Shown: positions 1-64,000 of the stretch, piece after piece
Position numbering within the stretch: the first letter of the stretch is position 1
How the letters are laid out: each line of letters opens with the position of its first letter
Assembly: GCF_902713615.1 (NCBI RefSeq)
Contig: NC_052162.1
Coordinates: 114,880,742 to 114,944,741 of the forward strand
Reading direction: 5' to 3'
DNA: 64,000 nucleotides
DNA from: Scyliorhinus canicula
Taxonomy: Eukaryota
The notes under the pieces: generated by a model
Seen by the model: the letters and a program-made list of their open reading frames with translations, nothing else
Databases searched by the model: none
Told to the model about the DNA's origin: nothing
Program-made: the position numbers and the translations under genes

Positions 1-255
1 CATCCCAACTCGGCTCACTCCCCCACCCTATCTCCATTACCCCTTAACCCCACATAACCTGCACATCTTTGGACGCTTAAGGACAATTTAGCATGGCTGG
101 TCCACCTAACCTACACATCTTTGGCCTGTGGGAGCACCCGGAGGAAACCCATGGGGTGAAAGTACAAACTCCACACTGACAGTGACCCAAGGCCGAAATT
201 GAACCCGGGTCCCTGACACTGTGAGGCAGCAGTGCTAACCACTATGCTGCCCCGT
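1..255 (-). mobile_element. tRNA-derived V-SINE (HE1-like)
   Basis: The reverse complement gives a tRNA-like head (GGGCAGCAT..GTGGTTAGCAC, GGTTCAATT B box) and the V-core GATGTG.AGGTTAGGTGGA; same family as ~20 other copies in the window. Confidence 0.8.
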
Positions 256-1325
256 CAAAGAGAGAAACTGGTGCAAGTAATTGGGGATCCAATTAAATTA
301 ATCCAGTGGCCAAATTGACCAATTGTCATGTTACAACAGGCCCAACTCTGACGTGAGGTAATTGTCACTTTGGGGATAAAAGTAGAGGTTCTGAAGGTCT
401 TCCTTGCTGGCCAAGTACTGAAGACTCCTGAGTCCGAATTCCAAAGAAATTACTGTCAAAGAAGGAGCCAAACTCCCGAGGCTGAATTCCACAAGAATTG
501 GCCTTAATTGTATCCCGATCTCGCCAATGGGAATAGGCCGGTTAGATCGGAAACCGATCGTCGCTTAGTGTCCAATTTTGGACTCTCCTGCGACCTAACT
601 GGCGCACTTGGATTCGCGCTTCGTACATCGTGGCCATTAGATCGTGCCCTGATTTTCATTTGCTGTAAGAAATGTAAAAGCTTAATTGCTGGGTCTGTAA
701 AGAATGTGCAATGAGGATAAATGTACTGGCAAGAGAGACCTTCAAGCTCTGATTAGCCTCAACATTTGAAACTGTATGAATAAGGGATTGTATAGAATCA
801 GATAAAGGGACAGTATGAAACAATTCTATTGTATTCCTGTCTAAGATAATGAGAGAAGGTGGTGTCAGCAATTGGGGATCCAAGTAAATTAATCTAGTGC
901 CAAATTGACCAATGGTCATGTTACAACAGACCCAACTCTGATGTGAGGTAATGGTCACTTTGGGGATAAAAGTAGAGGTTCTGAAGGTCTTCCTTGCTGG
1001 CCAAGTACTGAAGATTCCCAAGGCCGAGTTCCAAGGAAATTACTGTCAAAGAAGGAGCCAGACTCCCGAGGCTGAATTCCAGAAGAATTACTGTCAAAGA
1101 AGGAGCCAGAGAGGGTTACGCTACTACAGACTGATCACCCACATGAAGCTGGAAAAGTCAATGTTGGTTATTCAGTAAACCTATTTCATTTAATAAGCTT
1201 CTTTTTAAATTTACCATTCAGAGAATTCTGCCTTTGCCTTAATTGGTTAAAGTCTTGTCTGAACCAAAGTGAATTTATTAAATGGTAAGTTGGCGGTGGC
1301 TGAAGACAACTAAGTTCCAATTAAC
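256..1325 (+). repeat. LTR-like interspersed repeat, partial tandem duplication (256-500 repeated at ~860-1090)
   Basis: The same sequence recurs at ~19038-19630 (-) and ~61058-61495 (+). It has CCAAT and GATAAAA motifs, an internal ~39-bp tandem repeat (CTCCCGAGGCTGAATTCC..GAAGGAGCCA), and ends TTAACA. Confidence 0.55.
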
Positions 1326-1354
1326 AAGCTCAGAAAACATAAATCTTCAATTTA

Positions 1355-1960
1355 AAAACTTGCATTTCTATAGCACCTTTCACACCCACAGGACGTCCCA
1401 AAGTGCTTTACAGCCAATGAAGTACCTTTGAAGTTGTAATGTTGGAAACGCAGTTACGCCAATTTACACACAGCAAGATCCCACACACAGCAATGTGATA
1501 ATGAGCAGATGATATATTTTTAATGATGTTGATTGAGGGATAAATATTGACCAAGTAAATAGTGGCTGTGGGAACTTTTACACCCACCTGAGAGGGGCAG
1601 ACAGGGCCTCAGTTTAACATCTTATTTGAAAGAAGGCTGTTCTGACAGTGCAGCACTCCCTCAGTGCTGGGACCAGGAATGTTGGATGTGATTTAAATGA
1701 AATGAAAATCGCTTATTGTCATGAGTAGGCTTCAATGAAGTTACTGTGAAAAGCCCCTAGTCGCCACATTCCGGCGCCTGTCCGGGGAGGCTGTTACGGG
1801 AATCGAACCGTGCTGCTGGTCTGCTTGAAAAAGCCAGCGATTTAGCTGAGTGAGCTAAACCAGCCCCTATTTTTGTCCTCAAGTCCCTGGACTGGGATTT
1901 GATCCCACAACCTTCTGACTCCGAGGTGAGAGAGCTGCCCACTGAGCCACGGCTGACACT
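1355..1960 (-). mobile_element. DeuSINE (SacSINE1/AmnSINE-like) interrupted by a second tRNA-SINE at ~1696-1868
   Basis: Minus strand shows a tRNA-like head (GTGTCAGCCGTGGCTCAGTGG), a Deu-domain-like core (TTAAACTGAGGCCCTGTCTGCCCCTCTCAGGTGG) and a tail ending GCTATAGAAATGCAAGT. The nested SINE also occurs at ~47800-47985. Confidence 0.65.
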
Positions 1961-2234
1961 ATAAACAATACAAAGTTAGAAAGTGAAAGTTACCCTTTAA
2001 AACCCCCACCCTTTGCTTCCAGTGCCGAAATCTAATAATAAAACCCCAGTATAAATAACATGGATTTGACTGACAAATGTTGAGGTGTCGGTTTCGAGCC
2101 ACAAGTTTCGACTTCCCATTTGAACCTTGGGCACCTTTCTGTCTCTCTGTTACTCGTGTCAAAATTGAAGTGTTTACTTTGGCAAGAGGAATCGTGAAGC
2201 AATACCATATTTAAATTGAGAGAGATTAGAAGAC

Positions 2235-2690
2235 TTTTTAAAAAGTATTTTATTAAAGCATTTGTATATACATTAAACAGAACCAAAACCTCTGCCCCAC
2301 CCTCCCTGCCGTTCCCCTGTACCCATCCTGTCTTCCCCATCCCCCCCCCCCCCCAAAAGAAGTCGATAAACGGCTTCCATCTCCGGGCAAACCCACCCAC
2401 TGACCCTCTCAAGGGGTTGATTTTTTCCAGCCTAAGGAACTCTGCCGGGTAGCTGACACACACACCCTTCTTCGGCTGCCCCGTGTCCCTCAACTCCAAC
2501 AAAATCTGTCTCCAGGCTACCAGGGAGGCCAAGGCCAAGACGTCGGCCTCTCTCGCCCCCTGGGCTCCCGGGTCTTCCGAAGTCCAAATACCGCCACCTC
2601 CGGACCTGGGACACCTTCAGCACCTCAGACATTACGTCCATGAACCTCTGCCAGAACCCCCTTCAGCTTCGGACATGCCCAAAACATGAG
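2235..2690 (-). mobile_element. 5'-truncated L1 fragment (ORF2 C-terminus + 3' UTR)
   Basis: Translation LALASLVAWRQILL..LRGSVGGFARRWKPFIDFF matches the end of ORF2 at 13270-13463. Confidence 0.85.
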
Positions 2691-2699
2691 AGATTGCAA

Positions 2700-3650
2700 T
2701 ACTCCGTGTTACAGATAAATCTGCGCTGCAGGAATCACTAAACATTAGTGTGCTGCTACAGCAATTGATTAGGAAAGCAACTGGAATATTGGTGTTTCTC
2801 ACAAAGGGAATGGAATCTACAGAGGTGCAGGGCCTCTGTGAGACCCCATTGCAATATTGTGCACTATTCCTTCACCTTGTTTGAAAAACAAAGATAGAAT
2901 AGCAGTTCAGAGAAGGTTCACTTAATGCATTCTTGGGATGAGAGGCTTCTCATGAAGAAAGGTTGAACATGTTGCGTCTGTACCCACTGGAGTTTAGAGG
3001 TGATTTTATTGAAACATGTACAATCCTGTCTGTCTGTGTGAAGTCTGCCCGTTTTCCTCATGTCTGTGTCCGTTTCCTCCAGGTGCTCCGGTTTCCTCCC
3101 ACAGTCCAAAGATGTGCAGGTTAGGTGGATTAGCCTTGTAAATTTTCCCCTTCTTGTCCACAAAAAGGTGAGGTGGGGTTACTGGATTGTGGGGATAGAT
3201 TGGGGGAGTATTCCTAAGTAGGGTACTCTTTCAGAGGGTTGGAGCAGACTTGATGGGCCAAATTGACTCCTTCTCTGCTATAGGGGATTCTATCATCCTG
3301 AGGTTATTGATAGGTTAAAAATCAGGAGGATATTTCCAATTGTGGGAGAAATCAGAACCAGGGACACAAGTTATAAATGCGATCCACCATTAAGACAGAG
3401 ATTGAGGAGAACGTTTTTCTCTCAGATGGTGTTTAGCCTGTGGAATTCTGTAACCCAGAGAGCAGTGGTGGCTGGGTCATTGAATATATTCAGGGCAGTT
3501 AGACAGATTTTTGACAGATATTGGAGGGTTATGGGGGCCAGACAGGAAAGTGGAGTTGAGATCACAACCAGATCATCCATGACCTTAAAGAATGGGGCGA
3601 AGGCTCGAAGGGCTGAATGGCCTACTCCTGCTCCTCTATTCCTATCTGCA
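2700..3650 (+). mobile_element. CR1 LINE 3' fragment with nested V-SINE (~3025-3290)
   Basis: RRTFFSQMVFSLWNS motif and CR1 3' tail (GGGCTGAATGGCCTACTCCTGCTCCT). Confidence 0.75.
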
Positions 3651-3769
3651 AATTTCACCGGATGTTCAATTCAAACCTGTTTCAATTGACTAAACCCAGA
3701 ATTTATTCCAGCCCAGTTACAGGGGGCTCCAACATCTGCAGAATTAAACTCCAAGGGTCCAAATCAATA

Positions 3770-3995
3770 TAGGCGGCAAGGTTTTGCAGTGGTTAGCACT
3801 GCTGCCTCACGGCATTGATGACCCAGGTTAGATCCAGGCCCAGGGTCACTGTCCATGTGGAGATTGCACATTCTCCCCGTGTCTGTGTGGGTCTTACCCT
3901 CACAACCCAGAGATGTGCAGGGTAAGTGGATTGGCCATGCTAAATTGGCCCTTAATTGAAAAAAAAAATGGGTACTCAAAAATTATATTTTATAA
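3770..3995 (+). mobile_element. V-SINE, short A-rich-tailed form
   Basis: tRNA head + V core + AATGGGTACTC.AAATT tail; flanking direct repeat AAATCAATAT. Confidence 0.8.
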
Positions 3996-4069
3996 AAATC
4001 AATATGGTTCGGTCCTACTCCTGTCCTACATCAGAATCATTCTCTCTCAAACTATAAATCTCTGTTCCA

Positions 4070-4382
4070 GAATCTCTACAGTGCAGAAGGAGGCCATTCA
4101 GCCTACTGAGTCTGCACTGACCCTCTGAAAGAGCATTCACCCAAGCCCACACTCCCACCACATCCCAATAACCCCTTAACCTCACCTACACATCTTTGAA
4201 TACTAAACGGCAATTTAGCCTGGCCAATTCACCTAACCTGCAATCTTTGGACTGTGGGAGGAAACCGGAGCACCCGGAGGAAACCCACGCAGACACGGGG
4301 AGAAATGGAAACTCCACACAGAATTGAACCCGGGTCCCTGGCACTGAGGCAGCAGTGCTAACCACTGCCACTGTGCTGCCTC
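4070..4382 (-). mobile_element. V-SINE, long CR1-tailed form
   Basis: Minus-strand head/core and a CR1-like tail GGCTGAATGGCCTCCTTCTGCACTGTAG. Confidence 0.8.
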
Positions 4383-4399
4383 ACACACACCCTGCTGCC

Positions 4400-5039
4400 T
4401 ATTTATTTTAACACTAATTCATCCTGGTATACTGCTTATCCCCAGTGCTCCTCCCCTGAAGGTGCTGACCCTCTGGGCTTCAGTTTCTCTCTCACCTGTT
4501 GCTCTCCCCAGTGTCACCCAGGTGTCTAAATCTTTACACCTGAAGGTAACAAACTGTTCTGCTCAGGGGGACGTCACAATCTAATCCAGTGACCATCCAG
4601 ATGGACTTTGTGACGTCACCACCGCCCCCAATCCCAGGAGTTTGGAGACTTGGCTCCTGATGAGTAATGGGGTTCACGGCTCCCACAACTCCCCGCGACA
4701 GGTACAGAACTGCGCATGTCCACTGGAGAAGGGCAGCTGCTCACATGCGGAGCAAGGCGTTTCCTATTGGCCAAATAGCCGACGTTTCATGATGTCAAAA
4801 GTGACTTCTGTTGTCCAATGTGAGGCGCCAAATAGCCAATGGAAAGACTGGAGGAAAGAGAGGCGAGGTTGCGCATGTGCGAGGAAAAGCCCACCCCCTG
4901 ACCTTCCTTCTGAGGTGTTGACCAATGGAAAGAGTTAGAACCGGAAGGACTCTTGTCCTCCATCCAATCAGCGCGCGAGCTTTGTGCGAATGAAGATTGA
5001 GTTCACACAGACTGAAACTTCCTCCTGTCTCCAACATCT
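4400..5039 (+). promoter_or_regulatory. ZNF-1 CpG-rich promoter and non-coding exon 1
   Basis: CRE TGACGTCA at 4611; NRF1-like TGCGCATG at 4711 and 4870; CCAAT 4922 - CCGGAAG 4941 - CCAAT 4964; splice donor CT|GTGAGT at 5040. Paralogous modules precede every ZNF gene in the window. Confidence 0.7.
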
Positions 5040-6055
5040 GTGAGTAAAACACTTTCTTTTCTCCCCCTTTCCATTTCTTTTCTCATTCTCACCTTCAATT
5101 GGCCACTTGCAGCAACTGAAGGGAAAGGAAGTGAATCCAGGGAGGGTGCAGACTCTGCAAAGCTTAGCCCAGGTCTCTCTCTCTTAAAGATAAAGACATC
5201 CCTCAGCTTGACACATTTATTTGTCTGGTTAAAAGGATGGTCTCTTTCCCAGTGTTCACAATTAATGGGCTGGTTTCCCCAGGAGATGGCTGGCATGTAA
5301 GGGGACAATAAATGAATATTGGTCAGAGTTATATGTCTAGTTGTTATAAGGTGCAGATTACAAATATTATTTATGGTTCTGTAATAAAGTATATTGATAT
5401 TTCCAGTTGTGTAATAGTGTACTGTAGCTACATTATATATTTGCATTCATCTCTTTCCTCAGGGGGTTGTTGGTCTCTGGAATTCTCTTCCACAGGGACT
5501 AGAGGAGTCTGGGAATCATTGAATATATTCAAGAATGAGTTGGACAGATTTCTGATTGACCAGGGAGTTAAGGGTTATGGGGAACTGGCAGAAGGAGGGA
5601 TTTCTTTACTCGGGGATGTGGTGAAGCTTTGGAATTCTCTACCCTAAAGGACTGTGGAGCTTCAGTCATCCAAATATTTTAAAGGCTGAGATTGATAGGT
5701 TTCGAAATATTGAAGATATCAGGGGATATGGGGATAGTGTGGGAAAACGGTGCTGAGGTAAATCAGCCAGCGATCTCATGAAATGGTTGAGGAGGTTCGA
5801 TGGGCCTAATGGCCGACTGCAGCTCCTATTATGATTTCCCTATCCTGGAGAGGAAGCATGGATCTGTCAATCAGCCTGAATCAGCACTTTCAGCATTAGA
5901 TGCAGCAGAGTGAGAATGGAGGGATACTGTGTGGGATGGAGGTTTACAGTTTTTGGGAATGAGAGGGGGAAAAATGTTCCATAGAAACTAGAAATGTCTG
6001 TTCTGAATTTCTGTCCTGTACTGACAGCGATGACTTTCCCAAAATGTTTTTACAG
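5040..6055 (+). other. ZNF-1 intron 1 (GT..AG), conserved ends with CR1 fragments in the middle
   Basis: GTGAGT at 5040; TTTTTACAG acceptor ending 6055 preceded by a CTGAC branch-like motif; same ends in paralogs. Confidence 0.7.
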
Positions 6056-6410
6056 ACTAGTAGAAGAGGAGGAATTATAGACTGGAATCTCAAAACATCA
6101 TGTCTAAATCTGGCACAGTCTCTTGATTCTTTGGGACACGAATATCATCGGCCTGTGAATCCTGAAGAAATGTTTCACTGCTCTGTCGGCTTCAAAACAT
6201 TTTAAACATTCGTGCGACTTGAAAATCACCGAGACACACACACCAGAGTAGGAGTGTTCCAGAGCACTGACTGTGGAAAGAGCTTTAACCAGTTACACAG
6301 CCTGAAAAAACATCACCATTCACAGCGGGGAGAGACTGTACACATGTTCTGTGTGTGGATGAGGCTTCAACTGATTGTTTAACATGGAGAGATACAAAGA
6401 AACTCAAAAC

Positions 6411-7532
6411 ATGGAGAAACCGTGGAAATGTGGGGATTGTGGGAAGGGATACAGGGCCCCATCAGAGCTGGAAGCTCATCATCGCGTTCACACTGGGGAG
6501 AGGCCGTTCAGCTGCACTCAATGTGGGAAGGGATTCAGTGATTCATCCCACCTGTTGAGGCACCAGCGAGTTCACACGGGGGAGAAGCTGTTCACCTGCT
6601 CTAAGTGTGGGAAGGGATTCAATCATTCATCCACCCTGCAGACACATCAGCGAGTTCACACTGGGGAGAAGCCATTTACTTGCTCTAAGTGTGGAAAGGG
6701 ATTCAGACATTCATCCACCCTGCAGAAACATCAGCGAATTCACACCGGGGAAAGACCATTCACCTGCTCTCAGTGTGGGAAGGGATTCAATCGTTCATCC
6801 ACCCTGCAGACACATCAGCGAGTTCACACTGGGGAGAAGCCATTTACTTGCTCTAAGTGTGGAACGGGATTCAGACATTCATCCACCCTGCAGAAACATC
6901 AGCGAATTCACACCGGGGAAAGACCATTCACCTGCTCTCAGTGTGGGAAGGGATTCACTCAATTATCCAGCCTGCGAACACACCAGCGAGTTCACACTGG
7001 GCAGAGGCCATTCATCTGCTCTCAATGTGGGAAGGGATTCACTCAGTTATCCCATCTGCAGGCACATCTGCGAGTTCACACTGGGGAGAGGCCGTTTACT
7101 TGCTCTCAGTGTGGGAAGGGATTCACTCACTCATCACACCTTCGGGTACACCGGCGAGTTCACACTGGGGAGAGACCGTTCACCTGCTCTCAGTGTGGGA
7201 AGCGGTTCAGTGATTCATCCCATCTGTTGAGACACCAGCGAATTCACACTGGGGAGAGACCATTCTCCTGTCCTCAGTGTGGGAAGGGATTCAGTGATTC
7301 ATCCACCCTCCAGACACATCAGCGAGTTCACACTGGCGAGCGGCCATTTCTATGTTCAGTGTGTGGGAAAGGATTCACTCTGTCATCCATCCTGCTGACA
7401 CACCAGAGAGTTCACACTGGGGACAGGCCATTCATCTGCTCTGAATGTGGGAAGGGATTCATGCATGAACGGAACCTGCGGAAACACCATCAAGTTCACA
7501 TCTTGGAGAGACCATTCACCTGCTCTGAGTAG
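6411..7532 (+). CDS. C2H2 zinc-finger protein ZNF-1, 13 tandem fingers, no effector domain (alternative start ATG 6384)
   Basis: ORF 6375-7532; repeated CxxC..H..H with TGE(K/R)P linkers; start aacATGG at MEKPWKC; two further dead fingers lie after the TAG. Confidence 0.9.
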
Positions 7533-8052
7533 GGGGAGGGATTCACTGATCCATCCCACCTGCAAAGACACTGGCAACTTCACACTGGGTAGAGGCCATT
7601 CACCTGCTCTCCATATGGGAAGGGTTTCCCTGATTCATCGCGCCTGCTGAGACACCAACGTGTTCACAAGTTGGATTCTGCTGTTATTGTTTCTGCTCTC
7701 AATTACACCCAGGACTGCATTTTATTGATTCTGTCAATTGGTCAATGGGGAGACTTGGAGGGTTTCTTTCTGCTGGACTGGCCGGTCTCACAACTTTGCT
7801 TCCAGTGGGCTGATGCTCTTTGTCTTGTTGAGAATACCTGGTTTCAAATTTCACAAAGATCACAGAGTGAAGGGGTGTTTGGAAGTAGAAGATATTTCAT
7901 TTCGACTTCCGGTTGCGGCTATGACCAGCTAAGTCGCACGTTTGGCTGCTCCTGCTACAAAGGTGTTTTCGGGCCGATTGGAGGGCCCCAACGGCGCTGT
8001 AAGGACAAATCCCGGTGGGGGAAGGCTCCCTGAAGAGAACCAGACCAACTTT

Positions 8053-8898
8053 ATGGTCGGTACCCGGAGTGGGGTGGTAAAGAAAGCAACAGCAGCTCCC
8101 AAAAAAAAGCGGGGGAAGAAGACCAAAATGGCGGCCGGTGGCGCACCCGAGGAATGGAGGAAATGGGCGGAGGAGCAGCAGGCCGCTCTCCTGCGCTTCT
8201 TTACGGAGCTGAAAATGGAGCTCTTGGAGTCAATGAATGCGACGACCACCAGGCTGATGGGAGCCCAGGCGACCCAAGAGGCGTCGATTCGGGAGCTGCA
8301 ACAGGAGATGACTGTGAGGGAGGAGGAGGCCACGGTCCTCGTGGGAAAGGTAGAGGTGCACGAGGCACTCCACCTGAAATGGCAGAGCCGTTTTGAGGAG
8401 CTGGATACCCGAATGAGGCGGAAGAACCTGAGGATCTTGGGCCTGGCAGAAGGCCTGGAGGGGTCAGACCTCCCGGGATATGTAGCAGAAATGCTGAGCT
8501 CCCTGATGGGGGCAGGGGCCGTCCCTTCGCCCCTGGAGCTGGAAGAGGCCTACAGGGTCATGGCTAGGAGGCCAAGAGCAAATGAGCCCCCGAGGGCGGT
8601 GCTGGTGCGGTTCCAGCGACTCAGCGACCGTGAGAGAGTGCTGGAGTGGGCCAAGAGGGAAAGGAGCAGCAAGTGGGAGAATTCGACGGTGAGGGTCTAC
8701 CAGGACTGGAGTGCGGAGGTGGCAAAGCGGCGGGCCCGGTACAACCGGACGAAGGCGGTGCTGCATGCAAAACGGATCAGGTTCGGAATGCTGCAGCCAG
8801 CGCGCTTGTGGGTCACCTACAGGAACCAACACCACTATTTTGAGTCCCCAGAGGAGGCGTGGGCCTTTGTACAGGAAGAGAAACTGGACTCGAATTAG
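8053..8898 (+). CDS. L1 ORF1p (coiled coil + RRM + CTD; Transposase_22-like)
   Basis: RRKNLRILGLAEGLE, PPRAVLVRF and VYQDWSAEV motifs; first ATG at 8053 (alternative 8128); basic PKKKRGKK stretch. Confidence 0.9.
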   Translation: MVGTRSGVVKKATAAPKKKRGKKTKMAAGGAPEEWRKWAEEQQAALLRFFTELKMELLESMNATTTRLMGAQATQEASIRELQQEMTVREEEATVLVGKVEVHEALHLKWQSRFEELDTRMRRKNLRILGLAEGLEGSDLPGYVAEMLSSLMGAGAVPSPLELEEAYRVMARRPRANEPPRAVLVRFQRLSDRERVLEWAKRERSSKWENSTVRVYQDWSAEVAKRRARYNRTKAVLHAKRIRFGMLQPARLWVTYRNQHHYFESPEEAWAFVQEEKLDSN

Positions 8899-9668
8899 AC
8901 CCAGGGGATACTTGGCGGCCGTAGCCGCTCGGGTACTTTCAGCTGAATTCTTTGTTTGGATTTTGAACTCTTGCTGTGGTTTTTCTTCTGATGTTTTTTC
9001 CCCCTTTGCCAACTTCCCTTAGTTATTGTTATTGTGGTTATTCATGGTTATTTATGGTTATTTATGCTGTTTGGTAGAGGGCGACTGTTAAGTACATTGT
9101 TATTTGTTATTTATCTGTTATTTATAATGTTAAGTTGGGGAGGTGGGACGGGGGGGGAGAGCAGATCGGGGATATGGGCCCCTAGGGGGGGTTCTTTTAC
9201 AGGCATGGACGGGGACGGGGGTGGAACTGAAGATGGCGGGGTGGGGTGTGGCAGGGCAAAAGCGCGGGCTTTCCTCTGTTTTCCCGCGCGCGGGGCAGAG
9301 GAGGGGGGAGGGGAGGAGTGCGGGGCGTGGCTAGCAATGGCGACCTTTCCCGCGCTGGAGCGGGGCCAGGGAGGAGTGGCAAGGGGGGGGAGGCCCCCCC
9401 CCCCACGCCGGGGGGAGTCGGAGTGTGGCAGGAGCAGCCGGGTCAGCGTGAACCAGCTGACTTACGGGAGTACGATGGAGGGTACATCGCGGCTAGGAGG
9501 GGTCCTAGCCTGGGGGGGGGGGGAGGGGGGTTAGGGAGGGACACCGGGTTGCTGCTGAAAAGACCAGAAACGGGAAGTGGAGGACTGGAGAGGTGGGGGG
9601 AGGGGGACATCGCCATGGGGAGCGGGTCAGAAGGGGAGGGTCGACCCGGGGCGAGCAGGGAACAGGAC

Positions 9669-12600
9669 ATGGCTAATCGGCAGGGGAAGGGGGCGGGTCG
9701 TCCCGCGACCCGGCTGATCACTTGGAACGTGAGGGGGTTGAATGGGCCGGTCAAGAGATCAAGGGTATTCTCACACCTGAAGGGACTGAAGGCTGATGTA
9801 GCAATGTTACAGGAGACCCATTTGAAGATAGTGGACCAGGTTCGCCTGAGAAGGGGGTGGGTGGGACAGGTGTTCCACTCTGGATTGGACGCAAAGAACC
9901 GGGGGGTGGCGATTCTGGTGGGAAAGAGGGTGTCGTTCGTGGCGGAGGAGGTGGTGGCGGATAAGGAGGGTAGGTATGTGATGGTGAAGGGTAAGCTGCA
10001 GGGGGAGAAAGTGGTGATGGTCAACGTATATGCCCCGAACTGGGATGACGCGGGTTTTATGAGGCGCCTATTGGGCCTCATTCCGGGACTGGAGGCAGGG
10101 GGCTTGATCATGGGGGGGGACTTTAACACAGTGCTGGACCCCGGGCTAGACAGATCGAGCTCAAGGACCAATAGGAGGCCGGCAGCGGCAGAAGTGCTGA
10201 GGGGGTACATGGAGCAGATGGGAGGAGTAGACCCATGGAGGTTTGGTAGGCCGAGGGCGAGGGAGTATTCCTTTTTCTCCCACGTCCATAGAGTGTACTC
10301 CAGAATCGATTTCTTCGTGTTGAGCAGGGGGCTGATCCCGAGGGTACGGGAAGCTGAGTACTCGGCCATTGCGATCTCTGATCATGCACCGCATTGGGTG
10401 GATGTGGAAATGGGGGAGGCGCGGGACCAGCGCCCGCTGTGGCGGCTGGATGTGGGGCTGTTAGCGGACGACGAGGTGTGTAAAAGGGTCCGGAAGAGTA
10501 TTGAGAGCTATCTGGACTTGAATGACACGGGTGAGGTGCAGGTGGGGATGGTCTGGGAGGCCCTGAAGGCAGTGATCAGGGGAGAGCTGATCTCCATAAG
10601 GGCGCACAGAGAAAGAAAGGAGAGGCAGGAGAGGGAGAGGCTGGTGGGGGAGCTATTGGAAGTGGATAGGAGATATGCGGAGGCACCAGAGGAGGGGCTG
10701 CTGGGAGAACGGCGCAGCCTGCAGGTCAAGTTCGACCTGCTGACCACCAGGAAGGCAGAGACGCAGTGGAGAAGGGCACAGGGCGCGGTCTATGAGTATG
10801 GGGAAAAGGCGAGCAGGATGCTGGCACACCAGCTTCGCAAACGAGATGCGGCTAGGGAGATTGGGGGAGTGAAGGAGAGGGGCGGGAAGGTAGTGCAGAA
10901 GGGGCAAGAAGTGAACGGGGTCTTCAGGGATTTTTACAAGGAGTTGTATCGGTCTGAGCTGCCGACGAGGAGAGGGGGAATGGAGGACTTCCTAAACAAA
11001 TTGAGGTTCCCAAGGGTCCAGGAGGGGCTGGTAGAAGGGCTGGGGGCGCCAATAGGGCTAGAGGAGCTAGTCAAGGGAATAGGTCAGATGCAAGCGGGGA
11101 AGGCGCCGGGGCCAGATGGGTTCCCGGTGGAATTCTATAAGAAAAATGTGGACTTGGTGGGACCGGTACTGGTACGAGCCTTTAATGAGGCGCGAGAGGG
11201 GGGGGTTCTGCCCCCGACAATGTCGCAGGCTCTGATCTCCCTGATATTGAAGCGGGATAAAGACCCCGTGCAGTGCGGGTCCTACAGGCCTATCTCGCTT
11301 CTGAACGTGGATGCCAAGTTGCTGGCAAAGATCCTGGCAGCTAGAATAGAGGATTGTGTGCCAGGGGTAATCCATGAGGACCAGACGGGGTTCGTGAAGG
11401 GGCGGCAGCTCAACACGAACGTGCGGAGATTGCTGAATGTAATTATGATGCCGGCAGTGGAGGGGGAGGCTGAGATAGTGGTAGCGCTGGACGCGGAGAA
11501 GGCATTCGATAGGGTGGAGTGGGAGTACCTGTGGGAGACGTTGGAACGGTTTGGGTTTGGGGAAGGGTTTATTAAGTGGGTGAAGTTGCTCTACTCGGCC
11601 CCGACGGCGAGTGTAGTGACAAACGGGAGGAGGTCGGAGTATTTCGGGCTCCACCGAGGGACCAGGCAGGGATGTCCCCTATCCCCCCTACTTTTCGCAC
11701 TGGCGATTGAACCGTTGGCGATGGCACTGAGGGGTTCAGGGGGGTGGAGAGGACTGACTAGGGGAGGGGAGGAACATCGAGTATCGCTGTATGCGGATGA
11801 TCTACTGCTGTACGTGGCAGACCCAGAAGGGGGAATGCCGGAGATAATGGAACTATTAGCAGAGTTTGGGGACTTTTCGGGGTACAAACTAAATTTGGGC
11901 AAAAGCGAGGTTTTTGTGATACACCCGGGGGACCAGGGAGAGGGTATTGGGAGACTCCCCTTCAAGCGAGCAGGAAAGAGCTTTAGGTACTTAGGGGTGC
12001 AGGTGGCAAGGAACTGGGGGACCCTGCACAAGTTGAACTTTTCCAGGCTGGTGGAACAGATGGAGGAGGAATTTAAGAGGTGGGACATGGTACCGTTGTC
12101 GCTGGCGGGGAGGGTGCAGTCAATCAAAATGACGGTCCTCCCAAGGTTCTTGTTTTTATTTCAGTGCTTGCCCATCTTCCTCCCTAGGGCCTTCTTCAAA
12201 AAGGTGACGAGTAGCATCATGAGCTACGTGTGGGCGCATGGCACCCCAAGGGTGAGGAGGGTCTTTTTGGAGCGGAGTAGGGACAGTGGAGGGCTGGCAC
12301 TGCCCAATCTCTCGGGGTACTACTGGGCGGCAAATGTGTCAATGGTGCGCAAGTGGATGATGGAAGGGGAGGGGGCAGCTTGGAAACGAATGGAGAGGGC
12401 GTCCTGTGGCAACACAAGCCTGGGGGCCCTAGTAACGGCACCATGGCCGCTCCCCCCCACGAGGTACACCACGAGCCCGGTGGTGGCGGCCACCCTCAAG
12501 ATATGGGGGCAGTGGAGGCGACATAGGGGGGAAATGGGAGGTCTGTTGGCGGCGCCAATAAGAGGGAACCATAGATTCATCCCGGGGAACATCGACGGGG

Positions 12601-13463
12601 GATTTCAGAGCTGGTACAGGGTGGGCATACGGCAGCTGAAGGACCTGTTTATAGAGGGGAGGTTTGCGAGCCTGGGAGGGCTGGAGGAGAAGTTTGAGCT
12701 CCCCCCGGGAAACATGTTCAGATATTTACAAGTGAAGGCATTTGCTAGGCGGCAGGTGGAGGGGTTTCCCCTGCTCCCCAGTAAGGGGGCGAGTGATAGG
12801 GTGCTCTCGGGGGTCTGGGTCGGAGGGGGGAAGATATCAGACATCTACAAGATAATGCAGGAGGCGGAAGCAGCATCAGGGGAGGAGCTGAAAGCCAAGT
12901 GGGAAGGGGAGCTGGGAGAGCAGATAGAAGACGGGACGTGGGCGGATGCACTGGAGAAGGTCAACTCTTCCTCCTCGTGTGCGAGACTGAGCCTCATTCA
13001 ATTTAAGGTGCTGCATAGAGCTCACATGACGGGGACAAGGATGAGCCGGTTCTTTGGGGGTGAGGACAGATGTGTCAGATGTCTGGGAAGCCCAGCGAAC
13101 CATGTGCATATGTTCTGGGCATGTCCAGTGCTGGAAGGGTTCTGGAAGGGGGTGGCAAGGACGGTGTCGAAGGTGGTGGGGTCCAGGGTCAAACCAGGAT
13201 GGGGGCTTGCGATCTTTGGGGTCGGGGTAGAACCGGGAGTACAGGAGGCTAGGGAGGCCGGAATACTGGCCTTTGCGTCCCTAGTGGCTCGACGAAGGAT
13301 ATTAATTCAATGGAAGGACGCGAGGCCTCCAAGCGTTGAAACTTGGATTAACGATATGGCTAGCTATATTCAGCTAGAAAGGATCAAATTTGCCCTGAGA
13401 GGGTCGGTACAGGGATTCGCCAGGCGGTGGCAACCTTTCCTTGACTTTTTAGATCAGAGATAG
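9669..13463 (+). CDS. L1 ORF2p (APE endonuclease, reverse transcriptase, C-terminal Cys-rich domain)
   Basis: TWNVRGLN, LQETH, GGDFN, SRIDFF, SDHAP (EN); QGCPLSP, YADD (RT); CVRC..HMFWAC; no stops over ~1264 codons from ATG 9669. Confidence 0.95.
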   Translation: MANRQGKGAGRPATRLITWNVRGLNGPVKRSRVFSHLKGLKADVAMLQETHLKIVDQVRLRRGWVGQVFHSGLDAKNRGVAILVGKRVSFVAEEVVADKEGRYVMVKGKLQGEKVVMVNVYAPNWDDAGFMRRLLGLIPGLEAGGLIMGGDFNTVLDPGLDRSSSRTNRRPAAAEVLRGYMEQMGGVDPWRFGRPRAREYSFFSHVHRVYSRIDFFVLSRGLIPRVREAEYSAIAISDHAPHWVDVEMGEARDQRPLWRLDVGLLADDEVCKRVRKSIESYLDLNDTGEVQVGMVWEALKAVIRGELISIRAHRERKERQERERLVGELLEVDRRYAEAPEEGLLGERRSLQVKFDLLTTRKAETQWRRAQGAVYEYGEKASRMLAHQLRKRDAAREIGGVKERGGKVVQKGQEVNGVFRDFYKELYRSELPTRRGGMEDFLNKLRFPRVQEGLVEGLGAPIGLEELVKGIGQMQAGKAPGPDGFPVEFYKKNVDLVGPVLVRAFNEAREGGVLPPTMSQALISLILKRDKDPVQCGSYRPISLLNVDAKLLAKILAARIEDCVPGVIHEDQTGFVKGRQLNTNVRRLLNVIMMPAVEGEAEIVVALDAEKAFDRVEWEYLWETLERFGFGEGFIKWVKLLYSAPTASVVTNGRRSEYFGLHRGTRQGCPLSPLLFALAIEPLAMALRGSGGWRGLTRGGEEHRVSLYADDLLLYVADPEGGMPEIMELLAEFGDFSGYKLNLGKSEVFVIHPGDQGEGIGRLPFKRAGKSFRYLGVQVARNWGTLHKLNFSRLVEQMEEEFKRWDMVPLSLAGRVQSIKMTVLPRFLFLFQCLPIFLPRAFFKKVTSSIMSYVWAHGTPRVRRVFLERSRDSGGLALPNLSGYYWAANVSMVRKWMMEGEGAAWKRMERASCGNTSLGALVTAPWPLPPTRYTTSPVVAATLKIWGQWRRHRGEMGGLLAAPIRGNHRFIPGNIDGGFQSWYRVGIRQLKDLFIEGRFASLGGLEEKFELPPGNMFRYLQVKAFARRQVEGFPLLPSKGASDRVLSGVWVGGGKISDIYKIMQEAEAASGEELKAKWEGELGEQIEDGTWADALEKVNSSSSCARLSLIQFKVLHRAHMTGTRMSRFFGGEDRCVRCLGSPANHVHMFWACPVLEGFWKGVARTVSKVVGSRVKPGWGLAIFGVGVEPGVQEAREAGILAFASLVARRRILIQWKDARPPSVETWINDMASYIQLERIKFALRGSVQGFARRWQPFLDFLDQR

Positions 13464-13489
13464 ACGTTCGGGGTCGTGGCAGCAGCAAC

Positions 13490-14090
13490 CCGGGGGGGAG
13501 GGGGGGGGGAGGGGGGGGGAGGGAGGAGGGGGAGGGGGGGGGAAGGAGGGGGGGGGAGGGAGGGAGGAGGGGGGAGGGGGGGGAAGGAGGGGGGGGGAGG
13601 GGGGGGGAGGGGGGGGGGGAGAGGGGGGGGGGAGGGAGGGGGGGGGGAGGGGGGGGGGGAGGGAGGGGGGGGGGAGGGAGGGGAGGGAGGGGGGGGGGGG
13701 GGGAGGGGGGGGAGGGGGGGGGGGAGGGAGGGGGGGGAGGGGGGGGAGGGAGGGGGGGGAGGGGGGGGGGGAGGGAGGGGGGGGAGGGGGGGGGGAGGGA
13801 GGGGGGGGGAGGGGGGGAGGGAGGGGGGGGGGAGGGGGGGGAGGGAGGGGGGGNNNNNNNNNNNNNNNNNNNNNNNNNNNNNNNNNNNNNNNNNNNNNNN
13901 NNNNNNNNNNNNNNNNNNNNNNNNNNNNNNNNNNNNNNNNNNNNNNNNNNNNNNNNNNNNNNNNNNNNNNNNNNNNNNNNNNNNNNNNNNNNNNNNNNNN
14001 NNNNNNNNNNNNNNNNNNNNNNNNNNNNNNNNNNNNNNNNNNNNNNNNNNNNNNNNNNNNNNNNNNNNNNNNNNNNNNNNNNNNGGGGGG
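13490..14090 (+). repeat. G/A polypurine tract in the L1 3' UTR running into an N gap (13854-14083)
   Basis: Only G and A for ~360 bp; true length is unknown because of the gap. Confidence 0.85.
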
Positions 14091-14569
14091 GCAGCAAGGG
14101 TCGTGGGGGGACATGCACGACTGTAACGCGGGCAAGTCTGCTCGCTGCTCATGTCTGAAACTGTAGGCTGCCTTGTTTGTTAAGGTTGCCTGGGGGGGGA
14201 GGGGGGGGGGGGGAGGACTGGTGCGCGCGAGAGGGCGGGCGAGGGAGGGACATTTGCCTAGAGGGATTGTGTTGTAAATAATTTAAAAATTAGTAGGGGT
14301 AAATGTCTGTATGGAAAAACTCTTTCAATAAAAATTATTTAAAAAAAAAAAGATATTTCATTTCCATTTCTGTTTTGAACCCACAAAATCATGCCACCTT
14401 TCCTTGAAGATGGGATATGGTCGTTACATGGTTTATTTCTTTAATTTATTTCGGTGTTTTCATCTGTGAGAAACAATCAGAGTATGAGGACAAGTTGTCT
14501 GAGGTGAACTGGGAAACTGATGGGAAACAGGGAATAGCTAATATTTACGGAATTATAACATATTTACCA

Positions 14570-14750
14570 GGGGGTCAATTTGCTCAGTTGGCTAGACGAC
14601 TGCGTCATGATGCGGAGCGACACCAACAGTGCGGGTTTAACCCCCGTACTGGCTGAGGTCATCCATGAAAGCCCCGCCTTCACAACATTGCCCCTCACCT
14701 GGGGTGTGGTGATCCTCAGGTTAAGTCACCACCAGCCAGCTCTCCATCTC
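14570..14750 (+). mobile_element. tRNA-derived SINE fragment (different family)
   Basis: A-box-like GCTCAGTTGG and B-box-like GGGTTTAACCCC followed by a non-tRNA body. Confidence 0.55.
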
Positions 14751-14759
14751 ATAAAGACA

Positions 14760-15975
14760 TACATAGATACATCGAAAATAGAAGCAGGAGGAATCCATTT
14801 GACCCTTCGAGCCTGCTCTCACATTCATTATGATCTGGGTGATCATCAAGTTCAATACCCTGATCCTGCCTTCTGCCCATATTCCTTCAGCCCCAAGAGC
14901 TATGTCGAACCCCTTCTCGAAATGACACAATGTTTTTGCCTCAACAACTTTGTGTGGTGGTGAATACCACAGATTCACCACTCTCTGGGTGAAGAAATGT
15001 CTCCTCACCTCAGTCCTAGAACATTTCCCCCTTATCCTCAAACTATGACCCCTAGTTCTGGACTCTCCCACCATCAGCAACATTCTTTCTGAATCTACCC
15101 TGCCTAATCCTAATGGAACTTTATCAGTTTCTATGAGATCCCCTCTCACTCTTCTAAACGTCAATGAATTTGATCCTAACCGATTTAGTCTCTCCTCATA
15201 TGACAGTCCAGCCATCCCAGGATTCAGCCTGGTAAACCTTCAGTGCACTCCCTCCACAGCAACAACCTCCTTCCTTAGATAAGGACACCAAAACTGCACA
15301 CAATACTCCAGGTGTGGCCTCACCAATGGCCTATACAACTGCAGAAAAACATCTCTATTCCTATCCTCCAATCCTCTCACTATGACGGCCAACAAACCAT
15401 TTGCCTTCTTTACTGCTTGCTGTACCTGCACACTTACTTTCAGTGACTGATGCCTGAGGACGCCAAAGTCTCGCTGTGTCTCCACCTCTCTCGACTTACA
15501 TCCATTCAAATAATGATCTGCCTTCCTATTTTTGCTACCAAAGTGGATAACCTACCATTTATCCAGGTTATACTGCACCTGCCATGCATTTGCCCACTCA
15601 CCCTACCTGTCCAAATCCCGCTGAGGAATCTCTGCATCCTCCTCACAGCTCACCCTCCCACCCAACTTTGTATCATCTGCAAATTTGGAGATAATACATT
15701 TAGTTCCCTCGTCCAAATCATGAATACATAATGTGAACTGTTGGGGTCTGAGCACAGATCCCTGTGGCACCCCAGTATTCACTGCCTACCAATCAGAAAA
15801 AGTCCCATTTATTCCAACTTTTTGCTTCCTGTCTGCTAACCAGCTTTCTATCCATCGCAAGACACTACCCACAATCCTAAATGCTTTAACTTTACACAGT
15901 AATCTGTGTTGGGAGACCTTGTCGAAAGCCTTCAGAAAGTCTAAATAAACCACATCCATTGGGTCTCCCTGGTCA
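14760..15975 (-). mobile_element. CR1 LINE RT/3' fragment
   Basis: DVVYLDFLKAFDKV, LVRPHLEYCVQFW, RRHFFTQRVVNLW. Confidence 0.9.
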
Positions 15976-16529
15976 AATCTACAAGGTTCCCAGGTTCGAT
16001 CCCGCTTCTGGGTTACTGTCTGTGTGGAGTTAGCACATTCTCCCCATGTTTGCGTGGGTTTCGCCCCCACAACCCAAAAGATGTGCAGGATAGGTGGATT
16101 GGCCATGCTAAATTGCCCCTTAATAAGGAAAAAATGAATTGGGTATTCTAAATTTATTTATTTTAAAAATTCTACCAGTTACATCTCAAAGAATTCTAGT
16201 GGATTTGTCAAGCATGATTTCCCTTTCATAAATTCTTTGGTTCTTCAGCAATGTCGGTTTCTGCGGATTGACCAGAAGTCGCAGTCACATGATCGGGTAG
16301 TATGGATGGCGGTTCATCCTGAGGTAGTTCTAGCACACACGGTGCTGGCACAATGATGGGTGTCACTAACAACTGATCTGTGTCGTCTCCACACTCGCTC
16401 ATCTTCAGTTTGTACAATGGGGCGCAGTGGTTAGCGCTGCTACCTCACAGCACCGAGGACCCGGGTTCGATCCCAGTCCCGGGTCACTGTCCATGTGGAC
16501 TTTGCACTTTCTACCTGTGTCTGCGTGGG

Positions 16530-17440
16530 AGCACAGAGTCTCACTCTATGTGGATGACCTGCTCCACTACATCTCAGACCCATGAAGCCGCATGAAAGAA
16601 ATCATGAAGCTCCTGGGAGAGTTCCAGCCTTCCCGGACTATAAACTCTACCTGCGTAAAGCAAAGATTTCCCAAGCTGGAGGGTGTACCAGTTAAAATAG
16701 CCCAAAATAAATTCCACTACCTCGGTATCCAGATTCCCCATGACGGGACACAGATTCACAAGTGGAGCCTGACCAGTCTGGCACAGGAAGTTAAAAGGAC
16801 CGACTGAGATGGGATGCACTCCCACTGTCCTGGCAGGGAGAGTGCAGACGGTCAAGATGAACATACTACCCAGGTTCCACTTCCTGTTTAGCTCCCCACT
16901 GATTTCCAACCCCACCATCTTTTTCCAATAATTAGATGATTATGGCATTTGTGTGTGTGCGTGTTGGGGGGAGGGGAGGGGGGGGGGGGGGGGGGGTTGG
17001 AGGGGGGGGGGGGTGAAGAATCCAAGAATCCCCAAAACAATACTCCAAAGGAGAAGAAACATGGGAGGCCTTGCCCTCCCGAACTTGCAATACAATCACT
17101 GGGCAGCCACAGTGGAGTAAGGGAATGGGGAAAGGACCCAAACACAGAATGGGTGAAGATGGAGGCGTCCTCATGTACAGGAATGGCCCTCGAGGCCCTC
17201 GAGGGATGGCAATAGGGTGGGGAATCTGGAGTGAAGCACTGAACGGGAACAACTCCACCTCCTCCTACGCAAGGCCTTATGCAGCTGAAAGTGGTGCACA
17301 GAGAACACCTGACGAGAACCAGAATGAGCAGGTTCTTTCCGGAGGTGGAGGACAAATGTGAACGGTGCCAGGGGGCTCAGCCAATCATGCCCACGTGTTC
17401 TGGGCTTGTCCCAGACTTGTCAGGTTCAGGATAAACTTCA
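16530..17440 (+). mobile_element. Degraded L1 ORF2 fragment
   Basis: HRVSLYVDDLL, FHYLGIQI and VQTVKMNILPRF similar to ORF2 at 9669, with frameshifts. Confidence 0.8.
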
Positions 17441-17454
17441 AAATAATCAAAAGG

Positions 17455-17725
17455 GGCGGGGGTGTGTTGGGGTTTGGGGGGTGTTTAGGGAGATGGGGTT
17501 CGGGGTGTTTCGGGAGTTGGGGTTTGGGGGGTGTTTAGGGAGATGGGGTTCGGGGTGTTTAGGGAGTTGGGGTTGGGGGGTGTTTAGGGAGTTGGGGTTT
17601 GGGGGGTGTTTAGGGAGTTGGGGGGTGTTTAGGGAGATGGGGTTCGGGGTGTTTCGGGAGTTGGGGTTTGGGGGGTGTTTAGGGAGTTGGGGGCTGTTTA
17701 GGGAGTTGGGGTTTTGGGGGTTACT
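17455..17725. repeat. G/T-rich minisatellite (~24-bp unit GGGGTGTTTAGGGAG(A/T)TGGGGTT)
   Basis: About 11 imperfect tandem copies. Confidence 0.9.
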
Positions 17726-17839
17726 TCCAGGGTTGGCTTTTGCAAACTGTATCTGCTCTGCACAGATTTGTTTGTTCTGTATTGTATAAAACTTTAATAA
17801 AACATTTTCATAAACATTCTCAACCTTGCCACTCACCTG

Positions 17840-18460
17840 GGCTTGGTTCTCCGTTTTGGAAACTATGTCCCCACGCCGTTGGGAATACTGGTCTTTTACG
17901 CCAGGAAAACTGACGTCAAAAGGCCACAGATTCTCTGTCTTGCTGGGGGTGAGCAGAGAGCTGTCGTCGAGCTCGCAGCTCTAGCTGCTGATACGGCCCC
18001 AGCACTTCCGGGTCAGAGGATGTGCATGTGCACAGTAGCGTCCGCGCCGTACTCCATGGCGGACTCAGCCAGTGGACCTGGACCGACAAAATAGTTCCCC
18101 GCATCGGCTGCCCTCGCGACCCGGATCGCCCACACATTGCCCCCAGCCCCGAATGAAGACCCCCTGCCCGCCGATCGGCCCTCCCCTGACTGCAGTGGCC
18201 GTAGACTGAGTCCAAAGCCGCCTCGCGAGGTTCCCGTACGGCTGGGACCATGAGAGTTCCAGGCTGTCGGGAATTCGGCTGGTCGGGGACAGACCATCGT
18301 GGGGCAGGCCTCAGGCAAAGCCTGAGGCGGTGGATACTCGCCGCAGCGTACTCCACGAGTGCATCAATTTTTGGGGGCGGAGAATTTTAAAACCGACGCC
18401 AGTCCCGAATTCGGCGCCAAAACGGATTCTCCATCCCATCGCCAAATGCGATTTCTGTTA
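17840..18460. repeat. CpG-rich non-coding repeat (MITE-like, ATTCTCC/GGAGAAT motifs)
   Basis: CpG-dense island in AT-rich context with inverted TTCTCC/GGAGAAT motifs; related motifs at 57680-58080. Confidence 0.45.
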
Positions 18461-18649
18461 ATTCTGTCTCAACATCGAAAGCTTCACTTTTCTTTTCTTG
18501 CTTGAAAATAATTTAATCCATTCCACATTGCCAGAATTCTTTTTATTTTGTGTTCTGCACAATCAGGCCAAAAGAATGAAGTTGTAGCTTGTGGGGTTGA
18601 ATGCCGATAACAACGCAGGTTTATTGAAGAAAAAATAATAATAATTATA

Positions 18650-18940
18650 CAATAATCTTTATGTCACAAGTAGGCTTACATTAACACTGCAATGAAGTTA
18701 CTGTGAAAAGTCCCGAGTTGCCACATTCCGCCACCTGTTCAGGTACACAGAGGGAAAATTCAGAATGTCCAAATTACCTAACAGCACGTCTTTCTGGACT
18801 TGTGGGAGGAAACCAGAGCACCCGGAGGAAAACCACACAAACACAGGGAGAACATGCAGACTCCGTACCCACAGTGACCAAGCCAGGAATCGAACCTGGG
18901 ACCCTGGAGCTGTTGACCACTGTACTACCATGCCGCCCGT
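18650..18940 (-). mobile_element. SINE with V-core head and the tail of the 1696-1868 family
   Basis: Head/core as in V-SINEs; tail ATGTGGC.ACT.GGG.CTTTTCACAGTAACTTCATTG shared with 1696-1868 and 47800-47985. Confidence 0.65.
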
Positions 18941-19037
18941 TAACTCAACAAAAGTTTGATTTAGACTGAGGCACAGCCCACGAAGCAGCCAATGACATCA
19001 CGAACGTAACAACACAATAACCCCAAATATATAACAT

Positions 19038-19630
19038 TTATGACTTCATGTGGCTGATCAGTCTGTAGAAGCGTAACTCTCTATGGCTCCTTCTTTGACA
19101 GTAATTCTTGTGGAATTCAGCCTCGCAAGTCTGGCTCCTTTGACAGTAATTTCCTTGGAACTCGGCCTCGGGAGTCTTTAGTACTTGGCCAGAAAGGGAG
19201 ATCTTCGGAATCCCTACTTTTATCCCCAAAGTGACCATTATCTCACGTCAGAGTTGGGCCTGTTGTAACATGACAATTGGTCAATTTGGTCACTAGATTT
19301 ACTGATACCACCTTCTCTCATTATCTTAGACAGGAATATAATAGAACTGTTTCATGCTATCCCTCCATCTGATTCAAACAATCCCTTTTTTATACAGTTT
19401 CAAATGTTGAGGCTAATAAGGGTTTGAAGGTCTCTCTTGCCAGAACATTTATCTTCATTGCACATTCTTTAAAGACACAGCAATTAAGCTTTTACCTTTT
19501 TACAGCAAATAAAACTCAGTCTTTCACTACAATTACTGATTCATTATTAATTCATTAATTGTAACTTGATTAAGGCTCATTACTTATTCAGTCATCTGTT
19601 ACTGACTGGTAGCTAATTAATACAGTAATC
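19038..19630 (-). repeat. Second copy of the LTR-like repeat at 256-1325
   Basis: Near-identical translation in the ORF track (MVTLGIKV..) and nucleotide match. Confidence 0.75.
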
Positions 19631-19959
19631 TTTGATTAATGCAAGATACATTAGTTCAAAGAAATTTGTGGAAGACAATTCCTTTCTTTCTTGTGAACCT
19701 TGATTGGATTGAACTTGAGCCAGACTTTAGCAACATATGATGTCCCATAGCTTTACAAAATTCTGGAACAATGTTAGTTTAAATAATTTCCACAAGTTCA
19801 GCAAGTTTTGGAAACATTTTGGTTGATACAATATTAATTTTAAAAATAAAAGTCGTCACATGTCGGATTTTATCATGGCTTCCTTGACCTTATTACATTT
19901 AACAATGAAGTAGACAGAAGAGTGACTGATATTAAAAACAAAATATAATTTTTTTATAC

Positions 19960-20420
19960 GTTCATTGGGTGTGGGCATTGCTGGTTGTGCCAGCATTTAT
20001 TGCCCATCCCTAATTGCCCTTGAGGGGACAGTTAAGAGTCATTCACATTGCTATGGGTCTGCAATCACATGTAAGCCAGACCAAATAAGGGCAGCAGATG
20101 TCCTTTCCGAAAGAACATTGGTGAACCAGATGGGTCTTTATGACAGTCAACAATGTCATCATTAGACTTTTAATTCCAGATTTTTATTGAATTCAAATGT
20201 CACCATCTGCAGTGCAGGAATTGAACCTGGGTCCCCCAGAGCATTACTCTGGATGTCTGGTCAAGTAGTCCATTGACAATACCGCTATGCCACCCCCTAG
20301 AACTGAGGCATACCTACAGTTTCCGACATTACAACAGTGACTACATCTCAAAAGTACCTCATTGGCTGTAAAAAGCTTTAGGAGAACCTGTGATCATGAA
20401 AGATGCGCTAGAAATGTAAT
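19960..20420. mobile_element. SINE fragments (shark SINE on - strand; DeuSINE tail at ~20320-20420)
   Basis: GCCAGCATTTATTGCCCATCCCTAATTGCCCTTGAG motif; ACATTACAACAGTGACTACA..AAAGTAC tail. Confidence 0.55.
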
Positions 20421-21529
20421 TAATTTTTAGAATTAGTCCCTAAACAGGGCGGCACAGCGGCACAGTAGTTAGCACTGCTGCCTCACGGTGCTGAGGACCC
20501 AGGTTCAATCCGGCCCCAGGTGACTGTCCATGTGGAGTTTGCACATTCTCCCCGTGTATGCATAGGTCTGACCCCAACAACCCAACGATGTGAAGGGTAG
20601 GTGGTTTGGCCACGTTAAATTGACCCTTAATTGGGAATTTTCTTAAACAAAAATTATAAACAACCAATTAGTCTCCAAACTGAGCCCACTAACGAAAATC
20701 ATGAATAAAGACTGAGTCTTGATTTTGGACAACAATCATGTCTTTCTCTCCATTTCAAATCCCTGTGAAAATCCAAACACAGTGTATCGTAAATCATTAG
20801 ATTTAAAACAGAACGAGTTGTTGTTATTTGGGATTTGCTGCCTGACAAAGGTACAGAAACTTTACAGATCCTGTAGGAAAATAAACTTGCTGGGCGATGG
20901 GACTATGTAAAGAATCTGTAAAGTTCCCTTTTGAAAGTTACAGTTGAATTTACTTCCTGCACCTTTGTCAGGCAGCGAATCCCAAATAACAACAACTTGT
21001 TCTGTTTTAAATCTAATAATTTCACAATATGCTGTGCAGAGAGCACCGGAGACCATTCTGCCCATTAGATTTAAAACGGAACGAGTTGTTGTGAGTTAGG
21101 ATTCAAAATAAACTTGGAAATAAATCAGGAAAATAAACTTACAGGGCCGTGGAATTAATTAGATAATTAATCCAAAGAGCTAGCAGGGTAACAATGGGCA
21201 GAATGGTCTCCTGTGCTCTCTGAACGTCATTTACATTTGAAGAAAGTGGGAAATATCTGGAACCCACTTCTGTCGAACGGGATAGAAGCAGAGATGATGG
21301 AATGTTTCCCAAAGGAAATTGGATGGGTACTTGAGGGAAATAAACCGACAGGGATACGGGGATAGAACAGGGAAATGGTTTCATGGAATTAATATAGAAT
21401 TTACAGTGCAGAAGGAGGCCATTTGGCCCATCGAGTCTTGGAAAGAGCACCATACCCAAGGTCAACACCTCCACCCTATAACCCAGTAACCCCACCCAAC
21501 ACTAAATTTGATGTTTGATCTGCAGAGAT

Positions 21530-24500
21530 CTACAGATTTTTAAATACCAATAACACAAAGGGATATGGGGATAGTGTGGGGGGAAAAGGCATTGAAGTGG
21601 ATGATCAGCCATGATCGTATTGAATGGTGGAGCAGGCTCGACGGGCTGAATGGCCAACTCCTGTTCCTATGTTCCAATGATACAAAGATAGGTAGGAAAG
21701 TAAATTGTGAAGAGGACATAAGGAGGTTAAAAAGGTATATTTGAAATGAGTGGAATAAGATCTGTCAAGTGGGTAATAATGTGGGAAAATGTGAAATTGT
21801 TAATTTTGGCAGGAAGAATGAAAAAGCTTATTATCTAAATGGTGAGAGATTGCAGAGCTCTGAGATTCAGAGGGATATGGGTGTCCAACAGTATGAATCA
21901 CAAAAGACGAGTATACAGGTACAGCAAGTAATTCGGAAAGCTGATAGAATGTTATTGTTTATTGTGGGGGAATTGAATACAAAAGTAGGGAGGTTATGCT
22001 TCAGTTATACAGGACATTGGTGAGACCACATCTGGAGCACTGTGTACAGTATTGCTCTCATTTAAGGAATTATGTCAATGTGTTGGAAGCAGTTCAGAGA
22101 AGGTTTACTGGACTCATACCTGGAATTGGAGGCTGGTCTTATGAGGAATGATTGGACAGGCTGGGCTTGTGTCCGATGGAGTTTAGGTGACTTGATTGAA
22201 TCGTATAAGATCCTGAGGGGCCTTGACAGGGTGGATGTGGAAAGGATATTTCCTCTTGTGGAAGAATCTAGAAATTGGAGTCACTTTAAAAGTAATAACT
22301 TGCCCATTTAAGGCAGAGGAGATGTTTATTCTCTGAGGGTTGGGAGTCTTTGGAACTCTCTTCCTCAAAGGGCGGTGAAAACAGAGTCTTTGAATATTTT
22401 GAAGGCAGTTCATCAAGGGGGTGAAGGTTATCAGGGAGGGGGGTCGGCAGGAATACCACAAGAAATAGGAACAGGAATTGACCATTCAGCCCTTTGAGCC
22501 TGCCCTATCATTCAATCACAGCTGATCCAACATTTGTCTTGTCCACTTTCCTGCCCTTTCCCTGTAATGCTTGATTCTCTCGCTGATCAAGAATCTACCT
22601 CAGCCTTAAATATAGACAAGGACTCTGTCCCCACAGCTCTCAGTTCCAAAGACTCAGAACCCTCAGTGAAGAAATGTCTCCGTATCTCAGTCTTAATAGA
22701 CACCTCTTTATTCTGAGACTTTATTCTGGTTCAAAGCTGCAGCAAGACTTCCCGATTCTTATACTCCAACCCCCTTGGAATCAGGGCCAACATTCCATTA
22801 GCTTCCTGATTACCTGCTGCACCTGTCTGCTAGCTTTCTGTGTTTCCTGCACGAGTTCCCCCGAGTCCCTTTGTGTTGCAGCTTTCTGCAGTTTTTCTCC
22901 ATTTAAATAATACTGTTCTTTTGTTCTCCCTTCCAAAATGAACTTCACATTTTCCCACATTATGCTCCATTTTCCAACTTTTTGTCCACTTACTTAACCT
23001 CTCAATATCTCATTGCAAACTGTTTGTATCCTTCTCGCAACTTGTCTATGTGGAGTTGAGGTTACAATCAGATCAGCCGGGAACTTATTGAATGGTGCAG
23101 CAGGCTCGAGGGGCCGAATGGTCTACTCCTGCTCCTAAGCCGTATGTTGGCACGTTCGCCATAACATTGTTTTCTTTAAATTTAGAGTACCCAATTAATT
23201 TTCTCCAATTAAGAGGTAATTTAGTGTGGCCAATCCACTTAACCTGCACATCTTTTTGGGTTATGGGGGTGAGACCCACGCAAACACGGGGAGCCGGGAT
23301 CAAACCTGGGACCTCAGCGCCGTGAGGCAGCAGTCCTAACCACTGCGCCAACGTGCTGCTCTGCATCCATCATAATTGATTGTAGCATTTTCCCTCCTAC
23401 TGATATCAGGCTAATGGGTCTGTTGTTCCCCATTTTCTCTCGCTCTCCTTAAATAGTGGGGTTACATTTACCACCTTCCAATCTGCAGGAACCATTCCAG
23501 AATCTATAGAATTTTGAAAGATGATCACCAATGTATCCACTATCTCTCCAGCCGCCTCTTTCAACACTCTGGGATGCAGAGCATCAGCTTCTGGGGATTT
23601 ATTAACTTTCAACCACATTAATTTCTCCAGTGCTACTTTCTCACCAATACTAATCTCTTTAAGTTCCTCATGCTCACTAATTCCTTGGTTCTCTCATGTT
23701 TTGGGGACAATTTCTGTATCTTCCTCTGTGAAGACAGACACACATTGTTTAGTTTCTCTGCCATTTCCTTATTCCCCATTATAAACTCTCCTGTCTCTGC
23801 CTGGAATGGACCCACATTGGTCTTTGCTAATCATATAATTTTATAGAATTTTACAGTTCAGGAGGCCATTCGGCCCATCGAGTCTGCACCAGCCCTTGGA
23901 AAGAGCACCTCCTTAAATAGTGGGGTTACATTTACCACCTTCCAATCTGCAGGAACCATTCCAGAATCTATAGAATTTTGAAAGATGATCACCAATGTAT
24001 CCACTATCTCTACAGCCGCCTCTTTCAACACTCTGGGATGTACAGCATCAGCTTTTGGGGATTTATTAACTTTGAACCACATTAATTTCTCCAGTGTCAC
24101 TTTTTCACGAATACTAATCTCTTTCAGTTCCTCATGCTCACTAGTCCCCTTGGTTCTTTAGAGTGTTTTTAGGGCAATTTCTGTATCTTCCTCCGTGGAC
24201 AGACACACGTTGTTTAGTTTCTCTGCCATTTCCTTATTCCCCATTATAAACTCTCCTGTCTCTGCCTGGGATGGACCCACATTGGTCTTTGCTAATCTTT
24301 TCCTTTTCGCATTCCGATAGGAGCTTTTCCTGTCGTTTTTGTTTTTCTCGCCTGTTTGCTCTCATATTCTATTTTCTCTTCATTAGTTTCTTGGTCCTCC
24401 TTTGCTGAATTCTAAATCAATTCCCAATCCTCAGCATTGCTACTATTTTGGCCACTTTATGAGCCTCTTCCTTGGATCTAATGGAATCTTTAGATTTTCT

Positions 24501-24850
24501 TGTTAGCTACGGTTGCATCACCTTTCCTGTTGGATTTTTGATTCTTAACGGAATCTATATCTGAGTAGCTGTGAAAATGAACAAAATGCAGTGCTGGATA
24601 TAACTGAGAGCAGAAACAATAACAGAAGCCAACTCCTGCCATCAATTGTGAACCTTTTGTTGTCTCAGTAGGTGGGAAGAATTACTGCATCACTGTTCCT
24701 GTGGATTTTTGTTCCTGAAAGGAATGTGTTTTTGTTGCAAATATGTAATAAATCCTTAAATGCTGGCAGATGTCTGTTTATTGTCTAACCTTTTATTGCA
24801 ATTTCCCAATCTCCCACAGACAACCTGTCCCTCATACCTCAACAGTTTCC
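21530..24850. mobile_element. Cluster of CR1 fragments in both orientations with nested SINEs
   Basis: NVGKCEIVNFGRKN (+); KSPEADALHPRVLKE..VPADWKVVNVTPLFK (-) present twice. Confidence 0.8.
24570..24690 (-). pseudogene. Duplicated ZNF terminal finger + 3' UTR remnant
   Basis: Minus strand reads ..SHLLRQQKVHN* followed by the family 3' UTR signature (CTGTTATTGTTTCTGCTCTCAGTTA..GCATTTTGTTCAT). Confidence 0.6.
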
Positions 24851-25319
24851 TTCTTTGAGAAACACGCAGAACAATTAAACAAAGAACCATGTAACCGTTA
24901 TAGCCCATCTTCATGGCAACGTGGCATGCTTTAGGAGGTTCCAAACAGAAATGGGAACTAAATATCTTCCAACTTCCAACATACTTCCATTCTGTGACCC
25001 TTGTGAAATTGGAAACCACGTATTCGCAACAAAGCTCAAAGAGCAACAGCCCACTGGAGGAAACGTTGCGAGACCAGTCGTTCCAGCAGAAAGAAACCCC
25101 GACCATCCATATTGACCAATTGACAGGATGAATAAATTGCAGTTCCGAATGTAATTGAGAGCAGAAACAACAACAGCAGAATCCAATCCCTGCAATCAAT
25201 TGTGAACTTGTTGGTGTCTCAGTAGTTGCGATGAAGCACAAAATGTGTTCCCACATTGAGAGCAGATGAACGGCGTCTCCCCTCTGGGAACTCGCCGGTG
25301 TCTCCACAGGTGAGATGGA

Positions 25320-26372
25320 TCACTCAATGCCTCCGCTAATCGGAGCAGGTGAATGGCCTCTCCCCGTGTGAACTCGCTGATGTCTCTGCAGGCTGGATGA
25401 ATGTCGGAATCCTTTCCCACAATGAGAGCAGGTGACTGGCTTCTGCCCAGTGTGAATTCGCTGGTGACTCTTCAAGTGGGATAACTGAGTGAATCCCTTC
25501 TCACACTGAGAGCAGATGAACGGCTTCTCCCCAGTGTGAAATCGCTCATGTCTCCACAGGGTGGATGAATGTCTGAATCCCTTCCCACACTGAGAACAGA
25601 TGAACGGCCTCTCCCCTGTGTGAACGCGCTGGTGTATCTTCAGGCTGGATAACTGAGCGAATCCCTTCCCACACTGAGAGCAGGTGAACGGCCTCTCCCC
25701 AGTGTGAATTCGCTGGTGTGTCCGCAGGGTGGATAAATCTCTGAATTCCTTCCCACACTGAGAGCAGGTGAACGGTCTCTCCCCAGTGTGAACTCGCTGG
25801 TGTGCCTGCAGGTGGGGTGCCTGAGTAAATCCTTTCCCACACTGAGAGCAGGTGAATGGCTTCTCCCCAGTGTGAATTCGCTGATGTGACTTCAGGCTAA
25901 ATAACGCAGTGAATTCCTTCCCACACTGAGAGCAGGTGAATGGCTTCTCCCCGGTGTGAACCCGCTGGTGTGTCTTCAGGTTGGATACCTGAGTGAATCC
26001 CTTCCCACACTGAGAGCAGGTGAATGGCTTTTTCCCAGTGTGAACTCGTTGGTGTGACTTCAGGCTAGATAACACAGTGAATCCCTTCTCACACTGAGAG
26101 CAGGTGAACGGTCTCTCCCCAGTATGAATTCGCTGATGTGACTTCAGGGTGGATGAATGTCTGAATCCCTTCTTACACTGAGAGCAGGTAAACGGCTTCT
26201 CCACAGTGTGAACTCTTTCATGTGACTTCAGGCCGGATAATTCAGTGAATCCCTTCCCACACACAGTGCAGGTAAATGGCCTCTCCCCAGTGTGACTGCG
26301 TCGATGAATCTCCAGCTTAGATCGGACTCTGAATCTCTTCCCACAGACTTCACATTTCCACGGTTTCTCCAT
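25320..26372 (-). CDS. C2H2 zinc-finger protein ZNF-2, 12 fingers; a frameshift near 25365 removes two terminal fingers
   Basis: ORF 25320-26408, start aacATGG at 26372 ([10 protein letters not shown]); remnant fingers continue out of frame to HQQVHN* at 25196. Confidence 0.88.
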
Positions 26373-26736
26373 GTTTTGTGTCTCCGTGTATCTCTCCAGA
26401 TCAGACAATCAGTCGAAGCCTCGTCCACACACAGAACATGTGTACGGTCTCTCCCCGCTGTGAATGGTGTGATTTTTTTTTCAGGCTGTGTAACTGGTTA
26501 AAGCTCTTTCCACAGTCAGTGCTCTGGAACACTCTCACTCGGGTGTGTCTGTCTCGGTGCTTTTTCAGCCACACTGATGTTTAAAATCGTCTGAAGCGAA
26601 CGGAACAGACAAACATTTCTCCTCCCTTCTCGATTCAAAGGCCGATGATATTCAGGCCCCGATGAACCGAGCGACTCTGGCAGATCGAGATGTGACTTTT
26701 GAGATTTCTGTCTGTAATTCCTCCTCTTCTAATATC

Positions 26737-29362
26737 CTGTAAAAACAATTTACAAAAGACATCATTGTCAGTAAAGGATAGAAACTCAAAACAGACAATT
26801 TTAATTCCTCTGGAACATTTTATCCCCTCTCACTCTGCAAAGGCTGTAAATCTCCATCCCACACACTCTCCCTCCATTCTCACCCTGCTCCACAATGAGT
26901 GAAGAACTCCCTCCTCATCTCAGCTTTGTCTCCATTTTCCTGCCTGTTTTCCATAACCCTCGACTCCCTGGTCATCAGAAATCTGTCTGGTTGGGAACAA
27001 TGTGATGCGGCGCAGGAGTAGCTGCTTTCCCACAGGTTCTGATGCCACTCACCTAGAATCCATCATTTATCCTGATTGCTCGGCACTCATCTACCTGATC
27101 CTTGAATTAATATTTGTTGTCATGTCTCTGGAAGACATCGGGATTAGGAAAGGTAAGATTAAGAAATCCGTTGATAAAAGAGCGGAGGCAGATTCAGTGG
27201 GGGTGCAGCCGCCTTGTCAACATGGCGGCCTGACCCTTGGGAGATCTCTCGACCCCGCGCTCTCCGGGACTCTCTCGGAGGTGGCGAAGATGATGACTGC
27301 CAACATTCTCCGTGTTATTGACCAGAGGCTGAGTGAGCTGACTCAATATCTCTGAGCTCATGAGGCCGAGCTGCAAAACACCATGAAGAGGCTCATTGAT
27401 CCCGAGGCTGCGAGGGAGACCAGGAAAGTGTAGGATGCGGGAGGGAATATGGTCTTGGACCCGACGGGTGAGAATGGGGTGTTTCGGGACTTCTATAGCA
27501 AGCTGTACCGGTCGGAACCCCCTGCCATGGCGGAGGCAATGAGGCGGAGTTTGGAGGGGTTGGAGTTCCCGAAGGTGGAAGGGGAGCTGGTGGAGGTCCT
27601 GGGGGGCCCCAACTGCGCAGGTGGAAGCTGGTAGAAGCATCCTTCACTTTCCCGGTCTCCCTTGCAGTCTCCTGCTTCCTCAACTAGCATCCTGCACTAG
27701 CATCCTGCTCGCCTTCTCCCTGTACTCATACACCACCCCTTGTACCCTTCACCACCTTTCCCGTAGATAGAAGCCTGAAGGATCTCTGTGTCTATTCGAA
27801 ACCCCGGATATCCGTTATCCCTTCTTCGTTCCCAAATAACAGAGGTCAAGTCTATGCTTTTTGGGAAAGTTCAGTTGAACTTTGTCAGCTTGTGCTACTG
27901 GTAAACTTTATTTGTCAACACAAGATTAGATCAGATTGATTGTCTTTAGTGAATACAGTAGTTGAGTTTTCATTCAATTAAAAATTGTGGTAATTCTTCA
28001 AATTATAATACACAGTATTAAATGACTGAGTGATTTAAAAAAAGAAAGATGGCGATTTAGCCAAAGGAAGTAAAGGAAATAGGTTTCAGAAAGAGATAGA
28101 TAGAGGGACTGGAGGTGATGCAATCGGGCAAGGCCCTGGTCTGGAGGGGTACCTCATGAAATTTTCTGAGAAATTCTCAGGGGTATTGGGGACAGTGCTG
28201 GGAGGGGATTTTAACGAGGCAAGGGAGCTGGGAGTGCTCCCCCAACCTTGTCGCAGGCTTCGATCTCCCTCATTTTGAAGCGGGAAAAGTACCACGAACA
28301 ATGTGAGTCATACAGACCGATCTCCCTGCTAAATGTAGATGCCAAACTGTTGGCTAACGTCTTGGCCTCAAGGATAGAGGATTGTGTCCCTGGGGTGATA
28401 GGGGATGACTAGAGGGGTTTGTGAAGGGGAGGCATCTGGCAGCCAATATCAGGAGGCTACTGAATGTGATCGCGATACCTCCAGAGGGGCGAGAGGTAGA
28501 GGTGGTGGTCGCCATGGATGCAGAGAAGGTCTTTGATTGAGTGGAGTGCGACTATTTGTGGGAGGTTCTGGGGCGGTTTGGATTTGGACAGTGTTTTGTG
28601 GACTGGGTCCAGTTGTTATACCAGACACCAGTATCGTGTGTACAGACAAACCGAGTGAGTTCAGATTATTTGAGGGCAGCATGGTAGCATGGTGGTTATC
28701 ATAAATGCTTCACAGCTCCAGGGTCCCAGGTCCGACTCCCAGCTGGGTCACTGTCTGTGCGGAGTCTGCACGTCCTCCCCATGTGTGCGTGGGTTTCCTC
28801 CGGGTGCTCTGGTTTCCTCCCACAGTCCAAAGATGTGCGGGTTAGGTGGACTGGCCATGCTAAATTGGCCGTAGTGTCCTAAAAAGTAAGGTTAACGGGG
28901 GGGGGGGGGGTTGTTGGGTTACGGGTATAGGGTGGATACGTGGGTTTGAGTAGGGTGATCATTGCTCGACACAACATCGAGGGCCGAAGGGCCTGTTCTG
29001 TGCTGTACTGTTCTATGTTCTATTTCAGGCTGCACCGAGGTACGAGACAGGGGCGACCACTCTCCCTACTGCTGTTTGCCCTGGCTATAGAACCGTTGGT
29101 GATGGCACTGAGAGTGTCAGGGGCTAGTAGGATTGTGGACATTATGAAAGAGACCATCCTTTTAGCCAGACAAATAAATGTGTCAAGCTGAGGGAACAAA
29201 GGATGTCAATGTCTTTAAGAGAGAGAGACCTGGGACAAGCTTTCCAGAGTCTGCACCCTCCCTGGATTCGTTTCCTTTCCCTTCATTTGCTTCAAGTGAC
29301 CAATTGAAGGTGAGAATGAGAAAAGAAATGGAAAGGGGGAGAAAAGAAAGTGTTTTACTCAC
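26737..29362 (-). other. ZNF-2 intron filled with L1 fragments (27000-27640, 28090-29120) and a SINE (28673-29022)
   Basis: Minus-strand GTGAGT donor at 29362 and TTTTTACAG acceptor at 26737; L1 ORF1/ORF2 motifs in between. Confidence 0.7.
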
Positions 29363-29846
29363 AGATGTTGGAGACAGGAGGAGGTTTCAGTCTGTGTGAA
29401 GCTCTTTAGTCCCACGCTCGGATTGGCTGCTGGGCCAGAATCCTTCCGGTACTCCTTTCGTCCTATTGGTCAACACCTCAGCAGAGCGGTCAGGGGTGAG
29501 CTTGCCCTCGAACATGCCCAGCCTCTCCTCTCTCTTGGACATGCGCAGTCCCGGCCTGGGGGGAGAGGCTTCTCACTGGCCGGAGCCATCAGCCGGTTGC
29601 CTGGAAACCTTGTCTGGAGGAAGGGGAACAATAAGTGGGTCGGTCCTTCGCACTGGAACCCTAAGACGTCACCGTGGATTCCTCTGCGTGCGCAGAAAGG
29701 TTGTTGACCAAATGGAAGAGTTGCTGAACCGGAAGGACTCTCTTCCTCCATCCAATCAGCTCCCCCGTTGTCTGAATGCGGAAGCTGGTCAATGAGGAAA
29801 CCTGGGGCCCCACACAGACTGAAACCTCCTCCTGTCTCCAACCTCT
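29363..29846. promoter_or_regulatory. Bidirectional promoter with both exon 1s (ZNF-2 on -, ZNF-3 on +)
   Basis: Inverted copies of the exon-1/donor module; CCAAT-CCGGAAG-CCAAT on each side; RFX X-box GTTGCCTGGAAAC at 29596; NRF1-like ATGCGCA. Confidence 0.75.
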
Positions 29847-30879
29847 GTGAGTAAAACACTTTCTCTTCTCCCCCTTTTCATTTCTTTTCTCATTCTGACC
29901 TTCAGTTGGTCACTCGCAGGAACTGATGGAAAAGGAAGTGAATCCAGGGAGGGTGCAGATTCTGGAAAGCTTGGCCCAGGTCTCTCTCTCTCTTAAAGAC
30001 ATTGACATCCTTTGCTCCCTCAGCTTGACACATTTAGTTGTCTGGCTAAAAGGACGGTCTCTTTCCCAATGTTCACAATTAAAGGGCTGCTTTCCCCAGA
30101 AGATGGCTGACATTTAAGGAGACAATAAATTAATATCAGACAGAGATATGTCTTGTGTTGTTATATGGTACACATTAGATATATTATTTAAGGTTCTGTA
30201 AAAAAGTACATTTATTATTATTTCCAGTTATGTAATATTGTGCTATAGCTATGTTATATATTTCCAGTCATCTCTTCCCTCAGAGGGTTATTAGTCTCTG
30301 GATTTCTCTTCCACAGGGACCAGTGGGGTGTGAGGGTCATTGACTATATTCATGGATGAGGTGGACGGATATTTAATTTAGTTTTTAAACCATTGTTTAA
30401 ACAATGAGTGCAATAGAGTAACAGAAAAAATGGTGGAAAATGGGCACAGAGCAGAACAAGAGATATTGCCAACATAAATACAAGCAACACATTGCAGAAT
30501 TAATTTGGAACAGAGTTTTGAGGGACTTGAGCCTTGAGATGAAACGTCAGATCGATTGAACAACCAATTAACAGGTTAAAATAGTAAGTGGGAAAAGAGG
30601 GTAAGATTATATAAAAACAGAGGATAACAATTCAGTTTGTAAAATATGACAGACTAACCGCATATGAAAATTAATAACACAACATGGATGACATAGAACT
30701 CCTATAGCGCAGAAGGCCATTCACCCCTCAAGTCTGCAGTGAGCCTCAGAAAGAGCACTTCACTAAAGCTCACTCCGCATCTTATTCTCTTAACCCGGTG
30801 CATTGATCATGGTCAAGCCACCTAACCCGAACAGCTTGGACACTAAGGGGCAATTTAGTGTGACCAATCCACTTCAGCA

Positions 30880-32105
30880 CAGTGGAGCCACCCTTTGGCT
30901 ATGGCACCCCTCAGTTCTGCCAGGATTAATGCTCGGATAATAGAAGAAAGACGACAGATAATAAGCATATGGCACATCTACCATAACTGAGATAAGATAA
31001 TACCAGTCCCTGGAACACTTGAGGAGAAGAAGGCATTTAATCGGCACTCACAATAACAACTCCCATCAACAGGATAAAAATCAAATTCCGACAACACCAT
31101 GAGAGGGAAAGAGTTCAGATTCGAGCTAGTCTGAGCTGCAAATCATCGCTCCAATCTTTGCCCTTCAAGGACTTTGAACATAGCACATACAGTGCAGAAG
31201 GAGGCCATTCAGCCCTTCGAGTCTGCACCGACCCACTTAAGCCCTCACTTCCACCCTATCCCCGTAACCCAATAACCCCTCCTAAACTTTTTTTTAGTCA
31301 CTAAGGGCCAATTTATCATGGCCAATCCACCTAACCTGCATGTCTTTGGACTGTGGGAGGAAACTGGAGCACCCAGAGGAAACCCACGCAGACACTGGGA
31401 GAACGTATAGACTCCGCACAGACAGTGATCCAGTGGGGAATCGAACCTGGGACCCTGGCGATGTGAAGCCACAGTGCTATCCAGTTGTGCTATGGTGCTG
31501 CCCATCCGATTTAGCGAAGACCAAGGCTGTAGTCGGATTATTGAAAGACTTGTTGTCAGGTTCAATTTTCAGGGTCACAGGATAAAGCGACATAATTCAC
31601 TGTAAGGTGAGGTGGGAGTCAGGTCTCACCTGACCGTACCCGTCTCCAGGACCCTCTGGTGAACTTTCAAGTTGTAGAAGTGAATGATTACAGGCCTGGG
31701 ATGAAAACTATCCCAGGATAGTTTTCATCCCGGGAAACTTCCCCAAAGACAGGAACAATGCCCTTTCTAATTTGAAACACCCAGGCTTCACATCCAGCTG
31801 GAGAAAATGTGGCAGCCGGTCCTCGAAGAACCTAACGGGAGCCTTACCCTCCACACCTTCTGGCAGGCCGACTACTCGCATGATCTTTCTCTGACCCTCT
31901 GTTCTTCAAGTTCTCCAGGAGTCCATCACACCACTTTTCCATGGATTAAATTCTTGCCTCCGCCGACGAGGCATCTTGCTCAGTATTCAGGATTCTCTCC
32001 TTCGGATAATTGAACCTCTTCATGGTGTTTTACAGCTTGGATGAGCTCACAGATATTGAGTCAGCACACTCAGCCTCTGGTCAATAACACGGAGAATGTC
32101 GCTGA
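30880..32105 (-). mobile_element. L1 ORF1-region fragment with nested V-SINE (31178-31503) in the ZNF-3 intron
   Basis: 32015-32105 is an inverted match to 27290-27395; ORF1-like RKIMRVVGLPEGVE on the minus strand. Confidence 0.65.
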
Positions 32106-32791
32106 CATCGATAGGCCAATGATCCCACAGAATAGACAAGCAGGCTCGATGGGCCAAATGGCCGACTGAGGCTCCTATCTGTTATGATCTCTGTGCCTAG
32201 GACAGGAAGCAGTGAGAATGGATCTGTCAATCAGCCTGAATCAGCACCCTCAGGAGAATTGGGAGGGTGAATATTAGATACAGCAGAGTGAGAATGGAGG
32301 GAGAGTGTGTGGGATGGAGATTTACAGCTTTTGGGGAGTGAGAGAGGAAAAAATGTTCCAGAGAAACTAGAATTGTCTGTTCTGAATTTCTGACCTGGAC
32401 TGATAGTGATGTCTTTTGTAAATTGTTTTTGCAGGATATTAGAAGAAGAGGAATTAGAGACAGAAATCTCGAACGTCGCGTCTCAATCTGACTGAGTCTC
32501 TCAATTCCTTTGAACTGAATATCATCAGCCTTTGAATCTAGAAGGAGAAATGTTTGTCTTTTCTGTCGGCTTCAAAAGATTTTAAACATCAGTGTGACTG
32601 GAAAAGCACCGAGACACACACACCCGAGTGAGAGTGTTCCAGAGCACTGACTGTGGAAAGAGCTTTAACCAGTTACATAGCCTGAAAAAAATCACACCAT
32701 TCACAGCGGGGAGAGACCGTACACGTGTTCTGTGTGTGGACGAGGCTTCAACTGATCGACAAACCTGGAGTGACACGACGACACCCGGATC

Positions 32792-33487
32792 CTGGAGAAA
32801 CCGTGGAAATGTGGGGACTGTGGGAAAGGATTCAGGGCTCCATCTCAGCTGGAAGCTCATCGGCGCAGTCACACCGGGGAGAGGCCGTTCATCTGCTCTC
32901 AGTGTGAGAAGGGATTCACTACTTCATCGAGCCTGTGGACACACCAGCAAGTTCACATTGGGGAGAGGCTGGTCACTTGCTCTCAGTGTGAGAAGGGATT
33001 CACTACTTTAAAGAGCCTGCAGAAACATCAAAGACTTCACGCTGGGGAGAGGCCATTCACCTGCTCTCAGTGTGAGAAGGGATTCACGACTGCATCAAAC
33101 CTGCAGATACATCAGCGAGTTCACACTGGGGAAAGGCCGTTCACCTGCTCTCAGTGTGAGAAGGGATTCACTACTTCATCGAACCTTCGGAAACACCAGC
33201 GAATTCACACTGGGGAGAGGCCATTCATCTGCGCTCAGTGTGAGAAGGGATTCACTACTTTATCGAACCTGCAGATACACCAGCGAGTTCACACTGGGGA
33301 GAAGCCATTCACCTGTTCTCAGTGTGGGAAGGGATTCACTCAGTTATCCAACCTGCAGAGACACCAGCGAGTTCACAGGGAAGACGGCGTTAACCTGTTC
33401 TTGGTGAGAGAAGGGATTCAGATATCCATACACCCTGCAGGAACACTAGCGAGTTCACACCTGGAAGAAGCCATTCACCTGCTCTGA
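32792..33487 (+). pseudogene. ZNF-3: open frame of 7 intact C2H2 fingers starting at CTG instead of ATG (start-loss pseudogene or CUG-initiated gene)
   Basis: Manual translation (L)[39 protein letters not shown], 231 codons with no ATG; intron 29847-32434; decayed fingers after the frameshift at ~33378. Confidence 0.8.
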
Positions 33488-34544
33488 GCAGGGGAGACAT
33501 TCAATGACCCGTCCCAACTACGGAGACACTAGCAAGTTAATTCTGGGGAGAGACCATTCATCTGCTCTCAATGTGGGGAGGTGTTTTGTGATTCATCGCA
33601 CCTGTTGTGACTCCAACAAGTTCACAATAAATTCCAGATGTTGGCTCTGTTGTTATTGTTTCTGCTCTCACTGACATCCAGGACTGCATTTTGTTCATTC
33701 TGACATCTGGTGAATGGTGATGATTGGAGGGTTTCTTTCTGCTGGACTGGCCGGTCTAACACCTCTGCCTCCGGTGGGCTGACCATTTTTGAGGCTCGTT
33801 GCGATTACCTGGTTCCAAGTTTGACGAGGAGCACAGAATGAAAAGGTGTTTGCATGTTGGAAGATATTTAGTTCCCAAAGCAGCCACATTGCCTTGAAGA
33901 TGGGCTATGGTGGTTACATGGTTCTTTTGTCTAATTTATCTGGGTGTTTCTCACAGAAGGAAACTGTCATGGTTTGAGGGGCAAGTTGTCTGTGGTAGAT
34001 TGGGAAATTACAATAAACATATCACTGAAAGTGGCAATGCAGGTGGATAAGGTTGCTAAGAAGGCAGACGGCATGCTTGTCTTCATTGGTCGGGGCATTG
34101 AGTATAAAAATTGGCAAGTCATGCTGTAGCTGTACAGAACCTTAGTTAGGTCACACGTGGAATATTGCCTACAATTCTGGTCATCACATTACCAAAAGGA
34201 TATGTCACCCAAGTCAGGTCCAAGGCTGGAATCGAACCTGTGTCTCTGGTATTGTGAGCAGCTATACCACTGTGCCGCCAAACTATATTGCTTGAGTAGA
34301 GATGGGCGTGCGGGAAAAACTTTATTTAGGAGCAAGTTGTCAGGACTTCTAACTTCCTGTCTATGAGGTTGGCGGAAGCTGTGATGATTACTGATTTCAA
34401 AATGAAACAGCATGGGCGCATGATGGAACTAAACGTGCAGCGGAACATGGATATAGAGGGGTAATTGTACTGACTGGTTTGCTCAACAGATTCGGTATGG
34501 TTTCAAATTAATGAATGGATTCCTTATGTGCTATAATCACTCTG

Positions 34545-35750
34545 TGACTGGAAAAATATAACATTGATACACAACTATATCACAAAACTAAAAATAATAA
34601 CAAATATGTTTTATTACAGAACCATCAATGATATATCTAATCTGTACTATATAATAACAGTAGACATATCTGTTTCCGATAATTTACTGCCCTTCAATTG
34701 TCAGCCATCTCCTGGGGAAACCAGCCCTTTCATTGTGAACATTGGGAAAGAGACCATTTTAGCCAGACAAATAAATGTGTCAAGCTGAGGAGCAAAGGGC
34801 GTCAATTTCTTTAAGAGAGAGAGACCTGGGCCAAGCTTTGCAGAGTCTGCACCCTCCCTGGATTCACTTCCTTTCCCTTCAGTTGCTGCAAGTGACCAAT
34901 TGAAGGTGAGAATGAGAAAATAAATGGAATGGGGGAGAAAAGAAAGTGTTTTACTCACAGATGTTGGAGACAGGAGGAAGTTTACGTCTGTGTGGAGCTA
35001 AATTAGTCACACAAAGGCTGGAGGCGCAGAGTCCTTCCGGTGTCACCTCTTTCTATTGGTCAAAACCCGAGTGGAATGGTCAGGGGGTGGGCACTCAACT
35101 GCACATGCGCTGTTTCTCCTCTCTCTTGAACATGCGCAGGATCCTGGGCTTGCCGCACGGCGGCTAGTGCCATTTTCCCAGTGCGACGCCATTACTCATC
35201 CAGATCCCAGTCTCCAAACACCTGGGACAGTGTGCAAAAGTGGCGCGGGGCGCGGTGACCCCATCCTAATACAAAGTTCAACTGGGTGCTCACTGGATTT
35301 GTTTGTGACACGCCCTTGTGGGGGGCTGCATGGTAGCACAGTGGTTAACACTGTGGCTTCAGAGCGCCAGGGTCCCAGGTTGATTCCCAGCTTGGGTCAC
35401 TATCTGTGTGGAGTCTGCATATCCCTGTGTCTGAGGGGTTTCCTCCGGGTGCTCCGGTTTCCTCCCATAGTCCAAAGACGTGCAGGTTAGGGGGATTGGC
35501 CATGATAAAGCCACCAAAATGTTTGGAGGGGTTATTGTGTTACGGGGACAGCATTGAAGTTAGGGCTTAATTGGGTCTGTGCAGACTCAATGGGCTGAAT
35601 GGCCTCCTTCTGCACTGTATGTTCTATGTTAACAAAACAGTTTGTTAACTTCAGGTGTAAAGATTTAGACATCTGGGTGACATATTGGGGAGGGCAATAG
35701 GTGAGGATGAAACTTAACCCGGGAGTCAGCATCTTCAGGGGAGGAGAACT
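34545..35750 (-). promoter_or_regulatory. Orphan ZNF promoter + exon 1 + intron start (donor at 34958), split by a V-SINE at 35322-35630
   Basis: Inverted paralog of 4400-5450; no minus-strand ZNF exon immediately downstream. Confidence 0.7.
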
Positions 35751-35899
35751 GGGTGTTGGAGGGTGGGGTAGGGTGGATGGGATAAGGGTGAGGAACTGGG
35801 AGAGTATCTGCGTTTCCTTTGCTGTTTTGGAAATAAACCTGTTCAAGGTCCAACTCGGCTTTAGACCGATTCTTCCTCTGCAGACACTATTTTGAATGA

Positions 35900-36078
35900 T
35901 GTGAAGATGCCGGCGTTGGACTGGGGTGAGCACAGTAAGAAGTCTTACAACACCAGGTTAAAGTCCAACAGGTTTGTTTCGAATCACTAGCTTTCAGAGC
36001 GCAGCTCCTTCATCAGGCGAGTCACCTGATTCAAAACAAACCTGTTGGACTTTAACCTGGGTAAGACTTCTTACTATT
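35900..36078. mobile_element. Penelope-like palindromic element
   Basis: Inverted arms AGTAAGAAGTCTTAC..AAAGTCCAACAGGTTTGTTT at 35934-35979 / 36034-36075; second copy at 40405-40600. Confidence 0.7.
35981..36023 (-). ncRNA. Minimal type I hammerhead ribozyme motif
   Basis: Minus strand GACUCGC-CUGAUGA-A-GGAGC-UGC-GCUCU-GAAA-GC-UA-GUGAUUC: intact catalytic core, stems I and II pair, palindromic AGCU stem III. Confidence 0.65.
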
Positions 36079-37348
36079 TTGAATAACAAGGTAGCAGAGG
36101 ATCAACACAAAACTTTGGTGCTTTGTTGGTGTGTAAGAAGTTTTATTCGCTCTCTCTCTGAGAAGAAGCACATTGCTGCTGACATTTTAGTTACAGAATG
36201 GCAGAAGGACAGGCTTTGATAATCCATTGATTTGCTCGGAGGGAGAACAATATCAGGAATGGAACAGTGAGGCTGATATGTGGACATGGGTCACTTCCTT
36301 CCCTGAAAGAGGCTGGATAGGGCTTTGGCTTCATCATTAACAGCAAAATACAAGGTTATGAGGAAAGTATTTTTGGAATTCGTTGAGGATGATTTGGATA
36401 CTGGAAACTGATTGGATATTCCATTACCGTTTTGGATAAGTTGTATAAGAAGATAAGTTGTTGGAAGCATATGAAGCATTTGATTGATTTCAGGAAATAG
36501 CTGGTCATATTACGGTATATCATATGGACTTTGATAAGTCATGTAAGAGATGAAGGGGTTTCATCTTGAAATCCCGGGGTCTGTATTCTCAGTTAAGTTG
36601 CTCGATTGTGGAGGCATTTTTCATGCCGATAGCACTTTGTTGTTGATGTGAATTTCAATTCCATGGGAGAGACTCTCTTCTCATCATACTGCTCTTTAAA
36701 AGCACGTGTTATGGAAAATACTCATTTCCAAGTACTTTTGTATTAAATACAGAAAACCCACAGAGGTAAAGGATGGAGGATTCCATTGTGGCCGAGTTTC
36801 AAGATCGACAAAATATTAGCCACATATTCCAGAGGAAAGGTATGTTTGCTGATAGGTGATGTGAAAATAGTCAAACTGTTCATCAATTTGAAAGTTGAAG
36901 CAAAATATGGGTCTTGGATGGTCACCGGAGGTGTTTGAACCCGGGAAATGCATTGGGGATGATTAATCAGTGTTTTCATCATTGATTCTCAGTATCATTA
37001 TGTAATGAATTGTCCTCGGGGAAAGAACCATGTTTTTGAGTAACTATGAAACAGAAACTTCTGAGGCTGAGAATGGTGATGGTGATTGTTGTGGGACAAT
37101 CCAGTCCCCACCAGGAGGTACTCAGAATCAGGTTTCAAAGCTTTATTCCGATGTATGAAGGAAGAGACCAATTTTATATAATCTAAGACTGACTCACCAC
37201 CCACATTAAAGTCACCTCTTTTACACAGAGTTAGTCACAATACATTCTATGAAGCTGTTACTTACAGTCATGTGTGAATCATATGTCTCAAATTTCATTA
37301 TTGTTTATATAAATAAATGCATCAGAAGTTGTTCATATAAATTACTAT

Positions 37349-37760
37349 GAAGGGTGCTGAGATTGCCACATTAAGAGATCAGAATGTGCTAATGGCAGAA
37401 CAAAGGCACATTCTGATCTCTTAATGTGCCACTGTCAACACCCTTCTTGAGTTGGAGATGCCGGCGTTGGACCTTCTTAGTCATTATCACCACCTTTGAC
37501 TTTTTGTCCACGACGTATTTGTCAATCTCCACCTGCCACTGGCCCTCTGTCCAGCCCCACTGCTCCACGCCGCCACCCCTCACAACAGGAGAAATCTCAA
37601 TCTTATTTCCAGTTCCCTCCAGCTTTGACAAAGAGATATCCAGAGTCGAAACGGTTGCTCCATTCTCTCTCCACCAATGCTGGCAGTCCGGTGTGGGTGC
37701 CCAGCATTTTCTGTTTTGTTTCTGATTGAGCATCTGCAGTAATTAGCTTTTATCTTGGGT
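37349..37760. mobile_element. Penelope-type fragment with hairpin
   Basis: Perfect 23-bp inverted repeat 37367-37389/37406-37428; degenerate TTGACAA..GAAAC core; related fragment at 44850-45060 (-). Confidence 0.5.
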
Positions 37761-38660
37761 GCATTTAGGTGTTCCCTGTGTGTGAAGAGATTCACCCAGT
37801 TTTCCAATCTGTTGACACCCAGGTGAGTTCACTCCAGGGAGAGGCTGTTTAAACGTTGTGTGTGTGGTGTCATGCGAGTGTCCCTTGAAGAAAGGTTTTT
37901 GTCTTATCACATGGCTTCAGTGATGTCATTTTGTGTGTGGAGCTTCGCTGTCACTGTCAGGTGTTTGGTCTCAGTTTCATTTCGGAGGGCAGAGGAGGAA
38001 ATAAATGTTTATTCCCGATCTCTCTCTATTTTCATTTTAAATACCTGTTCTAGTAAAAAAAAACATTGCTTGTGGATACCTGCTTTGGTAACTTAAAATA
38101 TATAGTTTTATTTCCGGAAAGAGTTTAAATCTGCTAGTTCAGATTGGATCAAAATTTCAGGAAAAAGACCAGTCCCATTCAAGTGATAATGCAGTGTGCT
38201 GCACCACGCCCTTGAGTAGGGTTTTTTGGTTTATTGGATTTTGTTATTGAATTGGAACAGTTAAAGGGGAAATTCATTAAGTGTTCTACATAGATTACTG
38301 TAGCTGTGTGGCGCCTTTATATTTGTAATTGATAGTTCTTGCTGTTTTTAAGTATATGTGAACTATATTCTTCGAATAAACCTTGTTTTGATTAAGGTGT
38401 CTGGGGAGTCTGTTGAATCACACCTGAGGTGTAGGTTTTTCTGATCATCCTAGCCAAATTCAATATTAAGGTGGTAGATCAGGTTAACTCCATAATATAC
38501 TTTGGAGTTTCCTAAACCCTGGTTCATAACAGTGGAAAGGGAGTCACGGACTCCCTGACAATGTCCTGACACACCAGTGAATTTCTGTTTGAATGTAGGG
38601 GTTGGATTCTGCTGCTGCTGTTAATCACATCCAGGACTGAACCATGTTCACTCTGACAGT
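37758..38660 (+). pseudogene. ZNF remnant (two dead fingers + family 3' UTR) split by a solo LTR
   Basis: FRCSLCVKRFTQFSNLLTPR*VHSRERLFKRCVCG|KGVTDS..; then GGGGTTGGATTCTGCTG..ATCACATCCAGGACTGAACCATG, matching 44581-44640. Confidence 0.7.
37868..38531 (+). mobile_element. Solo LTR (~664 bp)
   Basis: TGTCATG...CATAACA termini, 4-bp TSD GTGG (37864-37867/38532-38535), internal AATAAA. Confidence 0.85.
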
Positions 38661-39899
38661 TGAGGTATTTTCTGTTGTTGTTAATAATCCCTGTAACTCC
38701 TGGAGTTTTAATATTTTGGATGAATTTCAAATAAATTATCTCTCGTGAGTTTTTCAAGTCCTTGATGTCAACGAAAGGAAAAGGTGGGTTTTAAGCAGAG
38801 TGTTGAAGGAGGAGAGAGAAGTCAAGGGAGGGAGGGAATTCCAGAGTTTAGGAACCTGGCAGCTGAAGACTGAAAGAGAGTCAGTCCTGGATTATGGGGG
38901 AGTCGAGTCTCTGGAGCGGAGACTTGAACCCACGACCTTCAGCCTCAAAGGCGAGAGTGTGAGACTGACTGAGGCATGGTGTTCGGGGAAGTGATGTGAA
39001 GTCTCAGTCTCATCCTTTCCCTGTCCTTTACCACATTCTAGGAACAGCAAATCGAGCTGAGAAACTGGGCAGTAACTAAAATGGAAAAGACAAAGGTTAC
39101 GAAAATAATCCTATTACCCAGCGAACAGTGTAATTGTGGAACTCGCTACCATGGGTAGTGGATGAGGTGGATAGTATTGATGTATCTCAGGGGAGACTGG
39201 ATGAAGAGAAGGAGAAGAGTGGTGAGAATGTGGAGCTCGCTGCCACACAGAGTGGTTGAGGTGAACAGTACAGATGTATGTAAGGGGAAGCTGGATAAAC
39301 AGATGAGGAAGAAAGCTGGAGCTTGATGAAGTAAAGTGGAAGGAGTCTCGTGTACAGTATAAATGAAAGGGACTGAATGGCCTGGTTCGGGTGCTGTACA
39401 TTCTGTGTGAAGAACTTGCATCACACAAGATTCCCACCTCAGCCAATGAAATACTTATTAAAAAAACATTTTAACATTTGATGTGTTTAAAACTTTGGTT
39501 GAGACGTGGTGTTTTAACAAAGAAAACATGCTCAAGTTTAGGGTGGGGATCTTAATGTTGAAACAGCACCACACTTATAAATGTAAAAATAGCGAGAATC
39601 AGAGGATAGGGGCTAAAGATCAGGAAATAGCCAAGTTAAAACCTGCCCAGAATGTAGCAGAATGGGCTGAGCAAGCTGATATGGACCAGGGTCTGTACAT
39701 ACTCTGAACTAAAGAGGTTTGTGTACACGCAGATATTGATCCGAAGGGCTTTTTGTATTCACAGACCCTGAAGCAGATAATTCCAAGTTGTCCTGAGGGA
39801 ATTTCAGGTGGTGCTGTTCCTATGTGTTTGCTGTCCTTGTCCTTTGACAGTCAAGGTTATGGGTTTAGAAGGTGATGTCAAAGGAGCACTGGTGAGCTC

Positions 39900-40242
39900 A
39901 TAAATCATAGAATTTACAGTGCAGAAGGACGCCATTCAGCCCATCGAGTCTGCACAGGCTTTGGAAAGATCACCCCACTTAAGCCCACACTTCCACCGTA
40001 TCCCTGTCACCCAGTAACCCCACCTAACGTTTTTGGACACTAAGGACAATTTACTTTGGCCAATCCACCTAACCTGCACATCTTTGGACTGTGGGAGGAA
40101 ACCAGAGCACCCAGAGGAAACCCACGCAGACGTGGGGAGAACGTGCAGACTCCACACAAACAATGACACAAGCTGGGAATTGAACCTGGGACCCTGGAGC
40201 TGTGAAGCAACTGTACTAACCACTGTGCTACCGTGCTGCCCC
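39900..40242 (-). mobile_element. V-SINE, long CR1-tailed form
   Basis: Full head, core and tail. Confidence 0.85.
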
Positions 40243-40404
40243 TATTACTGTGCTAACGTCCTGCCCTATCACTGTGCTACTGTGAAATATCTTGTAGATG
40301 GTACACACACTGCCACCATTGTGCTCTGGAGGTCAAGAGAGTCGCTGTTCAGGTGGTGGATGGGGTACTGAACAAGTAGATGCTTTGTCCTGTATAAAAC
40401 ATGT

Positions 40405-40600
40405 GGAGATGCCGGAGTTGGACTGGGGTGGGCATAGTAAGAAGTCTCACAACACCAAGATAAAGTCCAACAGCTTTATTTAAAATCACAAGCTTTCGGA
40501 GCACTGCTCACTTCACCTGATGAAGGACCAGTGCTCCGAAAACTTTTGATTTCAAATAAACCTGTTGGACTTTAACCTGGTGTTGTAAGACTTCTTACTG
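40405..40600. mobile_element. Penelope-like palindrome with degenerate hammerhead core (CTGATGA 40517, GAAA 40538)
   Basis: Paralog of 35900-36078; stem II has a mismatch and stem III is degraded. Confidence 0.65.
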
Positions 40601-41357
40601 TATAAACAGACTCCATAATTTAAATAAGACTGGCTGATAAATAATAATTATTGCCGAAAAAGGACTGTGACCGAGAAAATAAAACCAATTCAGTCCACTT
40701 GAAAAAAGATCTGCTCTTCAAAGATATATCAGAAGAAATCCCATTTGATGTTTGTAGTTGAATTTATTGCATCAGCAGCTCACTCAGGCACCAGACTGAC
40801 AAAGGCATTGATTGAACAATAGCTGGAAAAAATGATCTGAAATGTTCTGTGAGTGAAACTTCTCTCTTTATCCCAGAATAGACTATGTCAGAGTTAAAGG
40901 CAATATCAGGCTAAATTACATTGAATATACAGCACAGAAAAAGGCCATTCAGCCCAACCAATCTCTGCCAGTATTTCTACTTCACTTCATCCCCCTCCCA
41001 TGCTTTCCCATCTGACTCTGTCAGTGTATCTGTCTGTTTATTTCGTTCTCATGTGTTCATCGAGCTTCCTCTTCAATGTATCGATGTTATTCACTCCCAC
41101 CACTCACTGTGGTAGTGAGTCCCACATTCTCACTACTGTCTGGAAAGAAGATTCTCCTGAATTCAGTTTTGCTCTTACCCCCACAAGGGGAAACACCCAC
41201 AGTGTTTATCAAAAGCTTTGATAATTTTAATGACCTCAATTAGCCCATCAGCCTTACATTTCGAAGAGAGAAAAGTGACCAAGCCTATTCGTTGTGAACA
41301 TTGAGAATGGAAGACTCACCGAGAATGGGTGGGCTGGTCTGTATGAATTAGATAGAT

Positions 41358-42000
41358 GGGGCCTCACGGTAGCATGGTGGTTAGCATCAATGCTTCACAG
41401 CTCCAGGGTCCCAGGTTCGATTCCCGGCTGGGTCACTGTCTGTGTGGAGTCTGCACGTCCTCCCTGTGTGTGCGTGGGTTTCCTCCGGGTGCTCCGGTTT
41501 CCTCCCACAGTCCAAAGATGTGCGGGTTAGGTGGATTGGCCATGCTAAATTGCCCGTAGTGTAAGGTTAATGGGGTATACGGGTTACGTGGGTTTAAGTA
41601 GGGTGATCATTGCTCGGCACAACATTGAGGGCCGAAGGGCCTGTTCTGTGCTGTACTGTTCTATGTTCTATGTTCTATAGTCAATCAGACTGTTCATGAA
41701 CAGGTACTTGGTGTTGGGAGTAGTCGGGGAGTTCAAGTGGCCGTCTTCAATAAAACATTAATTTTCATTTGGCAGCACATTAAAAAAAAATAGAGCACCC
41801 AATTATTTTTTTCCAATTAAGGAGCAATTTAATGTGGCCAATCCACCTAACCCGCACATCTTTGGGTTGTGGGGTGAAACCCATGCAGACACGGGGAGAA
41901 TGTGCAAACTCCAAACGGACAGTGAGCCAGGGCCAGGATCAAACCCAGGTCCTCAGCACAGTAGGCAGCAGTGCTAACCACTGCACCACTGTGCAGCCCT
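41358..42000. mobile_element. Two V-SINEs (41358-41678 +, long form with TTCTATG tail; 41780-42000 -, short form)
   Basis: Heads, cores and tails visible. Confidence 0.8.
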
Positions 42001-42149
42001 CTTTAATAGCACATTTGACTTAATAAAATACGCCAAGGATTTTCCAGGATTATTGTAAAAGAAAGCTTCATGAAGGTTGCCCATGATCGTGATGTGACAC
42101 AAATTCTACATCTCATTCCCCAGATAATCTCTCCTTCCTATTGATTTCA

Positions 42150-42690
42150 ACACTAATTCATCCCATTATCTCCTCCTGCTTTCCCCCAAAATCTCCTCCC
42201 CTGAAGGCGCTGACTCTCGAAATCAGTTTCACACTAATCTATGGTCCTCTCCAATATTTCACCTAGGTGTCTAACATTTACACCTTAAGTTAACAAACTG
42301 TTTTGTTAAGGGGGCGCTACAATCAAATCCACTGACTACCCACATGTACTGTGTGTCAGGGTGGGGGTCATTCCCCCCGCACATTTCATCCCATTCCAAG
42401 GGATTTGGAGACTGGACTCCAGATGCGTAATCGCGGTCATAGCTCCCATAATTCACCGCGGTGAGGAAACCGCTCCATTTGCCGAGCGGGCGGCCCGGAC
42501 TGCGCATATCCCTGAGAGCGATGTGAAGCTGCGCATGTGCATAAAGGTCCCACCCCCTGACCTTTCTGCTGAGGTGTTGACCAATGGGAACAGTTGGAGG
42601 ACCGGAAGGACTCTGGTTCTGAAGGGAAAGGAATGAATCCAGGGAGGGTGCAGACTCTGCAAAGGTTGGCTCAGGTCTGTCGGTAAGTTT
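42150..42690 (+). promoter_or_regulatory. ZNF-4 promoter with deleted canonical exon-1 donor
   Basis: Upstream module as at 4445-4600, TGCGCATGTGC, CCAAT, CCGGAAG, then a direct junction into intron-module sequence at ~42620. Confidence 0.65.
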
Positions 42691-43565
42691 ACGGATTGTG
42701 AGAAAATTGGTGGTGGTAAATAGTGAGGAGGATAGTCTTTGGTTACAGGAGGATAATAATAATCTTTATTATTGACAAAAGTAACTCTGCAACGTCCATC
42801 TAATTCAATTAGAAATTATTGATCATTTCTGCTTGAGGACCTTCATAGGCAGAAAGTTCCAGATCATAATCAATCACTACCTCCTGTATCTTAACCAACT
42901 GAAACAATCCTATACATTAAACACAATTTTAGTCCTGTTACATATTTCTGTTAGGCTGGCAGCCTGCATGAAGATGTCCTGGGCTCTCTGGCCAGGACAG
43001 TAAGCATCGAGCATGGATCTGTCAATCAGCCTGAATCAGCACCTTCAGGAGAATTGGGAGGGTGAATATTAGATACAGCAGAGTGAGAATGGAGGGAGAG
43101 TGTGTGGGATGGAGATTTACAGCTTTTGGGAAATGAGAGAGGACCATAAAAACCAGAATGGTTTGTTCTGAAATTTTTTCCTGTACTGACAGTGATGTCT
43201 TTTGTAAACTCCTTTTAAGGATATCAGAAGAGGAAGAATTACAGACAGACATCTCAAACCAAACCTCTCATCTCGATCTGATAGATTCACTCAATTCACT
43301 GAGACTTGAAAATCATCGGCCTTTGAATTGAGAACGTGAAAGGTTTGTCTGTTGTGCCTGCTTCAGATGGTTTTAACCATCAGTGTGACGGGAAAATCAC
43401 CGAGACACACACATCTGAGTGAGAGTGTTCCAGAGCACTGACTGGGAAGAGCTTTCACCAGTTACACAAACTGAAAATAAACAGCAGGGAGACACCGTAC
43501 ACGAGTTCTGTTTTTGAGCCTTCAACTGATTGTCCAACCTGGAGAGACACAAGGACACCAGCACC

Positions 43566-44576
43566 ATGGAGAAACCATGGAAATGCCAGGACTGTGGGAT
43601 GGGATTTAGATTCCCATCTGTACTGGAAACTCATCGACGCATTCACACTGGAGAAAGGCCATTCACCTGCTCTCAGTGTGGGAAGGGATTCACTAAGTTA
43701 TCCGGCTTGCACAGGCACCAGCCAGTCCACGTTAGGGAGAAGCCATTCACCTGCTCCACATGTGGGAAGGGATTTAGTACTTCATCCGAACTGTATACAC
43801 ACCAACAAATTCACACTGGGGAGAAACCATTCACCCACAGTGAGTGTGGGAAGGGATTTACTCAGGTATCCAATAAGCTGGGCCACACTGTCACTCACAG
43901 CAATGAGAGACCCTTTAAGTGCTCTGACTGTGGGAGCAGCTTCAAACTGTCTCTCAAACTGATGAACCATCAGTGCATTCACACTAGGGAGAGACCGTTC
44001 AGCTGCTCTCACTGTACGAAGAGGTTTCAACACTCGTCCCATCTGCTGACACACCAGCTCCTGCACACCGGAGAGAGGCTGTTCACCTGCTCTCAGTGTG
44101 GAAAGGAATTCACTCTCATAAGCAACCTGCGGAGACACGAGCGAATTCACACTGGGGAGAGGCCATTTACCTGCTCTGATTGTGGGAAAGGATTCACTCG
44201 GATATCCCACCTACAGACACACCAGCGAATTCACAGTGGAGAGAGGCCATTCACCTGCTCTGACTGTGGGACAGGATTCACTCGGTTATCCCACCTGCAG
44301 GCACACCAGCGAGTTCACACTGGGGAGAGGCCATTCACCTGCTCTGAATGTGGGAAGGGATTCACTCAGCTACCCAATCTGCAGGCACACCAGCGAGTTC
44401 ACACTGGGGAGAGGCCATTCACCTGCTCTGAGTGTGGGAAGGGGTTCCCTCTCTTAGCCACGTTGCAGGCACACCAGCGTCTTCACACTGGGGAGAGGCC
44501 ATTCACGTGCACCGTGTGTGGGAAGGGATTCATTCGGCCAACACTTCTGCTGAGACACCAGCAAGTTCACGAGTGA
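43566..44576 (+). CDS. C2H2 zinc-finger protein ZNF-4, 12 finger units (finger 4 has C->H)
   Basis: ORF 43530-44576; accATGG start at MEKPWKCQDC; acceptor AG at 43218-43219. Confidence 0.88.
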   Translation: MEKPWKCQDCGMGFRFPSVLETHRRIHTGERPFTCSQCGKGFTKLSGLHRHQPVHVREKPFTCSTCGKGFSTSSELYTHQQIHTGEKPFTHSECGKGFTQVSNKLGHTVTHSNERPFKCSDCGSSFKLSLKLMNHQCIHTRERPFSCSHCTKRFQHSSHLLTHQLLHTGERLFTCSQCGKEFTLISNLRRHERIHTGERPFTCSDCGKGFTRISHLQTHQRIHSGERPFTCSDCGTGFTRLSHLQAHQRVHTGERPFTCSECGKGFTQLPNLQAHQRVHTGERPFTCSECGKGFPLLATLQAHQRLHTGERPFTCTVCGKGFIRPTLLLRHQQVHE

Positions 44577-45067
44577 TGACAGGGGTTGGATTCTGCTGTT
44601 ATTGCTGCTGTTAATCACATCCAGGACTGAACCATGTTCATTCTGACACTTGGTGAAATGGGAGGGTCGGAGGGTTTCTTTCTGCTGGACTGGCCAATCT
44701 CAAAACTTTGCTTCCAGTGGGCTGATGCTCTTTGAGCCTGGGTGAGCTCATTTCCACTGAAATAATCCACAAAAGCTGATGAAGGACATTTATTTTATCC
44801 TGAATAATAAATAGTGTTTCTCCCCCCACTGCAGGTAGGTCTAAATTAAATACAGAAAGAACTGGAAAAATGCAGCAGGTCTGGCAGCATCTGTGAGAGA
44901 GAAACAGAGTTAACGATTCATGTCCAATGTAACTCTACTTCAGAACTAAAGAGAGGGAGCAATGTGATGGGTTTGATGCTGGTGAGAAAGGGGGAGGGTC
45001 AGGTAGAACAAAAGAGAAAGTCAGGGATTGGTTGGAGGGTAGGTGAGATTAAATGACAAAAATGTCC

Positions 45068-45277
45068 TGTTGACAGCTGCTGTTGTATAAAGAGTCAAAG
45101 ATTCTGTTCCTTTTCACCAACACCTTTATTTCACTTTAACAGACTGTACAAAACTCTATCAGCATATCACCTGACACAAAGGCCACCTGAAACCCCTTTA
45201 CATATCAATGTCAATTATTGGATACTTAACATAAATGAGATAACTAATTGGAATGTCTCTTAACCCATTTCTTAACA
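45068..45277 (-). mobile_element. Probable short solo LTR (Gypsy-type)
   Basis: TGTT...AACA termini, minus-strand AATAAA; TSD not clean. Confidence 0.5.
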
Positions 45278-45286
45278 TCCTGGAAC

Positions 45287-46890
45287 GACTTCCAGTGGAG
45301 GGCATGAGTTTACTGGCCGCACACAAGGTGGCTCCTGCTTGGAAGCTTGGGTTTTGGCCCTTTCTGCCTGGTTAATGGGGACTTAATTTGTAAAACGTGC
45401 AGAATAGGTGGAGGGAGTTGGTTTCTCCTCCAAAGTGGAATATCAGCAGGTTACAACACCCGGCAAAAGTCGAGTAAAGCCTTGGCTTGAGATGGAGGAT
45501 GTGTGGTGCAGCAACTGAGAGTTTGGCGGAGTTGGAGGGTGTTTCGGCAGCATTGGAAACAGATGCAAGACGACTGGTCCAGGGCGATTGAGGAAGCAGC
45601 AGCCCCTCTTCGTGGGACTTTGGAGCGGGTGGAGAAGCGCCTGGAGTCACAAGGTGCGATGATCTGAGAGGGGAAAGGACGATGTTGGATCCCAGTGATC
45701 AGATCGTGTTGCTGGAGGCAGAGATGGTGATGCTGGGAGAGGCCTGCAAGGTGCTGAGGGCAAAGGTGGACGACCAGGAGAATCAGTCCAGGCGACAGGA
45801 TCTGTGAATTATAGGCCTGAGGAACGAGTGCCACGGGCTATGTATTGAAAATGTTCACGAAGCAGGTTGAGGAGGGGGTCTTCGATAAGGCCCCGGAGGT
45901 GGATCGGGCCCCCTGATCATTACAACGGAGGCTGAGAGCTGGGGAGCTGCCGTGGGCAGTGATCGGCCGGATGCACAACTTCCAGGAGAAGGAGCGGATT
46001 CTGAGATGGGTGAAGTTGACGGGAGACTAGCTGGGAGGGAATCTGATCCGGATCTACCAGGACATTGGGGCCGACCTGGCCAAATGGCAGGCGGGTTTTA
46101 ACAGGGCCCAGGCGGCGCTCTTTCGGCCAAGGTCCGGTTCGGGGTGTTGTCCCCGGACAAACTCTGGGTGAATTTCACAAGGGCAAAGGACATTATTTTA
46201 CGATGCCAGAGGAAGCGGATGACTTGGTCAAGGAACTTGGGTTTGGGAGGACAAATGGTAGGATCTGTTCTGTCTCGATGTGTAATATACCAGTTTTGTA
46301 AATGTGTTGTTTTTTGCATTTGTGACTCGGTCTCGTATGGGTGGGTTCTTCCCTGAGGTTGAGGACAGATGTGAGAAGTACAGGAGGGGGCCTGTCAATC
46401 ATGTTCACATGTTTTGGGTGTGCCCGAAGTTGGGGGATTCTGGCCATTGATTTCCGAGACCCTGCCGGAATTGTGGGGGTGACGATGACGCCATGCCCTT
46501 TGGTGGGGCTTTCTGGTGTTTCCGATCTGCCAGAGCTGCTGGAGGGGAAAGGAGGTCTTCACCACTCTGATTGCCCGGCGGCGAATCTCACTGGGTTGGG
46601 GGTCGGTCGCCCCACCGAAGGTATCGGCATGGTTGGGGGATTTGGCGGAATTTCTACAGTTGGAAAAGACTCGATGTGTGAAGAGGGTTCTGGATAAGAT
46701 GGAGGGTTTTTCTGTCTCCACGTGAGGATCTGTTTGGAGCCGGGGGGGGGGGGGGGGGGGGAGGGGATGTTGGGGTAGTTTAGGGAAGGGAAAGGGGAAA
46801 ATGACAAACTGTTTGAAAGCCAATGTGATTTGGTGTTGTTTGTTTGTATTATTGATTGCGTTTGGAATAAAATCTATATTTTAAAAACTC
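45287..46890 (+). mobile_element. Internally deleted L1 (5' end + decayed ORF1 + ORF2 C-terminus + 3' UTR)
   Basis: Starts GACTTCCAGT; ORF1 motifs ENQSRRQDL, IRIYQDIG; jumps to RCEKYRRGPVNHVHMFW at ~46365; poly-G, AATAAA at 46866. Confidence 0.75.
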
Positions 46891-47084
46891 GAACTAAAAG
46901 TCTAATGATCTTGTCGATTGTTGGAAAAAAACCCCCATTTGGTTTACTAATTCCCTTTAGGGAAGGAAATCTGCCTCCTTACCTGGTCTGGACAACATGT
47001 GACTCCAGATCCACAGCAATGTGGTTGACTCTGAAATGGCCCAGCACAAAGCTGTAAGAATCCGCAAGGATGTTTATTCCATAG

Positions 47085-50000
47085 AATGGAATTCTACAGC
47101 ACAGAAGGGGACCATTCGGCCCTTCGAGTCTGCACTGACCTACCAAGAGCAGCTACTTAGGTCCACTCCCCTGCCCTATTCCCATAATCCCACCTAACCT
47201 ATACATCTTTGGACTGTGGGAGGACACCGGAGCAATGGAGGAAACCCATGCAGACATGGGGAGAATGTGCAAACTCCAACCAGATAGTCACCCAAGGCTG
47301 GAATTGAACCTGGGTCCCTGGCACTGTGAGGCAGGAATGATATTATGAATGAAACCGCACTATTTTTGTACCAAACAGCAAAATCAGCTTGCAATAGCAG
47401 AGTTAAATGATCCAACAACCAATGGATCAGATCTGAGCTCTGCAGTCCTGCAAGTAACTTTGAGCCATACAAATGCCAGGCTGTTAAACTGTTCAAGGAC
47501 TTGATTGAGCCACTTGCTGTACCTGCAAACTAACTTATTGTGATTCCTGTAAACGGACACCCAGATCCCTCTGTACCTCATCGTTCTGCAATCTCTCACC
47601 ATTTAAATAATATAGTTTTATTTAATCCTTCCTGCCAGAGTGGGCAATTCACATTTTCCCACGTTATCCTCCATCTGTCAAATTTTGCCCACTCACTTAA
47701 CGTCCTTTGCAGACTTGTTATGTCCACTTCACAAATTACTTTCCGAACTATCTTTGCGCCATGAGAAAATTTAGCCGCGATACATTCAATCACATCGCCC
47801 AAGGGGCTGTTTAGCACAGGGCTAATGCGCTGGCTTTGAAAGCAGACCAAGCAGGCCAGCAGCACGGTTCGATTCCCGTAACAGCCTCCCCGAACAGGGG
47901 CCCGAATATGGCGACTAGGGGCTTTTCACATTAACTTCATTTGAAGCCTACTCGTGTCAATAAGCGATTTTCATTTCATTTCAACTCATTAATATAAATT
48001 GTAAATAGTTGAGGGCCCAGCACTGATCCTTGTGACATTCCACTTGTCACATCTTACCAACCCAGAAATGACCCATTTATACGTACTCTCAGCTTCCTGT
48101 TAGCTAACCGATCCTCTATCCCTGCTGATATGTTAACCTCCCACACCATGAGCTCCTATTATGTGTAATAACCTTTGATGTGGTCCCTTGGAAAATGCCT
48201 TCTGGAAATCTAGATAAACCACATTTCCAGGTTTCCCTTTATTGACATTCCTTGTTACCTCCTCAAAGAGCCTGGATAAATTAGTTCATCCCTGAATCTC
48301 ATTTTCAAACATTGTGTGTCAAATGAAAAAGTCTCCTCCACCCCTCTGGCTCCTTTGCTAATTACTTTAGAGGGGCTCACTCTCTGTTAAAGAGCCTGCC
48401 AACCCCTCTCACCCACTTTCCCCAAAGTGAATGAATTTAAGCAGAAAAAGACAAAAAAAACCAAATATTTTTAATGAAACAAGTTTATTAATGAAGCAGA
48501 ACATGGGTTAAAAAAAATCAGAAACTGACTTGAGGATCAAAGACAACCAGAGTAAAAGAATAACCAGAATAAAAACATATTCACCATGTTCGAGACCCAA
48601 ATGCTTCTCTTCAGCTCCCCTGTACCCTGCTCCCGTGACTCCCCACATTGGACACAGGGGCACTGAACCTGGGGATCACGTCCCCATCAGCCCCAGTTAC
48701 CCCACCGCCGAACCCTGATTGGTTGTGGAACCATTTTCCAGTTAGTCCTCCAGCACCTCCCTGTCTCTTTATTAGCGTCACACCCGTGGCAATTTCCCAA
48801 CTGGAGCGCAGGTCCCAGCTAAATTCAGCCCCCAGCTCTGTCGCCTGGCTGTCATTGACACGAGCAATAGAGACAGAAAGGTGCCTGAGGCTCAAATGGG
48901 AAGTCAGAACTTATGGATTATGATCTCTATAAAGATCAGTAACTAATATTAGAAAATCAAATTCCCAGTCAACAAATTGAAGGATCACATGACAAGACTT
49001 TTTTATGACTTTTGCTGCAACAATAAAATAGAAACAACATTAACTAAACACTATTTTTGAAGGAAACCTACACGTTAAAGTATAAAATATAACTTTTCCC
49101 TTTTACACAATCTAAAATCCCACTCCACAATTATTCTCTACTCTACCCTGGAAGTCGAAACTTAATTGTGTCAGAACCTGTCCAACGTGATTATTCATTC
49201 CAGAAGTTTCTGTTTTCTTTTCCCAATCTGCAGGCTTTAACCCCGGAACTGTCTTTCACAGTGAATGATTGATGAGCTACCAGAAAACCGAGAGTAGACA
49301 TAAATAGGTCATTTTCTGGTTGGCAAGATGTAATGAGCGATGTGTCACAGGGATCAGTGCTGGGACCTCAACCTTTAAAATTTATATCAATGACTTGGAT
49401 GACGGGACTGACGGTCTGATCGTTACGTTTGCTAATACTGCGGGCAAAAAGGAAAAGGAGGCGGTGCTGCGCCGATAACTAGGATGGCGTCAGTACGTAA
49501 GGGAGGATCTCAGATCAGGAATACAAAATGTGGAAACTGTTTGGGTGGAGCTAAGAAACAGCAGAGGGCAGCAAACATTGGTAAGAGTTGTTTACAGACT
49601 ACCAAACAGTAGCTGCCGTGTGTGGACTGTAAAAGCTTCTATAGGTACGTAAAAAGGAAACATTTGGCTAAGACAAACGTGGGTCCATTACAGGGAGAGA
49701 CAGGAGAATTTATAGTAGTGGGAATAGAGAAATGGCAGAGTATCGCCATTTTTAAAATTAAATTTAGAGTACCCAATTATTTTTCCCAATTAAGGGGCAA
49801 TTTAGTGTGGTCAATCCACCTACCCTGCACATCTTTGGGTTGATGGGGTGAGACCCACGCAGACACACGGAGAATGTGCAAACTCCACATGGACAGTGAC
49901 CTGGGGCCAGGATCGAACCTGGGTCCTCAGCGCCGTAGGCAGCAGGGCTAACCACTGCAGCACCAGTATATTACCTCCCATCCCATGTGCTTTCATTTTG

Positions 50001-50480
50001 CTGACTAACCTCCTGTGGGGTGTTTATCAAAGAACATCCTGAAACTCCAAGTGTACCAAGTCCACGGACTCCCCTTCATCAATTCTGTTAATGACATCCT
50101 CAAAAACTCCGAAAGGTTCGTCAAACATGATTTCCTATTCCTAAATCCATGTTAACTATGCTGAGTTTGCTCTCATATTCTAATTTCTCTTTATCAGTGT
50201 CTTGGTCCTCCTTTGCTGAATTCGAAACAAGTTCTTAATCCTCAGGCTTACTACACTCTTACCCACTTTCTGAACCTTTTCCTTTGAACTAATGGGAATC
50301 TTAAACTTTTCTTGCCATGGTTCCATCACGGTTCCTGTTGGATTTTTGTTTCTAAAGGAATTTATATTTGATGTAAATATGTAATAACATTGTAAATGCT
50401 AGCAATTGTCTATCTATTGTCACACTTTTTATTGTAAGTTCCCAATCTGCTACAGACAATTTACCCCTCATACCTTGACA
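47085..50480. mobile_element. CR1 fragments, SINEs (47085-47335, 47800-47985, 49755-49965) and unclassified repeat
   Basis: CR1 RT motifs (KFSHGAKIVR, QGSVLGP, YINDLD) and SINE heads. Confidence 0.7.
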
Positions 50481-50831
50481 GTTGCCTTCTGTGAGAAACA
50501 CCCAAAACATTAAACAAAATAACCATATAACCACCATAGCCCATCTTCATGGCAATGTGGCATCCTTTGGGGAGTTCCAAACAGAAATGGGAACAAAATA
50601 TCTTCCAACGTCCAAATACCCTAACACTCTGGTCCTCGTGAAACTTGGAACCAGGTATTCACAACAAAGCTCAAAGAACATCAGCCCACAGGAGGCAAAG
50701 TCGTGAGACCGGCCAGTCCAGCAGAAATAAACCCTCCCACCATCCCCATTGACCAATTGACAGAATGAACACCGTGCAGTCCTGGCTGTAATTAAGAGCA
50801 GAAATATTAACAACAGAATCCAACCCCTTGT

Positions 50832-51758
50832 TCACTTGTGAACTTGTTGATGTCTCAGCAGGTGCGATGAAACACAAAATCCCTTCCCACATTGAGAGCA
50901 GATGAAAGGCCTCTCCCCAGAGTGAACTCGTTGGTGGCTCCGTAGGTGGGCTGGATGACTGAATCCCTTCCCACACTGAGAGCAGGAGAATGGCTTCTCC
51001 CCAGTGTGAACTCGCTGGTGTTTCTGCAGGGTGGATAACAGAGTGAATCCTTTCCCACAGTCTGAGCAGGTGAGTGGCCTCTCCACAGTGTGAAAACGCT
51101 GGTGTGCCAGCAGGCCAGATAATTGAGTATATCCCTTCCCACAATCAGAGCATGTGAATGGCCTCTCCCCAGTGTGAACCCGCTGGTGTGTCTGCAGGGT
51201 GGATAACCGAGAGAATCCCTTGCCACAGTCAGAGCAGGTGAATGGCCTCTCACCAGTGTGAACTTGCTGGTGTCTCTGAAGGGTAGATAACTGAGAGAAT
51301 CCCTTCCCACAGTCAGAGCAGGTGAACGGCCTCTCCCCAGTGTGAACTCTCTGGTGAGAGGTCAGTTCTCGAGAGCTTTTGAAGCCACTCCCACAGTCAG
51401 AGCAATTAAAGGGTCTCTCATTGGTGTGAGTGACACTGTGTCTCCGCAGGTTAGATAAGTGAGAAAATCCCTTTCCACACTGAGAGCAGGTGAACGGCCT
51501 CTCCCCTGTGTGAATTCGTTGGTGGGATATTAGTTCTTGAGAGCTTTTGAAGCCACTCCCACAGTCAGAGCATTTAAAGGGTCTCTCATTGGTGTGAGTG
51601 AAATTGTGTCTCTGCAGGTGAAATAACTGAGTGAATCCCTTCCCACACACGGAGCAGGTGAACGGCCTCTCCCCGGTGTGACTGTGTCGATGGGTTTCAA
51701 GCACAGATGGGAACCTAAATCCCTTCCCACAGTCCCCACATTTCCACCGTTTCTCCAT
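50832..51758 (-). CDS. C2H2 zinc-finger protein ZNF-5, 11 fingers
   Basis: ORF 50832-51794; aacATGG at 51758 ([10 protein letters not shown]); acceptor 51922, donor 54381. Confidence 0.9.
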
Positions 51759-52457
51759 GTTGCTGGTGTCCTTGTGTCTCTCCAAGTCGGACAATCAGTT
51801 AAAGTCTCACACAGGATACGGGAACTTTCTCTCTCCGCTGTGAACGGTGTGATGTTTTTTCAGGCTGTGTAACTGGTTAAAGCTCTTTCCACAGTCAGTT
51901 CACGGGAACACTTCTAATATGCTGTAAATTGAGTTCACAGAAATCATCATGTCAGTATAGGATAGAAATTCAGAACAGACAATTGTAGTTTCTCTGGAAC
52001 ATTTTTTCCCCTCTCATTCCCCAAAGCTGTAAATCTCCATCCCACACACTCTCCCTCCATTCTCACTCTGCTGTATCTAAGATTCACCCTCCCAATTCTC
52101 CTGAAGGTGCTGATTCAGGCTGATTGACAGATCCCTGTTCACTGCTTCCTGTCCTGGACACAGAGACTGAAAATCTCCATGCAGCTGCCAGACAGATATA
52201 TGTCTATGTTACTGGACTAAACATGTTTTAATGTTTCCGATTGTTCCAGTTAGTTAAGATACAGGGGGTTGTGACTGATCATGTTCTTGAACTTGCTGCC
52301 TATGAGGGGAGTCAAGCAGAGATGATTAATAATTTCTAAATGAAATTGGATGGGTACTGCAGGGTTACAGAATGGGACCCACTCAAGACTGACAATTGCT
52401 CAAGGAGTTGGCCTCAATGCAAAATGTCCAATGGTCTCCTTCTCTTCTGTTATAAAT

Positions 52458-52685
52458 TTTTGTTTTTTTAAATTTAGAATACCCAATCCATTTTTTCAAA
52501 TTAAGCGGAAATTTAGCGTGTTCAATCCACCTACCCTGCACACCTTTGGGTTGTGGGGGTGAAACCCACGCAAACATGGGGAGAACGTGCAAACTCCACA
52601 CGGACAGTGACCCAGAGCCAGGATCGAACCTGGGACCTCGGCTCCATGAGGCTGCAGTGTTAATCACTGCATCACCGTGCTGCCC
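52458..52685 (-). mobile_element. V-SINE short form with 15-bp TSD
   Basis: TCTTCTGTTATAAAT at 52443-52457 and 52686-52700. Confidence 0.9.
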
Positions 52686-52859
52686 TCTTCTGTTATAAAT
52701 CTGACTGGAAATATATAACGTAGCTACAGTACTAGACAAGAATAATTAATGTACTTTATTTCATAACTATCAGTAATATATCTAATCTGTAGCATATAAC
52801 ACACGGTGAGACAAGTGGTTTGCACTACTGCCTCACAGCATGAGGGAGCTGCACCAGCC

Positions 52860-54320
52860 ATCAAGCACATATGAATTCCAATCACTTGGTCCAGAGCCTT
52901 TTATGCTATGGCCTATCAAGTGCTCAGCTCAATGCTTCTTCAATGTTGTGAGAGTTCCCGCCTCTGCCACACTTTCAGGCAGTGAGTTCCAGATTCCCAC
53001 TACCCTCTGGGTGAAAATGTTTTTCCTCAAAACCTCATTAAATCCCCTGCCCCTTACCTTGAATTTCTGCCCACTGTTTACTGACCTGTCAACTAAGGGG
53101 AAAGCTTTCTTCCCATCTACTCTATCTATGGCCTTCATAAACCTGTGCTACTGTGCCCCCACACCACATATCCCCTCAGCCTCCTCTGCTCCCAGGAAAC
53201 ACCTAACCAGGGTCTCTTCACGCTGAAACGCCCAGGCAACATGCTTATGAATCTCCTCTGCATCCTCTCCAGTGCAATCACATCCTTCCTCTAGCGTGGC
53301 AACCAGAACCGCACTCAGTACTCCAGCTATGACTTAACAAGTGTTTTATACAGCTCCATTGTAACCTCAGTGCTCTTAAATTCTATACTTCAGCTGATAA
53401 AAGTATCTCATATCCCATCTTCACCACCTTATCTACCTTCCCTTCTAACTTCAGGGATCTATGGACAGGCACATGAAGGTCCCCCTGACCCTCTGTACTT
53501 TCTAGGGTCCTACCATTCATTGTATATTCACTTGCTTTTTCATCCTCACAAAATGCATTGCCTACTTTTCAGGATTAAATTCCATTTGCCACTGTTCTGT
53601 CTATATAACCTTTAATCTTTCCTCCTCACTACTTATCATACAACCACGTTTTGTATCATCTGCAAACTTACTTGATCATACCTCCTCTATTCACATCCAG
53701 ATCATTAATTTACACTACAAGCAGCAAAGGACCCAGCACTGATCCACGTGGAACACCACTGGACACGGGCTTCCAGTCACAAAAACAACGTTCAACCATC
53801 ACCCTCTGCTTCCTGCTACAATGTCAATTCTAGATCCAATTTGCCAATTGCTGTGGATCCCATGGGCTCTTACCTCATTGACCAGTCTCCCATGTGAGTC
53901 CTTGTCAAATGCTTCACTGAAGTCCCTGTAGTCTACATGAACTGTACTACCGTTAGCTACACACTGAGACAGCTCCTGAAAAAACTCAAGTCAAATTTGT
54001 GACACATGACCTCCCCTGACAAAACCATGCTGATTATCCTTCATCAATCCTTATCTCACCAAGTGAAGATCAATTCTGGTCCGCAGAATTTTTTTCAGAA
54101 GTTTCCCTACCACTGAGGTTAGGCTCACTGGCTTGAAATTTCGGTTTTTTCCCTACTTCATTTCCTGAATAATGGAACCAGATTATCTGTCCTCCAGTCC
54201 TCCAGCGCCGCCGCTCCTGTGACCAGAGAAGATTTGAAAATTGTCAGAGCCTCTGCAATCTCCTCCCCTGCCTTCCACAGCAGCCTGGGATATATCTCAT
54301 CTGGACCTGGGGTTTTAAAC
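52860..54320 (-). mobile_element. CR1 LINE fragment in the ZNF-5 intron
   Basis: RKNIFTQRVVGIWNSLP; RT-region motifs. Confidence 0.8.
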
Positions 54321-54381
54321 AATTGAAGGTCAGAATGAGTAAAGAAATGGGAACGGGGAGAAAATAAAATGTTTTACTCAC

Positions 54382-54932
54382 AGATGTTGGGGACAGGAGG
54401 AAGTTTGAGTCTGTGTGAAGCTCAATCTTCACTCCGAGACAGAAGCAGCAGCTTTGCTGGGCAGAGAGTGGAGGAAGCTCCGGCAACCGGGAGATTGTTC
54501 TCAATGGGAGACCGTGCTGGGAAGTCTTTGTGACGTCCAATGACGACGTGCCTGAATCATCCAATAACAATTAGTCTACTGCACCCTGATGTCTCCGAGT
54601 TCCAGTACGAAGGCCGGGCGCGGACACGGGAACCCCGCCCCCACCGATTGTGACCCCTCTTCCTGCACCTCCTCCAGACAAGGTTTCCTGGCAACCGGCT
54701 GATACTCCGGCCAGAGTGAGATCTCTCACTCCATCCCGGCCTGGGACTGCGCATGTCCAAGGGGAGGGGAAGTTGCAGAAGAGAACCCATCCCTTGAACT
54801 TCCTGCTGAGATGTTGACCAATGGGAATATGCTGACAACCGGAAGGACTTTGGTGTTCCAACCAATCGAAGCTTTGTGTTAATGAAGATTGAGCTTCACA
54901 CAGACGGACACGTCCTCCTGTCTTCAACATCT
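54382..54932. promoter_or_regulatory. Second bidirectional promoter (ZNF-5 on -, ZNF-6 on +)
   Basis: Exon-1 modules in both directions; X-box GTTTCCTGGCAAC at 54683, TGCGCATG, CCAAT 54818 - CCGGAAG - CCAAT 54862; donor GTGAGT at 54933. Confidence 0.75.
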
Positions 54933-55289
54933 GTGAGTTAAATACTTTCTTTTTTCCCCCTTTCCATTTATTTTCTCCTTTTGACCTTCAATTGGTCGCT
55001 TGCAGCAACTGAAGGAAAAGGAAGTGAATCCAGGGAGGGTGCAGACTCTGGAAAGGTTGGCACAGGCCTCTCTCTTTCTCAAGGGCATTGACATCCTTTG
55101 CTCCCTCAGCTTGACACATTTATTTGTCTGGCTAAAAGGATGGTCTCTTTCCCAATGTTCACAAGGGCCAGGTTTCCCCAGGAGATGGCTGACATTTAAG
55201 GAGACGGTAAATTAATATAGGACAGAAATATGTCTAGTGTTCTTATATGGTACAGATTAGATATATTATTTATGGTTCTGTAATATAGG

Positions 55290-58080
55290 AATTCAGAGCA
55301 GAAGAAGGCAATTCAGCCCCTCAAGCCTGCTCCGCCAATTAATCAGATCATGGCTGATTTCTTCCTGGTCCCAAATCCACCTCCCTACCTGTTCCCATAT
55401 CCCTTAAACAGGTTTTTAAAATCAGAAATATGTCTATCTCCTTTAAACCATTTAATGACTCAAACTCTACCTCACTAAGCGGCAGCGAGTTCCACAAATT
55501 CATCACCCTCTGTGAGAAGAAGGTCACAAAGAAGAAAGAAAAGTACAGCACAGGAACAGGCCCTTCGGCCCTCCAAGCCAAGCCAAGCACCGACCATGCT
55601 GCCTGTCTAACCTAAAACCTTCTACACTTCCGTATCTGTATCCCTCTATTCCTATGCTATTCATGTATTTGTGAAGATGCCCCTTAAACGTTACTTTCAT
55701 ACCTGCTTTCACCAGCAACTCCTCTGGCAGAGTTCCAGGCACCCACTACCCTCTATGTTAAAAAAAAAGGTTTCCCTCGCACATCTCCTCAAAACTTTGC
55801 CCCTCATGCCTTCAACCTATGTCCCCAAGTAATTGACTCTTCCACCCTGTGAAAAAGCTTCTGACTATCCACTCTGTCCATGCCCCTCATAAGTTTGTAG
55901 ACTTCTATTAGGTCACCCCTCAACCTTCATCGTTCCGGTGAGAACAAACCGCGTTTATCCAACCTCTCCTCATAGCTAATGCCCTCCATACCAGGTTACA
56001 TCCTGGTAAACCTCTTTTGTACCCTCTCCAAAGCCTCTACATCCTCTGGTCATGTGACAACCACAATTGAACACTATGTTCCAAGTTCGGCAACTAAGGT
56101 TCCATAAAGCTGCAACATGACTTGCCAATTTTTATACTCCATGCCCCGGCCGATGAAGAAAAGCATGCCGCATGCCTTCTTGACTACCTTATCCACCTGC
56201 GTTGCCACTTGCAGTGATCTGTGTACCTGTACACCCAAATCCTGCTGCCTGTCAATACTCTTTAAGTGTTCTCCCATTTACTGTACATTTCCCACCTGTA
56301 TTAGACCTTCCAAAATGCATTACCTCACATTTGTCTGGATTAAACTCAACCTGCCATTTCTCCACCCAAGTCTCCAACTGATCTATATCCTGCTGTAATC
56401 TCGAACATCACTATCTGCAATTCCACCAAACTTTGCGTCGTCCGCAAACTTACTCATTGGACCAGTTACATTTTCCTCCAAATCATTTAGAAACATCAAA
56501 GGCTTTGTGGAACACCACTAGTCACAGCCCTCCATTCAGAAAATCACCCTTCCAATGCTACCCTCCGTCTTCTATGATCGCGCCAGTTCTGTTCCCATCT
56601 TGCCAGCTCACCACCTGTAGCACTCTGACACGAGGGATCTTGTCAGAGGCCTTACTGAAGTCCATGTGGAAAACACCCACTGCCCTACTTTCATCAATCA
56701 TCTTTATCACTTCCTTGAAAAACTCAATCAAGTTAGTCAGACACGACCTCCCATTCACAAAACCATGCTGCCTCTCGCTAATACCTCCACTTGCTTCCAA
56801 ATGAGAGTAAATTCTGTATCAAAGAATCCTCTCCAATAATTTCCCTACCACTGGCGTAATTTCCTGGATTAATCTTGCTACCCTTCTTAAACAAAGGAAC
56901 AACATTAGCTATTCTCCGCCCCTCTGGGACCTCACCTGTAGGTAGTGAGGATACAAAAATTACAAAGATTGCATCTCAGTTCTAAATCTACCGCCTCTCA
57001 ACCCATATCTGTGACCTCTCGCTCTAGATTGCCCCACAAGGGGAAGCATTTGGTCTATGTTTACTTTATCAATCCCTTTTAGTATTTTATACACCTGGAT
57101 CAGATCCCCTCTCGTCCTTCTAAATGCCAGCGAGTACAAGTCCAAAATCTTTATTCTCTCCTCATACGTCAACCCTTTCATCCCCGAAATCAATCATGTG
57201 AACCTCCTCTGAACTGCCTCCAATGCCACCATATCCTTCCTCAAATAAGGAGACCAAAACAGGACACAATACTCCAGATGTGGTCTCACCAACACCCTAT
57301 TCAATTCCAACAACACTTCTCTACTTTTATACTCCAGTCCTTTTGCAATAAACGCTAACATTCCATCTGCCTTTTTAATTACTGGCGTAATTTCCTGGAT
57401 TAATCTTGCTACCTTTCTTAAACAAAGGAACACATTAGCTATTCTCCGCCCCTGCATATTGACTTTCTGCGATTCATGAAGAAAAACACCCAGATCCCTC
57501 TGCCCAAATGCATTTTGAATCTGCTTTCCATTTAGATAATAATTTGCTTTTCTATTTTTTTGACCAAAATGGACAACCTCACACTTATCCACATTAAACT
57601 CCATCTGCCAATGTTTGCCCCTATCTCCTAGCCTATCTATATCTGTCTGTAAAATCTTTATCTCCTCTTCACTGCACCCTGATTCTACATCAGCGGCAGC
57701 ACTTAGTCTCCAGAATGGAGAATGCAGCCCAGTATCTGCTTATTGACTTCATCAAAACACCTCCAGTGAATTCTCCACTGGTGGGATTTTCCATTGTGTC
57801 GGCAGCATATCCCGGCCCGCAGGCTTCCCGGCAGCCTGGGGTGTCTACAATGGGAAATCCCATTGGCCAGCACTGGGAATGGAGAGCTCTACTGCCGAGA
57901 AACACGCGACTGGGGAGGCGGAGAATTCACCCCCTCAGATACGAGCCGGAATTCTCAGGGATGGCTTCAATGGGAAATCCCAGAGACAAGCAGTGGGAAG
58001 AAAGAATCCCACTGCCCGTGAATGGCGCGCTGCCGAGGAACACGTGACTGGGGCACCGGAGCATCCAGCCCATTGAACAT
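55290..58080 (-). mobile_element. Nested CR1 LINE fragments plus MITE-like repeat in the ZNF-6 intron
   Basis: QHGFVNGRSCLTNL, FNVDKCEVVHFG, LVRPHLEYC. Confidence 0.85.
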
Positions 58081-59718
58081 CTCAAATAAATCTCCCAATC
58101 GTTCCTCCTCCAAGAAAAATAATCCAACCTTCTCGAGTTTGTCCACGAAACAGAAGTTCCTCATTCCTTTTCTATATTTTGGATCATGTTCTGCCATCAC
58201 ATTGTGGAAATGAAACCTCACTTGTGATAAAATCCAGAGGGCCGGATCCTGAGGAGGTTCATACTGAGCATTAAGAGACCTGGCTCAGGTCACTGCGTTC
58301 AACAAATGGCTGAGGAGGAACAAGTTCTCAATAGTTAATGAGCAGCTAAAGGTGGATAGACGGGTGGGGTCATTACTTCTGCCTGTTTACAGTAGGGCTG
58401 TAAACCTATAAAGATAGCGCAGTGTGAGAGACAAACAGTGATCTACACTGTTGGGCCTTAACCCAGCCTCAGTTGGGTATCAGAGAAGGCAACTAAAAAC
58501 AGCTGCTCCCTTCTCTATTGCCCACACACATAATTTACAATAATCACTGACCTCTCACCCCATGCTCATCCCTGCATCTGAGAGAGGTGATTGGATCTTA
58601 GACCCGAGAGACTTGATAGCAAACCAAACATGTTCTCTCACTGATTTGCAATGTTTATTGCCTGAAATTAACAATTAAGATAAAATACATGTATTATTAT
58701 TTACAGTTGTGTAATATTGTGCTGTAGCTACGTTATATATTTCCAGTCATCTTTTCCCTCAGAGGGTTGTTAGTCTCTGCATTTCTCTTCCACAGGGACC
58801 AGTGGGGTGTGGGGGTAACTGAATATATTCACCGCTGAGTTGGACAGATTTCTGATTGACCAGGGAGTCGAGGGTTATGGGGAACCAGCAGGAAAATGGA
58901 GAGAAAGCTGAGATGAGGAGGGATTTCCTCACTCAAGAATATGGAGCATTCTCTCCCTCAGAGGATTGTGGAGTCATCACGTATTTTCAGGGCAAAGATC
59001 AATGGGTTTCTAGATGATGAAGATAGCAAAGAATATGGAGGATAGTGTGGGAAAATGGTGCTGAGGTAGATCGGCCAATTATCTCAAACGGATGAGCAGG
59101 CTCAATGGGCCGAATGGCTGGACAGAAAGCAGTGAGCATGGATCTGTCAATCAGCCTGAATCTGCACCTTCAGGAGAATTGGGAGGGTGAATATTAGATA
59201 CAGCAGAGTGAGAATGGAGGGAGAGTGTGTGGGATGGAGATTTACACCTTTTGGGGAATGAGAGAGGAAAGAATGTTCCAGAGAAATTAAAATAATCTGT
59301 TCTGAATTTCTATCCTGGACTGACAGTGATGACATTTGTAAATTCCTTTTACAGGATATTAGAAGAGGAGGAATTATAGACAGAAATCTCAACCCAAACG
59401 TTACATCAAAGTCTGATAGTCACTCAACTCCACGGGTCTGGAATATTACCAGCCTTTGATACTTGGAGGAGAAATGTTTCTCTGGTCTGTCTGCTTCAGA
59501 GGTTTTAAACATCAGTGTGACTGGAAAATCACCGAGACACAGACACCCGAGTGAGAGTGTTCCAGAGCACCGACTGTGAAAAGAGCTTTAACCAGTTACA
59601 CAGCCTGAATAAATACCATCACACCATTCACATCAGGGACAGACTGTACACGTGTTCTGTGTGTGGGCGAGGCTTCAATTGATTGTCCAACCTGGAGAGA
59701 CATAAGGAGACCCAAAAC

Positions 59719-60309
59719 ATGGAGAGACCGTGGAAATGTGAGGACTGTGGGAAGGGATTCAGATTCCCATCAGAGCTGGCGATTCATCGACGCATTCACA
59801 CTGGGGAGAGACCATTCACCTGCTCTCAGTGTGGGAAGGGATTCACTGAGTTATCCAACCTGCGGAAACACCACCGAGTTCATACTGGCGAGAAACCATT
59901 TACCTGCTCTCAGTGTGAGAAGGGATTCACTCAGTTATCCAACCTGCAGACACACCAGCGAGTTCACACTGGGGAGAAACCATTTACCTGCTCTCAGTGT
60001 GGGAAAGGATTCAGTAATTTATCCCACTTGCAGATACACTGGCGAGTTCACACTGGGGAGAAGCCATTCACCTGCTGTCAGTGTGGGAAGGGATTCAGTG
60101 AATCATCCAGCCTGAGGGTGCACCAACGTGCTCACACAGGAGAGAAGCCATTCACCTGCTCTTTGTGTGGGAAGGCATTCAGTAGATCATCCAACCTGCG
60201 GATACACGAGAGAGTTCACACCGGGGACAGACCATACACCTGCTCCCACTGTACGATGGCATTCGGTGATCCATCCGCCCTGCGGAGACACCAACAAGTT
60301 CACAAGTGA
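59719..60309 (+). CDS. C2H2 zinc-finger protein ZNF-6, 7 fingers
   Basis: ORF 59683-60309; aacATGG at 59719 (MERPWKCEDC); intron 54933-59354. Confidence 0.9.
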   Translation: MERPWKCEDCGKGFRFPSELAIHRRIHTGERPFTCSQCGKGFTELSNLRKHHRVHTGEKPFTCSQCEKGFTQLSNLQTHQRVHTGEKPFTCSQCGKGFSNLSHLQIHWRVHTGEKPFTCCQCGKGFSESSSLRVHQRAHTGEKPFTCSLCGKAFSRSSNLRIHERVHTGDRPYTCSHCTMAFGDPSALRRHQQVHK

Positions 60310-60357
60310 TTAAAGGGGTCGATTCTGCTGTTATTATTTCTGTTCTCAATTACATCA

Positions 60358-61055
60358 AGGGCTGGTGGCACAGTGGTTCGATCCCGGCCCCGGGTCACTG
60401 TCCGTGTGGAGTTTGCACATTTTCCCCATGTCTGCGCGGGCCTCCTCCACAAACCAAAGATGTGCCGTGTAGGTGGATTGGCTATGCTAAATTGCCCCTC
60501 AATTTGGGGGAAAAAAAGAATTGGGTACTTTAAATTAAAAACAATTACATCCAGGGCTGCATTTTGTTCTGTCTGACATTTGGTCAATGGGGATGGTTAG
60601 AGGGTTTCTTTTTGCTCGACTGGCTGGTGTCGCGACTTTACCTCCAGTGGGCTGATGCTCTTTGAGCCTTGATGCAAATACCTGGTTTAAAATTTCACAA
60701 GGATCACAGGGTGAAAGGGTGTTTGGAAGTTTTTTTCAATACATTTAGAGTACGCACAGACAGTGACCCGGGGCCGGGACAGAGTGTTTGGAAGTTAGAA
60801 GATATTTAGTTTGCATTTCTGGGGGCAGCATGGTGGCACAGTGGTTAGCACTTCTGCCTCAAGGCCCGAGGACCCGGGTTCGATTCCAGCCCCGGGTCAC
60901 TGTCCGTGTGGAGTTTGCACATTCTCCCCGTGTCTGCATAGGTTTCACCCCCACAACCCAAAGATGTGCAGGTTAGGTGGATTGGCCACACTAAATTGCC
61001 CCTTAATTAGAAAAAAATAGTTGGGTATTCTAAATTTATTTTAAAAGAAAAAAAA
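60358..61055. mobile_element. Three V-SINE insertions in the ZNF-6 3' UTR
   Basis: 60358-60540 (TSD CAATTACATC.AGGGCTG); ~60733-60783 (TSD GTGTTTGGAAGTT); 60822-61055. Confidence 0.8.
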
Positions 61056-61495
61056 TTAGATTACTATATTAATTAGTCACCAGTCAGTACACTAATAAGT
61101 AGTTTGTTTGACAGAAGGTTGTTCTGATAGTGCAGCATTCACTCAGTGCTGGGATGAGGAATATAGTATGTCCTCAATCGAATTACAACTAATGAATCAA
61201 TCATGAATCAGTAGTTACAGTAAAAAACTGACTTTTATTAGTCGTAAAAATGTAAAAGCTAAATTGCTGTGTATAAAGAATGTGCAATGAGGATAAATGT
61301 TCTGGCAAGAGAGACCTTCAAGCTCTGATTAGCCTCAACATTTGAAACTGTGTGAATAAGGGATTGTACAGAATCAGATAAAGGGATAGTATGAAACAGT
61401 TCTATTGTATTCCTGTCTAAGATAATGAGAGAAGGTGGTGTCAGTAATTAGGAACCAATTAAATTAATCTGTTGACTAAATTGACCAATGGTAAT

Positions 61496-64000
61496 TGTAA
61501 TGACCTCCAATTGGCTTTATTGGTTGGCCAATTGGAGTATGAGCTCCCTCAATGATAGCTCATTGAGGTGGTCCATATAAGCACCTGTGTAGGCTTTGTG
61601 AGCAGTCTTAAGTTGACTGGACTGCTAGCAGCACTGTTTGGAGCTGCTCTTGTATCTAGTTATTGGTAATAAATATTGGTGTGGTGACGGGACTCCTGCC
61701 TCCTGTGAATTATTACAGTGGCGACGAGGTAAACAAAGAACTTTGCGGAGACCAGCTGCCGCACTCGGAGGGAAAGCCTTGCTATTTCAAAAATGCCGTT
61801 TTTTGGGAGGTTAGATGCATTCGACCCGACTATTGAGGACTGGTCCCAGTATGTGGAGAGAATGTGTTACTTCTTCCGGGCAAATAATATACTGACGGAC
61901 GAAAGGAAACGGGTTATCCTGCTGTCGGCGTGCAGACCCTCAGATTTCACCATTATACGTAGTCTAACTTATCCCAATGCGCCGGACACGAATTCTTTCC
62001 AAGAATTAACGGAATTGATGAAAGAGCACTACGACCCAAAACCACCCCTCATTTTGCATAGGTACAGATTCTACACAGCGAAGCGGGAAGACAGGGAGTC
62101 AGTCACGAATTTCTTGACCCGCCTGAGAAGGCTTGCGGAAAAATGTGAGTTTGGCCCAACGCTAAATGAAATGCTTCGGGACTGGTTAGTGTGTGGCATA
62201 AACGACCTCACAATACAGAAGCGCCTGTTGGCGGAAATGCAGCTAGACTGCAGGCAGGCGTTACAGCTCGCACTGTCCCTAGAAAAGGCAACAAGTGGGG
62301 CGCAGGAACTACAGGGCACGCCAATGGAGGTTGATAGCTGTGAGAGTGACTATCACAACGGGTCCAGCTACCAGATAACTGCTCTCAGGAAAAGCCTGAG
62401 GAACAGAGGGCCAAAGGAAAACCCCAGAACTGCCCCCAAGTCTGCTAGGACTAACTGGAGACAGAGGGAAGTACTGGCTGAGGCTCCCCCAACAGAGAAG
62501 GACCGTTTCTGGCACCAGACAGGGTGGGGTAACAGCGACAGAAACCCTAGAAGGAGGTGGCGAAAGAGAAATAGCAGGTGGGGATGCAGGGATGTACACA
62601 ACCTAGACGCCCCATCCTCCTCCGAAGGGGAACAATTATATAATATTGCGACGAAGAAAGCAGAACCTATTAAGATTACCCCCCGGGAGAATGGTCGGCC
62701 GACAATAATGGAAATAGACACTGGGGTGGCCGTATCAGTAATGGGAGTGGCAGCATTTAAAAAAAATCAAAGATGGACTCCAGCCACTAACCCTAACAAA
62801 AACATTGATGAAACTTAAATCCTACACGGGGGAACCCCTGGAAGTTCTGGGCACGACTCATGTACCCGTGGAATATGAGAAACAATTGCTCAGATTACCG
62901 TTGACGATAGTAGAGGGCTCCGGACCAAGCTTAATTGGACGGAACTGGCTGAAAGACCTAAAATTAAATTGGATGAGAGTTTTCCAGAGTGGAAGCGGGC
63001 AGTTGAGTGGAGTACTTCAAAAATACCCGGAGGTCTTCCAAGAAGGTTTGGGGGAAATCATAGGTGCAAAAGCAACTTTGTACGTGGATCTAGAAGCCCT
63101 TCCAAAATTTTGTAAGGCCAGGGCGGCACCTTTCACGTTAAGGAAGAAAGTAGATGACGAAATAGAAAGGTTACGGCGCGACGGCATTATCAGACCAATA
63201 CAGTTCTTGGAATGGGCAGCGCCGGTGGTACCAATTTTGAAGCCAGACGGCTCGATACGTCTCTGTGGAGATTTCAAAGAGACGGTAAACAAATACGCAC
63301 TGCTGGACAAATACCCAATCCCGAAAATAGACGACCTATATGCCAAATTGGCAGGTGGGCTTTTGTTCACAAAACTGGACATGAGCCACGCCTACCTGCA
63401 GTTAAAACTGGACAAGGACTCCCAGAAGTTCGCTACGATCAACACCCTGAAGGGCCTTTTTCGTTATACTAGGCTACCTTTCGGAGTGTCATCAGCCTGC
63501 GCTATATTCCAGCGTACGATGGAAAATATTCTGCAGGGACTACCGCAGGTGGCGATTTATTTGGATGATGTCTTAATCACGGGTAGGACGAACAGGGAAC
63601 ACTTAAGGAACCTGGAGGAAGTGCTCAGGCATTTCGCAAAGGCAGGCGTACGGCTTAAAAGAGAAAAATGTGTTTTTCTGGCCCCACAAGTGACGTACCT
63701 GGGATAGAAAGTAGACGAGTGGGGCTTACATCCCATTGGAAGACAGAGTAAGGGCAATAAAAGAAGCCCCAGCTCCCACCACGGTCCAGGAGTTATGATC
63801 ATTTCTAGGGTTGGTAACCTATTATGGAAAATTTATTGAAAATAGGGCGTCCATCCTAGAACCCCTCCACCAGCTACTAAAAAAGGGGCAAGAATGGAAA
63901 TGGTCCGTCCGCCAAAACCGAGAATTTAGGGTCAGTAAGGAACAGCTGTCATCCGAAAATGTCCTAGAGCATTATGACCCAAGGAAGGAGTTGGTGGTCA
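61496..64000 (+). mobile_element. Gypsy (Mag-like) LTR retrotransposon, decayed, truncated by the window edge
   Basis: 5' LTR 61496-61717 (TGTAAT..ATTACA, TATA, AATAAA); PBS TGGCGACGAGG 61719-61729 complementary to the tRNA-Ser(GCU) 3' end; nested in the LTR-like repeat. Confidence 0.92.
61793..64000 (+). pseudogene. Gypsy gag-protease-RT (frameshift at the A8 run ~62760, stops at 63705 and ~63796)
   Basis: gag LRD.LVCGI, protease EIDTG, RT WAAPVVP/KLDMSHAY/LPFG/YLDD. Confidence 0.88.

Follow-up and report, generated by a model that had tools for sequence, protein, structure and literature searches.

A cluster of predicted fingers-only Krüppel-type zinc-finger genes in the shark Scyliorhinus canicula

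Poly-zinc-finger (poly-ZNF) genes have undergone lineage-specific expansions across animals, in step with transposon load, and poly-ZNF proteins consisting of fingers only, with no known transposon targets, occur in many animals. To our knowledge, how such proteins work has been explained only for those with an effector domain (KRAB or FiNZ), and we know of no KRAB-ZNFs in sharks. A role in repressing transposons has been proposed for the FiNZ-ZNF genes of cyprinid fish (Wells et al. 2023, PMC10547256). These genes carry a 28-aa acidic N-terminal domain on an upstream exon, and morpholino knock-down was used to test their function. Across metazoans, the number of ZNF copies rises with that of retroelements (PMC10547256). 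The locus analysed here, a 64-kb stretch of S. canicula DNA (the window), contains six C2H2 arrays of 7-13 fingers each (U1 to U6), with an 84-nt period, plus two remnants (Table 1).

Gene plan and layout of the cluster

A pattern search (regular expression) counted 61-63 fingers across the window. The fingers are of the Krüppel type, with C-x2-C-x12-H-x3-H repeats connected in tandem through TGE(K/R)P linkers, and the Cys, His, Phe and Leu positions of the scaffold are invariant or nearly so. U1 matched the Pfam families PF00096 (zf-C2H2; 1.4e-81) and PF13465 (zf-H2C2_2; 4.3e-98), and U5 matched zf-C2H2 (2e-64) and zf-H2C2_2 (1e-79). C2H2-type families were the only Pfam families in the predicted products.

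Read 5′ to 3′, a unit consists of a CCAAT/ETS promoter module, a short exon 1, an intron, a leader made of dead fingers, the array and a 3′ flank of about 400 nt; the terms exon 1, 5′ UTR and 3′ UTR are used here on the strength of paralog conservation and splice consensus. The promoter module (CCAAT...CCGGAAGGAYT) occurs in six copies (U1, U2, U3, U4, U6 and the remnant R35k), U5 having none of its own. Six copies were also found of the exon-1 end with its donor, CATCTG/GTGAGT (U1, U2, U3, U5, U6 and R35k), which is missing from U4. Branch point TACTGAC with acceptor TTTTTACAG/G is present in 6/6 units, as is the leader of about 360 nt with its invariant in-frame TGA. For each of these four modules, and for the conserved 3′ flank, the chance expectation is 0. 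The proposal in the preliminary description that six units and two remnants share one blueprint was borne out; the splice acceptor and the leader TGA are common to every unit, the promoter being missing in U5 and the exon-1 donor in U4.

The leader stop lies at codon −13 in five of the six units. No ATG or reading frame is conserved between units in the putative exon 1. Every start codon is preceded by A at −3 and followed by G at +4, and opens the consensus M-E-K/R-P/R-W-K-C. The MEKPWKC start first ascribed to the whole family is exact in U1, U2 and U4; the variants are MEKRWKC in U5 and MERPWKC in U6, and in U3 the ATG is replaced by CTG (LEKPWKC). U3, whose tail is also frameshifted, is probably a pseudogene or a gene with a non-AUG start. 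A tryptophan-containing first linker (EKPWKC) and, in finger 1, a proline at helix position +1 (EKPWKC...xPSxLExH) belong to the family signature, and the conserved terminal finger ends in ...LLRHQQVH-stop. The 3′ flank contains scattered stops in all units, with an AATAAA about 415 nt past the stop in U2, U3 and U5. The sequence comparison supports the six units being copies of one paralogous cassette. Transport of this cassette as mobile-element cargo, or its origin as a retrocopy, was rejected because the units retain an intron with conserved ends, and promoter, exon 1 and finger exon never differ in order or orientation.

Table 1. Positions of the cluster features within the window
Feature	Position	Strand	Remarks
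U1 promoter module and putative non-coding exon 1	4871-5040	+	GCGCATGTGC; CCAAT at 4918; ETS-type CCGGAAG at 4940; second CCAAT
U1 exon-1 donor	GT at 5041	+	
U1 intron 1	5041-6055	+	shortest, near-ancestral version; branch point TACTGAC; acceptor TTTTACAG
U1 leader	6056-6410	+	three dead fingers; 11-codon uORF at −241
U1 coding array	6411-7532	+	13 fingers
Full-length L1	7904-14350	+	in U1 3′ flank; ORF1 7942-8898; ORF2 9246-13463
U2 coding array	26372-25320	-	12 fingers
U2 leader	26373-26736	-	
U2 intron	26737-29361	-	contains antisense L1 fragment, 27404-29131
U2 exon 1 and promoter	29362-29546	-	
U2/U3 head-to-head promoter region	29132-30079	.	inverted-repeat arms 29132-29398 and 29811-30079
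U3 promoter and exon 1	from 29704	+	exon 1 ends at 29847
U3 intron	29848-32434	+	
U3 dead-finger leader	32435-32791	+	
U3 array	32792-33487	+	7 fingers; CTG for ATG; frameshifted tail
Remnant R35k	34545-35753	-	promoter module, exon 1, donor, 5′ part of intron; finger exon absent
Second remnant	~37670-38700	+	one decayed finger (~37761-37850); family 3′-flank motif (~38560-38662)
U4 upstream region	42131-43565	+	promoter module at 42531-42612; exon 1 lost by deletion, together with the donor
U4 coding array	43566-44576	+	11 fingers and a degenerate one lacking its first Cys; ancestral stop retained
U5 coding array	51758-50832	-	11 fingers; MEKRWKC start; ancestral last finger and stop intact
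U5 upstream region	51759-54434	-	leader with ~200 nt deleted; exon 1 with donor, ends at 54381
U6 upstream region	54749-59718	+	promoter module; exon 1 ends at 54933; leader 59355-59718
U6 coding array	59719-60309	+	7 fingers; MERPWKC start; ancestral stop

The element in the 3′ flank of U1 was identified as an L1 by its ORF2, which encodes an APE endonuclease (PF03372, 7.2e-15) and a reverse transcriptase (PF00078, 7.1e-40), by a poly-A (14341-14350) and by a 14-nt target-site duplication, AGATATTTCATTTC, at 7890-7903 and 14351-14364. Homology to the U1 3′ flank picks up again at 14365. The assembly gap (13854-14084) falls within a poly-G/A tract of the L1 3′ UTR. Since the duplication is found at both ends and flank homology resumes immediately beyond it, the two sides of the gap belong to one insertion; the gap touches no part of a ZNF unit, as it lies inside the G-rich 3′ UTR of this duplication-bracketed element. 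No reading frame of interest crosses the gap, and the ORFs listed across it were discarded as artefacts of runs of G and N.

Age, decay and remodelling of the copies

Non-coding divergence between units amounts to 13-21%, equal to that separating them from a related copy in Heptranchias perlo, and the unit tree is star-like with equal distances. The Heptranchias locus matches the units in its acceptor, dead fingers, TGA (also at codon −13), last finger and 3′ flank, and is no farther from the units than the local paralogs are from one another. It is the one locus in our cross-species DNA comparison. A search of the 15 kb upstream of it did not find the promoter/exon-1 module, and cross-species support is therefore confined to exon 2. 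As dated by sequence divergence, the amplification is old. The amplification through a transposon-rich region that had been suggested earlier is not supported as a recent event, given the match between the divergence among units and the distance to Heptranchias; the transposon insertions are mostly unit-specific and later than the units. The copying of head-to-head pairs as two-gene units, with minus- and plus-strand classes, was also considered and is unsupported because the tree is a star. U2 and U3 are the exception among these pairs: the arms of their inverted-repeat promoter region are 92-94% alike (as complements).

Close relatives were recovered from four shark orders only, with no ray or chimaera among them, which narrows the chondrichthyan scope first proposed. 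Annotated relatives in Pristiophorus and Mustelus likewise begin with MEKPWKC. The shark relatives P0121, P0122, P0123 and P0130 bear similarity-based names, the pipelines having labelled such proteins OZF/ZNF146-like, "ZFP2-like" or "gastrula zinc finger XlCGF-like". The Mustelus gene model ends in a LINE reverse-transcriptase tail, and it is common for the gene models now available from other sharks to be fused to transposon sequence. Our literature search found no paper on shark poly-ZNF clusters.

Lesions affect four units out of six, and U5 and U6 alone retain the ancestral reading frame in full. The U1 leader has its in-frame TGA at codon −13 and an additional in-frame ATG at 6384; a premature stop removes the last two ancestral fingers, dead copies of which lie at 7533-7668, and the 6.4-kb L1 separates the unit from its poly-A signal region. 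In U2, the ancestral last finger (25202-25264) has been lost from the reading frame through a frameshift. U4 has a weakened acceptor (exon 2 from 43220) and a leader with no uORF. The intron of U5 carries LINE-tail and SINE insertions; that of U6 (4.4 kb) contains LINE fragments, and the U6 3′ flank, extending to about 60730, is broken by a SINE-like insert (60375-60529). The cluster looks like the outcome of birth-and-death evolution rather than a set of six working genes.

These lesions, along with the lost start and frameshifted tail of U3, the deletion of exon 1 and donor in U4 and the missing promoter module and leader segment of U5, could also mean that the locus is mainly a collection of decaying copies, in which scaffold constraint records past function and no unit makes a working protein today. 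Neither the six predicted products nor a longer U1 variant has an exact entry in a collection of 15 billion proteins; therefore, public annotation backs none of these exact reading frames. We nonetheless consider wholesale decay unlikely. U5 and U6 retain start, all fingers, ancestral stop and splice sites, and frames of 7-13 fingers have stayed open across 0.6-1.1 kb despite the extent of non-coding divergence. The low scaffold omega and a recent in-frame duplication in U1, both described below, also speak against it.

Finger number and recognition-helix residues had both been described as variable, and both observations stand. Of 61 fingers, 25 have their nearest relative within their own array, where 9.9 would be expected; a first finger is invariably paired with another first finger, and fingers 3-6 of U1 are a recent in-frame two-finger duplication with 97-98% identity. 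These data support internal tandem duplication as the way in which finger number changes. Entropy peaks at helix positions −1, +3, +5 and +6, and helix identity is 50% for first fingers, 44% for last fingers and 28% for inner fingers. In 46 nearest-neighbour finger pairs, omega was 0.31 for the scaffold and 0.97 for contact sites; over the choice of nearest or all pairs, which are not independent of one another, the values ranged from 0.27 to 0.31 and from 0.97 to 1.08, respectively. The scaffold is under purifying selection (omega about 0.3). The dN/dS check at contact positions proposed at the outset thus gave a value elevated relative to the scaffold but not above 1, and near-neutral contact residues (omega about 1) fit relaxed constraint as well as diversifying selection.

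The absence of a contact-site omega above 1 is among the features expected if the proteins were ordinary gene-regulatory or chromatin-architecture factors, binding promoters, satellites or insulators, with transposons co-located merely as a property of a gene-poor, repeat-tolerant region. The plan is old and conserved across shark orders, unlike the rapid turnover of an arms race, and fingers-only proteins with no known transposon targets are widespread, as noted above. Against this stand the high copy number and helix diversity, the continuing remodelling of the arrays and the correlation of ZNF with retroelement copy number in metazoans. We regard such a role as doubtful, slightly more so than wholesale decay.

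Predicted fingers-only products

Each leader has at least two stops in every one of the three frames, and conserved upstream ORFs submitted to Pfam gave no domain except C2H2 remnants. When the N-termini of about 300 ZNF proteins, including many with a KRAB domain, were compared with the 64-kb window by tblastn, nothing credible was returned outside the arrays. An upstream coding exon for KRAB (PF01352) was absent by Pfam, by tblastn and by the leader stops; SCAN and SET had no matches in the window (tblastn query set) or in the submitted ORFs (Pfam), and BTB had none in the submitted ORFs (Pfam only). No FiNZ-type acidic peptide is predicted, as exon 1 has no conserved ATG or frame and the predicted ORF opens at finger 1. 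A search of the U4 ORF region, including the residues between TGA and ATG, yielded zero candidates, and Pfam found no domain in the non-finger parts of four shark gene models. Two homology searches were dominated by unspecific matches: when a 53-aa dead-finger piece of U6 was run with HMMER against 1.84 billion representatives, giant multi-finger proteins with summed scores headed the ranking, and the output for the whole U1 protein was swamped by generic mammal and frog KRAB-ZNFs. The earlier statement that the proteins are fingers only, with no KRAB or SCAN, holds for the window, and the search for an upstream coding exon with a known effector domain found none; the sequence evidence supports reading the predicted products as effector-less.

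The leader of the Heptranchias copy stays open beyond the acceptor until a first stop is reached, and an ancestor may therefore have had upstream coding sequence; provision of an effector today by an upstream coding exon, by TGA read-through or by splicing to a downstream partner exon is nevertheless highly improbable, given the leader stops, the lack of a conserved ATG or frame in exon 1, the Pfam and tblastn results above, and 3′ flanks in which every unit has stops scattered along the sequence and the AATAAA is conserved.

A working model and its relation to known systems

The cluster is, as judged from its sequence, a real, well-built and fairly ordinary lineage-specific family of predicted two-exon, fingers-only genes. 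We think it probable that a shark-wide multigene family of Krüppel-type C2H2 proteins, evolving by birth and death, is represented here by one local cluster. An NF-Y/ETS-type promoter, often head-to-head with that of a neighbour, would drive a short non-coding exon 1, which would be spliced to a single large exon opening with three fossil fingers in a stop-closed leader whose last in-frame stop is the TGA 13 codons ahead of the start. Translation would begin at a strong-context ATG just before the atypical conserved first finger and end after the conserved last finger. An old burst of segmental and inverted duplications would have built up the family; arrays would change as blocks of one or two fingers are duplicated in tandem and as DNA-contact residues are freely substituted; and copies would die through stops, frameshifts, start loss and deletion of promoter or exon 1. 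Of this model, the anatomy, homology, selection pattern and age relative to another shark come directly from the sequence comparisons, and the transcript structure is a prediction.

From their fingers, the products are predicted to be sequence-specific DNA binders. LINE and SINE copies are co-located with the predicted units in the window. By analogy with known systems, the targets would most likely be repeated or transposon DNA, with a silencing partner recruited via the fingers themselves. A bolder extension is that sharks run genome-wide transposon recognition by fingers-only proteins, that first and last fingers recruit partners, and that the leader, with its uORF and TGA, is a translational control element older than the divergence of the two shark superorders and conserved ever since. 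This is speculative, and we would give it a little less credence than either the decay or the ordinary-factor alternative.

The immediate value of the locus is mostly for annotation, for which the promoter module, splice sites, sealed leader, start and terminal finger provide a template. More broadly, a large shark family with a sharp gene plan and no effector domain offers a clean case for how fingers-only proteins act, and raises the questions of partner recruitment by particular fingers and of the uORF-bearing leader as a regulatory device.

The family resembles the KRAB zinc-finger proteins of tetrapods and the coelacanth in its clustered duplicates, the placement of all fingers in one large exon, internal finger duplication, variability at helix positions −1, +3 and +6 and birth-and-death turnover in repeat-rich regions. 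It differs in having no KRAB exon: exon 1 is predicted to be non-coding and the leader is sealed by stops, and there is therefore no evident route to TRIM28-type co-repressors. The shark paralogs are also old, in contrast to recently expanded KRAB genes. With cyprinid FiNZ-ZNF (PMC10547256) the family shares a poly-ZNF expansion in a fish lineage, a two-exon plan and transposon-rich DNA, but the shark upstream exon appears to encode nothing, and the shark family is known here from sequence alone. Fingers-only Krüppel proteins (OZF/ZNF146-like) are likewise built solely of tandem C2H2 fingers with TGEKP-type linkers; compared with them, the shark family is set apart by its fossil-finger leader with a fixed TGA, its EKPWKC linker and its terminal finger.

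A common gene plan in the zinc-finger units

By regex scan, the window holds 63 C2H2 fingers grouped into six blocks, with hardly any outside them, and six 84-nt arrays were called by Tandem Repeats Finder. BLAST searches within the window using the flanks of U1, together with three alignments, allowed drawing a plan common to units U1 to U6, comprising promoter, putative exon 1, intron ends, leader (the dead-finger stretch between the acceptor and the start ATG) and 3' flank. The promoter contains GCGCATGTGC, a CCAAT box, CCGGAAGGACT and a further CCAAT. Six copies of the CCAAT-to-ETS module are present in the window versus none expected, and the same figures apply to the 3' end of the short exon 1, CATCTG/GTGAGT. 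The intron is conserved at both ends, over ~500 nt on the 5' side and ~270 nt on the 3' side, and has the branch point TACTGAC and the acceptor TTTTTACAG/G. The leader spans ~360 nt; some 400 nt are conserved downstream from the array, with AATAAA lying ~415 nt past the stop in U2, U3 and U5. The single plan put forward in the preliminary description was confirmed. Some modules are missing from individual units: the CCAAT/ETS module from U5, and exon 1 with its donor from U4.

Features of the zinc-finger cluster and its surroundings (window positions)
Feature	Position	Strand	Content
U1	6411-7532	+	13 fingers
U2	26372-25320	-	12 fingers
U3	32792-33487	+	7 fingers
U4	43566-44576	+	11 fingers (+1 degenerate)
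U5	51758-50832	-	11 fingers
U6	59719-60309	+	7 fingers
Remnant R35k	34545-35753	-	promoter, exon 1, 5' intron
Second remnant	about 37670-38700	+	one decayed finger and 3'-flank motif
L1-type element	7904-14350 (includes N run 13854-14084)	+	ORFs, poly-A, target-site duplication
L1 ORF1	7942-8898	+	318 aa
L1 ORF2	9246-13463	+	1405 aa; APE endonuclease (7.2e-15), reverse transcriptase (7.1e-40)
LINE	61793-63707	+	open frames of 341 and 300 aa that overlap
Candidate tRNA-Ser	47804-47890	+	anticodon UGA
Minisatellite	17458-17721		G/T-rich, ~25- and ~50-nt units, 5-9 copies
Tandem repeat	1012-1110		48 nt, two copies

Head-to-head pairs are formed by U2/U3, U5/U6 and R35k/U4. The promoter, exon-1 and intron arms of U2/U3 (29132-30079) are 92-94% complementary, a distinctly closer match than in the remainder of the units (13-17% divergent), which suggests either gene conversion inside the palindrome or an inverted duplication at a later date. 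Only U5 and U6 retain the start, every finger and the stop of the ancestral array. U1 stops two fingers early and has an L1 in its 3' flank, the tails of U2 and U3 are frameshifted, and one finger of U4 has lost its first Cys. None of the six predicted products was found in the public protein collection by exact look-up. The cluster is real, old and in the process of birth and death.

Dead-finger leaders and predicted fingers-only products

When read in frame with the live array, the leader corresponds to three dead fingers, and in every unit all three of its frames are interrupted by two or more stops. In five units, the final in-frame stop ahead of the start is a TGA, 13 codons away; U3 carries another stop at -7. 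An upstream ATG (context GAAATGT), at about -243 from the main start, begins the first fossil finger (MFVCSVCG...). In U1, U2 and U3 (leaders 6056-6410, 26373-26736 and 32435-32791) it opens an 11-codon uORF with consensus MF[VH][CF]SV[GR]F[KR][TR]F-stop, of which longer versions exist in U6 and in Heptranchias perlo and none in U4 and U5. Five units have an ATG as main start, with A at -3 and G at +4, and U3 has CTG; in U1, a second ATG in the same frame lies nine codons further upstream.

The predicted products match C2H2-type Pfam families alone, in agreement with their initial portrayal as made of fingers only. The ten longest conserved upstream ORFs yielded weak C2H2 remnants and nothing else against Pfam, and a tblastn search of the window with the N-termini of ~300 ZNF proteins (many with KRAB, some with SCAN or SET) returned nothing credible outside the arrays. 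Four annotated shark relatives showed no Pfam domain in their non-finger parts; at least one such part is transposon-derived, the tail of the Mustelus model matching LINE 3' ends in the window.

The L1 insertion and surrounding repeats

The N run falls inside a poly-G/A tract (360 nt at 13492-13853, continuing past the gap) that represents the G-rich 3' UTR of the L1, more than 360 nt long; it is this tract that broke the assembly. The element ends with AATAAA and a poly-A run (14341-14350) and is flanked by a 14-nt direct repeat, AGATATTTCATTTC, at 7890-7903 and 14351-14364, a target-site duplication. Homology between the 3' flank of U1 and the other units ends at ~7915 and restarts at 14365. 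The direct repeat and the resumed homology indicate that both sides of the gap belong to one insertion; ORFs called across the gap were discarded as artefacts. No part of a ZNF unit is touched by the gap. Both reading frames of this full-length L1 are open; the element looks young and possibly active.

At the protein level, LINE-derived sequences account for no less than 16.6 kb of the window (26%). Besides this full L1 and several fragments of others, they comprise seven CR1/L2-like 3' ends and the LINE near the right end. The second frame of the latter encodes a reverse transcriptase and extends to the window end; its 14-nt overlap with the first suggests an ORF that is frameshifted or read by programmed shift. 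A SINE-like repeat of ~200 nt recurs more than 20 times (3786-4380 among others), in both orientations and often as inverted pairs; one copy (60375-60529) splits the 3' flank of U6. Insertions in introns are mostly unit-specific and therefore followed the unit duplications. Between U4 and U5, ARAGORN and Rfam (40 bits) identified a candidate tRNA-Ser, either a real tRNA gene or the head of a SINE. Transposon-derived DNA surrounds both the minisatellite and the 48-nt tandem repeat.

Shark relatives, selection and known systems

A search with the first 40 residues of U1 ranked shark proteins first, the top relatives being from Pristiophorus japonicus, Mustelus asterias (83% identity), Heptranchias perlo and Heterodontus francisci. 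The MEKPWKC start recurs in the first two species; Heptranchias and Heterodontus proteins have TTEKPWKC, downstream of doubtful upstream exons. The public models P0122 (Mustelus), P0123 (Heptranchias, positions 10001-16672 of locus L001) and P0130 (Heterodontus) look chimeric: in P0122 the fingers run into a LINE reverse-transcriptase tail, and in the other two, domain-less upstream exons are grafted onto copies whose ATG is replaced by an ACG-type codon.

Alignment between the Heptranchias locus and the units begins ~150 nt ahead of the acceptor and runs across the dead fingers (with the TGA conserved), array, terminal finger and 3' flank. In this locus, the three dead fingers have stayed in a single frame that is interrupted by only two stops and open back to the acceptor, which shows the origin of the leader. 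Non-coding distances are 0.13-0.21 among units and 0.15-0.19 between units and Heptranchias, and the tree is a star. Thus, the duplication burst is about as old as the split of these shark lineages, or evolution has been extremely slow. An alternating finger type common to U4, U5, Heptranchias and Pristiophorus points to old subfamilies.

The free variation initially ascribed to the recognition helix was upheld: entropy peaks at -1 (3.3 bits), +3, +5 and +6 (2.7-2.9) and is zero at the zinc ligands and core Leu. Among 46 nearest-neighbour finger pairs, omega was 0.31 outside the helix, indicating that the finger scaffold has been kept as protein, versus 0.97 at -1, +2, +3 and +6. Contact residues evolve about neutrally, with no excess over 1 that would signal positive selection. 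The nearest relative lies in the same array for 25 of 61 fingers (9.9 expected), and fingers 3-6 of U1 represent a two-finger duplication (97-98% identical); internal tandem duplication therefore explains the range of 7 to 13 fingers. First fingers always pair with first fingers, and helix identity is 50% for first, 44% for last and 28% for inner fingers.

A literature search found no paper on shark poly-ZNF clusters; the fingers-only family is apparently undescribed, though routinely annotated. KRAB-ZNFs are not known from animals other than coelacanth, lungfish and tetrapods. Across metazoans, ZNF copy number tracks retroelement copy number, and in cyprinids the FiNZ-ZNFs act as repressors of LTR elements when the genome is activated (PMC10547256); cartilaginous fishes are not discussed in the main text of that study. 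An analogy between the shark cluster and the KRAB and FiNZ systems would seem reasonable.

Follow-up and report, generated by a model that had tools for sequence, protein, structure and literature searches.

Fossil zinc fingers upstream of a putative linker-methionine start in a C2H2 gene family of Scyliorhinus canicula, and a shared TGA that looks inherited

Six paralogous C2H2 zinc-finger reading frames, of 196-373 codons and with 7-13 regular fingers, were found in a 64,000-nt stretch of Scyliorhinus canicula DNA, referred to hereafter as the window. Upstream of every one of these frames lies an in-frame TGA, set at the same distance from the conserved start position (Table 1). The first-pass annotation had read the sequence around this TGA as the remains of further fingers, and had raised the question of whether the stop is retained as a guard that seals the present start or has just been inherited. 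We have therefore asked what the upstream sequence is, where the present frame begins, and whether the TGA behaves as a selected feature.

The six frames are Krueppel-type C2H2 poly-zinc-finger genes, with tandem C-x2-C-x12-H-x3-H fingers and TGEKP-like linkers. The copy 1 frame matched the Pfam families zf-C2H2 (E=1.4e-81, 13 stretches) and zf-H2C2_2 (E=4e-98), and KRAB (PF01352) was absent from its 25 best Pfam matches. The fingers begin at residue 1 of the frames, and the dead N-terminal part described below matches a shark-specific linker, not KRAB. An exact look-up of the six ATG-to-stop proteins in the protein collection gave 0 matches. Whole-protein homolog searches and searches of a representative library, which were dominated by generic multi-finger proteins, returned no near-identical protein of the species' own genome.

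The copies differ in their state of preservation. The copy 6 frame (59719-60309), which ends after 196 codons, is roughly half as long as those of copies 1, 2, 4 and 5. Copy 3 (32753-33487) has CTG at the family start, an extra in-frame TGA in the spacer and no more than 7 fingers, and is thus a pseudogene unless it relies on a non-AUG or downstream start. Similarity among the copies stops 500-1000 nt 5' of the start. The DNA 5' of copy 1 (1-5600) consists of short interspersed repeats in a mosaic, each of which recurs in the window, with 5-15 occurrences at 70-90% identity, and 3' of copy 1 there is an open frame of 1405 codons (9246-13463), followed by a 231-base run of N (13854-14084).

Table 1. 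Positions of the zinc-finger reading frames, their leaders and the upstream features in the window.
Feature	Position	Strand	Description
Upstream block	5863-5960	+	85-97% mean pairwise identity, six copies; 0.36 parsimony steps per site
Candidate 3' splice site	6019-6055	+	TACTGAC, branch-point-like (6019-6025); pyrimidine-rich tract; AG (6054-6055)
Copy 1 leader	6056-6410	+	355 nt; dead linker (ILEEEEL...EYHRP.N) and three dead C2H2 fingers
Upstream reading frame	6170-6205	+	11 codons (MFHCSVGFKTF, then TAA); start of dead finger -3
Leader block	6203-6305	+	tail of dead finger -3 and dead finger -2; finger -2 part spared by copy 5 deletion
Dead finger -1	6315-6374	+	TGA of copy 1 only, 6360-6362; TGA of all six copies, 6372-6374
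Spacer, TGA to start	6375-6410	+	36 nt; least conserved part of leader
Copy 1 reading frame	6411-7532	+	start 6411; 373 codons, 13 C2H2 fingers; N-terminus MEKPWKC at former linker
Copy 2 leader	26373-26736	-	364 nt; TGA 26409-26411
Copy 2 reading frame	25320-26372	-	start 26372; 350 codons, 12 fingers
Copy 3 leader	32435-32791	+	357 nt; TGA 32753-32755 and second in-frame TGA
Copy 3 frame	32792-33487	+	start position 32792, CTG in place of ATG; 7 fingers
Copy 4 leader	43220-43565	+	346 nt; TGA 43527-43529
Copy 4 reading frame	43566-44576	+	start 43566; 336 codons, 11 fingers
Copy 5 leader	51759-51921	-	163 nt; TGA 51795-51797
Copy 5 reading frame	50832-51758	-	start 51758; 308 codons, 11 fingers
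Copy 6 leader	59355-59718	+	364 nt; TGA 59680-59682
Copy 6 reading frame	59719-60309	+	start 59719; 196 codons, 7 fingers

Translation of the leader in shifting frames gave, in order, a linker, finger -3, finger -2, finger -1 and then the MEKPWKC frame, which bears out the earlier description of the upstream stretch as up to three dead fingers. When the six copies were aligned, the lesions proved to be common to them: a TAA in finger -3, the frame breaks, and the TGA in finger -1. Stop-free pieces of the leader matched zf-H2C2_2 at E=1e-4, short of the Pfam cut-off. The A-run at 6296-6305 differs in length among the copies, in line with the variable upstream A-runs noted previously. The leader is 346-364 nt long in five copies as compared with 163 nt in copy 5, where a deletion had been put at ~185 bp; our alignment placed it at ~190-200 nt, with loss of the linker and dead finger -3. 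What copy 5 retains is a candidate splice acceptor, 11 nt of the exon start and the finger -2 block. The short upstream frame MFHCSVGFKTF is intact in three of the six copies (1, 2 and 3). The translated pieces and their common lesions support the view that the leader is decayed coding sequence of the gene family itself.

The substitution pattern within the leader was less clear-cut. Values of pN/pS were 0.46-0.74 in the leader and 0.39-0.56 in the coding part, a comparison of few sites that does not separate the two. The proportions of differing sites (pN, pS) in the leader were 0.07-0.21, against a pS of 0.35 in finger 1. Parts of the leader also change more slowly than finger 1 does at synonymous positions, so that strict neutrality does not hold for the leader, a point to which we return below.

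If the leader is a decayed N-terminal part, its counterpart might still be translated elsewhere. The search for relatives was limited to the atypical first finger; it led to elasmobranch proteins, and their homology to the six loci was confirmed by tblastn. Residues 6-75 of a basking-shark protein (Cetorhinus P0146) aligned across the TGA, over the interval from -96/-108 to +113, with an identity of 63-66% (E 1e-33 to 1e-37), and a sawshark protein (Pristiophorus P0251) matched the copy 2 leader at 67% (E 2e-12). Another Cetorhinus model, P0356, reads YRMLEDEVLQ..., similar to the exon start YRILEEEEL. In a horn-shark protein (Heterodontus P0142) the linker lies, with its Met codon, inside an open frame, so that the linker Met is present also in a relative that reads through the linker. 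The window copies resemble P0251, P0146, P0356, P0142 and Heterodontus P0225 in having homologous linker, finger -1 and atypical first finger, and differ from them in being broken by stops and frameshifts where those proteins keep the linker, finger -1 or both in frame. These matches support the existence of live counterparts of the dead linker and finger -1 in the proteins of other sharks. They also lend weight to the proposal that the founder of the family lost its N-terminus and re-initiated inside the finger array, since the counterparts of the dead linker and finger are still translated in other sharks.

The position of the present start fits this history. In all six copies the start context has A at -3 and G at +4. 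The first-pass annotation had placed the start ATG, in strong Kozak context, at a TGEKP linker position; the context and the linker Met stand, with the exception that copy 3 has CTG. The alignment with intact relatives supports a former finger linker as the place where the present frame begins, at a Met codon. Copy 1 carries an additional in-frame ATG at 6384-6386, 3' of the TGA and 27 nt 5' of the family start, which would add MERYKETQN; with A at -3 and G at +4, its context is as good as that of 6411. The start actually used would be ATG 6411, or 6384 in copy 1.

We then consider the TGA itself. It lies exactly 36 nt from the start in six of the six copies, so that its presence and distance are as first described; only the positions previously assigned to the end of the triplet need correction, being those of its first base. 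Selection to keep the TGA as a guard against N-terminal extension into the dead fingers would account for both the invariance and the constant distance. The degree of conservation, however, is that of the leader as a whole. Among leader columns without gaps, 64% were invariant across the six copies, and 34 of the 128 three-nucleotide windows in 6245-6410 (27%) were fully invariant, so that the invariance of one such window is expected by chance (p ~0.27). Invariant runs of 8-10 bases occur elsewhere in that stretch, against 4 bases for the run that contains the TGA. A maximum-likelihood tree of the six copies had a star-like shape, and its branches summed to 0.73 substitutions per site. Non-CpG sites near the TGA had undergone 0.38-0.68 parsimony steps each, for which the probability that three sites remain unchanged is ~0.25. 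The TGA is thus no more conserved among the six copies than the bases that flank it, contrary to what a seal on the start would lead one to expect.

A guard also needs something to stop. Between the TGA and the in-frame stop that precedes it, none of the six copies has an AUG in frame, and additional in-frame stops were found 5' of the TGA in every copy. With no upstream in-frame AUG frame for it to terminate, the TGA guards nothing. Neither property of a selected upstream stop or uORF element was seen: conservation did not rise above background, and no AUG-initiated frame was terminated. Two further observations weigh against a guard, namely the in-frame AUG that copy 1 has gained 3' of the TGA, and the spacer that follows directly, which evolves faster than any other part of the leader (0.83 steps per site, with 47% of columns invariant). 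We therefore regard selective retention of the TGA as a guard as highly improbable. The data favour the other explanation offered at the outset, that the TGA was just inherited; it looks like an inherited scar, one of several lesions.

How such a stop may have arisen is suggested by the relatives. At the position of the TGA, shark relatives carry Gln or Arg, the Arg having been read by eye from the horn-shark protein P0307 (GFSRLSGL). Conversion of a CGA Arg codon to TGA by CpG deamination is plausible. This origin had been proposed from a nearby site said to be CGA in copy 1 and TGA in other copies; the idea is reasonable, but the example was reversed, as the site is TGA in copy 1 (6360-6362) and CGA in copies 2, 3 and 6, and is deleted in copies 4 and 5.

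Both the truncated architecture and the decay appear to reach beyond the window. Annotated proteins that begin with MEKPWKC are found in Mustelus asterias (P0125, with a single-exon CDS range of 1257 nt), Chiloscyllium (P0155 and P0335) and Pristiophorus (P0124). As compared by protein models alone, these share the predicted N-terminus of copies 1, 2, 4, 5 and 6. Since models with this start occur in three other shark orders, the architecture looks old. The models Heterodontus P0391 and Pristiophorus P0254 and P0266 contain an out-of-frame translation of the same dead finger (..RGETIHVSCVWTRLQLIIQPGETQG), with the peptide ..SHHSQRGETIHVSCVWTRLQLIIQPGETQG.. in both genera, and the decay is therefore not confined to the cluster in the window. 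The ..TRLQLII.. peptides of the Heterodontus and Pristiophorus models are compatible, at the protein level, with CAACTGATT, and other shark species may carry the same TGA. Among sharks, therefore, both the truncation and the decay of finger -1 appear to be old and widespread. With decay of that age and spread, one lesion that is invariant among six recent copies is unremarkable.

The same comparison exposed irregular gene models. Giant models of the white shark and the horn shark carry ..TMEKPWKC.. internally. Among P0391, P0254, P0266, P0360 and P0370, either the dead finger is read out of frame or TMEKPWKC occurs internally, up to three times in shark proteins of 1500-2000 residues, as if adjacent genes had been fused. 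Public models that read the dead finger or repeat TMEKPWKC are likely to be annotation artefacts in shark zinc-finger clusters.

Whether the leader is part of the mRNA bears on what the dead fingers are today. The candidate 3' splice site (Table 1) is kept in all six copies, including copy 5 in spite of its deletion, and lies ~355 nt 5' of the start (the copy 5 leader being 163 nt). We also considered an acceptor nearer to the ATG but rejected it, as 6375-6410 has no conserved AG with a pyrimidine tract. In the basking-shark model P0356, the start ATG appears, at the protein level, to overlap acceptor-like sequence, and the acceptor may therefore not always be used. An indirect sign of transcription came from contig sets guessed to be RNA. 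Of 18 matching contig sets, from seven studies, 15 contained a fraction of 0.39-0.76 of the sampled 31-letter words of the leader, as compared with only 0.15-0.41 for the whole of 5400-7700. It is plausible that the leader is transcribed and forms a 5' UTR. It would then begin at 6056, joined by splicing to a short upstream exon that ends at the donor-like site at 5910, or else belong to an unspliced and longer first exon that starts near 5900.

The leader could instead lie outside any 5' UTR, as part of silent relics or as intron or promoter DNA of genes whose mRNA starts or is spliced close to the ATG. No run on record as RNA contained the stretch, the reading frames are without a public protein match, and copies 3 and 6 look damaged (a CTG start, and 7 fingers only), all of which would suit such a reading. 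Four copies, however, have open frames of 308-373 codons in which 11-13 fingers are intact; a conserved acceptor is absent near the ATG, where the spacer is the least conserved part; and small contig sets from several studies contain more of the leader words than expected. On balance we think it unlikely that the leader is not 5' UTR, and a leader that would be transcribed is retained here as the plausible reading.

Slow evolution was seen in two blocks (Table 1). Within the leader, the block at 6203-6305 showed 0.18-0.29 steps per non-CpG site, as against 0.38-0.68 nearby, and at these sites it evolved two to three times more slowly than the remaining leader. Its finger -2 part was the slowest, at 0.18 steps per non-CpG site and a mean pairwise identity of 0.91-0.94. 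The end of the copy 5 deletion falls exactly at the start of this part. The second block, at 5863-5960, is better conserved than any other part of the locus (mean pairwise identity up to 97%). It lies 100-190 nt 5' of the candidate acceptor, has no CpG in any copy, and contains ATTGG (reverse CCAAT) in copies 3-6 and a donor-like GTGAGA site at 5910. Copy 1 has an 18-nt deletion in this block, and copy 2 diverges 5' of it. The block is possibly a candidate promoter or a short first exon. A coding upstream exon was rejected here, because the sole ATG-led frame is 19 codons long and stops short of the candidate donor.

These rates could mean that the leader, or the blocks at 6203-6305 and 5863-5960, act as a selected cis-element, whether as promoter, promoter-proximal sequence or translational control. 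The TGA would then merely adjoin the element, which is compatible with its being inherited. The low rate and high identity of the finger -2 block relative to its surroundings are consistent with such an element, as is the extent of the copy 5 deletion, which leaves exactly this block and the acceptor. Between the window and a Heterodontus model, moreover, the out-of-frame peptide of the dead finger is ~70% identical, close to the 72% of the live first finger; against this, the cross-species comparison consists of protein models only, chosen by similarity. The block was also picked post hoc from only six, star-like copies, the slow blocks are CpG-poor, and poverty in CpG alone lowers the substitution rate; gene conversion among the paralogs could have a similar effect. 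The conserved block had no Rfam match at E up to 1, its consensus fold showed no covariation (the term was positive, with a double change in one of 25 pairs), and it did not come out as a structured RNA element of the Rfam families.

Selection on the leader or blocks as a cis-element is, in our judgement, possible but considerably less probable than its absence, and a regulatory role of the slow blocks can be put forward only tentatively. More speculative again is the stronger form of the proposal, in which one or both of the blocks were recruited, as nucleotide sequence, to control a large subfamily of shark zinc-finger genes and have stayed near-constant since the loss of coding; we consider this doubtful. 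If it were true, a control element would be shared across paralogs, and possibly across shark orders, and would act either in transcription, as a promoter-proximal or cluster-wide binding site, or in translation. The slow blocks, in and before the leader, are the only part that might repay further work; they could be a shared regulatory element of the family.

Fossil fingers outside a reading frame have precedents. Degenerate fingers within arrays, and stop-severed fingers carried in a 3' UTR, have been described before, and in the human gene ZNF252 the 3' UTR contains eleven finger motifs, complete and degenerate (PMC2865497). The shark leader resembles the fossil fingers of ZNF252 and other KRAB-C2H2 genes in that finger DNA has been severed from the frame by a stop and would be kept, untranslated, in the same exon, and in its clustered, tandemly duplicated setting. 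Unlike ZNF252, the shark genes have their dead fingers on the 5' side, show no KRAB or other effector domain in their frames, and have a set of lesions common to the whole subfamily. With the dead fingers on the 5' side, a new start inside the array was needed. By analogy, dead fingers on the 5' side together with initiation at a linker Met may be seen as the counterpart of the known 3' UTR case.

We conclude that the leader is probably a run of dead fingers that decayed before the duplication, with the start at a linker Met and a TGA that has no guarding role. The origin of the leader is the well-supported part of this model: it is the decayed N-terminal coding sequence of the family, made up of the linker (ILEEEEL...DL.) and three fingers. 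Its stops and frameshifts would predate the duplication that gave the six copies, and the TGA, 36 nt from the start, would be one of several inherited lesions with no part in protecting that start. The surviving array would be translated from a Met in the G position of the former TGEKP linker (..T-M-E-K-P-W-K-C..). A stop selected as a guard would have been out of the ordinary, and the data do not support one. For annotation, the locus carries a warning, as several public shark models read the dead fingers in whichever frame is open or fuse neighbouring genes. For the biology of the family, the model would mean that tandem zinc-finger genes can lose their N-terminal part and survive by starting at a pre-existing linker Met, with the dead coding sequence staying behind as a leader.
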